Shown: positions 1 through 64,000, counted from the stretch's first letter. The stretch is 64,000 nucleotides of DNA from Octopus sinensis (GCF_006345805.1 NC_043001.1:20274001-20338000); one strand, 5' to 3'. Notes: a model not told the origin generated them from the letters alone. Numbers and translations: made by a program.

Positions 1-236
1 TCAGAACATAGCAGCAGACGAAATACCTATTTCTTTACTACCAACAAGGGGCTAAACACAGAGAGGACAAAGAAGGACAGCCAAACCAGTGCGTAACTGG
101 TACTTATTTAATTGACCCCGAAAGGATGAAAGGCAAAGTCGACCTCGGTGGAATCTGAACTCAGAACGTAGTGGCAGATGAAATAGCACTATGCATTTCA
201 CCTGGTGTGCTAACGTTTCTGCCAGCTTGCCACCCT
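1..236 (-). mobile_element. SINE type A (tRNA-like head, MetaSINE-like core gcctttcatcctttcggggtcgat), partial dimer
   Basis: High-copy repeat within the window. Confidence 0.8.
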
Positions 237-794
237 ATACTGTCAAGTATATTAAAAGCTTTATAAGTCTATACTGTGTCCATCCGTGTTGGCAATGCTA
301 TTAAATCACTTTTTAAAATGATCTAACAAATTTTCTCCAGAAATTATACCCAACAATGATTTGTTGCAACATGTTGTATCCAAATGCATCTAGTATTTGT
401 GAAAAATAACACATTTATTGACATGAATGCTTTCATATTTACTTTCTGATTACGATTGATAAAAATGGATTTGAAGTATAATCTCGCATAGTAAAAGGTC
501 TAGGTACAGTGTAGTCATTATCAAACGTGTTATCTTGGACAGCTGTTGATGAACTACGTATTGTGGAAGTTGTAGCCGCAGATGTTCGTTATAACAACAG
601 AAATATGAACTTACTAAAAAAGGTCCCGTTGTTTCTTTAGTCTCAAACAACATATACTCTTAGAAGGAGTCAGTCAACGGAAGGAAAATATACAACATTC
701 TTTCAAGATTATCTCTGCTCAGTTAGGGATGTTTTGGGGTTAAGTAGCAACAACAATAACAACAACAACAACAACAACAACACTATAACAACAA

Positions 795-1042
795 CAACAC
801 TTTTATTCTTTTACTTGTTTCAGTCATTTGGCTGTGGCCATGCTGGAGCACTGCCTTTAATCGAGCAAATCTACCCCCCCCCCGGACTTATTCTTTGTAA
901 GCCTAGTACTTATTCTATCAGTCTCTCTTGCCGAACCGCTAAGCGACGGGGACGTAAACACATCAGAATCAGTTGTCAAGCAATGTTGGGGTGACAAACA
1001 CAGACACACAAACATATACACACACATATATATATATATATA

Positions 1043-1102
<60 letters not shown>

Positions 1103-1305
1103 ATATATCGGAGTGGTTGGCGTTAGGAAGGGCATCCAGCTGTAGAAACACTGCCACATCTGACTGGCCTGGTGCAGCCTTCGGGCTTCCCAGACCCCAG
1201 TTGAACCGTCCAACCCATGCTAGCATGGAAAGCGGACGTTAAACGATGATGATGATGATGATGATATATGTATAAATATATATATGTATATATATATATA
1301 TATAT

Positions 1306-1361
<56 letters not shown>

Positions 1362-1383
1362 CACACACACATATATATATATA

Positions 1384-1461
<78 letters not shown>

Positions 1462-1670
1462 TATATATATATACAAACATATATATATATACATATATAC
1501 GACGGTCTTCTTTCAGTTTCTGTCTACCAAACCCACTCACAAGGCTTTGGTCGGCCCAAGGCTGTAGTAGAAGACACTCGCCCAAGATGCCACGCAGTGG
1601 GACTGAACCTGGAACCATGTGGTTATTAAGCAAGCTACTTACCACACAGCCACTCCTACGCCTATATACA
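795..1670 (-). mobile_element. SINE type B (tRNA-like head, internal TA/TG microsatellite, gtaaaaga tail), split by a type C copy
   Basis: ggagtggctgtgtggtaag..ggttcagtcccactgc head; many copies in the window. Confidence 0.8.
1110..1263 (+). mobile_element. SINE type C (ggcgttaggaagggcatccagc...cccatgctagcatggaa...(GAT)n tail)
   Basis: High-copy, 5'-truncated retroposon with a (GAT)n tail. Confidence 0.8.
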
Positions 1671-2006
1671 CACGTAACTGGTAAACTACAAATTCTATGG
1701 AATTTTAACAGTTAACATGATGTAAAAAGTAAGATTTGGGACTTCATATTCATAGCGTGCAATGAAATAATAATAGTTACAATAGTCTCTAATTGAAGCA
1801 CAAGGCCAGCAATTTTGCATGTGAAATTAGTTGATTACATTGGCCGCAGTACTTGATGGGTTCTTTATTTCATCAATGCCTGTTGGAGATAAAAAAGGCA
1901 AAGCTGACTTTGGTGGCTTTTGAACTCAGAACATAAAAAACTGACACTCTGTTATGACAATGATGGATCAAGTTGATCTGATCAACAGAACATCCTGCTT
2001 GTGAAA

Positions 2007-2233
2007 TTAACCCTTTAGTATTTAAACTGGCCATATCCGGCTAAAATATTTAATCTGTTTTATGTTCGAACTGACCAGATCCAGGCCCTCACACCTACCC
2101 TACAATGTTATTCTACATTAAGTAATTACACCATCAAGATCTTGAAGATATGAGATAATGCATGATTAATTCAAATCAATGTGAATCAATAAGCATTATG
2201 TTTGATAGAATAATCTGAACACTAAAGGGTTAA
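2007..2233. mobile_element. TTAA-specific (piggyBac-type) MITE, family 1
   Basis: ttaa-ccctttagt...actaaaggg-ttaa; second copy at 19501. Confidence 0.8.
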
Positions 2234-2234
2234 T

Positions 2235-2660
2235 GTACACAGGGAGATCAAGACTAGTTGACCAGATGTTGTTATCAAAGACCACCGGAAAAATAAATAC
2301 TTCCTGATCAAGGTATTGGTTTGAATAGAAGACAATGTATCTCTAAAAGAAATAGTGAAATTATCCAAATATAAAGTTTTGGAAATTAAGATAGCTGAAA
2401 TGTGGAACCTGGAAGCAGTGACAATCCAACACTTTGGGAATGATGCAGACAAATGCATAACTTAAACTCTAGGAGTCAAGAATACACAGGGCATACCAAA
2501 AATAGCCCTTCTAGGCACTGAACACATATTACTTAGAACACTTCCAATAAAGTAAAAATTGCAAAACCATAACAAAACACTACATACACCCAAGGCACAC
2601 AGAGCTGTGCTCAGTAAGGCAGTGAAAGCACACAATAAAAATAAAATTACTGAATAATAA
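2235..2660 (+). mobile_element. R4/Dong-like 3' fragment ending in (AAT)n
   Basis: PDVVIKDH, LSKYKVLEI, KIALLGTEHIL; 3' UTR shared with the 61800 copy. Confidence 0.75.
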
Positions 2661-2711
2661 TAGTTTTTATTTAGGTACAAGGCTAGTAATTTTGAGAGGA
2701 TGAGGTTAATT

Positions 2712-2949
2712 AATACCTATTTCTTTGTTACCCACAAGGGGCTAAACACCGAGGGGACAAACAAGGACAGATATAGGTATTAAGTCGATTACATCGATCC
2801 CAGTGCGCAACTGGTACTTAATTTATCGACCTCGAAAGGATGAAAAGCGAAGTCAACCTCGGCGGAATTTGAACTCACAACGTAACGCAGATGAATTACC
2901 GCTAAGCATCTCGCCCGGCATGCTAACGTTTCTGCCAGCTCGCCACCTT
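2712..2949 (-). mobile_element. SINE type A
   Basis: Full monomer. Confidence 0.85.
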
Positions 2950-3639
2950 AATTAATACCATTATTCCTGATGTGATTGATTGGTACTTTATTTTAGCAAG
3001 CCCTGGAGAGTGAAAGACAATGTTGATTTTGGTAGGATTTGAACTTAGAACATAAAGTATTAGAAGAAATACTGCTTTTGAACTCAGAACATTAAAAACT
3101 GACGCTGTGTCAGTTATGACAATGAGGGATCCAGTTGATCCGATCAACAGAACAGCATGCTTGTGAAATTAATGTGCGAGTGGCTGAGTACTCCACAGAT
3201 ACACATACCATAATGTAGTTCTCACTGCAGGACACAGAATATGACCAGACTGGCCCTTTGAAATACCAGTACTACTCATTTTTTCCAGCTGAGTGAACTG
3301 GAGCAATGTGAAATAAAGTCTCTTGCTGAAGGACTCAGTGTGCCACTGGGTTTTGAACTCTCGATCTTACAATAGTGAGGTGAATACCTTAACCACTGAA
3401 TCACATGCCTTCACTCAAAACATTAAGAGATGGAAGAAATAATGCTTTAATGATTTTGCCAACCAAACGCCTTAGAAAATTATTATAACAAGGACACAAC
3501 GCTTAAGGGGAGGCGTCAGTACTTGCATGGAACATTGTCTTATCAACCCCATATGGTTGAAAGATAAAGTTAACCCCAGAGGGGCCTAAACTTAGAACAA
3601 ATATTCTTTTCTACTCTAGGCACAAGGCCCAAAATTTTG

Positions 3640-4048
3640 ATTAGATCGACCCCAGTATGCAACTGGTACTTAATTTATTGACCCCAAAAGGATGAAAGGC
3701 AAAGTCGACCTTGGTGGAATTTGAACTCAGAACATAACAACAGACAAAATACTGTTAAGCATTTTTCCTGGTGTGCTAACATTCCTGCCAGCTTGCTGCC
3801 TTAACCAGAACAAATATTTATTTCTTTAGTGCCCACAGGGGGCTAAATATAGAGGGGACAAACACGGACAGACAAAGGGATTAAGTCGATTACATCGACC
3901 CCAGTGTGTAACTGGTACTTATTTAATCGACCCCAAAAGGATGAAAGGCAAAGTCAACCTTGGTGGAGGTTGAACTCAGAACGTAACGGCAGACAAAATA
4001 TCACTAAGCATTTCGTGTGCTAACGTTTCTGCCAGCTCGCTGCCCCTA
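3640..4048 (-). mobile_element. SINE type A, two adjacent copies
   Basis: Similar to other copies. Confidence 0.8.
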
Positions 4049-4284
4049 ACCAGAACAAATATTGTAAAACTAATGACTCTGTCATCAACTATTGCCTTCT
4101 CTTTTAATACTTACGATGATGATAATGCTGATAATGATTCCCTTAACCAATATTTGTGAGGATTGTAATTACTAAGATTAATACTCTCAGAATTAATAAT
4201 TATGATGATATAATTACCATAATGATAATAAATACCACTATGGTTATTATCCTCATTATCGTAATAATAATGATAATTATAATA

Positions 4285-4598
4285 TTATTGTTGTTGTTTG
4301 TTCCTTCTTGAGCCAAGCCTGGCTCATAAGGGCTGGTTTCCCAGTTTCCTTGGTGTATAGGTTCCCTACATGGATGGGACGCCGGTCCATCACAGGTGAG
4401 CTGCAAGATGTAGAAGGAAAGAGTGAGAGAAAGAGTGTGGTGAAAGAGCCAGCAGAAGTTCACCATTACCTTCTGCCTGAGCCACATGGAGCTTAGGTGT
4501 TTCGCTCATAAACACACACATCACCCGGTCTGAGATTCGAACCCACGATCCCTCGACCGCGAGTCCACTGCTCTAACCACTAGGCCATATGCCTCCAC
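4285..4598 (-). mobile_element. tRNA-headed SINE with a V-domain-like core
   Basis: tggcctagtggttagagc..ggttcgaatctc head; gatggaccggcgtcccatcc core; second copy at 41105. Confidence 0.75.
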
Positions 4599-6691
4599 GA
4601 TAATTATAATTACTGAGATATTATTGATTTCCAACATTGGTATAAGGTCACGAAATTAATATATTTTACATCACGACCCCCGCCCAGACCCCAGACCCCC
4701 CTGTTAGATCTTTGAAATCCTCTAATTTAGTAACTATCACATGTTGATGTCAAGATTAGGTTGCCCATAAACTCCCAAAGGTATTTGCTTGGTTCATTAC
4801 GAGTTAATGAACACATATATCTATCAGCAACATCATCATCTTCATTGTTGTCATCGCCCCTCTTGTCTTCCTCTTCCTCATCATCATTACCATCAGTATC
4901 ATAGTTTTCCTCATGACCACTACCATCATCATCATTATCACAATCATCATATTGTTGTCGTCCCCGTCCTCCTCCACCTCATCATCATCATAATCATCAT
5001 CATCATCCATTTCTCATATTCGCATGGGCTGGACAGTTTAGTCATTGTCCAGAGTCGGTGCTCATTCACAGTTTCTGTCCCCTCTTCTAAGAAGGAGTCG
5101 GTAACCCATGTCTTGTTCCTACGTTTCATTTTTGGTTTATTTTCGGAGTCTAGACTACCTTTTCTATCACCAGTCACTTTATAGCATGTATTGTGTGTAT
5201 TTAATCGAGACACTAGCGCTAGCGAGGTTGTCAAGTCCTCTTGACCCTCTATCAGACCTGATCAATCAGATTTATGACTAAAGACATCCCAGGATGCGAT
5301 TTGAGGAAGATTGGTTGCTATTTCTAGCTGGTCAAGCGATCATGTGGAGGTTACCTCATTGAACTAATCCACGTTGGCAAAATGTTTTCTAAACATAATC
5401 CTAGTACTTGAATCCTTCCTTGTCTTAATTTTGTGGACTCCATTATAGTAGTTTGTGTTTCAGTAGCTGGCAACACAATATCATAATCTAACGTTTACGT
5501 ATTTTATGGTCTCTGTTTTTATTTGTAGTCACTAAGCTTTCGTTGTGACTTGCTGTTTAGTACCGATAAACCTTTATTATCTTTGTGAGCGAAATCAGGC
5601 CGTCGCTTCCCTAGCAACTTAAGAATTACTTGGTTCCTAAGCAGCAAATAAATTCATGCTACTCGATCCAACTTTAGTACAGTAGTATGGTATACATATT
5701 GGTACTCTCTCCCACCCTCATCACGCTATTTAGTGTACTAGAGACGTTATCTCAATCTATTTTGTTCCTTGGTAGATCTTGAATATTTTCAATTCTGTGT
5801 TGCCAAGGACCGAGAGTTGTCTCCCTTGCGCAATTTGGCCAGCTTGCAGAATCGTTAGCATGCCCAACAAAATGCATATCGGCTTTACGTTCTGAGTTCA
5901 AATTCTATCGAAGTCGACTTTGCCTTTCGTTTTTTCGGAATCGTTAAAATAAGTACTAGTTGAGCACAAAGGTCGATGTGATGTAATCGACAGGTCCCCT
6001 TTCCATAAAAGTTCAAGCCTTGTGTCTATAGTAGGAAAAAAAATCTGTGCTGGTATCCACATTCTAATTTGATAGAATTGTTGATAAAACGTCGCTGACT
6101 CTGCTAGAAATAACAACCAGTTCTCCCTTAATTACACACTTTTGTTTAATAAAGTGTGAAATATAATGAATAATGTAATCTTAGATACAGTGGACAAAAA
6201 CATAGTATGATCTTAGCAGAATCCCAATTGTTCGTTAGTCAGGGTGTTCATTAGTGAAATGGGGTTAAATAACATTAACAAACGTCTACTGTAATTTTTC
6301 TCTATAAATACGCAACACACCTGAACTTTTAAAACTGAGTGTTCATCCTCCAATGTTTAATTGTTACGATCGGCCAAGACTTCATTGCATATATTATTTG
6401 TAGAGATTTGGAATTAGTTTCTGAGTTGAAAATTCATTCCAATAATGAGAGCTGACCTGGGACTTATATCACAACAATTAACATTAAACCAATCAACCAA
6501 CCAACCAGCCAGCAAGCCAACCAGCCAGTCAGACAGCTAACCAAGTTAAATGAGTGTGAGACTCCACCAAAGAAATCCTCTTAATTTGCTAGAACTGGCA
6601 GCTAAATTTCTTCAGCTGTGTGGTTAAGAAGCTCACTGTGCTGATGTACAGTTTCCAATTCAATTCCATTGTACAACACCTTTGCTAATTT

Positions 6692-7101
6692 TGGACAAGC
6701 TGGCAGAAACGTTAGCACACCAGGCGAAATGCTTAGAGGTATTTCGTCTGCTGCTACGTTCTGAGTTCAAATTCCGCCGAGGTTGACTTAGCCTTTCATC
6801 CTTTCGGGGTTGATTAAATAAGTACCACTTATGCACTTTGGTCGATGTAATCGACTTAATTCCTTTGTCTGTCCTTGTTTGTCCCCTCTATATTTATCCA
6901 CTTGTGGGTAGTAAAGAAATAGGTATTTTGTCTGCTGCTACGTTCTGAGTTCAAATTCTGCCAAGGTCGACTTAGCCTTTCATCCTTTCGGGGTTGATTA
7001 AATAAGTACCAGTTATGCATTGGGGTCGATGTAATCGACTTAATCCCTTTGTCTGTCCTTGTTTGTCCCCTCTGTGTTTAGCCACCTGTGGGCAATAAAG
7101 A
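6692..7101 (+). mobile_element. SINE type A dimer
   Basis: Second unit starts at aaataggtattttgtc. Confidence 0.85.
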
Positions 7102-7214
7102 ATTTAATTCTGTCATAATGTTGGCTGAACTCAACTTTTGCGAGTGAAATTTGAGGGGAAGAAACTGTGGATGTTCACAGAAGGGGTATATTTCCTCAGA
7201 GAATATATAACGTA

Positions 7215-7296
<82 letters not shown>

Positions 7297-7301
<5 letters not shown>

Positions 7302-7648
7302 TCAATATAGGGTGGCAAAAAAATTTTGTAGAATTTTTTTGCCACCAGCGGCCTAGTGGGAAAAAATTAAATAGTCATAGACCATTTTAAGTTCAACATC
7401 ACAATCAAGGAACGGCCATAATAGGCCATTCACCCACTAGAAATAACAGCCAAAGCTTCAACCGCAAATAAAAATCATTCCGTAAACCAGGAGAAAATTA
7501 AAAAACATTTACCCTGTAATTTCTTATACGATGCACCGTTTCATCTACTGTTTAATGTAAACTAACCTGATTAAATTAAATCAGCCAATCTTCCATAGGC
7601 CCTTAGATTCATCAGTAAGAAATAGCCAAGTCGGAGCAGATATTTTCA
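7297..7648. mobile_element. Penelope-like non-autonomous repeat between (TA)n and (TACA)n tracts
   Basis: Similar to 20312-20600 (aatcaatat..gggt..aaaaat..ccaccagcgg); carries the hammerhead. Confidence 0.6.
7519..7623 (-). ncRNA. Type I hammerhead ribozyme inside a Penelope-like non-autonomous repeat
   Basis: Minus strand reads atttctta CTGATGA atcta[loop]tagat GAAA cgg-tgca-tcg TA taagaaat. Stem I 8 bp, stem II 5 bp, stem III with palindromic UGCA loop, GUA cleavage triplet. Confidence 0.8.
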
Positions 7649-7897
7649 CGAGGCATTTCCGACCCTGTATATATATATACATACATACATACATACATAC
7701 ATACATACATACATACATACATACACACACACATACATACATACATACATACATACATACAAACAAACAAGAATATCCTGTTGTTGATGTTGAAATTCCA
7801 ATGAAGGAAACTTGGATACATACACACAGACATACACATACACACACATCTTTGTCTTTTGTTTTTTTGTAAATTCTCACTATATATGTATATACAT

Positions 7898-7948
<51 letters not shown>

Positions 7949-8258
7949 TGTGTGTATGCGAAGTTAGGGTATTGGCTCATGATCGTAAGGTATTGAGTTC
8001 AAATCCCAGCAACATGTGTCCTTGAGCAAGACTCTTTATTTCATGTAGCTCCATTTCACTCAGCTGGCAAAAATGAGTAGTACCTGTATTTCAAAGGGCC
8101 AGTCTTGTCACATTCTTTGTCACACCGAACTGTGTTGAGGGTACAAAGGTTTGTGGAGTACTCGGCCACTCGCACATTAACTTCACAAGCTGGCTGTTCC
8201 GTTAATCGGATCACCTGGAACTCTAATAATTGTAACTGACAGAGTGCCAGTTATATGT

Positions 8259-8472
8259 ACTCTTTTACTCTTTTACTTGTTTCAGTCATTTGACTGCGGC
8301 CATGCTGGAGCACCACCTTTAGTCGAGCAAATCGACCCCAGGACTTATTCTTTGTAAGCCCAGTACTTATTCTATCGGTCTCTTTTTGCCGAACTGCTAA
8401 GTGACAGGGACGTAAACACACCAGCATCGGTTGTCAAGCGATGGTGGGGGTACAAACACAGACACACAGACG

Positions 8473-8509
<37 letters not shown>

Positions 8510-8590
8510 ATATATACACACACACACATATAAATATGTATGAGTGTGACGTGTGTGTGTATATGTGTGTGTAGTCATACACACACACAC

Positions 8591-8600
<10 letters not shown>
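8259..8600 (-). mobile_element. SINE type B, 3' half
   Basis: Similar to other copies. Confidence 0.75.
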
Positions 8601-8628
<28 letters not shown>

Positions 8629-9197
8629 CATATCAAGATACTTTAGAAATATAATAAAAAATTATATAAACTGAAAATTTCTGGAATGGCTTTCATCATA
8701 GATTTGCTTAATCAGACCTGACCTGATGTTAAATAAAATAAAAACAACAAAAAAAAAAAAAAACAAAACAAAACAATGCAAACACCAAAAGTTTCAAGTT
8801 CAATGAGTTATGTGGTTGCTGAGCCAACTAGAAGTAGCAGCCAAAATCTCCCGATACAAGCAGAGCTGATCTGGGATTAAATAATAAAAGCAAGAAATTA
8901 ATAAATTTTCAATAAATTCTAAATTGAAAGAGAACATAGATACAACCACAAAAGCAGCAACAATAAAACTTATTTTATATATTTTCTGGCAATGAATACC
9001 TAATTGTTATGATACAATAGAATGCAATACAAATATGTTTCTTTATGCTTCTATATTAGCCACACAGGTCTGAACACAGAGGGGACAAATTACAAAGTAG
9101 AGCTATTCTTTTTGGGGAGAGAAAAAAGGGATTGTAAAAAAAAGACGATCAATAGGTATCCTATTTCACAGAAATGTCATGATGTAAAGTGTAAAAA

Positions 9198-9226
9198 TAG
9201 ATAGATAGATAGATAGATAGATAGAC

Positions 9227-9276
<50 letters not shown>

Positions 9277-9277
9277 T

Positions 9278-9333
<56 letters not shown>

Positions 9334-9353
9334 CAGATAGGTAGATAGATAGC

Positions 9354-9399
<46 letters not shown>

Positions 9400-9515
9400 T
9401 GTCTCTTTATTAGCCACACAGGGCTGCACACAGACAGGAAAAATTACAAGGTAGAGCTTTTCTTTTGGGGGTAAAAAAAGGGGGTTTGATTTTCGATCAA
9501 AAGGGATCGTAAAGG

Positions 9516-9568
<53 letters not shown>

Positions 9569-9610
9569 GCAGACAGATAGGTAGATAGATAGACATATAA
9601 ATAGACAGAC
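9198..9610. repeat. (AGAT)n microsatellite blocks
   Basis: Seen directly. Confidence 0.95.
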
Positions 9611-10153
9611 ATATATATGCTGTGTGTGTGTGTGAGTTAAGTAGAAAGAGAAATTTATTTAACATACAAACACCTGTATATTAAGTGAATCTCTTTCTTT
9701 CTCACTCTCTCTCTCTCTCTTTCTCTTCTCACATACACACACATTCACACACATACACATATGTTCATACATACAAACATACATGCATGTATCTGAATGA
9801 ATCAACCCTAGTACTTTTGTTGTTGTTGTTGTTGTTTTTGTTGTTAAGCTTGGCACTTATTCTATCGGATCTCTTTTGCCAAACTGCTAAGTTACAGCGA
9901 CGTTAATACATCAACGCTGGTTGCCAAGTAGTGGCAGGGGACAAGCGCAGCCACAAAGACAACACCCACATGCACACATACCCCACCCGCCCACTTATTT
10001 TTACGAGAAGCTTCTTTGCTTCTTTTCCGTTTCCATCTTCCAAATTCACTCACAAGGCTGAAACTACAGTAGAAGACAGTGGGACTGAACCTAGAACCAT
10101 GTGGCTGGGTAGCAAGCTTCTTACCACACAGCCATACCTGTGCCTATACATAT

Positions 10154-10570
10154 ACATTTCTTTACTACCCACAAGGGGCTAAACACAGAGGGGACAAACA
10201 AGGACAGACAAACGGATTAAGTCGAATATATCGACCCCAGTGTGTAACTGGTACTTTATTTATCGACCCCGAAAGGATTAAAGGCAAAGTTGACCTCACC
10301 AGAATTTGAACTCAGAACGTAGGGGCAGACGAAATACCTATTTCTTTACTACCCACAAGGGGCTAAATATAGCGGGGACAAACAAGGACAGACAAAGGGA
10401 TTCAGTTGATTACATCGACCCCAGTGCGAAACTGGTACTTTATTTATCAACCTCGAAAGGATGAAAGGCAAAGTTGACCTCGGCGGAATTTGAACCCAGA
10501 ACGTAACGACAGACAAAATACCTCTAAGCATTTCGCTCGGCTTGCTAAAGTTTCTGCCAGCTCGCCGCCT
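10154..10570 (-). mobile_element. SINE type A dimer
   Basis: Same dimer junction. Confidence 0.85.
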
Positions 10571-11158
10571 TTGTGCCTATACATATACACATACACACAA
10601 ATATACATGCATACATACAATATGTACATGAATATAGGGGATAAATACGACATATTTATCCAAAAAAATAGTTAAATATTACTTACTGGGCAGTTTAAGT
10701 TCTTAACAGACTTTTGGTTAGTGTATAAAGTGCATACGATAAGAGGCTTTGAAGAAATAAAATATATCGTAACCATCAACAACAATATGTATGTCATCCT
10801 GGCAAGAAGTATGCCTAAGTGACTGTAGTTGTAGATCTTAGTTGAAATCTATAATTTCTTCTTATCTATATCTATATAGTCAGCTTATCTTGTAAAAAGT
10901 TAGTTACACTGGGAAATAATCACAAGTAAATTGTAAAGAAAAGAAAAAGAAAAAGAAAAAAGAAGAAATACATGAATGAAAATATATAAATATATAAATC
11001 AGAAACTGATCAACAAAAACCTATTGGCTGCTACACATATCACAAATATTGACATTTTCTGTCCTGACATGATTTGCCAGAATATATTATAGACTTTAAT
11101 GACTAATGTCTATCAAAAGAGACCAGAAAAACATCATTCAATTCTAAACGTAAAAATA

Positions 11159-11204
<46 letters not shown>

Positions 11205-11299
11205 GTTCTTTTATTTGCCACCAGGGTGAAGGATGAAGGGGACAATACAAACACAGACGTAAATTTTCGGGGTTTATATATAATGGAAAGATTTTCAAA

Positions 11300-11538
11300 A
11301 TGAGCGAGGTCATTGCCAGTACTGCCTGACTGGCCCCCCCATGCCGGTGGCACGTAAAAAAGCACCCACTACACTCTCGGAGTGATTGGCGTTTAGGAAG
11401 GGCATCCAGCTGTAGAAACTCTGCCAGATCAAGACTGGAGCCTGGTGCAGCCATCTGGTTCGCCAGCCCTCAGTCAAAATCGTCCAACCCATGCTAGCAT
11501 GGAAAGCGGACGTTAAACGATGATGATGATGATGATGA
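11300..11538 (+). mobile_element. SINE type C
   Basis: Similar to other copies. Confidence 0.8.
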
Positions 11539-11666
11539 TACATTAAAAGAAGTTAAGTACATTGTATATGGCACTAAGAAAAAAAAAAAAGGAATAGTGA
11601 TGGGGCCCTCCTGATACCGTAGGGATGATCAAGGAAGCCCACCATCCAAGATCACCCTGAATACCA

Positions 11667-11888
11667 CTCTTTTACTCTTTTACTTGTTTCAGTCATTTGA
11701 CTGCGGCCATGCTGGAGCACCGCCTTTAATCGAGCGACTCGACCCCGGGACTTATTCTTTTGTAAGCCCAGTACTTATTCTATCGGTCTCTTTTGCTGAA
11801 CCGCTAAGTTACGGGGACATAAACACACCAGCATCGGTTGTCAAGCAATGCTAGGGGGACAAACACACTCACACAAACACGCACATGC

Positions 11889-11924
<36 letters not shown>

Positions 11925-12089
11925 CGATGGGCTTCTTTCAGTTTCCGTCTACCAATCCACTCACAAGGCTTTGGTCGGCCCGAGGCTATAGTAGAAGACA
12001 CTTGCCCAAGGTGCCACGCAGTGGGACTGAACCCAGAACCATGTGGCTGGTAAACAAGCTACTTACCACACAGCCACTCCTGCGCCTAT
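11667..12089 (-). mobile_element. SINE type B
   Basis: Full copy. Confidence 0.85.
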
Positions 12090-12342
12090 GACAAGTACCC
12101 ATTCCAACTCTTTTCCTCTGACTCACAGATCTATACTGAGAGTGGTACCATTCACTCTTACCATTTTCGCAACTTTCACCTTTTCATAAATTCACTTGAG
12201 GACAGCATCTTCCTCTCCAGCCTCACTTTTCTTTCCAAGTGAAACTTGAAAGTCAACTGGTACTTAAGTTAACTGGTACTTAATTTATCAACCCTGAACC
12301 CTGAAAGGATGAAAGGTAAAGCTGGCCTTGGTAGAATTTAAA

Positions 12343-12367
12343 TAATGATAATAATAATAATAATAAC

Positions 12368-12446
<79 letters not shown>

Positions 12447-12583
12447 ACGCAGATAGAGAAATTAAGGCCAATAGGCCAGATATAGTTGTCAGAGATCATG
12501 AAGAAAAAAATGCTTTCTAATTGATGTATCAATACCAGCAGATGACAACGTGTCTCTAAAAGAAATTTTCATTTCATTTTACT

Positions 12584-12637
<54 letters not shown>

Positions 12638-12650
12638 CAGCAGCAGCAGC
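12343..12650. repeat. (AAT)n and (AGT)n/(AGC)n microsatellites
   Basis: Seen directly. Confidence 0.95.
12443..12566 (+). mobile_element. R4/Dong endonuclease fragment after an (AAT)n tract
   Basis: IHADREIKANRPDIVVRDHEE..LIDVSIPADDNVSLKE (PD..D motif). Confidence 0.75.
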
Positions 12651-13137
12651 AGACAATCTCCACTGATTAAATAGAACTATGATCAAAGGTATTCCAGCCA
12701 TGACATGTCATCTTATTTTTAGACAATATATCTAGGACTACATTTTCCAATGTGTCCCCACCCTCTTTTTTGTTTTTTTTCTTTTAAGATAATAACAGTT
12801 TGAGGTGAAGCAATCTTACACAGGCCCTTTCACTCACACATGCTCCCTAGTTTATACAGTTACTTATAACAAAGGGAGACTCTCAACAGGCATCTGAATA
12901 AATACTATTCATTCTCTTGTTCTTTTCTGTTTCACAAGGTTTCTATAAATTTTGCCATGTTTGTTGTGTTAACATTAAATACATGATAGAGATAATAAGT
13001 AAAAATGTGACACAGTAGGACAACAAAGGACCATTTGGAAAAACAGGAAAATACACACACAAGGAACAGAATGTGTTCAATTCTTCATTAGTTATCGACC
13101 AAATTTTATCACAATTTTACTGCTTTGGACACTAAAC

Positions 13138-13655
13138 TCTGCTTGTGAAGACCTGTTGAGGTAAGTGAAATCGAAATCAAAATCAAATTTGATGACTGGC
13201 ATCTGTGCTAATGGAGCGCTAAGAGTACCATACGAGTGAGATCATTGCCCGAGCAACAAGCTGGTCTCTGTACTGATGGCATGTAAAAAGCACCATTCAA
13301 GCGTGATCGTTACCTGCATCACCTTACTGGCACTTGTGCTGGTGGCATGTGAAAAAACATTCAAGCGAGGTCATTGCCAGTGCCACTGGACTGGCTCCTG
13401 TGCAGGTGGCACATAAAAAGCCCCATTTGAGCATGGCCATTACCAGTACCGCCTCACTGGCCCTCGTGCTGGTGGCATGTAAAAGCACCCACTACACTCT
13501 CGGAGTGGTTGGCGTTAGGAAGGGCATCCAGCTGCAGAAACTCTGCCCGATCAAGATTGGAGCCTGGTGCAGCCATCTGGTTCGCCAGTCCTCAGTCAAA
13601 CCATCCAACCCATGCTAGCATGGAAAGCGGATGTTAAATGATGATGATGATGATT
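13138..13655 (+). mobile_element. SINE type C, long form with internal tggcacgtaaaaagcacc repeats
   Basis: Similar to other copies. Confidence 0.8.
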
Positions 13656-13857
13656 GATTGATTGATTGAAATAAATTATATTTAAACCCTTTCAATCCCA
13701 ACCTGCTTAATATCACTTCTGGCTCCATCCTACAAATAATCCTTTTAAAGTGTTTATGGAGAAGGCATAAGAGAAGAAAGGTATGGAAGCTGTAAGGTGT
13801 TTTTGCATGACATAGGTACAGAGAAGGTTCAGCTGACATTTGTTGGGAATGAATATG

Positions 13858-14417
13858 TACCAGGTTCAGTCAAAAGGTTTTTTTAGATTTTTCTCTGATG
13901 ATTTTTGACAATTTGTATCTCCATGTTATATCATTAATTTGATACAACTTGATGTCCAACAGTTGCTAAATTAGTTGTATACTGTCAACTTAATGTGACA
14001 GTCCCATGAAGGGAATCATACTACTGCTATTTAGCCCTAGGAAGCAGCAACGCTTCCTGTCAGCCTTGACACATTTCATGTATCCTTATGTTTGCAAGGG
14101 GGAGATAAGCACACCCACCCAGCTAAGCCTGCATCCAGAAATGTATTATTTCTATAGTTGCTAAATTGTTTCTTCGTTATTTTCATATATAACATATAAA
14201 CGTTAATTATTTATTCTTTATTTTACAGCTTTGGTAATGATTGGTGAAAAAACTGCAATTAGAACCATTTTATGCAGCCTGTGGAAGAAATCAATAATGT
14301 GGAAGGCCTAAAAATTGTCAACAAACATATGACACAAAAGTGGTTCAGATGTTTCAAGGAAGGTGATACTAGCCTCGAAGGCCAACTAATGTCAGGAAAA
14401 CCTTCAGGGAGAAAGAG
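13858..14417 (+). mobile_element. Mariner transposase remnant
   Basis: EINNVEG..TQKWFRCFKEGDTSLEGQLMSGKPS matches the mariner HTH W-F-x-x-F..R-S-G-R-P pattern. Confidence 0.65.
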
Positions 14418-15127
14418 AAACTATGCTAAGTAGACCCAACAGAGGAACCAGTTGTTGAGGTTTATAATAGTATAGTCCAGGAGTAGTTACTGAGATGCAC
14501 AGAGTCAATCACATACAAGGAGATGTCCTATCCAATGATTGACATAGCAAAATCATTATCAGTTTCAAGTTTTGGCACAAGGCCAGCACCTTTGGGGAAG
14601 GGGTTAAGTTGATTACATTCACCCCAGTGTTCAACGGGTACTTAATTTATCGACACCAAAAGGATGAAAGGCAAAGGTGACCTCGACAGAATTTTAACTC
14701 ATAACATAAGAATGGACTAAATTTTGCTAAGTATTTTGCCTGGCATGCTAACAATTCTGTCAGCTGGCCACCTTTGCATAGCAGTGTCAATATCAATAGC
14801 TACAAGGGCAAAGAGATGGTCTGAAAAGAAGCAACTACCCCAAGGCATCAAACTGATGGACAAAATTTTAAAAAGTAACAGGAAAAGTTATAACACAATT
14901 GATTAGAGAGAGAAGTGGCTTAGATGAAATGCAGTTTGGGTTTTTTTGTTGGGACAAGGTCTCAGAAAAGCTAAGGGTTTAAAAGCTGAGGGTTTAAATG
15001 CTATTCTTTTTAACATCATTTCCCTTTCTACATAGAACTGAAAGTAATTAAGATTATAAGCTACTGCAGATCCCTCAGATTTTAATATTTTTTAAAATCT
15101 TTATATCAAAATACTAATATTTATTCT

Positions 15128-15357
15128 TTAACCCTTTTGATACCAACCCGGCCAAAACTGCCTCTGGCTCTGTAGTACAAATATCTTACTTTCATAAGTA
15201 TTGAATTAAAATCTTCCACCAAACCTTAGTCACAATTTATGTTCCTAATACTAGCTTAATGATAACTAAGTTATTTTACTATATTCTTTGTTATATTTAA
15301 AATTAATTGAAAGAAACACAGGGCATCTCAAAATAAATACGGTAACGAAAGGGTTAA
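15128..15357. mobile_element. TTAA-specific MITE, family 2
   Basis: ttaa-cccttt..gatacca...ggtaacgaaaggg-ttaa. Confidence 0.8.
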
Positions 15358-15493
15358 TAAGCATTCAGTCAGTTTGAATAAGGAGTTTTATTCAAGTGTT
15401 TTTTCTTTTGATAGGAAAATATACCAATAGCAATTTATTTTTCAACTTCAGGGTTGTTATTCTATTACAACAAACAAACATATTATTATGATT

Positions 15494-15566
15494 GTTGAAT
15501 TAGGTGAGATGGTAGAACCAATGCTTTGCATGCAAGAGATACTGGGATCGATACCTGGATTCTCCA
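15494..15566 (+). pseudogene. tRNA-Ala(TGC)-derived pseudogene
   Basis: 73 nt, gttGAATTAGgTgAGATGGTAGA...GCTTTGCATGC...GGGATCGATacCtGgATTCTCCA, aligns to eukaryotic tRNA-Ala as recalled. Acceptor, D and anticodon stems are broken. Confidence 0.7.
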
Positions 15567-15613
15567 ATGAAAATTTTTTGTTGTGGTGAACATGAGCACT
15601 GTATACAATAATT

Positions 15614-15644
<31 letters not shown>

Positions 15645-16607
15645 AAGATCATCATTGTCACTGCCTTTGTTGTTGCCACCATTGCTGACATTGCCGTCAT
15701 CTTCATTGCCACCGTCACTGTCATTCCTGTCAACATCGTGGATTGGACAATTTGACAGGAGTTGGCAGTGGTGGTGGCTTCCTCTGTTCCTTCTTCCTTG
15801 TAGGGTTTTTATTGATGACGATCATGATTGTGATGGTGATGATCATGTTTCAAACAGAAAAAAATACTGTGATGCAGAAAAAACATAAAAAAATAAAAAC
15901 TGGAAGATAAGAACTGATATTAATTACAAAAATATTTATTAGAATATTGACAATGATACTTTTGATGTTGATGATGATGATGATGATCATCATCATCATC
16001 ATCATCATTGTCATCATTTTCACATGCATTTTCCACATTGTCATTTACTGAATCTGGTTGTCACAGTCTGTGTTGCTGGCCTTCCAGATGGACTGAAGGA
16101 ACACATCTTACTTTCACATCTGCTTTCAGCTTGGCTTCTATAGTTGGATGCACTTTCAATCACCAACCACTTTACAGAGTGTACTTGGTACATTTTATTA
16201 TGGTAAGAACACCAAAGAGATTGTCATACTAACAACAAGACTAGAGAAATCTCTCAATTGTACATTGTCCTTATGCAATTCACTAACTGCTAACTGTTTT
16301 ACAAACTGTACAATGGTTTCATCATGGTACCAGCATTAGTCACCTTGTTACGCACAGGTCACCTTGTTACACACAGACTTAAGAGCCTCTTCTATTTCTG
16401 TAAGAAGGAAAATAGAAGGGCGGATAATGATAGAAGTTGAACTTAAAATGAAATGGTGACAGAAGTGAAAATACAATGCAAGAAACAGAATTATTGTTGT
16501 GAGAAAGTGGTAGAAGAGAGAATAACAGCCGAGTCAGTGCTTGTGGGAAGTAATAGAAGAGAAACAGTAATGGCAGGTGATAGTGGGAGAGAAGGAAAGA
16601 TGACAAG

Positions 16608-17023
16608 GTGGCGAGCTGGCAGTAACGTTAGCATGCTGGGCGAAATGCTTAGCGGTATTTCGTCTGCCGCTACGTTCTGAGTTCAAATTCCACCGAGCTC
16701 GACTTTGCCTTTCATCCTTTCGGGGTCGATAAATTAAGTACCAGTTACGCACTGGATTGATGTAATCGACTTAATCCCTTTGTCTGTCCCTGTTTGTCCT
16801 CTCTGTGTTTAGCCCCTTTTGGGTAGTAAAGAAATAGGTATTTCGTCCGTCGCTACGTTCTGAGTTCAAATTCCACCGAGGTCGACTTTGCCTTTCATCC
16901 TTTCAGGGTCGATAAATTAAGTACCAGTTACGCACTGGGGGTCGATGTTATTGTATTAATCCCTTTGTCTGTCCCTGTTTGTCCTCTGTGTGTTTAGCCC
17001 CTTGTGGGTAGTAAAGAAATAGG
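16608..17023 (+). mobile_element. SINE type A dimer
   Basis: Same dimer junction. Confidence 0.85.
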
Positions 17024-17399
17024 AAAGATGACAGGTACCTGTTTAGTGATGAGTGGGTAAGTGATTGATGGATAGTTGAAGGTAGGAGAAGTAGAGTGGT
17101 GTATGTCAATTATAAGAAACTGGGAGAGGAGAAGGAGAAATGGCAAGAAAAGTGTGATGGCGGAATGATCCATCATTTCACTGGTATTTAGACAAGAGAG
17201 AGGGGAAGAGAGAGAGAGATAAAGAGAGAGAGAGAGAGAGAAGAGCAAGGAGGTGAAGGGGCAGTGGGGAAAAGGTGAGTGAAAGAGATGCAGGAGAGTG
17301 CCACAGAAGTGAAGGACAGAAGATGACAAAAAGGTGGAATGGGGGTGTCCCAGTCTCCATTACATCTTCCATTTTAGTATTGTTTCACTATATTTGCAT

Positions 17400-17940
17400 T
17401 GAGGTTGGAGAGGAGCCTTTTCCAGCACTGTCATCATGTTCCCTTGTTGTCTATTTTGTGAGACTTAGCACCAAAGACCAGTCTTTGCCACTTCATACCA
17501 TGTCTTCCTAGGTCTTTCTTAAATACAAGCTGCATCTACTTTGATTGCTCAGCACTTATCATATATATACAACAGTCATCATCCATGGACATCACTTGCC
17601 CAGACAAGTGCAATATTCTCCCTTGCACACCACGTCTGATTCCTTTTATATTTGACTTTTCTTCCAGTTCATTTATATTGTGTTAATTGTACACACTAAC
17701 ATCACGCATCCAGTTGAACATGTTTGCTGCATGTCTTTCCAGTCCTCACAAAAATCTCTGCATTTAAGGCTCATGTTTTATCACCATGCATAAACATCAT
17801 ACAGTCTGCCCTTCATTCTGAAAAAAGAAACCCTTTTTTTATCTGTAGAAGTCATGGCTCCTTGAAATTTCTTCACCTCATCCTTACTCACCTCCATGCA
17901 TTTGGTATACCCACTTCCACTCCTAATTCGGTTACCTAGA
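17400..17940 (-). mobile_element. RTE-clade LINE 3' fragment
   Basis: Decayed RMKGRLYD, GIRRGVQ, GQVMSMDDD, RPRKTWYEV motifs. Confidence 0.7.
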
Positions 17941-18120
17941 TAAAAGAAGCTATTAACAATTATTAGGGAGCTGTCTGAGCATTTCTAGTACAAAAATACT
18001 CATAATGTTTACCATGCCCATGTAATAGGTTCTCTTAAATGCCACTCTTATATGAATTGTGAACATCAAGCTTGTAATCTGGCTTGTGTCCTCTGAAATA
18101 TTTGACCAGCAAATTATCCA

Positions 18121-19025
18121 CTAACACTCAATTGTACTTTGTACATTTCTGTCATTTCTTTCATTAATCCTCTCCAGGTAAACAGATATCTGATCTGTAC
18201 CAGTTTCTGAAACAGTATAGCTTACGCTGTCACTTCCGTTCGGTCTAGAGTTTGTAAATGTATTGTTTTTATATACTTCAAATGACATACCGTCAGAAAC
18301 TTTTGAATTCTTGTCAAAACTGAAGTTAGACAAAGTATCATTAATTTCAGATTTGGGAAACATGTCAGTGTACCAATTAGGAAACATCCTTTGTTTATAG
18401 TCTCGAGAAACTAAAGCATCATTTAAATTTTGTATTTCTCGACTTTCTTTCCAGTTCATTTGGAATTTTACATAGTATCTACTTGGTTGTATTGCAGACT
18501 GTTGGTCATTTATGTCACATAAGAGATTTTCAATTTGATTCAAGTCCAGACTATTATTATTTGCCAAAACATTTGGCCTGTATAAGTAATACATATTTTC
18601 TTGGGAATCTGAGCATAACTGAGAATTTTCAAAATTACTCAGATCTTCAAATGTTACATGAAAAATGTTCTTTGATTGATTTATATTATCTTTAGTGCAG
18701 AATTTAACAAGCTCAATTGTAAAATCAGCCATTTCTTGACCAATTCCATTTTTTTCCTCATTCTGGGAATGATAATACAGACCATCTGAATGAACAATAA
18801 TGAAGGTGTTGAAATAGTCATAAACATGTTGAATTTGTTTCTTAAGAAATTGGTTTCTTTTTAATTTTATTTCGTTGGAACTTCTTACATGTAAACTTGT
18901 ATAACTGTTTAGCATTATTGCTAGTTCTTTGACAGCAGCAGAGTGTTCCATGGGGTGAGGGAAACATATAACCAGTCCATATTGTTTTTGAGCATTCTTA
19001 CTGCCACATATATGTCGGAATAAAA
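18121..19025 (-). CDS. IL17R: IL-17 receptor-like gene, last coding exon (juxtamembrane + SEFIR domain + C-tail)
   Basis: The 276-aa ORF extends upstream in frame to a strong acceptor (tttttctttcag|tt). GLVICFPHPMEHSAAVKELAIMLNSY, FIIVHSDGLY and NIFHVTFE resemble SEFIR box motifs. Symbol is family-level only. Confidence 0.88.
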
Positions 19026-19500
19026 CTGAAAGAAAAAAAAAGAAGAGATATATTTTGATAAATGATAGGTTTTGATAAAATACAATATTTTGATAATTTC
19101 TTTTCCTGTTGCTGTTATTATCTCCATGATTGTCTTGTGTGTATGTATGAGCAGGAATGTATACTTATGTTGTGTGTGTGGTGGGGTGAATGTGTATATA
19201 TGTAAATGTATGCAAGTGGGTAATGAGAAGTTAACGAATAAAATATTGAAGTAAACAGCATAATGGGAACTCATCAGTTATGAGTTCAAATCTGGTGCAA
19301 GCTTTTCATTGTGTTTGGTCAGTAAAATTAATTCTGTATGCTTTAGTCTACAAAGTTCTTAATAATTTAAAACTGATTACCTTCCAATCACCTTATCTAA
19401 ATGTAACAACTTAAAACAGCAAACTCTAAGGCTAAGCTCCATATTTATGAAATTCTGTGGCTTGTTGACTCATTCTATATCATAGCAAAAAACCCTCGAC

Positions 19501-19729
19501 TTAACCCTTTAGTGTTTAAACCAACCATATCTGGCCAGAATATTTTCCTTGTTTTATGTTCAAACTTATGAGATTCAGCCTCTCACACCTACCCTACAAT
19601 GTCATTCTAAAGATAAATAATCACATCATCAAAATCTTGAAGCTATGAGACAATCACATGATTAATTCAAAACAATGTGAATAAATAAGCATTACATTTG
19701 ACTGAGTGATCTGAAAGCTACAGAGTTAA
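19501..19729. mobile_element. TTAA-specific MITE, family 1
   Basis: Similar along its length to 2007-2233; TTAA at both ends. Confidence 0.75.
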
Positions 19730-19989
19730 ACAGAATATTGTAGAAGTTTTCTGAATATAATTCAATGAAGAATTTGTGTAATGAATCTCACAACAGAAAT
19801 ACATTACAAAGAAACAATTCTAAAAGACCAACCTTCCAAAAAATAAATTCCAGCAGGAAATCCCGTCATAATTTAACAACAACAAATGGCACTCAGTCAG
19901 TTATGACGATGAGGGTTCCAGTTGATCCAATCAACAGAACAGCCTGCTCATTAAATTAAAATGAAAGTGGTTGAGCACTCCACAGACAC

Positions 19990-20264
19990 TCTTTTACACT
20001 TTTACTTGTTTCAGTCATTTGACTGCGGCCATGCTGGAGCACCGCCTTTAGTCGAGCAAATCGACCCCAGGACTTATTCTTTGTAAGCCTAGTACTTATT
20101 CTATCGATCTCTTTTGCCGAACTGCTAAGTTACGAGGACGTAAACACACCAGCATCAGTTGTGTCAAGCGATGTTGGGGGGGGACAAGCACAGTCACACA
20201 AACATAGACACACACACAGATACATACATACATACATACATACATACATACATACATACATACA

Positions 20265-20314
<50 letters not shown>

Positions 20315-20783
20315 CAATCAATATAAGGGTAACAAAAAATTCAAGAAAAATTTTCTGCCACCAGCGGTCAAGTGAGAAAATAGAAATAGTCACAGACTAT
20401 ATGATACATTCAAGAAAATATTAAGGAATGACCCTGAGAAGGTCGTTCGACTCACTTGAAAAGAGCAGCTAAAAACTCAAAACCGCAAAAAATATTAGTA
20501 ATTCTGAAACTAGAGGAAAATAAAAAACATTTATCCCCTTCAAACTTTGTACCCTGCAAGGTTTCAACATCTTCACAAGCCAAGCGTAAACGGATTTAAT
20601 TTAATTTAATTAAATTTGATTGCGTGAAGATGTTGAAACCTTGCAGGGTACAAAGTTTGAAGGGGATAAATGTTTTTTATTTTCCTCTAGTTTCAGAATT
20701 ACTAATATTTTTGCGGTTTGAGTTTTTAGCTGCTCTTTTCAAGTGAGTCGAACGACCTTCTCAGGGTCATTCCTTAATATTTT

Positions 20784-20824
<41 letters not shown>

Positions 20825-21018
20825 GTATATATATATATATATATACATATGTATGACAGGCTTCTTTCAGTTTCTGTCTACCAAATCCACTCACAAGCTT
20901 TGGTCAGCCTGAGGCTATAGCAGAAGACACTTGCCCAAGATGCCACGCAGTGGGACTGAATCCGGAACCATGTGGTTGGTAAGCAAGCTACTTACTACAC
21001 AGCCACTCCTACACCTAC
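19990..21018 (-). mobile_element. SINE type B split by the fold-back element
   Basis: Halves at 19990-20311 and 20786-21018. Confidence 0.8.
20312..20785. mobile_element. Second copy of the hammerhead-bearing repeat, with a fold-back inversion
   Basis: Arms 20415-20576 and 20624-20783 are near-perfect reverse complements; the element sits in the (TA)n of a SINE. Confidence 0.75.
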
Positions 21019-21397
21019 AGCAGGTTTCTTTCAGTTTTCATCAATCAAATCTACTAACAAGGCTTTAATTAGCATGAAACTATAGTAGAAGATACTTGCT
21101 CAAGGTGGCATGCAGTGAGAATGAACCTATGATTAAAGATATTCCAGCTATGACTGTCCATGATTTTTAAACAACAGGGAAGTGATTTGAAATAGATTTC
21201 ACAGCTTTTTTTCACTCGACTACGCATGCATATAAATGTTCCATCATTTGTTTTTTTACATCAATAAATTGTGAATTGTGGAGATATTTTATAACTGTCA
21301 GTTCCTTCATATGTGAAGCACTGTGAAGTAGAAATTTGATTGATATGAAGCAAATATATCTGAAGTATTTCAATCCAGCGTTTAAGTTCAGATAACA

Positions 21398-21800
21398 TCA
21401 TCATCGTTTAACGTCTGCTTTCCATGCTAGCATACGTTGGACGATTTGACCGAGGACTGGCAAACCAGATGGCTGCAATTGGCTCCAATCTTGATCTGGC
21501 GGGGTTTCTACACCTAGATGCCCTTCCTAATACCAACCACTCCAAGAGTGTAGTGGGTGCTTTTACGTGCCACCGGCACGAGGGCCAGTCAGGCGGTACT
21601 GGCAACGGCCACACTCAAATGGTGTTTTTTACGTGCCACCTGCACAAGAGCTAGTCCAGTGGCACTGGCAACGACCTTGCTTGAATGTTTTTTCACATGC
21701 CACCAGCACAAGTGTTAGTAAGGCAATGCAGGTAACGATCATGCTCAAATGGTGCTTTTTACGTGTCACTGGCACAGAAACCAGACAGCTGCTCTGGCAA
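21398..21800 (-). mobile_element. SINE type C
   Basis: Similar to other copies. Confidence 0.8.
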
Positions 21801-22619
21801 CTTGCTACTCAGGCAACGTTAGCTGGTCATATTTTATAATTATAATCCAAATAGAGAGCGGTGGGTGAGAGAGAGAGAGAGATCAAGGGAGCTTTGAGCC
21901 TCAAGCCATAGAGAGTCTCTACATGGTTGCTAGATCTGCTAGAAATAGGTCTCAAGTTTCCCTCAAATCACATCTTGTTATTTTGAAAAGGAACACTAGA
22001 TAAAACAGGGCTTAACACATAGACACACATGGCTGAATGGTTAAGGAGTTTATTTTATAATCACAAGATCCTGAGTTCAACCCCACCTCATGACAGCTTG
22101 GACATATCTTTTTGCTATAGCTTCATGTTAATTCTAGCCTTGTGAGTAGAATTAGGTCGATGGAGACTGTGGAATCCTATCAGATGGATTGTATCTGTAT
22201 TTCAAAGGTCTAACCTTGTCAGATACTGTCATATTTATTCATACTATCTGTCTACCTCTGTCTCTGTGTTTCAGTTTGTCTATCTTTCTGTCTGTTTTTG
22301 TCTCTGTCTGTTTCTGTTTGCATGTCTCTCTTTCTGTCTGTCTGTCTTTCTGCCTGCCTGTCTCTATCTGTTTCTGTTTGTCTTTCTGTCTGTCAGACTG
22401 TAAAGTATTAATATGTATGTATAATATATAATATATATCATAAAAATATGTTGGTGTTATTTAATTTCTGAACAGTTTTGCTGCTGTGTGTTTATGTAGT
22501 TTGATTTCTTTATCCATCAGTTTCTACTAAGATAGAGATGCAAGCAAAATTAATAATAGAGAAACAAAAATAAAACTTGGGAAACAGCCTAAAGGGAGAT
22601 AATTGAGAAAGACTTGAAA

Positions 22620-22850
22620 GTCAACATAAGATTGTAATCAGGTAATGCAAATAAAATAAATAATCCTGAATCCTTGTCCAGCACCAAATTGATCCCAAAA
22701 TCTAATCAGTTTGTGCCAGTCATGAGGCCAAGCATCCCTGAAAGTTTCATCTGAATCCATCCAGCAGTTCTTGAGATATCTTGTCCACAGACAAACAAAC
22801 ACGACTGAAAACAATATCTCTGCCTTAGCGAAGGCAGAGGTAATGATAAT
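22620..22850 (-). mobile_element. Helentron/DINE-like non-autonomous element
   Basis: ttattac-ctctgcc ttcgct aaggcagag hairpin followed by gtttgtttgtctgt. Confidence 0.5.
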
Positions 22851-22914
22851 GATGATGATGATGATAATGATAATAATAATAACAATAATAATAATAGTAC
22901 CAAGCAGTGGCACT

Positions 22915-23402
22915 TGTCATTTCTGATCTTAACTGATTGGAAGTGTTATCATGTACATTGTTTTGTCTTGGTATAAAGATGGGCTACAGCAAATATTCTG
23001 CTCAATACCACAGATTTGCTTGTCAGTTGTTTGACCTTAACCAGTTGATCATGTCTCTTAGTGTCTGACGATATGTGCATCTCTGATCATGAGCAGAAGT
23101 AGTGGGGGAGCATCATAACCATGTGTTGGGAAGGATTCTTTGGGGTTTGAATAATTCACCTGTGAAAACATGGGTGTTTCATTCAACATCCATAAATAAC
23201 CCTTATTCATGGACCTTTTGTGCAGGATGGGTTACTCGAGCAGAAGAAAATTCTAACTGGCCCCACCTGCAAGGTCATGCACATATGGTTGTGATGCATG
23301 TGCCTGGTGTACCCTTATCAGACGGGTAGTCATGATGGGTATACTGGGCTTCGTATATTTTATCCCAGTGTCACTTTGATGGCATGCACTGCTCTCTCAC
23401 TC

Positions 23403-23460
<58 letters not shown>
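22915..23460 (+). mobile_element. Retroelement-derived repeat embedded in (AAT)n
   Basis: Non-coding GC-richer block with an (AAT)n tail and an AAT/GAT tract upstream; family not assignable. Confidence 0.45.
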
Positions 23461-23461
<1 letters not shown>

Positions 23462-23996
23462 TAGTAGTAGTAGTAGTAATAATAATAAAAGTAATAATGG
23501 CTTCAAATTTTAGCCCAAGGTCAGCAATTTCAGGATCGGAGTAAGTTGATTACAATGATCTCTGTACTCAACTGGTACTTATTTGAATAACTCTGAAAGG
23601 ATGAAAGATAAAGAGGATCTTGGCAGGATTTGAACTCAGAATGCAAAGATGGACAAAACACCACTAAGCATCTTGCCTGGCATGATAAGAATTCATGAGA
23701 TAGCCACCCAAATGATAGTAATAATATTTCTTTCTGCTATAGGCTTAAAGCCTGAAACTTTGGTGCAGGGGGCCACTCGATTATATTAACTCCAGTATAT
23801 GACTGGTACTTATTTTATCAGTCCCGAAAGGATAAAACGGGTGAAGTCGACCTCAACAACATTTGAACCCAGAACATGAAGTTGGAAGAAATGCTACAAA
23901 GTATTTTCTGTGGTGCAGTAGTGATTCTGGTATCTCATCACCTCCAGGGACTACATAATAATAACATTAACAATAACTTCAATAGTAATAACTTAC

Positions 23997-24134
23997 CAAG
24001 CGATCCAATAAAAAGCATTAAAAAGAAGAGGACAATTATAGTTATTACAGTTGCAGTAAGGCCTTTGTTCTTGGAAACTTCGCTGGGTGTTGATCTTGAT
24101 GTTGTTGGTATTAATGTTGAACTGGAAATATTTT
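23997..24134 (-). CDS. IL17R-like exon: Ser/Thr stalk + transmembrane helix
   Basis: tttttcag|AA...TTG|gtaagt, 138 nt, phase 1-1. Encodes (E)NISSSTLIPTTSRSTPSEVSKNKGLTATVITIIVLFFLMLFIGSL and joins the SEFIR exon in frame. Confidence 0.85.
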
Positions 24135-24169
24135 CTGAAAAATCATTTCAAAAAGAAATAAGTTAATTG

Positions 24170-24830
24170 CTAAATTCCTTTAAATGTTTGTCCTCAAAAA
24201 TAGGAGTTTTTAATTATACGAAAATAGTATTTTTTATTACGTTTATATATTCATTTTGCAAGATTCTTGATGTGAAATCGTGTGTTGAAACAGATGTTGT
24301 TGTATTTAGGAATGGTCATTTTGCCAGTTTAGCCAATAAAAATAAAATGATTGACCATTAGTAAGGAGAGACACACAAATAAGAAAGAAGAAAGCAAAGG
24401 ACCACTGATGAGGTCACAAAAGTGTGACAAAAGAACTCTGGCCGAAATAAGATTATGATTAATGTAAGAAATAAATAACGCTGAAGCAAATTAACACCAA
24501 ATATATAGTGCGTGTGTTTTTATTGGCTAAACTGGCAAAATGATCATTCCTAAATACAACAACAGTATTTTTTATACTATCAAAATTGATTGTTTCAATA
24601 AATAATTATTTCTAATAATGGTACAAGTCCAGAAATTAGTGGAGAAGATTTAACCAATTATTCTATTTTGGGATGGTCATTTTATTTTTTGGCCAAATAA
24701 ATACACGCACTACATATGTATATATATATTTTTTTTTCCTTCACTCGTTTATTAGTGTCATTTTATTATTTTAAAGCCTGACCATTGTCCAGAAATCTTT
24801 TGTTACACATCTGTGACCTCTTCAATGACA
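24170..24830. mobile_element. Penelope-like terminal-repeat remnants in inverted arrangement
   Basis: 48-bp inverted repeat 24295-24342 / 24517-24564; CTGATGA..GAAA remnant at ~24405; a related inverted segment near 24740-24830. Confidence 0.5.
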
Positions 24831-25072
24831 TTTTGCGTTTCCATGTGTGTTCTTGGTCCACTTACTCCATTCTGTTCTTCTAAGATGTGAATCCTCATGT
24901 GCACATGTGTTTGTGTCCTTGTTTGTGTGTGTATATGTATGTGTATGCTTGTGTGTGAGTCATAGCTTTTAGCAGCAGTATGGCCTTCCCCTCAGCCCCA
25001 AACTCTCACCCCATTGTGCTGCTGCTGTCCTAAGACCCAAGAAAATTAAAAAGAGATTTACTAGGATTAGGG

Positions 25073-25410
25073 GCAGGCATGGCTTTGTGGTAAGTTGCTT
25101 GCTTACCACCTCATGGTTCTGGGCTCAGTCCCACTGTGTGGCACCTTGGGTAAGTGTCTTCTACAATATCATGGGGCCAACCAAAGCCTTGTGAGTGGAT
25201 TTGGTTGAGGGAAACTGAAAGAAGCCTGTCGTATGTGTGTGTCTGTGTGTTTGTCCTCCCCCCCCCACGCCATCGCTTGACAGCTGTTCTGGTGTGTTTA
25301 CGTCCTCGTAACTTAGCGGTTTGGTAAAAGAGACTGATATTTGTTTGACTAAAGGCGGTGCCCCAGCAGGGCCACAGTCAGATGACTGAAACAAATAGAA
25401 GAATAGAAGT
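25073..25410 (+). mobile_element. SINE type B
   Basis: Similar to other copies. Confidence 0.8.
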
Positions 25411-25861
25411 ATTACTTTAATCCTAGTACTTGACTGGTACTTTATCATATTGACTCCAGGGTAATGAAAGGCGAAGTTGATCCTTACAGAATTTGAACAC
25501 TGTATTTAAGCATCTAGAAAAAAAAATTCTGCAATGTATTGTATTTCACTCAACAATCTTACCAGTTGTGCCTGTTCATCTATCCTGATGATGATAATGA
25601 TGATGATGATGATGATGAACATGATGATAATGATAATGATAATGATGTCACGATAAAAGCACACACATACACAATGTCATGATAAAAACACACACACACA
25701 CTCACACACACTCAGGAGCATATCATTACCTCAGTTTATAGAAGACCTGAGTTTACACAGAAACCCTAGTGATAACAGCATAAATGAGGCAGAACCTTTA
25801 AGGGGAAGCCTCTTGCTCAGAAGTGGTTCTGTACAGATGCAGACTAACCTCAATCATTATT

Positions 25862-26262
25862 CTTATTTCTTTATTACCCACAAGGGGCTAAACATAGAGG
25901 GGACAAACAAGGACAGACAAACGACCCCAGTGCGTAACAGATACTTAATTTATCGACCCCGAAAGGATGAAAGGCAAAGTTGACCTCAACAGAATTTGAA
26001 TTCAGAATGTAACGGCAGACGAAATACCTATTTCTTTACTACCCACAAGGAGCTAAACACAGAGAGGACAAACAAGGACAGACAAACAGATTAAGTCAAT
26101 TATATCGACCCCAGTGCCTAGCTGGTACTTATTTAATTGACCCCGAAAGGATGAAAGGCAAGGTTGACCTCGGCAGAATTTGAACTCAGAACGTAGCAGC
26201 AGACGAAATACTGCTAAGCATTTCGCCCGGCGTGCTAACATTTTTTTGCCAGCTCGCCACCT
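25862..26262 (-). mobile_element. SINE type A dimer
   Basis: Same dimer junction. Confidence 0.85.
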
Positions 26263-26460
26263 TATTCATTATTCTAATAAAGTGATGAGGAGGAAATGGA
26301 TAAGTAAAGAGAACAGGATGGTGATGCAGTGCTACTTAGAAAGGGAACCGAAAGTAAGAGGTTACAGAAAATATATGTTAGCACTTTAGTTAAAGAAAGG
26401 TATGTTTGATGGAACAGATCAGAAACAAGCAGAGCAGACTAATGCTACTAGGAGAAATAA

Positions 26461-26683
26461 GGCGGCGAGCTGGCAGAAACGTTAGCATGTCAGGCAAAAT
26501 GCTCAGCAGTGTTTCGGCTGTCGCTACATTCTGAGTTCAAATTCTGCCATGGTCGACTTTGCCTTTCATCCTTTTGGGTTCGATTAAATAAGTACCAGTT
26601 ACGCACTAGGGTCGATATAATCGTCTTAATCTCTTTGTCCCTTCTGTGTTTAGCCCCTTGTGGGTAGTAAAGAAATAGGTATT
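26461..26683 (+). mobile_element. SINE type A inserted in the Dong element
   Basis: TSD ggagaaataag. Confidence 0.85.
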
Positions 26684-27139
26684 GGGAGAAATAAGTGGAT
26701 GACAGTACTAGAGGTGGAAGATATCACATGACAACTAAAGGGAAAAAGACCAGGAAATAGAGCAGCCAAATAACACAAACAGGATGAAGTAAGTACGCAT
26801 ACGTGATATAGTTCAAACCAAGGAAGAACCTACAAGAAAAAGTAATAACATTACAAATCAGGAAAGGGAAACTGGCACCGGTGACTTCAATGGGGAAGAT
26901 CAGAAGATCAGAAGATTTTAGATGAATTGAAGGGAGGAGTGAGTAAAGAAGGAGAGGAAAAAGACTACCAGCATTAAAAGGTGATAATAAAAGGAAGTTG
27001 CTAGATATCACTAGGAAAATAAATTCTTTATCATCAGTACAATTGAGTTTAAAAATATAGGTGACACTAGGTGTTCCACAAGGAGAAAAATAGGAAGAAG
27101 CAGAGGTAGAAAATGATGCTAGAAAATAAGGTAAACATT

Positions 27140-27496
27140 AGCCAGTGGAACGTAAAAAGCACCAACCATTCGTGGCTGTTGCCAGCCTCCCCTGGCACCT
27201 GTGCCGGTAGCACATAAAAAGCACCATCCATACGTGGTCGATGCCAGCGCCAATTTGACTGGCTTCCGTGCGAGTGGCACGTAAAAAGCACCAACCGATC
27301 GTGGCCGTTAATCAGCCTCCCCTGGCACATACAAACCACCCACTACACTCATGGAGTGGTTGGCGTTAGGAAGGGCATCCAGCTGTAGAAACACTGCCAG
27401 ACCAGACTGGAGCCTGGTGCAGCCTCCTGGCTTCCCAGACCCCGGTCGAACCGTCCAATCCATGCTAGCATGGAAAACGGACATTAAACAATGATG
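27140..27496 (+). mobile_element. SINE type C inside the Dong element
   Basis: Similar to other copies. Confidence 0.8.
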
Positions 27497-27866
27497 AAGT
27501 TCTGAAACAAAACAAGTTAGAAAACACAACATTTAGATCTCTTGAGAAAACTATTTAGTCAAAGAGAAAGGATTTGAGATAGTCACAGAAGAGCTGAAGC
27601 AGGTAAGGTTTCCAGATATCAAAAAAACAATAGAGCAGTATCAACAGAGCAGACTGCTTAAAACAAGCCAGAGGTGATTTTGTTGCCAGATAAATAGAGT
27701 AGAAGAAACTAGTGAAGATGAGAAGTCTAATGAGGAAGAAGCTAGAATGTTCCAGAGGGATATTTGTGATAAGCCAGTAAATAATAATGGGGATGCAGCA
27801 TGGCTAAAGAAAGTGAGGGAAGATATAGTTAGTGAGAAGCAGTCAGATCTAAAACTAACTAGTGCA

Positions 27867-28601
27867 TTAACCCTTTCGTTACCAACATGGTTGAAACCAG
27901 CTCTGGCTCTGTAGTACAAATGTCTTGTTTTCATAAGTTTTGAATTAAAATATACCACCAAACTTTAGTCACAATTTATGTTTCTAACACTAGCTTAATG
28001 ATAACTAAGTTATTTTACTAAATTCTTTGTTATATTTAAAATTAATTGAAAGAAACTCAGAGCATCTCAACAGAAATATGGTCGCAAAAGGGTTAAAATA
28101 TATGATAGAGAAACAATTCTTAACCCTTTCGTTACCAACCCAGCTGAAACCAGCTCTGGCTCTGTAGTACAAATGTCTTATTTTCATAATTTTTGAATTA
28201 AAATCTTCCACCAAACCTTGGTCACAATTTGTGTTCCTAACACTAGCTTAATGATAATTAAGTTATTCTACTAAATTCTTTGTTATATTTAAAATTAATT
28301 GAAAGAAACACAGAGCATCTCAACAGAAATATGGTCACAAAAGGGTTAAAATATATGATAGAGAAACAATTCTTGACCCTTTCATTACCAACCCAGCTGA
28401 AACCAGCTCTGGCTCTGTAGTACAAATGTCTTATTTTCATAAGTTTTGAATTAAAATCTTCCACCAAACCTTGGTCACAATTTGTGTTCCTAACACTAGC
28501 TGAATGATAACTAAGTTATTTTACTAAATTCTTTGTTATATTTAAAGTAATTGAAAGAAACACAGAGCATCTCAACAGAAATATGGTCACAAAAGGGTTA
28601 A
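27867..28601. mobile_element. Three tandem copies of TTAA MITE family 2 (253-bp period)
   Basis: Copies start at 27871, 28124 and 28377 and are separated by an identical 23-bp spacer. Confidence 0.9.
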
Positions 28602-29237
28602 TGGGTAAAGTGTTGGGAAAAATACCAAACTGGAAGGGCCCAGGATCAAATTTAGTTCAAGCATCATTGCCATGTGTTGAGGGGTACTAGGGTCATTTTG
28701 TTCAACAAAACCCTTCGAGGCAGTGGTGCCCAAGCATGGTCACAGTCCAATTACTGAAACAAGTAAAAGATATAAGATAGATGTCAGTATGTTGACATAT
28801 TACTCTTTACTCTTTTACTTGTTGCAGTCACTTGACTGTGGCCATGCTGGATCACCGCCTTTAGTCGAGCAAATTATTTCTCACATTTTTATCAAAATTC
28901 TTTGAGAGGAATTAGAGAAATTGTAGAAATGGCAGCATGGCAGACATAATGATTTTTAGCATTTAGCCATGTCCTCCTTTCATGCTCTGGGCTTAAACCT
29001 TGTCTGCTCAGCTTTAGCTTTTTTCCTTCTGGAGGTTGGAGGTTGATAAAATAGCAGTCACATACTGAGATCAATATAATCAACTGTTCTCTTCTCTGAA
29101 CAATTTGTGATTTTATTCCAAAGGCAGAAATCATTACTACTTAAAAATGTTAAAATTTAGAGAAATCTACAAACATTTTACTGCAGCATGGTTTTTATAC
29201 AAATACAATACTATTGTGATTTACATGGAATATTTAC

Positions 29238-29291
29238 CTGGTTTTGCTCTTACACAAAAGTCTTCTGTCTTCTGTTGCACAACTGGATTAC
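29238..29291 (-). CDS. IL17R-like exon (membrane-proximal ectodomain)
   Basis: ttttttttaag|GT...CAG|gtaaat, 54 nt, phase 1-1; (C)NPVVQQKTEDFCVRAKP. Confidence 0.75.
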
Positions 29292-29671
29292 CTTAAAAAA
29301 AAAAATGGTTTACTGATATTTTATTCTGGTAAATTAATCCATTTTCAAAACACTATGGGACACTTTGAAGGAGATTTGGCTGCTAATTATAGCTAGTTAA
29401 GTAAGCATGTAAAGATAAAAGATTACCTATACATGCAAGGAGCAGTTTGTTGCTACAACAAATACCAACCCTTGAAGCTATTATTTCATAAACTTACCTC
29501 CGTATTCACAGGCATACATATACAACAACCTAAAACACCAATACAGTCTCTTTCTTAAAACATTATCTCTCCCAATCAATCCAGTCAAACATTAAAAAAA
29601 TGCCCACATACAGAAAAAGCTGCAATACCAGCAGCCACACTTGCCTCAAGCATTGTGCTGAGACATATACC

Positions 29672-29905
29672 TTTTTCTTTACTACCCACAAGGGGCTACA
29701 CAGAGAGGGGACAAACAAGGACAGTCAAACGGATTAATTCAATTATATCATCCCCAGCGCATAACTGGTACTTAATTTAGCGACCCTGAAAAGATGAAAG
29801 GCAAAGTCGACCTTGGTGGAATTTGAACTCAGATCGTAATGGCAGATGAAATACCGCTAAGCATTTCGCCCGGCATGCTAACGTTTCTGCCAGCTTGCCG
29901 CCTAA
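29672..29905 (-). mobile_element. SINE type A with a 16-bp TSD
   Basis: tgctgagacatatacc at 29656-29671 and 29906-29921. Confidence 0.9.
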
Positions 29906-30245
29906 TGCTGAGACATATACCACCAATGAAAAGAGTTAAGAAACTGCAATTGCCAAACTTTGGGCTACTCTACATTGACTATCTGTTCTATGGTCTTCAC
30001 TAGAACTTAGAAGTTTGGTATAAGGCCAGCAAGTTCAGGGATGTAGGTAATGCCATTAAGCATTTTGTGCAGCATGCTAACAATTTTGACAGTTTGCAGC
30101 CTTACAACCTCTAGAACTTATTGACACATAGAAATATACAGGACAAGGAGGACACAGCAAGCCTCATTGATCACATTGTGCTCTATGTGATCCATCACTG
30201 CTTGCCAGTGTGTGCAGTATGGTTTCTCAGCTTGATGGAGATGCG

Positions 30246-30299
<54 letters not shown>

Positions 30300-30325
30300 G
30301 TTTAATGTCCGTTTTCCATGCTAGC

Positions 30326-30558
30326 TATTTCTTTACTACCCACAAGGGGCTAAACACAGAGAGGACAAACAAGGACAGACAAACGGATTAAGTTGATTAT
30401 ATTGACCCCAGTGTGTAGCTGGTACTTATTTAATTGACCCCGAAAGGATGAAAGGCAAAGTCGACCTTGGCAGAATTTGAACTCAGAACGTAACAGCAGA
30501 CGAAATACGGCTATGGATTTCGCCCGGCGTGCTAACAATTCTGCCAGCTCGCCGCCCT
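30326..30558 (-). mobile_element. SINE type A nested in a type C SINE
   Basis: Type C sequence resumes on both sides. Confidence 0.8.
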
Positions 30559-30559
30559 T

Positions 30560-30960
30560 GTTTTCTATGGATTGGATGGTTTGGCCAGAGTCCTGGAAGC
30601 CAGGAGGCTGTGCCAGGTTCCAGTCTGATCTGGCAGTGTTTCTACAGCTGGATGCCCTTCCTAATGCCAACCACTCCAAGAGTGTAGTGGGTGCTTTTTA
30701 TGGACATAGGGGCCAGTCAGGCGGTATTGGCAAACGGCTACAATCGGTTGGTACTTTTTACATATCACCAACACGGATGCCAGTCAGGCGTCACTGGCAT
30801 CAGCTACATTCAGATGGTGCTTTTTACGTGCCACCGGCACAGGTATCATAACTACAATTTCCATTTGATTTTTATTTTGATGTTGGTGTTGATGTACTTG
30901 ACTCAATAGGTCTCCTCAAGAACAGCGTGTCACTCTATGATCCGAGGTTAGCACAGCAGG
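30560..30960 (-). mobile_element. SINE type C
   Basis: Similar to other copies. Confidence 0.8.
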
Positions 30961-31312
30961 TCTTGGATTGTAGGGTCTGCTGTGCTAAGGTGGGAAACAA
31001 ATAAATGAGTTGTGTTGAGTCATTCAAACATTTATTATTGAAAATAGACAACTAGACACAGCTGTTTGGATGCTGGCGATTTGGCACAGCTGGTTGAACA
31101 TTCAGCAAGTTTTGGTGACAACTTTTTGGTGTTGGAGACAAACACATGTACACATATGCATGTGTGCATGTACACATGCACTATGCCTGTTGCTAAGGGG
31201 GTGCTTTGAATGGCATCACTCCCCCACCATTCAATAGTGTCCCCTCAGAATTACTGTGATACACTTATCTCAAAACTCCACTTAAGCATTATAACAAATG
31301 AATGCCTACATG

Positions 31313-31405
<93 letters not shown>

Positions 31406-31466
31406 GTGAAAGAGGGAAAAGAAAGTGAGAGAAGCATTTCAATTTATTAATTGAACATGATAGACA

Positions 31467-31633
31467 TAGGAGTGGCTGTGTGGTAAGTAGCTTGTTTACC
31501 AACCACATGGTTCTGGGTTCAGTCCCACTGCATGGCACCTTGGGCAAGTGTCTTCTACTATAGCCTCGGGTCGACCAAAACCTTGTGAGTGGATTTGGTA
31601 GATGGAAACTTAAAGAAGCCCATCATATATACG

Positions 31634-31697
<64 letters not shown>

Positions 31698-31900
31698 TGT
31701 GTCTGTGTTTGTCTCCCCAACATCGCTTGACAACTGATGCTGGTGTGTTTACGTCTCCATAACTTAGCGGTTCGGCAAAAGAGACCGATAGAATAAGTAC
31801 AAGGCTTACAAAGAATAAGTCCTGGGGTCAATTTGCTCGACTAAAGGCAGTGCTCCAGCATGGCCACAGTCAAATGACTGAAACAAGTAAAAGAGAGAGT
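31467..31900 (+). mobile_element. SINE type B
   Basis: Full copy. Confidence 0.85.
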
Positions 31901-32004
31901 AAAGAGAGAGTAAGATTGACATAAATATTCCCTCTTAACATACACATAACAGAGAAATAGACACACAGAAAGAGAGAGAGAGAGAGAGAGAGAGGAATAG
32001 GCAC

Positions 32005-32038
<34 letters not shown>

Positions 32039-32318
32039 CTAGCAAGTGAAAAAGAGAGGCAGGAAAAATGAGTCGAGTGAATGAGAAAAACATTAAAATG
32101 AGAGAAATACTACCACATATGTGGTGCCAAAAACCTCACATCCATTATTTAAATGCCACGAAATTGGTTTCCTCAGTCAGAATGGACAATACAGAAACAA
32201 AGAATAACAGAGCAACACAATAATGGCAACAAAGACATTTCTTTATGCGTTCAGTTTTAAGCATTTTAAACATTCAAATTTTCACTTTAAAACTATGATT
32301 AGAAGTTTTATAACTTAC

Positions 32319-32379
32319 AGGGTATAAAAAGTGACGCTGATCGAATGATGTGGGTCTGGTGAACGCTTTCTGTCCTTAT
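32319..32379 (-). CDS. IL17R-like exon (end of second FN3-like domain)
   Basis: catttcag|ATA...CCT|gtaagt, 61 nt, phase 0-1; IRTESVHQTHIIRSASLFIP. Confidence 0.75.
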
Positions 32380-32628
32380 CTGAAATGATTCAAGAAAATT
32401 GATATCAATTAAAAGACACATTTTACTCCCCTTCTCACTGTGACTGTCAAAAAAATAGTGAATCAGTCATTGGTCTTTTGGAAACCTGTAACGAATTTAG
32501 TTTAGTCCAATCCATGCCAGCATGGAAGATGGACTTTAAAAAATAGTGATGATAATGATCCTGATGATGATGATGGTGCTGGTGGTAGTGGTGGTGGTGG
32601 TGGTGAGGAAGACAATGATGACGATTAT

Positions 32629-33039
32629 ACTCTTTACTCTTTTACTTGTTTCAGCCATTTGACTGCAGCCATGCTGGAGCACCGCCTTTTAGTCGAGCAA
32701 ATCGACCCCAGGACTTATTCTTTGTAAGCCTAGTACTTATTCTATCGGTCTCTTTTGCCGAACCTCTAAGTTATGGAGACGTAAACACACCAGCATCGGT
32801 TATTAAGCGATGTGGGGGGGACAAACACACACACAAACATATACACACACATACATATATATGCGCATATATACAACGGGCTTCTTTCAGTTTTTGTCTG
32901 TCAAATCCACTCACAAGGCTTTGGTTGGCCCCAGGCTATAGTAGAAGACACTTGCCCAAGGTGCCACACAGTGGGACTGAACCTGGAACCATGTGGTTGG
33001 TAAGCAAGCTACTGACCACACAGCTACTCCTGCGCCTAT
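32629..33039 (-). mobile_element. SINE type B
   Basis: Full copy. Confidence 0.85.
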
Positions 33040-34139
33040 GATGATGAATAAAATAAAAATACAAAAAAGAAAAAGCTCGTTTAATAGACTTTTAGCCCTT
33101 GCTTAATATGTGTGACTTTGTATCTATGACAGACACTATTATTAGTCGTCTGCGTATTTTAATAAATGTTGTTTACTGCAAGTTATGGATGATTCTTTTA
33201 TGACTTCATTGCTTTCAGGCTTAGCTTAAGGTATTTTCGTGCCCAACATCACAAAATGCATCTGAATAAACATTGCTGGACAGCAAATAGAAACTCGGAC
33301 ATTGTTTAGAAAATATTTTTCATTTTTAACCTCCCATATATTGTACGCACTAGGGATTTTAACCTTTAAATTTTGGGGAAAAAATGTGGATTATACTTGA
33401 GGATTTATGGTATGTATCTACATCAGAAATGATTGTAATTAGCTGGTCACTGTATATGAGCAGACAGAGAAATTATTTCATCTCTCCTCCTGTGAAGGCC
33501 AACAGGAAGAGACTTCTCAAGAAAAAAACTTCCTAGATGTCATTGTATGTGACTCAGGAATTTCCTTCAATCAATAGTGTTGAATGATCAAGAGGCATGG
33601 AAGGTGATCGTTATTGTGAACCTCGATTCGTTGAGATTGGTTGTTCAAACAAGTTGAAAGATGATGATGATGATGATGATGATGAGATGATGATGATGAT
33701 ATGATGATGATGATGATGATGTTGAAACAACTAAATAGTTACCATGATGGTGATAGTGGTGGTGGTGGTGGTGGTGGTGGTGGTGGTGGTGGTGGTGGTG
33801 GTGTTTGGTGATGGTGAATCTCCATTGATTGACGAGGTGGAGTCAGTTGTTCAATAAAGTGAATTACCTGCCCCTGAATTATGGTGTAAGTGATTTAGTA
33901 TTCCACGGATGTATGCACCCTTAATGTAATTGTCAGGTAGAATCAGTGTGACACAGTTTGTGACAAGGTCGAATCTTTTGAATTATTAGTAGGATCCCTC
34001 AGAAAAGGTTGAAGTTGCAGAAAGTGATGCTTGTCTAAGATACCACACAGTGGGATTGAATTCCAGACTTCGTATTTCCAAAGTAAACTTCTTAACCATT
34101 TGGCCATAATGTGCCTATGAAGTTGTAGTACAGTAGGGA

Positions 34140-34315
34140 TTATCATCATCATCATCATCATCATCATCGTTTAACGTCTGCTTTCCATGCTGGCATGGGT
34201 TGGACGGTTTGACTGAAGACTGGCAAGCCAGGAAGCTGCACCAGACTCCAATCTGACCAGGCAAGGTTTCAACAGCTGGCCGTCCTTCCTAATGCCAACC
34301 ACTCTGAGAGTGGTT
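34140..34315 (-). mobile_element. SINE type C, short
   Basis: Similar to other copies. Confidence 0.75.
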
Positions 34316-34321
34316 GCAGAG

Positions 34322-35250
34322 GACTAATTAGTATAGACCATTGCATAAGAAGTGAAAGGAGAATGCTTGCTGAGTATTTGATAAATAGTGATGAAGGCCT
34401 GCTGCAAAATGCTGCAAAAGATATGGGTATAAATGCAGATGAAATGATGGGCAAGGAATAGTTTAACCAAAGAGCCGAAGAGAAGAGAAAAGACCTTCTT
34501 GAAATAAGAATGTATGGACAGTTTAAAAGGAATACACAAGACGTTAAGGATAATACAGCATCTTGAGCATGGTTTGAGTGAGGTAATTTGAAGTGTACCA
34601 CTGAAAGCCTGATCATTGCTGCACAAGACCAGGCTCTTCCTACCAAGTCAGTGAAGTATAACATCTATAAAACTTCTGACACCCAGAAATGCAGACTCTG
34701 TGGAAAGAGTGTGGAAAATGTGTCCCATTTGGTAAGTGGATGTGAGAGCCTTGCACAAAAAGAATACAAGTGCTGTCACAATAAAGTGTGTGTATCTTCA
34801 TTGGCTCTTATGCTGTAAATACCAAAATGAAGTAACAGAGAACTGGTATGAGCTTGTACCAAGTAAAGTTATGCAAGAGGATGGAAAAGTAACAATACTC
34901 TGGGACTATGATTTTCAGACAGATCGTGTAATGCACAGTGTTGGCCGGATATTGTCATATTGAATAAAAGAGACAAATACTGTCAGATCATTGACGTAGC
35001 TATACAAAATGTCGTGAATGTTGTGAATAAAGAGGTTGAAAAAATTCACCAGTAACTTCGAATTGAAAGTAGAAGTGACAAGACTGTGTAGAATATGAGA
35101 GAGTAATGTAAGAGTGACACCAGTGGTGACTGGAGCATTGGGCTCAATCCCATGGAAACTTCAAGACTTCTTCACTGGAAATCCCATGCAAAAAGCAGCC
35201 TTATTGGGTACAGCACACATCTTAAGGAAAGTATTATCTGTCTGAAGTCC
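34322..35250 (+). mobile_element. R4/Dong-clade non-LTR retrotransposon, 3' fragment
   Basis: ESLIIAAQDQAL, zinc knuckle CRLCGKSVENVSHLVSGC, ILWDYDFQTDR (restriction-like endonuclease region), QKAALLGTAHILRKVLSV*. Confidence 0.85.
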
Positions 35251-35308
35251 TTGTTGTGATTCGACTAAAGACTCCAGTGCATTTTTACCTATACTGTATT
35301 ACGAAGAA

Positions 35309-35599
35309 TCATCATCATCATCATCATCATCATTTAACGTCCGTTTTCCATGCTAGCATGGGTTGGACAATTCGACTAGGGTCTGGGAAGCCAGAAGCCT
35401 GCTCCGGGCTCCAGTCTGATCTGGCAGTGTTTCTACAGCTGGATGCCCTTCCTAATGCTAACCAATCTGTGAGTGTAGTGGGTGCTTTTTACGTGCCACC
35501 AGCACAGGGGCCAAAGGGGGCTGGCAACAGCCACAATCGGTTGGTGCTTTTTACGTGCCAACGGCATGGAAGCCAGTCAAGGCGGCGCTGGCATTGGCC

Positions 35600-35600
<1 letters not shown>
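35309..35600 (-). mobile_element. SINE type C
   Basis: Similar to other copies. Confidence 0.8.
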
Positions 35601-35659
<59 letters not shown>

Positions 35660-36357
35660 TGATGATGATGATGATGATAATGATTCTTTTTATTATAGGC
35701 ACAAGGCCCCTGGAATTTGTGTGGGGTGGATAGTTGATTACAATGACCCAAATGTTTCACTGCTACTTAGTTTATTGAGCCCAGGATAATGAAAGGCAAA
35801 GTCGACTGTGGAGGCATTTGAACATAGAACATACAGAGCAGAATGAAATAATAATGATACTATCAAGACCTTAACGCATCTGTTTGATAAATATAGCAAA
35901 CCTTGACCCTTTCCTTGTGTTAAATTAAAGACAGATTTATCCATGCCTAAGCATCAAATTGAAATTCTAGCAGTAATCAATAAATTCAAATGCTAAAGAT
36001 TAAACCTCTGTACAATAGGTTGATGAAGTTGTAACACAGCTTCTAATTTTCTTTGCCTTTAGACTTCTAAATCATCATTGTTAATTGATTTCACCTTAGT
36101 AACCACCAACTCTGTCAACAACTATTGTTAGTACTAGTCTTGTCAAATAGTCTCAATACTATACATTTGATATAACTTGATATTTTCTCAAGCAAATATT
36201 TTCCTCTTAACTTCTTTGCAACACATAGTTGGGTGTTTAAGAAGCTGAATTAACAACCATACAATCACGGGTATTTGACTGCTCTTTATAACACCTTGGG
36301 TAAGTGTTATCTGCCTTAGCTTCTCACTGGTGCATGATTTGGAGGTGGTATTTGATA

Positions 36358-36772
36358 GAGCTGGCAGAATTGTTAGCACGCCGGGCGAAATGCTTAGCGG
36401 TATTTCGTCTGCCGTTACGTTCTGAGTTCAATTTCCGCTGAGGTTGACTTTGCCTTCATCCTTTTGGGGTCGATAAATTAAGTACCAGTTGTGCACTGGG
36501 GTCGATGTAATCCACTTAATCCGTTTGTCTGTTCTTGTTTGTCCTCTCTGTGTTTAGCCCCTTGTGGGTAGTAAAGAAATAGGTATTTTGTCTGCCGCTA
36601 CATTCTGAGTTCAAATTCCACCGAGGTCGACTTTGCTTTTCATCCTTTCGGGGTTGATAAATTAAGTACCAACTGAGAACACGGGGGTTGATGTAATCGA
36701 CTTAATCCGTTTGTCTGTCCTTGTTTGTCATCTCTGTGTTTAGCCCCTTGTCGATAGTAAAGAAATGGGTAT
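36358..36772 (+). mobile_element. SINE type A dimer
   Basis: Same dimer junction. Confidence 0.85.
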
Positions 36773-37696
36773 TTAATAGAAAGTAAAAAAGTCCACAGTA
36801 AAGAATGTTGAAATATATCAAAATGTAACTTGATTCAATAATTGAAGGCAGTCAATGAACAGAAAAGAAAACATTATGAAAAATACTTATCTTCTTCCTC
36901 TACAACCCTGAAGTCTTTTAAACTCACAACTCTGCAGTACTACATGTCTGATTCAGTTATAAACTTCCTAATTGATATAACATTTTATAATCCTTATGTA
37001 ATAATAATGGTTTCAAATTTTAGCACAAGGCCAGTAATCTCAGAGAGCAGGTAAGTTAATTACATCAAGCCCAGTGTTCAACTGGTACTCGTTTTTATAA
37101 ACCCTGAAAGGAGGAAAGGTAAAGTTGATCCTGGTAGAATCAGTTAAGGTAAGACAGTGTCACGTGACAACTTGCTGGGGCTGCCTGCTGGAGCCTATGC
37201 GGCAGGTATTTAAAGGGAAAAATTTGACAAGACAGTCACCGGCTGACACTCGCTGATGATATATCGAAGAGGCCAGGGAACAGAAGAAAGAAGAAGAAAG
37301 AAAACATGCACCCAACACCAGAGCTGAAGACACCTCCAAAAGGGGGTGGGGTTCCACATCAAAACGGTAGAGGAGTAGGGGCCGAAACTGGACGTGGTTC
37401 CTCCTGATGATGTCTTGAGCTAACTGGATCCTATAAAGGAGCTGTTGTGGTAGCAGACCATGAAACACGGTTGTAATTCCTCCCAGAACATAATGACAGA
37501 CGAAATATCGCTAAGCATTTCACCCGGCTTGCTAATGCTTCTGCCAGCTCGTCACCTTTTCATCACAACCCATTTCTAGATGAGATCCACCTTCCTTATA
37601 GTCCTCTTGTCTGTGGCCCTATTCATGTGGAAGTTTGAATCAAACTGGAACCCAAAATCACCAGCAAGGATTTGTCTCTTCAAATGCCTAGTTACT

Positions 37697-37920
37697 CTCT
37701 CTTTTACTCTTTTACTTGTTTCAGACATTTGACTGCAGCCATGCTGGGGCACTGCCTTTAGTCAAGCAAATCGACCCTGGGACTCATTCTTTGTAAGCCC
37801 AGTACTTATTCTATCAGTCTCTTTTGCTGAACCGCTAAGTGATGGGACGTAAACACACCAGCATCGGTTGTCAAGCAATGCTAGGGGGACAAACACACAC
37901 ACACACAAACACACACACAT

Positions 37921-37957
<37 letters not shown>

Positions 37958-38123
37958 TACGACAGGCTTCTTTCAGTTTCCATCTACCAAATCCACTCAC
38001 AAGGCATTGGTCAGCCCGGGGCTATAGCAGAAGACACTTGCCGAAGATGCCACGCAGTGGGACTGAACCCTGAATCATGTGGTTGGTTAGCAAGCTATTT
38101 ACCACACAGCCACTCTTGCGCCT
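37697..38123 (-). mobile_element. SINE type B
   Basis: Full copy. Confidence 0.85.
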
Positions 38124-38205
38124 TATTCTAAGCTTTTTAATCCGAAATATAAACACTACATTAAAATAAAACAATTTAAGAAAAAAAAGAGTTTGAATAT
38201 CTTAC

Positions 38206-38283
38206 ATTTACATAATAATATTTGCCACATTGGAAACATTGAGATTTGAATTGCATGTGGATCATTTGTGTTTCTTGGTCAGT
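38206..38283 (-). CDS. IL17R-like exon (FN3-like)
   Basis: ttatttttcag|ACT...AAT|gtaaga, 78 nt, phase 0-0; TDQETQMIHMQFKSQCFQCGKYYYVN. Confidence 0.78.
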
Positions 38284-38514
38284 CTGAAAAATAAGAAAAA
38301 CTGGTTAGAAAATAAAATCGTTTAGGGATACTTTTATATGAATAAAATAATTTCAGTATTTAAATATCTAGGAAGATGGCACTGATGGTAGAAAATCAGA
38401 ACTGCATTGTGGTGTGTAGTTCATAAATGTCTAAATGGTTGTCCTTTATATTACTGTGAGTGATTTCTACCAAAGTCATCTTTGCTTTTCAGCCTTCCAG
38501 AATTGATAAAATAA

Positions 38515-38737
38515 AATACCCATTTCTTTACTACCCACAAGGGGCTAAACACAGAAGGGACAAACAAGGACAGACAAAGGGATTAAGTCGATTACATCGA
38601 CCCCAGTGCGCAACTGGTTCTTAATTTATCGACCCCGAAAGGATGAAAAGCAAAGTCGACCTTGGCGGAATTTGAATTCGGAACGTAACGGCAGACGAAA
38701 TACCTATTTCTTTACTACCCACAACGGGCTAAACACA
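38515..38737 (-). mobile_element. SINE type A (truncated dimer)
   Basis: Similar to other copies. Confidence 0.8.
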
Positions 38738-39145
38738 ATTTCAGGCCTTGTGCCTTTAATAGAAAGGATATTTTATAAAGTAGAGAATAGTTAAAAAACT
38801 TTCATCACTGACATTAGTTTGATTTAGAGAAGAAAAGAAAACAGCTTCAACCCCTTGTTGGAATCTTTCCACTTTTCAGGAACTCAAGAGAAACAGTAAC
38901 ATACTGCATTAAATGTCTCACAATATCTTCTTTCATCTTTCTGTGTTCTGAGTTCAAATTCTGCTGGTACTGAGTTCACTTTTTTGAGTTCACTGGGGTC
39001 TTGTCTATCTGCAAAGATCATGAGCACTGCTGATCCTTCACTGGCAAAGTAATTAAATTCTTTATTCTTTTATTCTTTTATTCTTTTATTCTTTTATTCT
39101 TTTATTCTTTTTCCGCTGTTTTTTTTCTTTTTTTTTTAATTAGGC

Positions 39146-40104
39146 ATGGCAGTGTGGCAATAAGTTTGCTTCCCAATAACATGGTTTTAGGTTTTAGGTT
39201 CAGTCCTACTGCTTGGCACCTTGGGCAAGTGTCTTCTACTGTAGCCTTAGGCTGACCGAAGCCTTGTGAACAGCTTTTTTAGTCGGAAGTTGAAGGAACC
39301 TTATCATATATTTGTGTGCTTGTGTATGTGTCTGTGTGTTTGTGCATGTGTGTGTATGCGCATGTGTGTCTTTGTATCTGTATTTGTTCCCCATCACCAT
39401 TTGATAACCAGCGTTGGTTTGTTTACATCCTTATAATTAGAGGTTTGGCAAAAGAGGCTGATAGAATAAGTACCAGGTTTTAAAACAAAATAAGAACTGG
39501 GGTTGATTCAGTCAAATAAAGTTCTTCAAATCTGTGCCCCAGCATGGCCGCAGTCTAATGACTGGGACAAGTAAAAAGTAAAGGAACAGTAATATGTTGG
39601 GGGTTAATTCATCTAAATCTATTACTTCTCTACAATTCCATCCTTGTTCTAAAACAATAAACTGTACCCTACATATGAAAAGAAACCCTTATCAGAAAAT
39701 TAAGGAGTGGCTGTGTGGTAAGTAGCTTGCTTACCAACCGCATGGTTCCGGGTTCAATACCACTGCGTGGCATCTTGGGCAAGTGTCTTCTGCTATAGCC
39801 CCAGGCCAACCAATGCCTTGTGAGTGGATTTGGTAGACGGAAACTGAAAGAAGCCTGTCATATATGTGTATATATATATATATATGTATGTGTGTGTATA
39901 TGTTTGTGTGTCTGTGTTTGTTCCCCTAGCATTGCTTGACAACCGATGCTGGTGTGTTTACATCCCCGTCACTTAGCGGTTCGGCAAAAGAGACCGATAG
40001 AATAAGTATTGGGCTTACAAAAGAATAAGTCCCAGGGTCGAGTTGCTCGACTAAAGGTGGTGCTCCAGCATGGCCGCAGTCAAATGACTGAAACAAGTAA
40101 AAGA
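39146..40104 (+). mobile_element. Two SINE type B copies (about 39146-39582 and 39703-40104)
   Basis: Similar to other copies. Confidence 0.8.
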
Positions 40105-40130
40105 GAAAAAGAGAGAAAGAGAATACTTAC

Positions 40131-40267
40131 CAAATTTACAGAGTCACTGCATAATATTCTTAATAAAGGATGCCTTTGTTGTGTTATAAACACTGTGTAT
40201 AGTTTTGTTTCTTCGTTAAGATGTGTAAAATTAATATTTACATAGTTATCCACTTTGTTACATTGAA
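40131..40267 (-). CDS. IL17R-like exon (start of second FN3-like domain)
   Basis: atttttcag|TT...TTG|gtaagt, 137 nt, phase 1-0; (I)QCNKVDNYVNINFTHLNEETKLYTVFITQQRHPLLRILCSDSVNL. Confidence 0.8.
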
Positions 40268-40447
40268 CTGAAAAATTTCTGGGGGGAACTAAAAGAAAGA
40301 GAAAAAAAATAAATGAATGTTAAATATTTTTGAGTTGTACTTGTTTGTCAGGGTATTTACCTGAGATCACCTGTTGAAACAATCAATTAGATGTCTGTAG
40401 AAGCAAGATGTACACAAACCATTATATTGATCTTTGTAACATTGTTA

Positions 40448-40690
40448 TATTGGGTTGGCAAGAAAGTAATTTCGTTTTTCACAAATAGATACAATTACGA
40501 TTTTTTTGAATGACTTTTGTCAATGTTATGCTTTATTTTTCCTTTTGACATTTGATAGCCATTACTTCTAGCTTATTTTAGTAGCAAATTGCACGTAATT
40601 TTGTTTACAGCCATTAGTTCAGTGTCGATTTTAACATGGAGTGCAAAAATGAACATTTTCACCATAAATACAAAACATGTTAAACAAGAA
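40448..40690 (+). mobile_element. Mariner-type terminal fragment
   Basis: TA-ttgggttggcaagaaagtaatttcg resembles a mariner terminal inverted repeat (TIR). Confidence 0.5.
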
Positions 40691-40702
40691 AGGTTACAAA
40701 AT

Positions 40703-40713
40703 ATGTTGGAGTA

Positions 40714-40744
<31 letters not shown>

Positions 40745-40868
40745 TACACACACACACTACACACACACGCACACAAACACACAAACACACACACACACAC
40801 ACAAACACACAAACACATACACACACACACATACACACAAACACACACACACAAACACATACACACAA

Positions 40869-40901
<33 letters not shown>

Positions 40902-41010
40902 AAAACACACACACACATACACACAAACACACACACACACGCACACAAACACTTACACACAAACTCACACACACACACACACACATACACACACACACTA
41001 CTCACACACA
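40703..41010. repeat. Degenerate (CA)n compound microsatellite
   Basis: Seen directly. Confidence 0.95.
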
Positions 41011-41104
41011 CAAAATAAATAAATAAGTAATCTGAAAAGGGACAAAAAGATAACACAACATAAAAAAATAATAGACAGAAAACATGAAATTATGTAGCAA
41101 TATT

Positions 41105-41632
41105 GTTTGTTCTTTCTCGAGCCTTCCCTGGCTCATAGGGCCGGTTTCCCGGTTTCCTTGGTGTATAGGTTTCCCACCTGGATGAGACGCCGGTCCGTCG
41201 CAGGTGAGCTGTAAGATGCAGGAGGAAAGAGTGAGGGAAAGTTGTGGCGAAAGAGTCAGCATAAGTTCACCATTACCTTCTACCGGAGCCGTGTGGAGCT
41301 TAGGTGTTTCGCTCATAAATACACACATTGCTCAGTCTGAGATTTGAATCCGCGATCCCTCGACCACGAGTTCGGTGCTCTAACCACTAGACCAGTGCTT
41401 TTCAAACTTTTTGCTGGAGCGGAACCCCGAGGAAACATTCCACCGGCTCGGGGAACCCCTGTGCAATAATTTAATAGTCTTATGCACACATATCTGCACA
41501 GGAGAATTAAAAATTACTGCCGATTTTAGCAGTTTTGTAACTTCTTATGGAACCCCTGGACTGTACTGGCGGAACCCTAAGGTTCCATGGAACCCTGGCT
41601 AAAAACCACTGCACTAGACCATGTGCCTCCAC
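41105..41632 (-). mobile_element. Same V-domain-like SINE, split by the hAT MITE
   Basis: Similar to 4285-4598. Confidence 0.75.
41393..41611. mobile_element. hAT-type MITE
   Basis: cagtg...cactg termini and a perfect 8-bp target-site duplication (TSD) cactagac. Confidence 0.8.
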
Positions 41633-41980
41633 TATGTAGCAATATAAAAAAAAAAAATAAGCACACAGAAGAGATGGAACACTAAGACATTTTGGGACCA
41701 TTTGTGCTCTAGCTTGCAGTTCTCTTCTGCTTATAATCTTTCAGCAGAATTCTAGGATCGGTCCTTCCCTAAGTAGCAGTTTCAGTACTTGAGCCTGTAT
41801 CTTCATCAAATTTGTTGATGGTACAGTCTGCACACCACCTCTTCACCCTCATCCTCCACTTCAATGAATACGACAGTGTATGTATGTTTTTAATGGCTCC
41901 ACTGATTATGCATAAATGCAATCATTCAAAAATACATCAAATTATCATCATCATCATCGTCGTCGTCGTCATCGTCGTCG

Positions 41981-42011
<31 letters not shown>

Positions 42012-42144
42012 TATCATCATCCAGTGTTTTAAATCTGGGTTTTGTCCCCATTAACGGGGGTGGCCGGATTTACCTCAATACCATAGCAACCACCCTCACA
42101 CCATCTCGCCATCTTATGAAATTTAATAAGAGGTTATCACTTAC

Positions 42145-42205
42145 TTTGAACAGCTGATGGAAAACGATAAATAGTTCCTGTAGTAAAGATTTTTCCCAAA
42201 AGTAT
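42145..42205 (-). CDS. IL17R-like exon (end of first FN3-like domain)
   Basis: ttttttatcattatag|ATA...AAA|gtaagt, 61 nt, phase 0-1; ILLGKIFTTGTIYRFPSAVQ. Confidence 0.72.
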
Positions 42206-43182
42206 CTATAATGATAAAAAAAAAAGAAAGAAACAATAAAATTTAATGAGTACGATTGATTTATTAGTTAATCTCATGACATATCATCATCATCATCATC
42301 ATCATCATCACTATTATTTAATGTATGTTTTTCATGTTGACATAGGATGGACAGTTTGATGAGATCCAATGAACTGGTGAACTGCATCAAATAAAAATGT
42401 CTGCATTGGCATAGTTTCAGTGGCTGGATGCTCTTCCTAGTGCTTATAACTTTGCAGAAAGTACTGGCTGTTATTTTTATGACACCAGCACTAGTGAGGT
42501 CACCCTGTATCTCACAAAACAAAGAAAATGATCCTGCTGATTACCATTAACCAAATGAGGGTGTAGTAAAGAGGGAGGTAGCTTCATGTTGGGTATTGAG
42601 AAGCTTAAATAGATACAGGGACGGGTATAGATGTCTTGCTATATCCTACATTATATAAAGTGAGAGTAACTGGAAGGAAGACATGATGATGACAAGATGT
42701 GAGAGAATTAAAAAAATGTAAGCGTCCTTAATCATAGGTGGAAAAGTGGTTTATGCAATATACATTGCTGTTCAGTTTGTTTCCGTTCTTTTTAACATCT
42801 GCTTTTACATATTTGCATGGGTCAGATGGAACTTGTCGAGGTAGATTTTCTATGGCTGGAGACCTGTCCAGTTGCTAACCTTTACCAGTTTCCAAGCAAA
42901 GTAATAGTTTTCTTGTCCAGGGGTTGCCAAAGGGGGTTCGAGGGACCCCGAAGGGGTTGGCGGAGAATTACAGTGGGGGGGGGGCAGCAATGATAGCCAA
43001 GGAGTCGAATGGGGGTCAGCATCCGAAAGACCAGATGAACTGCTTGAAATACTTAGCCAGCACCATGCTCATCCCTCACGTGGATGTTGTTAATTTCAGT
43101 AAAAGATATTCCAGCAGTATGATTCGTTTTTCACATTTTCTAACCATGGAAACAATTTCATAAAAATTTTAAAACTCTATAC

Positions 43183-43552
43183 TCATAGGCGTAGGAGTGG
43201 CTGTGTGATAAGTAGCTTGCTTACCAGCCACATGGTTCCGGGTTCAGTCCCACTGTGTGGCACCTTGGGCAAGTGTCATCTACTATAGCCTCGGACCGAC
43301 CAAAGCCTTGTGAGTGGATTTGGTCGACGGAAACTGAAAGAAGCCCGTCATATATATGTATATATATATATATATGTATATATATGTGTGTGTGTATGTG
43401 TGTGTATGTTTGTGTGTCTGTGTTTGTCCCCCAACATCGTTTGACAACCAATGCTGGTGTGTTTAGGTCCCTGTAACTTAGCGGTTCAGCAAAAGTGACC
43501 GATAGAATAAGTACTAGGCTTACAAAGAATAAATCCTGGAGTCGATTTGTTC
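43183..43552 (+). mobile_element. SINE type B
   Basis: Near-full copy. Confidence 0.85.
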
Positions 43553-44138
43553 TAATAGAGAGAGAAAGAATGAGAGTGGAAGAGAGAGAGAAAACGAAAG
43601 TATGTGTGTGAGAGAGAGAGAGAGAGGGTGAAAGTGAAAGAGAGAGAGAGCAAACGTTAGAGGGAAAGAGAGAGAGAGAGAAAGAGCAAATATGATACGG
43701 AAAGCGAGAAAAAGAGAGAGAGAGAGAGAGAGAGATGGTGATGGTATTCTATTGTGTATGTTCAAAGCACAATGAATCTTTGTAGGATTACCTTATATGT
43801 ATGATTTGAGAGATAGTCAGTTGTTATTTCTAGCATGTTATTGGCTTGTGTGTGTATTTGTTATTTTTATTGGTTTTAGTTAGATACAAGGGTCTGTGAC
43901 CATGACATTCCCAATGTTTGTGATATGTTGAAAACAGAGAGAAAATTTTCTTTTTAAATGCAGACATCTGTATTACAAAAGCACCACATTCCGTAAATTG
44001 TGCCATAACATGTAATTCTGTAAGATAAAACTTTCTGTTACATGGCAAAAATATCAAAAGGAAAATAAATTTTAGGGAATACAGTGCTTTTGTAACTCAA
44101 GACATACCTGTGTTTTCTCTTAAATAAAATATTTAATT

Positions 44139-44434
44139 ACGGAGATGTACTTGCATAGTAAGTGACCTGATCTGAGATCGTGTGCTGGAAGGAAAACAAT
44201 TGCAGCGTGGAAGGTGTTTATAAGCCATTTAAGAAACACACAAAAATCGTTAGATTCACTTCAACATTTAAATTTAATTTACCAAATTATTTTTGTCACT
44301 TTGAGACCGCAACCTGTTCACTGACAAAATTCCGTGCTGCATCTGATTTTGGTAAATTAAATTTAAATGTTGAAGTGAATCTAACAGTTTTTGTGTGTTT
44401 CTTAAATGGCTTATAAACACCTTCCATGCTGCAA
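44139..44434. repeat. Repeat with 87-bp inverted arms (44200-44286 / 44348-44434)
   Basis: Arms are direct reverse complements; the spacer resembles a decayed hammerhead. Confidence 0.8.
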
Positions 44435-44460
44435 AATATTAAATATGAAATATTAAATAA

Positions 44461-45117
44461 GTAGGCACAGGAGTGGCTGTGTGGTAAGTAGCTTGCTTCC
44501 CTACCACATGGTTCTGGGTTCAGTCCCACTGTGTGCCACCTTGGGCAAATGCCTTCTACTATAGCCTTGGACTGACCAAAGCCTTGTGAGTGGATTTAGT
44601 AGAAAGAAACTGAAAGAAGCCCGTCGTATACATATGTGTGTATGTGTGTGTTTATGTATGTGTGTGTTTGTATTTGTGTTTGTCCCCACCATCATCACTT
44701 GACAACTGATGTTGGTGTGTTTACGTCCCCTGTAACTTAGCGGTTTGGCAAAAGAGACCAATAGAATAAGTACTAGGCTTACAAAGAATAAGCCCTGGGT
44801 GACAAGCTGGCAGAAACATTAGTACGCCAGGTGAAATGCTTAGTGGTATTTCATCTGCCGTTACGTTCTGAGTTCAAATTCCGCCGAGGTTAACTTTGCC
44901 TTTCATCCTTTCAGGGTCAATAAATTTAGTACCAGTTATGCACTGGGGTTGAGGTAATCGACTTAATCCTTTTGTATGTCCTTGTTTGTCCCCTCTGTGT
45001 TTAGCCCCTAGTAGGCAATAAAGAAATAACAAAGAATAAATCCTGGGGTCAATTTGTTCGACTAAAGTCGGTGCTCCAGCATGGCCACAGTCAAATTACT
45101 GAAACGAACAGAAGAAT
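44461..45117 (+). mobile_element. SINE type B interrupted by a type A copy
   Basis: Similar to other copies. Confidence 0.8.
44800..45028 (+). mobile_element. SINE type A nested in a type B SINE
   Basis: TSD acaaagaataa. Confidence 0.85.
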
Positions 45118-45137
45118 AAAACAATATAAAATATTAC

Positions 45138-45209
45138 CTTTACATCGTATTTTTGGGAAGGTTTCAGTTTTGATGAATTGACTCGAACCGTGGCTTTGTG
45201 ATTTGGTGA
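45138..45209 (-). CDS. IL17R-like exon (FN3-like)
   Basis: ttttgttttcacag|TCA...AAG|gtaata, 72 nt, phase 0-0; SPNHKATVRVNSSKLKPSQKYDVK (FN3 L-x-P-x-x-x-Y pattern). Confidence 0.78.
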
Positions 45210-45509
45210 CTGTGAAAACAAAAGGAAATGTGGTTACTTCATTTCTCACTTTAATTCTAAAAGATAAACATTATTAATACACAGACTCCTCTTAATATGT
45301 ATATTAAACACTGCTGTTACTCTTCTCACATAACTCTGCAGCCTTTGCAGGAGTCAATTTGGCTTTTCCCATCTCATGAATTGGTGAAAAAAATAAAGTA
45401 ATTAAGCTGGTCCCAATTAATGAGATCAGTTTAACTTATTATAGCCAACCTACTCTTGTGCCCAAATTTTTTGAAATATTTCCTTTTTATACTATTGTTT
45501 ACCATGCCT

Positions 45510-45511
<2 letters not shown>

Positions 45512-45573
<62 letters not shown>

Positions 45574-45758
45574 TGTGTGTGTGTCTGTGTGTGCATGTGT
45601 ATGTGTGTGTCTTTGTGTATCTGTGTGTATATGTGTGTGTTTGTGTGTGTGTCTATGTGTGTGTGTGTCTGTGTGTCTGTGTGTATGTGTCTGTGTGTCT
45701 GTGTCTGTGTGTGTGTCTGTGTGTGTATGTGTGTATGTGTGTGAGTGTGTGTGTGTGT
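45512..45758. repeat. Degenerate (TG)n compound microsatellite
   Basis: Seen directly. Confidence 0.95.
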
Positions 45759-46160
45759 ACACATAATCAGTTCTGTATATATTTCTATAATTTTTGTAAA
45801 TTTGATCTTGTAATGTCCCATCATTCATTGCCCTGGTGGCAAATAAAAGAAATCATTTTTATTATCATTTGGAGTATATGCTTATTTCTTATGGGAAATT
45901 TACATTTCACTGGTTAGAAAGTCTATCAACTCATAACACCCTCTGTGGTGTTTGTGGTGTTATGGGCTGTGATGAGCTATGTGGTGTTGGTGGAGAGGAT
46001 TGCAGATGAGGTAAACGGAAGCAGAACAGCCATGGGGCAAGCATGGGCAGGAAGCACATGGGGAAGTTCGACGAGAGACGGCAGTGTGCAAGGATGTGTT
46101 TATTTCTTGACAGTGATTGCTCATCCCACCTAGGTCAACAGGTAAGGTCTCTGTAAGGAA

Positions 46161-46399
46161 AAGGCGGCAAGCTGGTAGAAACGTTAGCACGCCGGGCGAA
46201 ATGCATAGCCGTATTTTCATCTGCCGTTACATTCTGAATTCAAATTCCGCCGAGGTCGACTTTGCCTTTCATCCTTTCGGGGTCAATAAATTAAATATCA
46301 GTTACACACTGGGGTCGATGTAATCGGCTTAATCTGTTTGCCTGTCCTTGTTTTGTCCCCTCTGTGTTTAGCCCCTTGTGGTAGTAAAGAAATAGGTAA
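46161..46399 (+). mobile_element. SINE type A
   Basis: Full monomer. Confidence 0.85.
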
Positions 46400-47055
46400 G
46401 GTCTCTGTATTTCTTTCTCCTGTTTGCTCCTTTTTCTATTGTCTTTTTCCTCCATCAAACTACACCCTCTTTACAGAGGATTCAGTACATCATAGCATGC
46501 ATGGAACTGTGACCTCTGCAGAGGTTCCTACTACAGTTTATCAGGAATGACTTCACACAGCTCATCTCTTTGGTGAAGATAAAGTCCTAAGATTCATCAC
46601 TTGATATCAGGAATATTGTCAAGGGCAATGTGGCCACCAGAAGACTAATCATAGCATTCTATGGAGGATTAAAGGCAAGCAAGAGTGATCACATCCTCAA
46701 GGAAATGAAAATCAGGGAACAGTTTTTTTCTGGGCCTGTGAACAACATCTCAAATATTTGGCACTGCTATCAGAGAAGCAAGTAGAACTGGGTAAATACT
46801 GCTGGTTTGATAAAAGCTCTACAGATTGGGAATAATTGGACATTTATTTAATTGCAGTTTCTCATGCCCATATTTCCTTTTTTTCAGGAATTTTGCTCAA
46901 ACATTTCCCCGGTCATTTTGTATCCACAAAATTTACCATAAGACAAAGTGTATTATATCAGCATTTTGCAAAATAAAAAAAGATTGATAAAAAGGTTTTA
47001 TAAAAAACATTAAATAGCCAAGTCTTTATTCTACATCAAACATTTAAAAGATTTA

Positions 47056-47201
47056 GCTTGCTTACCAACCACATGGTTCCGGGTTCAGTCCCACTGCATG
47101 GCACATTGGGCAAGTGTCTTCTACTATAGCCTTAGGCCGACCAAGGCCTTGTGAGTGGATTTGGTAGACGGAAACTGAAAGAAGCCTGTCGTATATATGT
47201 A

Positions 47202-47239
<38 letters not shown>

Positions 47240-47440
47240 TGTGTCTGTGTTTGTCCACCCAACATCACTTGACAACCGATGCTAGTGAGTCTGCATCCCC
47301 GTAACTTAGTAGTTCGGCAAAAGTGACCAATAGAATAAGTACTGGGCTTACAAAGAATAAGTCCTGGGGTCGATTTGCTCAACTAAAGGCAGTGCTCCAG
47401 CATGGCTGCAGTCAAATGACTGAAACAAGTAAAAAAGTAA
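47056..47440 (+). mobile_element. SINE type B
   Basis: Similar to other copies. Confidence 0.85.
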
Positions 47441-47719
47441 GTCTTTTAATCCTTTGAACCCTAACCACCCACAAGAATTGAATGCACTCCCCTAAGCTTT
47501 CACTGAAAATTTTTAAGTTTAGAATCTATGCTAAAAGATATGCTTGTTTCATAACACAAGGGTACAAAATGGTGAAAAATGATAGAATACAAGACGTTCA
47601 AGAATTTTTTCATTAATCTATCTCCAATACGTTGAGCCAGTCATGCCAGCAGGAAAGCTTTGCAGTGGTTACACAAGAAAATAGTCTTTGACTGTTTTGG
47701 CAAGTCCTTATATTGAGCA

Positions 47720-48108
47720 CTAGCAGCATCGCCCAGCATTGCTCGGGTTTGTTTCGACCCTTTAGAATTGGAATTTTTGAAAAGTAAAAATTTTGCATCA
47801 TGTAGCTTGTTATTCTCTTTAAGTGAACATTTTTCTGGTTGAAATACACCAAAAAATGGCGACACACCAGTCAAAAATCGTAAAAAATAGGGATTTTCAT
47901 AGAAAAAAAAGCACCTTTTTGATGTAAATAATTTTTGGTGTTAACATGGTCTAATTTGAATTTTTTCTTCTACGGAAGGAAGAGCAAGCCTTCTTCTATC
48001 ATACTCTCAATTTTAGTCAACTTGCGCCGCAGGGTCTCGGAGAAGATAGTGTTAGTTGAAGGCTACCAAATCTGCCACACAGACAACTTCAGCTTTATAT
48101 ATACAGAG
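47720..48108 (-). mobile_element. Non-autonomous Helitron
   Basis: Minus strand: TC..tatatataaagctgaag 5' end, cccgagcaatgctggg hairpin, CTAG 3' end; similar to the 54865 copy. Confidence 0.7.
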
Positions 48109-49548
48109 ATTAGGATTTGTTCTCTTGGCCTGCTTATGTTTCCTCATGCACACAGCACAAGAATTGTTTGTAGTTGTATGTTCAGCTTGTTCCACATTGT
48201 GCAAACCAACGCCAACCAAACGATCCTCGGCAGTTGCTGGATAATCATGTCCCACATGGGTACTGACCCTCACAACACCGATTAGTTCACACAAAGCTTA
48301 TCCAAGAAAGCATGGAACGTGAAAGTTCTTTTGTTAGGCTGGAGGTGGGGCTTGTAAAATCCCTGCAAAACATAGGCATTATATAATGTCCACATAAAGA
48401 ACTTCATCACTAATCGGCAAGGCCATTTGTAATGGCGTTGGCACTTTTGGTCATTTTTTCTAGTCTTCCAATGAAGTTATTGTAATTCTTCACAGCTATG
48501 GAACAGAGGACAGGTACCTTTCTGTGTTCATTACAATCATACCTAGTGGCTGAGGTCATGGGTGAATCCACATAAATTGATGAAACGAAATATATGGGGC
48601 ATTTGTCTATCCATATTATCACTGTAATGTTCCAATCAGATCACTGATTCCCCTTTTTGTCTTCTGGGACACTTTGGAAAAGACCTTCTGCAAGCTCAAC
48701 TGATGTGTAAAGGAGGAGACCCATTCGGTCATAAATAACCATGGGATTGCACCTAGAAAGTTACCCTCTGAGGCACAATTCCAGGCAAGATTGTTTGTGG
48801 AAGGCTAGCATGCATACCAGCATCCCCTCTCCATGCCACTGATGTTATCCAAGGCAAAGGCCGATACAGATTGGCACCTGTGACGTCGCAACTCATTTCT
48901 ATCATTTGCACTACGAGAGTCCCTGTTACCCCCAAATTATCAACTGCTCAGGCATCTGGTCTCCTTCCAGAGTACACTTCAACATTCACAATGTAAACAT
49001 TTGCACTGTCTGTTGGCAGGAATGTCTTCAAGCACCAATGGATGGGTTTGTCTTTATGGATAAAGCGTTTTTGGTCAGAATCATACCTTCATCTGAAGAC
49101 ATCTCATATTCAGGCACAAAATGCTTTTGAAACCTTGGCAAGGTATAACCAATATCTGGCTGTGACTTATGTATTTTGTCTTTCTTATTTACATTAGGAT
49201 CATCCTCATCGACATAGTGTAACATTGACCATATAGCTAAAAACCTGTTCCTTACCATGACCTGCCCAAATCCTAGAGTTAATGTCAAAAAGCTGCCTTT
49301 TGTACGCCAGTACTGTTCATACCAATCCTTATGAGCTAACATCTCTGCAGCAACTCTACAAGCAAAGAAGGCTTTCATCTCTTTTACTATCATGTCATAC
49401 CATCTTTTTGCAGCATAGTTATTGGGCTTAGCAGCCTTGACACATGTGGCATTCTTATTACTTTCTCTAACCAAAATGTCCCAAAGCACATTATCCCCGA
49501 AAAGGGAGAGGAAAGCTAGGGTACCACTTTCTCCATTTATATTAGGTG

Positions 49549-49779
49549 CACTTTCCATGCTAGCATGTGTTGGACGATTTGACTGAGGTCTGGCGAACCA
49601 GATGGCTGCACCAGACTCCAATCTGATCTGGCAGAGTTTCTATAGCTGGATGGTGTTAGGAAGGGCATCCAGCTGTAGAAACTCTGCCAGATCAGATTGG
49701 AGTCTGGTGCAGCCATCTGGTTCACCAGACCTCAGTGAAATCGTCCAACCCATGCTAGCATGAAAAGTGGACGTTAAAC

Positions 49780-49810
<31 letters not shown>
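49549..49810. mobile_element. SINE type C as an inverted self-duplication inside the piggyBac
   Basis: Arms 49549-49652 and 49666-49769. Confidence 0.85.
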
Positions 49811-49812
<2 letters not shown>

Positions 49813-50299
49813 TATCTTTTGGATCTGTGGGATGGTTAGGATTAAACAGTCTTGCAGTAAAACCAGCCATATCTCGTCTCCAGGGCGCAGGAATATTCAT
49901 ATTTACTACCACCATCAAGCCTCTGTCATACCCACCACTAAGGCCACACCCTCCTATTAGCATGGGGCATTTGAGTATGCACTGCAGCATTGTCTACGTT
50001 ATGTACAAGTTCACCTTGATCACTGTCAGAATTGCTGGGCAATTCTTTGCTGGTTTCTTGCTCAAAATCACTTTTGCTACTGTAATCAGACTCATCTAAA
50101 TCCTTCTCATCATCACCAAGAATCTGAGCTGGTGCTTCTTCAGCACTGACACAGTTTGAAGACATTCTTGGCAAAATTCAAGCATGAAATAAGGAATCCA
50201 TGATAGAGTATGTATGGCGAAGACCCAAAATAACACACTCACTGATTGGTTGCTAAGTGGCTCAAGTGGCTATTTCTATAGTGTGTAACAAAATGAAGA

Positions 50300-50841
50300 C
50301 ACTGGCATTTTGAGAATATACATCCAAATGGAAATTGTAGTTACGATACCTGTGCCGGCGGCAGGTAAAAAGCACCATCTGAACGTGGCCGATGCCAGCG
50401 CTGCCTTGACTGGCTTCTGTGCCGGTGGCACATGACCTGCTGTGCTTGAGGAGACCTATTGAGTCAAGTACATCAACATCAAAATAAATATCAAATGGAA
50501 ATTGTAGTTGTGATACCTGTGCCGGTGACACGTAAAAAGCACCATCCGAACGTGGTTGATGCCAGCACCACCTTGACTGGCTTCCATGCCGGTGGCACGT
50601 AAAAAGCACCAACCAATCGTGGCCACTTCCAGCCTCCCCTGGCACCTGTGCCGGTGGCATATAAAAAGCACCCACTACACTCACGGAATGGTTGGTGTTA
50701 GGAAGGGCATCCAGCTGTAGAAACACTGCCAGATCAGATTGGAGCCTGGTGCAACCTCCTGGCTTCCCAGACCCCGGTTGAACCATCCAACCCATGCTAG
50801 CACGGAAAACGGATGTTAAACGATGATGATGATGATGATGA
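50300..50841 (+). mobile_element. SINE type C, long form
   Basis: Similar to other copies. Confidence 0.8.
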
Positions 50842-50964
50842 CAGCCTTGGGTCCTAAGGGTTACAATATATTGGGAATATATGGCAGTTTGGGTTCTAAG
50901 GGTTAAAATGAAATCACTTATGGTGAATTTTCCTATAGCAAAAATGTTTACTCTCTTTCTTTTT

Positions 50965-51371
50965 TTACTCTTTTACTTGTTTCAGTCATTTGACTGCGGC
51001 CATGCTGGAGCACCGCCTTTAGTCGATCAAATCGATCCCGGGACTTATTCTTTGTAAGCCCAGTACTTATTCTATCGGTCTCTTTTGCCGAACCGCTAAT
51101 TGACGGGGACGTAAACACACCAGCATTGGTTGTCAAGCAATGCTAGGGGGACAAACACAGACACACAAACACACACACACATACATATATATACATACAT
51201 ATATACGACAGGCCTCCTTCAGTTTCCGTCTACCAAATCCACTCACAAGGCATTGGTCGGCCCGGGGCTATAGCAGAAGACACTTGCCCAAGATGCCACG
51301 CAGTGGGACTGAACCCGGAACCATGTGGTTGGTTAGCAAGCTACTTACCACACAGCCACTCCTGCGCCTAT
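50965..51371 (-). mobile_element. SINE type B
   Basis: Full copy. Confidence 0.85.
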
Positions 51372-51414
51372 GGGGAAATTTGGGGAAATTTTGGGGAAAT
51401 TTTGGGGAAATTTT
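51372..51414 (+). repeat. (GGGGAAATTT[T])x4 tandem repeat
   Basis: Four G4 runs at 51372, 51382, 51393 and 51404. Confidence 0.9.
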
Positions 51415-51844
51415 GTATAACCTGGTTATTGACTTAATTTTTAAATTTATGATTTATTGATAAAAACTGATCTCGTTATAATTAAAAGGTGAATCGGTAT
51501 GTGAGCATTCAGATAAAAATTAAATGGTGACCGATAGCAGTCTTATCAAGCAAAAAAAGATATGATGTAATTATTAAATTGTGATGATATTAGTAATTAG
51601 TAATGTAAAAACAAAAAACAAAAAAAATCATCTCACAGTTCAAACACTGTCAAGTTTAGTGAATATAAGAATAAACAGTATAAAATGGTTGGCTTTAGGA
51701 ATTGCATCCAGCAATAGGAACCATACCAGAGTAGACAATAGAGCATGATGCAGTCTTTTGACTTTTCAGATCCTATTAACCTGTCCAATCCATGCCAGTA
51801 GGGATCATGGGCATTAAAGATGACGATGACAACAACGACGATGA

Positions 51845-52175
51845 TGGTGGTGGTGGTGGTGGTGGTGGTGGTGGTGTTGGTGTGGTGGTGATGGTGGTGG
51901 TGGTGGTGATGGTGGTGGTGGTGCTGGTGGTGGTGCTGGTGCTGGTGAGGTGATGATGGTGGTGCTGGTGGCGACAATGGTGACAGTGGTGGTGATGATG
52001 TTGGTGGTGGTGGTGGTCGTCGTCGTCGTGGCGGTGGTGGTGGTGGTGGTGGCGGTGGCAGCAGCAGTGGTGGCAGTGGTGGTGATGATGGTGATAGTGG
52101 TGGTGATGGTGGTGGTGGTGGTGGTGGTGGTGGTGGTGGTGGTGGTGGTGGTAGTGGTGGTGGTGGTGGTGGTGT
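51845..52175. repeat. (GGT)n-based microsatellite
   Basis: Seen directly. Confidence 0.95.
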
Positions 52176-53193
52176 TAGAAGTAGTAAAATAACTATGAAT
52201 AAAAAATGAAATTTTAAAATCTATGCAAAAAAAAAAAGATCATGTATTTGTAAGAACAGTAACAGATTGAGGATTAAGAGAATTCAAGATAAAAAAAAAT
52301 CAGAGAGAACAAATAGTCAATCTTACAATCAACTTATTAGAAATCGCAGGCAAAGCTGGACCCAACTATTACTCAGATTTTTGGCTAATATCAACACATG
52401 TCTTATTAGCCCTGGAATAACAGAATTCAAAATCGACCTCAGCAGAACTTCAGCTCAACTTAAAACAGGGAGGGATCTGATTAAATAACACACAGCATTT
52501 TGTCTGGTACTGTATACAGTTTGTGAGTGACCCCTCAGTTTATGGCCACAGGGTATCTTTTTTTCTCATAAATAACAGGGACAATTTCATATGACATTGG
52601 AAATAATTGTTGTTGACAACGATCCAGACAAATTGGATTCACCTCAATAGACGTCATTGATTGGTTGAAATTGCCAAAATGCAAGAAATTAAAGAACAAA
52701 TAGCTTACAAACTACAGAAGTTTCTCAAGAAAGCCAAGAGAAAAATATGTTTTATAAACACATTCTACCAGTATATGAAGTTTAAAAGTGTTTAGTTACA
52801 AAGAAATTATTTTAAATATCTGCTGGTCAAAGCGAAAAGATCCCAGTTTGCTATTACACTGCCCTAACAGCAGAAGTTTTCAACCCCAGAACTCATGTAT
52901 TGAATCTCAGCTCAGTTATGTAAAAAAGGAAAGGATTCCTCAGCTTCTTGGATCATTGTCTGGCAATGATGGCAATGAGGATGAGGCAATTTCATTTGCT
53001 TCTTCTCTGTCTATGACTGAAGCTGCAACAAGTGGCGCTCTAAAAATCCAAAGATTTACCTATAGAGCTGCTGTTGTTGGTGCTCCTTTCTCATATTACC
53101 CTCACTCTCTTCTATACACAATCTCTCTCTTACTCTCTCTCTCTCTCTGATGCACACACTTAATCTCTCTGTTTTCTGTCTGTCTTTGTCTGC

Positions 53194-53270
<77 letters not shown>

Positions 53271-53279
53271 GTTTTCCCT

Positions 53280-54120
53280 ATTCTTCTATTCAGGAAACCT
53301 ACACATGTGTCCTAGCTATCACATATGTAGCAATTTGCCCTTCTGTGCTGTTCTGCCAAACTGGCCAACTTCGTAGAGTATGGCTCCAGGATAGACCAGT
53401 GGTCATTGAAAGTCATCAGGACCTAGAGATTCATACACCCACCTTTCCCTGCTGACCACATGTAATGAGTACAACAAGTCGACTCCACATTCACTATAAG
53501 TCAACACTGTTGCACGAAAGTTGCCACAGTCCAGGAGTCACCATTCATGCTAATATCTGGCCATGATCTTTGTGTTCTTGAGATCCATATACTACAGTAC
53601 CAGTCTGTGAGTTGGCATGTGGTTCACCAGGTTTATCTGAGCCCTCAATTAATTCTTGGTCTTAAAGACAAGATACGTGGTTCTATATCCCCAGCCCAAT
53701 TGATGGATCACATGTCTTGCCATTTCTGGACCAAAGTTTCTGCCAAATCTTCTTACAAGGGAATAATAGAAGCGCTGCTTTTTTATTTTCTAAATCAGAG
53801 GTCTACCACAGGTCTCTTTACGTTTCTTGAATAAATTTTGGGTGACAAGGAGTCCTGTCTTTTGTGATGCACCTTATCCATTCCTTCTTCTTCTCCTTGG
53901 GGTAGCTAAAGTCAGTGTGCTCCTTCTTCTCACACTCTTTGTCTAACATAATCTAATGATGTTGTTGTCACTAAATTTCATGTTTGTTTTTTAATTTTCC
54001 AGTCAAATTAATGTTTTCAACTCAGATTTTTCTTCTTTTTTCTCCAGTAAACAGTTTCACCTCAAAACCCTTTTAGCTTGAATTTTATCATTGTCAGTCT
54101 TTTGTTTGTTTTTCCATTTA
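53280..54120 (-). mobile_element. Heavily decayed DNA-transposon coding remnant (Tc1-like?)
   Basis: Broken frames with ETCGRP and LGWGYRTTY-like segments. Confidence 0.3.
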
Positions 54121-54504
54121 ACTTTTTTTTTAGAAAAAAAATGTTGGAGCTTGTTTACATTATGAACGATACTGTTACTAACACATGGCTATTTCTGAGG
54201 CCATTTTATGATGTGAATAACAATACCAACGACTTAAAGAAATTCTAAAAATAGGGAAAAATTTTAACAAGAAAATTAAATCAAAAGACTATATACTTGT
54301 AGTACTAATGGAATGCTTGTAATTAACTATGAAGATATAGTAATTTAGAGAGTAAAATCACTGCAAATGTTTTAAGTGGCAGGCCATGCTTTGGGGAGAA
54401 TGTTTAAAAATAGTAAAACTGTAGAATGATCGGATAGACTGGCAAAGAATTGATTTGTCAACATGTCACTACTTTGTCTTTGCAAACAATGTCCTCGCTC
54501 TTAC

Positions 54505-54561
54505 GATCAAATCAAAATGACAGCCTCTTAAAGTTGGTGAATTATAACAGTTATTTATTTC
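54505..54561 (-). CDS. IL17R-like exon (probable)
   Basis: cagacag|GAA...ATC|gtaaga, 57 nt, phase 0-0; EINNCYNSPTLRGCHFDLI. Weak pyrimidine tract. Confidence 0.55.
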
Positions 54562-54864
54562 CTGTCTGTGTAATATTTATTGAAAGGATAATTAATACAT
54601 TAGATAACATGTCAGAAATATTCAGTTTCATAGCCATGCATTTTTATGTCTTTCTACATCCTATTGCTAGGATTTTCAAATAATGGCTGTTGTCAAATAC
54701 TGACAGGATCAAAGAAATCCATCAAACACATGAGTTTTGAACAAACTCTTCTATGGCATTGCAGTGTTTTTCTAGTTTCCATGTATTTTTACTGCTTTCT
54801 GTCTTTGGATTGTGATCATATTGAAGCAATGCCTTTTGGATGTTTTAGTTAATCATATATTATA

Positions 54865-55204
54865 CTAGCAGTATCGCCCGGCGTTGCTCGGGTTTGTTTC
54901 GACCCTTTAGGATTGGAATTTTCGAAAAGTAAAAATTTTGCATTATGTAGCTTGTTATTCTCTTTAAGTGAACTGTAAAAAATATAGATTTTCATAGAAA
55001 AAAAGCACCTTTTTGATGTAAATAATTTTTGGTGTTAACATGGTCCGATTTGAATTTTATCTTCTACGGAATGAAGAGCAAGCCTTCTTCTATCATACTC
55101 TCAATTTGGTCAACTTGCACCGCAGGGTCTGGGAGGAGATAGTGTTAGTTGAAGGCTACCAAACCTGTCATACACAGACAACTTCAGCTTTATATATAGA
55201 AAGA
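54865..55204 (-). mobile_element. Non-autonomous Helitron
   Basis: cccgagcaacgccggg hairpin + gatactgCTAG end. Confidence 0.75.
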
Positions 55205-55329
55205 TTAACTCCAGTTCTTTGAACTGGTACTTAATTCATCAATAGGATGGGTTCTTCATCATAGAAAGATGTAACTCACTCATAATAATTCTACAAGGAT
55301 TTGTTTTTGCATTTTTTTGCATTGATTTA

Positions 55330-55480
55330 TTTGAAATATCTTGCCAATACATACATCACATCACATCTATTTTTAACAATCTATGATGCACTGTTTTCAG
55401 CCAATGTCTCCCAGTTATCCACATCTGTTTCCAAAGCTTCTATAGTATTTTCTGTGGCTTTTCCCCTCTGGTCAGCTCCC
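55330..55480 (-). mobile_element. RTE-like LINE C-terminal remnant
   Basis: IEALETDVDNWETLAENSA resembles the RTE C-terminal W-E-x-L-A motif. Confidence 0.5.
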
Positions 55481-55660
55481 CATAAAATAGATATATACAT
55501 ATATATGACGAGCTTCTTTCAGTTTCCATCTGCCAAATCCACTCACAAGGTTTTGGTTTAAGTTCATCTTATTTGATATAAAAGACATGATTAATAAAAA
55601 TGGGTATTGATTTTTACATTAAAGAAAATGTTTTAACTACAAAAATATTTAAATTCTTAC

Positions 55661-55785
55661 CACAGAAACGTTTGCAAAGGAAATAGAATTAGTCAAAGAA
55701 ACTTGGATATATGCCACTCCTTCAGGTATTTGACTAACTATGATTGCCACATTAGAGTTCTGGTAGAGAGTCTTCAGCAACAATC
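55661..55785 (-). CDS. IL17R-like exon (start of first FN3-like domain)
   Basis: aaatttttag|GA...GTG|gtaaga, 125 nt, phase 1-0; (G)LLLKTLYQNSNVAIIVSQIPEGVAYIQVSLTNSISFANVSV. Confidence 0.78.
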
Positions 55786-56796
55786 CTAAAAATTTAAGCA
55801 TAATTTATTAGAATACTTTTGCAAGATTCTTGCTGTGAATTCTTGTGTTTTGGGAGGGTCATTAAGTCAATAATGATAAATACAATTCTTTGCTGTTAGT
55901 CAACAGGTTAATATCTAACTAAAGCTCTAACTAATTGTTTGTTTAATGTGGTGGCTAAACTATCAATTGATTGTTTATTTGTCAAAGTCTTTTCACCCAT
56001 TCCATTCTCTTGTAAGCAATCATACATCTACATACGTACAGACAAGCATAAGACTAATTCTCAGACAGACCTCAAAGCAGTCTTTGAAAAGAGAGAGAGC
56101 ATGTCATTGATGTATTTGTGAATAGGACTTTGACAAGGAAACAACATTAAATAAATGATCAGTTAGTTAGTTGGTTAGATATTTAACCAGTTGCATGGCT
56201 GCATTCCAATGAGTGAAGCAAGTAAAAGATAAAAGATATATAAGGTATACTGGTTTCAAATTTTGACACAAGGTCAGTGAATTTAGGTGATGGGGTAGGT
56301 CATTTACACTGACCCCAGTGTTCAACTGGTACTTATCTTATTGACCCAGATGAAAGGCAAAGCTGATCTCAATAGAATTTGAACTCAGAACATAAAGATG
56401 AATGAAATGCCACTAAGCATAAAGAAGTGATATTGAACCAGTGCATGTGTTCATTATTATTGGAGTAATGACCATTCCAAACCACCACAAAATTTGAGAT
56501 GCATTTCATTTATTTATCAGTAAATTAGGTTATGTAACCTAATTCTAAGGTTTGAATTCTAAGTTGATTAATTGATATTACTTCATACCTGTATTTATTA
56601 TATATGTATGTTTTATTGTGTGTGATTAAGAAACTTGCTTCAGAATCATGAAATGCTAGGTTCAGTCTCACTGCACGTCACCACAGTCTTCTATGATAAC
56701 CTTTCGTCTACTCAAGACTACTTGAGGGGAACTGAGTGAACAAAAACAACGTAGAAGTCTATTGAATGAATTGTACTTATAACAAAGGACCAGCCT

Positions 56797-56839
<43 letters not shown>

Positions 56840-56848
56840 TACATGCAT

Positions 56849-56911
<63 letters not shown>

Positions 56912-57021
56912 CATGCACACTCAGACACACACTACATGCCTACACATGCACACAAAATGTCTACGTAAGGATTACATGGTTAAAAGGATGAGTGTCTGTG
57001 GAATACACAGCCATTTACTTT

Positions 57022-58020
57022 CATCATCATCATAATTTAACGTCTGCTTTCCATGCTAGCATGGGTTGGACGATTTGACTGAGGTCTGGCGAACCAGACT
57101 CCAATCTGATTTGGCAGAGTTTCAACAGCTGGATGCCCTTCCTAATGCCAACCACTCTGAGAGTGTAGTGGATGCTTTTACGTGCCACCGGCATGAGGGC
57201 CAGTTTGGTGGTACTGGCATCAATAAATAGTTTCTTTGAACAAATCCTTGGAATACTCAACATTGAAGCTGATACTAGATCTATTCAACATATATATGTA
57301 ATTTTGGGGCCTGAGATACTTTATATGTGGACCTCTCTATATATCTGCACACATGGGCTAAAACTGGTTCCTATTTCCACAAAGGTAGTAATTGTTAGGG
57401 CTATTTATTTGAAATAGAAAGTCATTCGGTCAGTCAGGTACATAACCTAATTAAATTCATCACCATCATCATCATCGTTTAATGTCCGCTTTCCATGGTA
57501 GCATGGGTTGGACAATGTGACTGAGGGCTGGCAAACCAGATGGCTGCACCAGGCTTCAATCTTGATCTGGCATAGTTTCTACAGCTGGATGCCCTTCCTA
57601 GCACCAACCACTCCGAGAGTGTGGTGGGTGCTTTTACGTGCCACCCGCATGGAGTCAGTCAGGCGGCACTGGCAATGACATTGCTCGAATCTTTTTACAC
57701 ATGCCACCAGCACGGGTGCCAGTAAAGCGATGCTGGTAACGATCACACTCGAATGGTATCCTTTTTTACGTGCCACCGGCACGGAAGCCGGTTAGCCACT
57801 CTGGCAATGATCATGCTTGGATAGTGCTCTTAATACCCTACTAGCACAGGGCTTGAGTGCCAGTAATGCGACGCTGGTAACGATCACGCTCGAATGGTGC
57901 CTTTTAAGTGCTACTGGCACAGAAACCGGTTGGCCGTTCTGTCAATGATCATACCTGTATGGTGCTCTTTGCACCCCACTAGCATGGACGCCAGTCATCG
58001 AATTTAATTTTGATTTTTGA
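57022..58020 (-). mobile_element. Two SINE type C copies (about 57022-57200 and 57462-58020)
   Basis: Similar to other copies. Confidence 0.8.
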
Positions 58021-58255
58021 TTTTGATTTAAATTAGGTTAAATAAATGAAATGCATCTCAAATTTCGAGTATCCAAATATGATGATATTTCAATTTCATA
58101 ATGTGACATACTTCAACATTAAAATATTTCAATAAAATAATTTTAGAATTAAGTAAAGTCAATTGTCAAATCAAAGTGGCTGCTCCCTGTTATTACAACT
58201 CGTTTAACCCCAGGCAGATCTTCCACCAGCTGGTCATTGGTGCAACACTGCATGC

Positions 58256-58666
58256 TTTTACTCTTTTATTTGTTTCAGTCATTTGACTGTGGCCATGCTG
58301 GAGCACCGCCTTTAGTCGAGCAAATCGACCCCAGGACTTGTCCTTTGTAAGCCTAGTACTTATTCTATTGGTCTCTTTTGCCGAACCACTAAGTTATGGG
58401 GACGTAAACACACCAGCATCGATTGTCAAGCGATGTTGGAGGGACAAACACAGACACACAAGCACATACACACACACACACATATATATATACACATATA
58501 CGGCGGGCTTCTTTCAGTTTCTGTCTACCAAATCCACTCACAAGGCTTTGGTCAGCCCGATGCTATAGTAGAAGACATTTGCCCAAGGTGCCATGCAGTG
58601 GGAATGAACCTGGAACCATGTGGCTGGTAAGCAAGCTACTTACCACACAGCCACGCCTACGCCTAT
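58256..58666 (-). mobile_element. SINE type B
   Basis: Full copy. Confidence 0.85.
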
Positions 58667-58781
58667 GTATATACAATATATAGATTGCTAGCTGGGGGTG
58701 TTCCATGTTACTACTAGTTTAACCCCAAGCAGATCTTCCACCAGCTGGTTATTGGTGCGACACTGCATGCTTTATATACAA

Positions 58782-59176
58782 CTAGCAGTATCGTCCGACG
58801 TTGCTCGGGTTTGTAAGGGAAATAACTATATAAGCATTTTTAGAGATGTAAAGTATAATAGCCATCTCAATATGGCTAACCACAAGGGGGGGTGTTACTG
58901 TAGCTTTTTGCATTCTGAGATTTAATAATAAATTTTTAGAGAGTTACTTCCCTTATATATGCCAAAAATGCATTAAAAATGGGAAAAATTGATGGTAAAT
59001 TTTTTTTTAAATCATAGACTCATCGAAGACGCACGCTAATACCCAGAAGGGCTCGATATGAATCACGACTATAAGATACCCGGTTTTGGTTAAACTGCAC
59101 CGCAAAATGTGGGAGTAGTTAGGAATCTAAATCGTAGGAGACAGACAGCACACAACCTTACTTTTATATATAGAGA
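58782..59176 (-). mobile_element. Non-autonomous Helitron with a different internal sequence
   Basis: Same CTAG/hairpin end and TC-tatatataaaag start. Confidence 0.7.
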
Positions 59177-59553
59177 TGTGTAGATTGCTAGCAGGGGGAG
59201 CAAACTCCTACCATCCTCTAGCAGACAACAGGATCACGAGACTGACTCAGTTTCAAGCTGGCTGGCTCATCCTCAACCATGAGCACCTGGTCACCACAGT
59301 GAGAGTTAGGATCTGCTCCAGCCAGCAATGTATTGTAAACAAAGTGACCGATTTGCAAAATCAGTCACTGATTTGCAAAAAGCAAAATAGCTAGTTGCAA
59401 AATCTTTAAGAAGGGATCAGAATAGTAATTATACAAACAAGTAAAGTCAATTGCCACATTAAAGTAGCTGCTCCGTGTTACTGCATGTTTAACCCCAGGT
59501 CAGTCTTCTGGCCACTGGTTATCAGTGTGATGCTGCAACTTTTATATACAATA

Positions 59554-60160
59554 TACAGGGTGTCCACAAAGTCTGGGTACATGGGGATTAACACATGTTT
59601 ATGTTATGATTTTATTTACTCCATGTACCCACATGGGCATTAACACATACTTTAAGAAATTATTATTTCTTATATTCAATTGTTTATGTTATGATTTTAT
59701 TTACTCCATGTACCCACATGAGCATTAACACATACTTTAAGAAATTACTATTTCTTATATTTAATTCTTTGTTATGATTTTATTTACTCCATGTACCCAC
59801 ATGGGGATTAACACATACTTTAAGAAATTATTATTTCTTATATTCAATTGTTTATGTTATGATTTTATTTACTCCATGTACCCACATGAGCATTAACACA
59901 TACTTTAAGAAATTATTATTTCTTATATTCAATTGTTTATGTTATGATTTTATTTACTCCATGTACCCACATGGGCATTAACACATACTTTAAGAAATTA
60001 TTATTTGTTATATTCAATTGTTTATGTTATGATTTTATTTACTCCATGTACCCACATGGAGATTGACACATACTTTAAGAAATTACTATTTCTTATATTT
60101 AATTCTTTATTTTTATGATTTTATTTACTCCATGTACCCAGACTTTGTGGACACCCTGTA
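59554..60160. mobile_element. Tc1/mariner-type MITE with an internal ~85-bp tandem array
   Basis: TA + perfect 29-bp TIR cagggtgtccacaaagtctgggtacatgg; about six internal units. Confidence 0.85.
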
Positions 60161-60355
60161 TATTGCTAGCAGGGGGAGCGAACTCCTACCATCCTCTAGC
60201 AAACAATAGGATTGCAAGACTGACTCAGTTTAAAGCTGGTTGGCTTAACCTCAGTCGCGAGCACCGGAGCGATAACCAAGGTCTGCTCCAGTCAGCAATA
60301 TATTGTCCTGTTGTCTGCTAGAGGATGGTAGGGGTTCACACATCCTGCTAGCAAT
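60161..60355. mobile_element. MITE with ~50-bp imperfect TIRs (tattgctagcagg...)
   Basis: Inverted termini visible; partial copy at 59176-59340. Confidence 0.7.
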
Positions 60356-60564
60356 ATATATTGTATACTAGCAGTATAGCCCAGCTTTGCTCGGGATTAA
60401 GTTAGGATTATTAAGCTAATCAAGCTCTTTATTTCAAAGCAAACTAAGTAACATCGACATCAAATTTGAGTGAAATCCGTTGAAATTGGTAAACTTTTGG
60501 CTGAAATTTTGCAGACAATTTGATTGGGAAATCCCATAAGGAATCGGTTTATTGATTTTTTTCC

Positions 60565-60835
60565 ACTCATTGTGCCAGCCTCGGCTGGCCTCCGTGCCGG
60601 TGGCACGTAAAAAAACACCATCCGAGCGTGGTCGTTCGCCAGCCTCATCTGGCACCTGTGTCGGTGGCACATAAAAAGCACCCACTACACTCATGGAGTG
60701 GTTGGCATTAGGAAGGACATCCAGCTATAGAAACACCACCAGATCTGACTGGCCTGGTGCAGCCTTCGGGCTTCCCAGACTCCAGTTGAACCGTCCGACC
60801 CATGCTAGCATGGAAAGCAGGCGTTAAACGATGAT
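60565..60835 (+). mobile_element. SINE type C
   Basis: Similar to other copies. Confidence 0.8.
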
Positions 60836-61286
60836 TGATTGTTTTTTTTTTCGTTTTTGGAGAACTTAAAGCAGTCAAAGATCCCATGAGTCCTAAGTAA
60901 TGCTGGCATCAAGTTTGAACAAAATACATCAAAATTGGTAGACGTTATGGTTGAAAAGAGTCAGATCTCTCCTTTCGAAAACATGGACAGTTTCAAAACA
61001 TTGTTTACAAAATGCAAATTTGTAAACACCCAGACATAAGTTCTGTAAGTGGAATAGAGAGATAAGCCTTCTCCTACAGAGATGTGAGAGTTAGATAATG
61101 GGTGCAGTAACACACGTAACCAGCTGGCAGAAGATCTGTCAGGGGTTAAACTAGTAGTAACATGGAACAGCCACTTTGATGTGGCGATCGACTTTACTTG
61201 TTAGTATAGTTACTACTCTGATCTCTTGTTGAGATTTTACAATTTTAGAATTATTTAATTTCAACTTCACAATTTTCAGTACTTAC

Positions 61287-61320
61287 CTGTATGACCTGTC
61301 TTTTCTTTCTTGGAAAAGCT
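61287..61320 (-). CDS. IL17R-like exon (short)
   Basis: ttctttttggaatag|AGC...CAG|gtaagt, 34 nt, phase 0-1; SFSKKEKTGHT. Confidence 0.6.
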
Positions 61321-61738
61321 CTATTCCAAAAAGAAGAATAGAAAAAAAAAAGAAAAAATTAATATAATGTTCCTTTATTCTTGTACTAATTTCTATCATA
61401 GAAGGGCAAATATTCTGGAGCATCACTCTCAATGGTTTTAATAGATGATATTGATCTATTAATAGATCAATATTAATATTGATCTATTAGATCAATATTG
61501 ATAGAGTAGAGTACTCTATTTTATCAGTAGAGTACTTATTTTATCAATCTCTATTTCTTTGGTTAAATTTATCTTTTAATGTAAAGGAATGTAACTCTTC
61601 AGATTTGCAAATTTTGTTTGATAAATTGATTTTACATGGATATACATGAATACATGTGAACATATTCATTCACATGTGTTCCCTATCCACTACATTCATC
61701 TTATAATAATAACAATAATAATAATAATAATAATAATG

Positions 61739-61799
<61 letters not shown>

Positions 61800-61801
<2 letters not shown>

Positions 61802-62058
61802 GTAGGTGCATTAGGCACGATAAAAAAATATTCAGACAAATACATAACAAAAACACCAGGACTTACAAACACATATAACATACAGAAAATTGCACTACTA
61901 GGCACTGCACACATGCTACGCAGAACACTTCCCATACAATAACCATCAGAGCATCACAACAAATCACAGCACATACCCAAGGCACACAGAGCTGCGCTCG
62001 GTAGTGAAGTGAAAGCACGCTATAAAAATAAAACTACTGAATAATAATAATAATAATA
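61800..62058 (+). mobile_element. R4/Dong 3' end inserted in an (AAT)n microsatellite
   Basis: VGALGTIKK...IQKIALLGTAHMLRRTL*, with (AAT)n on both sides. Confidence 0.8.
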
Positions 62059-62254
62059 ATGATAATAATAATAATTTTCGGTTTTTTTTTTTTTGGACAT
62101 TCACTAGTACAACACCAAAAAGACAAAAACAAATATATGGCACACTAGGCATAACAACAACATGAACTTCCAACCTGTTGTCTCTTGAGGTCTCTGGGTG
62201 AGACTTGGAGCCAACTTGTACAAATATAAAGCAAAAGTCAAACATATAATAATA

Positions 62255-62305
<51 letters not shown>

Positions 62306-62399
62306 TATAATAATAATAATAATGATAATAATAATAATGAAATTATTGTATACAGTGCTCAGGTGCACCACAACTTGTCAAAAGTGCATATAAAGCATA

Positions 62400-62785
62400 T
62401 GCAGTAATGTACAAATGTCTGAGAAGTGAACAGTGTATGAGTCAGATACATGCTTGCGTGTGTATGGAGGGGAGAAAATCAGGTGTAGTGTTGGCGAATC
62501 TCAGGAAGCATGGAAGTTTTGAAGGATGCAGTGCTCCGACAACTAACAACTGATGCCGGCAGTTTGTTCCATGCTTCAGCAACTCTTAACATGAAAAAAT
62601 GTTTCCGAAAGTCATGGGAGCTGTGCTGTTTTCTGACTTTGTAAACATGTCCACGGGTGTTAGACGGGTGGAGTTTTAAAAGGTGCTCAGAGTTATTGTT
62701 TGTAAGATGGTTAATAATTTTATGGGTGTCTGCCAAGTCAGCCGCCAGACGTCGGAGTTTCAATGTATCCATGCCCATTTCTAAC
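62400..62785 (-). mobile_element. CR1/L2-type LINE 3' fragment
   Basis: TLKLRRL..DL, TRGHVYKV, RKHFFMLRVAEAWNKLPASVV..STASFK. Confidence 0.8.
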
Positions 62786-63132
62786 TTTCTGTCACTTACC
62801 TTCTCGCTCTTGCAAATCCACCCATCCGACCTTTGCTCAATTATCTGACCCTGTTCTCTTGTACTTTGAGAATATGCTCTGACGTTTCATCTCTACTGTC
62901 CTTTCTCACTTTTCAGCAGGTATAACAATCTCCTCTACAACAAGATATCTGTTCCTGTCCCTCTTTCACACTTTAGTCTATATATGCATATTTTTGGTGG
63001 AGGATGTGTGTGTTTAGCAGAGGTATACAAAGAATATACTTTGAAAAAGACCATCGCTATTCTATATACTTCAGTTTGTTTCAAAGACTCGTAATAGTAA
63101 CAACTTAAATAAAGCTGCATGGATATGTTTAC

Positions 63133-63173
63133 CTTGGACGAAATCATAATGCAACTGAACCAACAGGATGATA
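63133..63173 (-). CDS. Possible upstream exon of the IL17R-like gene
   Basis: atatccag|TA...AAG|gtaaac, 41 nt, phase 1-0; (V)SSCWFSCIMISSK. Phase-compatible with neighbours but the acceptor is weak. Confidence 0.3.
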
Positions 63174-63264
63174 CTGGATATCACACCCTAGGATATCTAT
63201 GTGGTAGAAACACATGTCGGACAGAGTTTTAAAGAAAATACATTGTATATACAATTGTAATGGC

Positions 63265-63448
63265 ACGTATAAAGCACCCACTACACTCTCGGAGTGGTTG
63301 GCATTAGGAAGGGCATCCAGCTGTAGAAACTCTGCCAGATCAAGATTGGAGCCTGGTGCAGCCATCTGGTTCGCCAGCCCTCAGTCAAAATCGTCCAACC
63401 CATGCTAGCATGGAAAGCAAACGTTAAACAATGATGATGATGATGATG
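63265..63448 (+). mobile_element. SINE type C
   Basis: Similar to other copies. Confidence 0.8.
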
Positions 63449-63639
63449 CTTTGTTCATGTACAATTCACCATCCTTATTTTAATGCCTTGCACACACACA
63501 CACGCGCGCGCGCGTGCACGTATACAGAGAAATCAGGCTAAATTTGATGATTTTTTTTATGTCTCCTTTTTTCAGGAACAGCTGGATGTTGGAGAATTTT
63601 TATGACTTTGATCCCAATTTCTGGTCTCCTAATTCCTCA

Positions 63640-63820
63640 CTTATAATCCCTTGGATTACTATATGTAGAGCCTTTCCTTTCTTTGGCATACATCCGTCTC
63701 GAGAGACGATGGTGTAGCCCGGAAAAGGTGGTGGGTTTATCTGCACTTCCTGGTGTGGCTGTGCAGACCAATCATCGAGCGCAGTCTCTACCACAGAGCA
63801 CTGTTGAGCATAACACAAGC
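63640..63820 (-). mobile_element. Possible LINE APE-endonuclease remnant
   Basis: VVETAL...FPGYTIVSRD...KGKALHIVI resembles APE motifs. Confidence 0.4.
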
Positions 63821-63885
63821 TGCTCTGCCTGCAACCCTAAAGTTGTATCAAAGGGGTATCAAAACAGGGAAAAAATGATATTTAC

Positions 63886-64000
63886 CATCAGATATGACTA
63901 ACACACTTGCTCCTTTGACCCACAAGCTCATCAGATAATTGCCCTTTGCTAATGACTGTCTTTGTTGTTTATAATATTCCCAGGTGTATTGTATTCTATT
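63886..64000 (-). CDS. Possible upstream exon, cut by the window edge
   Basis: 38 open codons ending at GATG|gtaaat (phase 1); NRIQYTWEYYKQQRQSLAKGNYLMSLWVKGASVLVISD. Confidence 0.5.

What the first reader, a model, noticed from the sequence alone, without database searches (positions are those of the whole stretch)
18121..61320. Complete-looking IL-17 receptor-like gene spread over more than 43 kb of repeats
Seen: 11 GT-AG exons join in phase with no stop (573 aa). Five N-glycosylation sequons (NVS, NSS, NFT, NLT, NIS) all lie before a single hydrophobic helix (TATVITIIVLFFLMLFIGSLVLF), followed by a SEFIR-like domain. Only the last exon appears correctly in the ORF track. Known: SEFIR defines IL-17 receptors and Act1, and IL-17-like ligands are expanded in octopus. 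Inference: this is a divergent receptor for that ligand family.
Basis: partly seen in the sequence, partly recalled or inferred. Interest (0 to 1): 0.7.

Follow-up and report, generated by a model that had tools for sequence, protein, structure and literature searches.

The report
Orphan octopus membrane receptor, SEFIR-like fold unproven
The split gene is real and is already in RefSeq as an uncharacterised Octopus sinensis gene for a single-pass membrane glycoprotein, but no sequence test shows the claimed IL-17-receptor (SEFIR) domain, and only a medium-confidence predicted structure hints at it.

Summary
The minus-strand gene exists. The window is 100% identical to Octopus sinensis chromosome CM016863.1.

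In the window there are 10 GT-AG exons (1686 nt, 561 aa plus stop), not 11 exons and 573 aa. Exon 1 (start codon and signal peptide) lies 22.4 kb beyond the window, so the gene is not complete here.

The transmembrane helix is exactly as quoted. The in-window ectodomain has six sequons, not five.

The IL-17 receptor reading has no sequence support:
- Pfam gives no SEFIR or TIR hit.
- Searches of PDB sequences find nothing.
- Profile-profile comparison with SEFIR alignments gives P of 0.25-0.75.
- Smith-Waterman z is at most 1.8, against 4-31 for true human-mussel SEFIR pairs.
- A SEFIR HMM run with filters off scores about 0 bits.
- The ectodomain gives only a weak generic fn3 match.

An exhaustive search of 1.84 billion proteins found just two other lineages with this cytoplasmic domain.

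An untemplated AlphaFold model of the domain (pLDDT 57) has IL-17RA SEFIR (4NUX) as its best PDB match (E 0.014, TM about 0.48), followed by IL-17R/ACT1 and many TIR domains.

Verdict: an orphan receptor with a possibly SEFIR/TIR-like signalling domain. The ligand is unknown.

The parts
61287..61320 (-). Exon 2 of LOC115212051 isoform X1 (34 nt, SFSKKEKTGHT). It is the first exon inside the window and is skipped in isoform X2.
   Evidence: Exact match to XP_029636720.1 residues 32-43, with an AG acceptor and a GTAAGT donor
55661..55785 (-). Exon 3 (125 nt, ...LLLKTLYQNSNVAIIVSQIPEGVAYIQVSLTNSISFANVSV). It carries the NVS sequon and is skipped in X2. Exons 2 and 3 together are 159 nt, so the skip is in frame.
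45138..45209 (-). Exon 4 (72 nt, SPNHKATVRVNSSKLKPSQKYDVK), with the NSS sequon
42145..42205 (-). Exon 5 (61 nt, ILLGKIFTTGTIYRFPSAVQ)
40131..40288 (-). Exon 6 (158 nt, PPRNFSVQCNKVDNYVNINFTHLNEETKLYTVFITQQRHPLLRILCSDSVNL). It starts the weak fn3-like region and has the NFS and NFT sequons. The NLT sequon spans the next junction.
   Evidence: Pfam fn3 E 0.025 over residues 130-214
38206..38283 (-). Exon 7 (78 nt, TDQETQMIHMQFKSQCFQCGKYYYVN), with the CxxCG motif that is shared with the P0003 homologue
32319..32379 (-). Exon 8 (61 nt, IRTESVHQTHIIRSASLFIPC)
29238..29291 (-). Exon 9 (54 nt, NPVVQQKTEDFCVRAKP)
23997..24134 (-). Exon 10 (138 nt). It holds the NIS sequon, a Ser/Thr-rich stalk and most of the transmembrane helix. 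Helix residues 271-294 are encoded at 24060-23997 and continue at 19025-19018.
   Evidence: the only Kyte-Doolittle window above 1.6
18121..19025 (-). Exon 11, the last (905 nt including the TAG stop). It encodes the whole cytoplasmic region.
18370..18978 (-). Conserved cytoplasmic alpha/beta domain (residues 308-510, GLVICFP...FPNWY). It is the only part conserved in the two other lineages (27-28% identity) and is the candidate SEFIR/TIR-like fold.
   Evidence: phmmer E 1e-14 and 9e-14; alignments; AlphaFold and Foldseek

Best explanation
This is the in-window part (exons 2-11) of a real protein-coding gene, Octopus sinensis LOC115212051. It encodes a single-pass type I membrane glycoprotein with these parts:
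- a signal peptide (exon 1, outside the window);
- an ectodomain of about 250 aa with seven sequons, six cysteines and one weak fn3-like module;
- a Ser/Thr-rich stalk;
- one transmembrane helix;
- a cytoplasmic alpha/beta domain of about 200 aa, followed by a low-complexity tail.

The family is narrow and evolves fast. Only two other lineages carry the cytoplasmic domain, and their ectodomains are no longer alignable.

The cytoplasmic domain most likely adopts a STIR-type (SEFIR/TIR-like) flavodoxin-like fold with a C-terminal helical extension, as in IL-17RA. It is so diverged that no sequence method recognises it.

If so, the protein would work as a signalling receptor. Ligand-driven clustering of the ectodomain would let the cytoplasmic domain recruit a SEFIR or TIR adaptor (an Act1/CIKS-like protein) by homotypic contact, leading to TRAF6 and NF-kB signalling.

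Shown: the gene model, the membrane topology, the conservation pattern and the predicted fold match. Inferred: the SEFIR ancestry, the adaptor recruitment and any IL-17-like ligand.
For: Gene and species:
- The window is 100% identical to the RefSeq chromosome, and the product is identical to XP_029636720.1 and XP_036359090.1.
- Every junction has a canonical splice site.
- Homologous spliced mRNA contigs from six sequencing runs of another species encode the same ecto-TM-cytoplasmic layout. In a related genome the TM exon and the last exon are 6.5 kb apart.

Topology:
- There is one hydrophobic helix, with basic residues after it, and the weak fn3 match lies before it.

Fold:
- The AlphaFold model was built from family sequences only (pLDDT 56.7, pTM 0.56) and has strand-helix alternation.
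- In the Foldseek search of 350,542 PDB chains, rank 1 is 4nux, IL-17RA SEFIR (E 1.4e-2, prob 0.97, TM 0.47/0.49, 212 columns).
- Ranks 2 and 4 are IL-17RA/RB/ACT1 chains. About 13 more of the top 40 are TIR domains: SPARTA, B. cereus TIR, MyD88, RPPT-TIR, IL-18Rbeta and ThsB.
- In the poorer first model, IL-17RB SEFIR (3vbc) had the highest probability among non-significant hits.
- The non-significant hhalign alignment is collinear over 165 columns and pairs the predicted strands with SEFIR strands A to D.
Against: - Pfam gives no SEFIR or TIR hit at E<=10 for any of the three family members.
- Sequence and profile searches of the PDB find nothing relevant.
- hhalign gives P 0.25-0.75.
- Smith-Waterman z is at most 1.8, against 4-31 for genuine SEFIR pairs across human and mussel.
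- A 30-sequence SEFIR HMM with filters off scores -0.7 to 0.7 bits, no better than shuffles.
- The tryptophan that starts helix alphaB in IL-17RA, IL-17RB and the mussel receptors is absent (read from the alignments; the role of Trp428 is from PMC4014126).
- The AlphaFold alignment holds only 4 sequences (3 lineages), the model confidence is modest, no Foldseek hit reaches E 0.001, TM is below 0.5 and rmsd is 7.5 A.
- The ectodomain has no significant similarity to mussel IL-17R ectodomains.
Confidence: 0.45

Rival explanations
1. It is an orphan, lineage-restricted membrane glycoprotein whose cytoplasmic alpha/beta domain is a new family unrelated to SEFIR or TIR. It might act in adhesion or scaffolding, or as an enzyme using the invariant Cys-Pro...His and YYHS residues. 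On this view the Foldseek match reflects a generic parallel alpha/beta sandwich produced from a shallow alignment.
For: Every sequence-level test for SEFIR or TIR is null. Only three clusters were found in 1.84 billion proteins. Model confidence is low to medium and Foldseek E is 0.014 or worse. Flavodoxin-like and Rossmann-like enzymes also appear among the hits.
Against: The top four Foldseek hits include three SEFIR-containing chains, and TIR domains are far more frequent among the top 40 than their share of the PDB would predict. The match to 4nux covers the whole domain, including the C-terminal helix (212 columns).
Confidence: 0.35
2. The cytoplasmic domain is TIR-like rather than SEFIR-like, so the protein is a diverged Toll/IL-1R-type receptor that would signal through MyD88-like adaptors or NAD+ cleavage.
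For: Many TIR domains appear among the Foldseek hits with probabilities of 0.4-0.84, and some also appear.
Against: SEFIR chains rank first and align over about 210 columns, against about 130-200 for TIRs. Pfam gives no TIR or TIR_2 hit. No box 1, box 2 or catalytic Glu pattern is evident in the alignment (my reading).
Confidence: 0.1
3. It is a canonical IL-17 receptor orthologue (IL-17RA to RE or IL-17RD-like) that binds one of the expanded octopus IL-17-like cytokines.
For: The type I layout with the whole cytoplasmic region in one last exon fits. A CxxC motif lies near the end of the ectodomain, as in all six mussel IL-17R isoforms (supplement of PMC8353272; comparison by eye). The fold match also fits.
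Against: Canonical SEFIRs are easy to detect. Mussel receptors score 1e-11 to 1e-29 with Pfam SEFIR (PMC8353272) and z 4-31 against human ones. This protein scores nothing. No IL17R_fnIII_D1, IL17R_fnIII_D2 or IL17_R_N hit was found, and the ectodomain tests are null.
Confidence: 0.04
4. The gene is a mis-predicted model or a decaying pseudogene stitched from chance open segments.
For: No transcript of the O. sinensis gene itself could be retrieved. The exons are short and the introns long and repeat-rich.
Against: Ten exons are open and in frame with good splice sites, and all lie in unique sequence. The 300-codon last exon is intact. Homologues are transcribed and spliced in another species and conserve about 50 invariant positions.
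Confidence: 0.04

Closest known systems
RefSeq LOC115212051, Octopus sinensis (XP_029636720.1 isoform X1, 592 aa; XP_036359090.1 isoform X2, 539 aa), 'uncharacterized protein'
   Same: It is the same gene. The window DNA is 100% identical to CM016863.1, and the product is identical over residues 32-592.
   Different: RefSeq assigns no function or domain. The window lacks exon 1.
Human IL-17RA SEFIR domain with its C-terminal helical extension (PDB 4NUX; PMC4014126)
   Same: It is the best structural match of the predicted cytoplasmic domain (Foldseek rank 1, 212 columns, TM about 0.48). Both sit in a type I receptor just after the membrane helix, and in both a long C-terminal helix follows the alpha/beta core.
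   Different: There is no detectable sequence similarity. The alphaB tryptophan is missing. The IL-17RA ectodomain has two IL-17R-specific fnIII domains that are not detected here.
Mussel (Mytilus galloprovincialis) IL-17R isoforms A-F (PMC8353272)
   Same: These are molluscan type I receptors with a Ser/Thr-rich stalk, a CxxC motif before the stalk, and multi-exon genes of 10-38 kb.
   Different: The mussel receptors have Pfam-significant SEFIR domains (E 1e-11 to 1e-29) and align with human SEFIRs at z 4-31. The octopus protein aligns with neither, in the cytoplasmic domain or the ectodomain.
TIR domains (MyD88, IL-18Rbeta, bacterial SPARTA, ThsB and B. cereus TIR)
   Same: They are second-tier Foldseek matches with the same flavodoxin-like STIR topology.
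   Different: Their alignments are mostly shorter and rank below SEFIR. Pfam gives no TIR hit.

Membership tests
IL-17 receptor family | Cytoplasmic SEFIR domain recognisable by sequence (Pfam PF08357 or similarity to known SEFIRs) | tested here: not met
   No hit at E<=10 in three family members. The PDB searches miss 4NUX and 3VBC. hhalign gives P 0.25-0.75. Smith-Waterman z is at most 1.8. A SEFIR HMM with filters off scores about 0 bits.
IL-17 receptor family | SEFIR three-dimensional fold (five-stranded parallel sheet with helices alphaA, alphaB', alphaB, alphaC and alphaE) | tested here: inconclusive
The AlphaFold model has pLDDT 56.7. The Foldseek top hit is 4nux at E 0.014, prob 0.97, TM 0.47/0.49 and rmsd 7.5 A, and no hit reaches E 0.001.
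IL-17 receptor family | Type I topology: signal peptide, extracellular N-terminus, single transmembrane helix | tested here: met
   There is one hydrophobic helix at residues 271-294, followed by R/H/K residues, and seven sequons lie upstream. The N-terminus MNLVLGLMISVLFVDHSGS is in exon 1, outside the window. No signal-peptide predictor was run.
IL-17 receptor family | IL-17R-type extracellular fnIII domains (Pfam IL17R_fnIII_D1, IL17R_fnIII_D2, IL17_R_N) | tested here: not met
   Only a generic fn3 match was found, at E 0.025 and 15.2 bits against a cut-off of 25. There is no significant similarity to mussel IL-17R ectodomains.
IL-17 receptor family | Binds an IL-17 cystine-knot cytokine and recruits Act1/CIKS | not testable with these tools
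   This needs binding and signalling assays.
TIR-domain receptors (Toll/IL-1R) | TIR domain by sequence (Pfam TIR or TIR_2) | tested here: not met
   No hit at E<=10.
TIR-domain receptors (Toll/IL-1R) | TIR fold | tested here: inconclusive
   Several TIR structures appear among the Foldseek hits at E 0.03-0.2, ranked below SEFIR.
Cephalopod-restricted orphan family (LOC115212051, P0002, P0003) | Conserved 200-aa cytoplasmic domain with invariant GLV.C.P....H, I..S...YYHS, MA.F.I.L.K and NWK.S.E..NL..AL..R | tested here: met
   phmmer E 1e-14 and 9e-14 in an exhaustive search, with only three clusters found.

The most novel reading that the evidence does not exclude
LOC115212051 and its two homologues are a cryptic, cephalopod-specific clade of SEFIR-fold receptors. 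They have diverged beyond sequence recognition and evolved alongside the expanded octopus IL-17-like cytokine repertoire, so cephalopods would have more IL-17-type receptors than domain searches count.
Probability: 0.15. Interest if true: 0.6.

Novelty: new variant of a known kind. Interest (0 to 1): 0.35.

Why it matters
Octopus carries more than 30 IL-17-like genes (Albertin 2015, as cited in PMC8353272). Receptors are usually counted by Pfam SEFIR hits. If a receptor family with a SEFIR-type fold escapes all sequence profiles, receptor repertoires in cephalopods, and perhaps other invertebrates, are undercounted. It would also give orphan ligands a candidate partner.

If the fold match is spurious, this is just one more lineage-restricted uncharacterised membrane protein that RefSeq already holds.

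The case also shows that a reading of raw sequence can recover a RefSeq-grade exon chain, while its domain call fails formal tests.

Tried and rejected
- **Word-indexed protein search with the last exon:** no hits. With the family profile it found only P0002. With an IL-17RA/RB profile it gave 36 vertebrate fragments of low diversity.
- **My own splice-site and ORF scans:** at strict thresholds they recovered only two true exons. They were replaced by mapping the RefSeq protein. A first greedy mapping script was faulty.
- **Other libraries:** PADLOC gave only a weak CARF match (E 3.4e-4, 17.7 bits) in the octopus sequence and none in its homologue, which I judge compositional. NCBIfam gave nothing.
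- **Motif resemblances seen by eye:** FIIVHSDG against KIIVLCSRG, Y.L, and PNWY against PDWF or PNWI, with about the same 200-aa spacing. I do not count these as evidence, because every statistical test of the same alignment is null.
- it printed stale numbers after a failed command and should be ignored. One search is the valid run.
- **CxxC-region HMM from the mussel receptors:** 1.8 and 0.9 bits, no better than shuffles.
- **Paralogues in the window:** none found by tblastn.
- **O. sinensis transcripts, looked up by exact protein:** none on record.
- **Rfam and tRNA scans of the window:** nothing.
- **Literature:** no paper mentions the locus.


Full report
**What is there**

A pyrimidine-rich AG acceptor precedes 19025, and an open frame runs to a TAG ending at 18121. 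The quoted helix is encoded at 24057-23997. It is completed across the last intron by a split Val codon (G + TT) followed by Leu-Phe.

An exhaustive HMMER search of 1.84 billion representative proteins with these two exons returned one protein 100% identical over all 346 residues. The cluster look-up names it XP_036359090.1, 'uncharacterized protein LOC115212051 isoform X2 [Octopus sinensis]'. Its cluster mate is XP_029636720.1, isoform X1, 592 aa.

The NCBI locus (GCA_006345805.1, CM016863.1, 20,282,121-20,370,449) is identical to the window over the whole 55,880-base overlap.

**Gene model**

Mapping isoform X1 onto the minus strand gives ten exons: 61320-61287, 55785-55661, 45209-45138, 42205-42145, 40288-40131, 38283-38206, 32379-32319, 29291-29238, 24134-23997 and 19025-18121. 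They total 1686 nt, or 561 codons plus the stop. Every intron is GT-AG.

Isoform X2 skips the first two of these exons (159 nt, in frame).

Exon 1 (93 nt, MNLVLGLMISVLFVDHSGSTSLNSLQDENNL, donor GTGAGT) is absent from the window. It lies 22,449 bp beyond the window's upper end, and the whole gene spans 68.3 kb.

The counts (11 exons, 573 aa) are slightly off, and 'complete-looking' is wrong.

The in-window introns are 1.8-10.5 kb. About 45% of the span is self-similar repeat, yet none of the exons overlaps a repeat.

**Protein features**

- There is one strongly hydrophobic segment, residues 271-294, followed by R-H...K...K.
- Upstream of it are seven sequons: NLS in exon 1, then NVS, NSS, NFS, NFT, NLT and NIS.
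- The ectodomain also has six cysteines, and a Ser/Thr-rich stalk lies just before the helix.
- Pfam gives only a sub-threshold fn3 match at residues 130-214 (E 0.025, 15.2 bits against a cut-off of 25).
- N-x-S/T motifs also occur in the cytoplasmic tail, so 'all lie before the helix' is not literally true. This does not matter biologically.

**Relatives**

Only two other clusters in the whole library match, and only in the cytoplasmic domain (E 1e-14 and 9e-14, 27-28% identity).

- P0002 is an ORF on a 234-kb ENA contig.
- P0003 is a 550-aa ORF on roughly 2-kb Logan contigs from six sequencing runs.

The Logan contigs carry ectodomain, helix and cytoplasmic domain in one ORF. In the related ENA genome the helix exon and the last exon are 6.5 kb apart. 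The Logan contigs are therefore spliced mRNAs, and the homologue is expressed with the same layout.

The ENA contig shares no repeats with the octopus window, so it comes from a distant species, which I could not identify.

About 50 positions are invariant across the three lineages. The ectodomains are no longer significantly alignable, even within the family.

**Is the cytoplasmic domain a SEFIR? Sequence tests**

- Pfam at E<=10 gives no SEFIR or TIR hit for the last exon, the full protein or either homologue.
- phmmer and a family-profile hmmsearch against all PDB sequences do not find the SEFIR structures. The human IL-17RA SEFIR sequence does retrieve 4NUX, 9OT1 and 3VBC in the same tool.
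- hhalign of the family profile against IL-17RA/RB, a 28-sequence vertebrate profile and a 30-sequence profile that adds two mussel receptors gives P-values of 0.25-0.75.
- Smith-Waterman scores against human IL-17RA and IL-17RB and mussel IL17R-A and IL17R-C give z of at most 1.8. The true SEFIR pairs give z from 3.9 to 31.
- A SEFIR HMM run with all filters off scores 0.7, -0.3 and -0.7 bits, which 141-310 of 500 shuffles equal or beat (one search is void).

Mussel IL-17 receptors, by contrast, score 1e-11 to 1e-29 with Pfam SEFIR (PMC8353272).

**Structure tests**

It was poor (pLDDT 40.7), and its Foldseek matches were noise.

The second model used P0003 as target, with 4 sequences and no templates. 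It reached pLDDT 56.7 and pTM 0.56, with alternating strands and helices and a long C-terminal helix.

The second model's Foldseek results against 350,542 PDB chains were:
- Rank 1 is 4nux, the IL-17RA SEFIR domain (E 1.4e-2, prob 0.97, TM 0.47/0.49, 212 aligned columns).
- Ranks 2 and 4 are chains of the IL-17RA/RB/ACT1 assembly.
- About 13 more of the top 40 are TIR domains.

No hit reaches E 0.001, and rmsd is 7.5 A.

The hypothesised family came out first from an unbiased search, with its sister fold heavily enriched behind it, and I take that as real but moderate evidence for a STIR-type fold. A shallow alignment can still make AlphaFold emit a generic alpha/beta sandwich.

The non-significant hhalign alignment is collinear over 165 columns and pairs the predicted strands with SEFIR strands A to D. 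This is consistent but not independent evidence.

The alphaB tryptophan stressed in the IL-17RA structure paper (PMC4014126) is not conserved here.

**Is the ectodomain like an IL-17 receptor?**

No IL-17R-specific Pfam domain matches. Smith-Waterman and HMM tests against the mussel ectodomains taken from the paper's supplement are null. A CxxC(G) motif just before the stalk is shared by eye with all six mussel isoforms, but it is too short to carry weight.

**Conclusion**

The best reading is a lineage-restricted type I receptor-like glycoprotein whose cytoplasmic domain may be an extremely diverged SEFIR/TIR-type module (about 0.45). It would signal by homotypic recruitment of an adaptor.

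The main rival is an unrelated novel alpha/beta domain (about 0.35). A canonical IL-17 receptor is unlikely. Nothing here speaks to the ligand.

Noticed in passing
window 10797 downwards, minus strand (exon 1 about 10797-10687): A second annotated gene starts 7.3 kb downstream of the stop codon, on the same strand. Its first exon reads MTYILLLMVTIYFISSKPLIVCTLYTNQKSVKNLNCP followed by GTAAGT, which looks like a signal peptide. The record gives a 620-aa product with no Pfam hit, and the gene runs off the window. It could be another orphan membrane protein or a distant paralogue, but tblastn with the LOC115212051 family finds nothing there.
   Followed up: partly
window 49031-49639, minus strand (further open pieces at 48055-48640 gave no Pfam hit): A PiggyBac-type transposase fragment (Pfam DDE_Tnp_1_7, E 1.5e-17) lies inside the 10.5-kb intron between exons 3 and 4, in the same orientation as the gene.
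   Followed up: partly
13 copies on both strands, e.g. window 1148, 13540, 27391, 30639, 35430, 49681, 50723, 63329: A short interspersed repeat has a conserved pseudo-translation (...[37 protein letters not shown]...). With (TG)n, (TA)n and His/Thr-coding microsatellites it makes up much of the 46% of the window that is self-similar. No tRNA or Rfam match was found.
   Followed up: partly
L002-L007 (Logan mRNA contigs of the P0003 homologue), first 430 nt: The homologue's ORF starts at an internal-looking Met (MSCNTKKKGS...) with no signal peptide and an in-frame stop just upstream. Further upstream in that frame, before two more stops, is a hydrophobic stretch (ISLYMFCLVLVASL). This suggests a retained intron or an alternative 5' end in those transcripts.
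   Followed up: no
cytoplasmic domain, residues 354-466 of X1 (window about 18840-18502): There is a weak PADLOC 'CARF' match (E 3.4e-4, 17.7 bits) in the octopus sequence only, not in P0003. It is probably compositional.
   Followed up: no
window 62482-62886, minus strand: A 135-codon open segment (…HKIINHLTNNNSEHLLKLHPSNTRGHVYKVRKQHSS…FFMLRVAEAWNKLP…) resembles the C-terminal tail of a non-LTR retrotransposon ORF, going by my own knowledge. Pfam gave no hit.
   Followed up: partly
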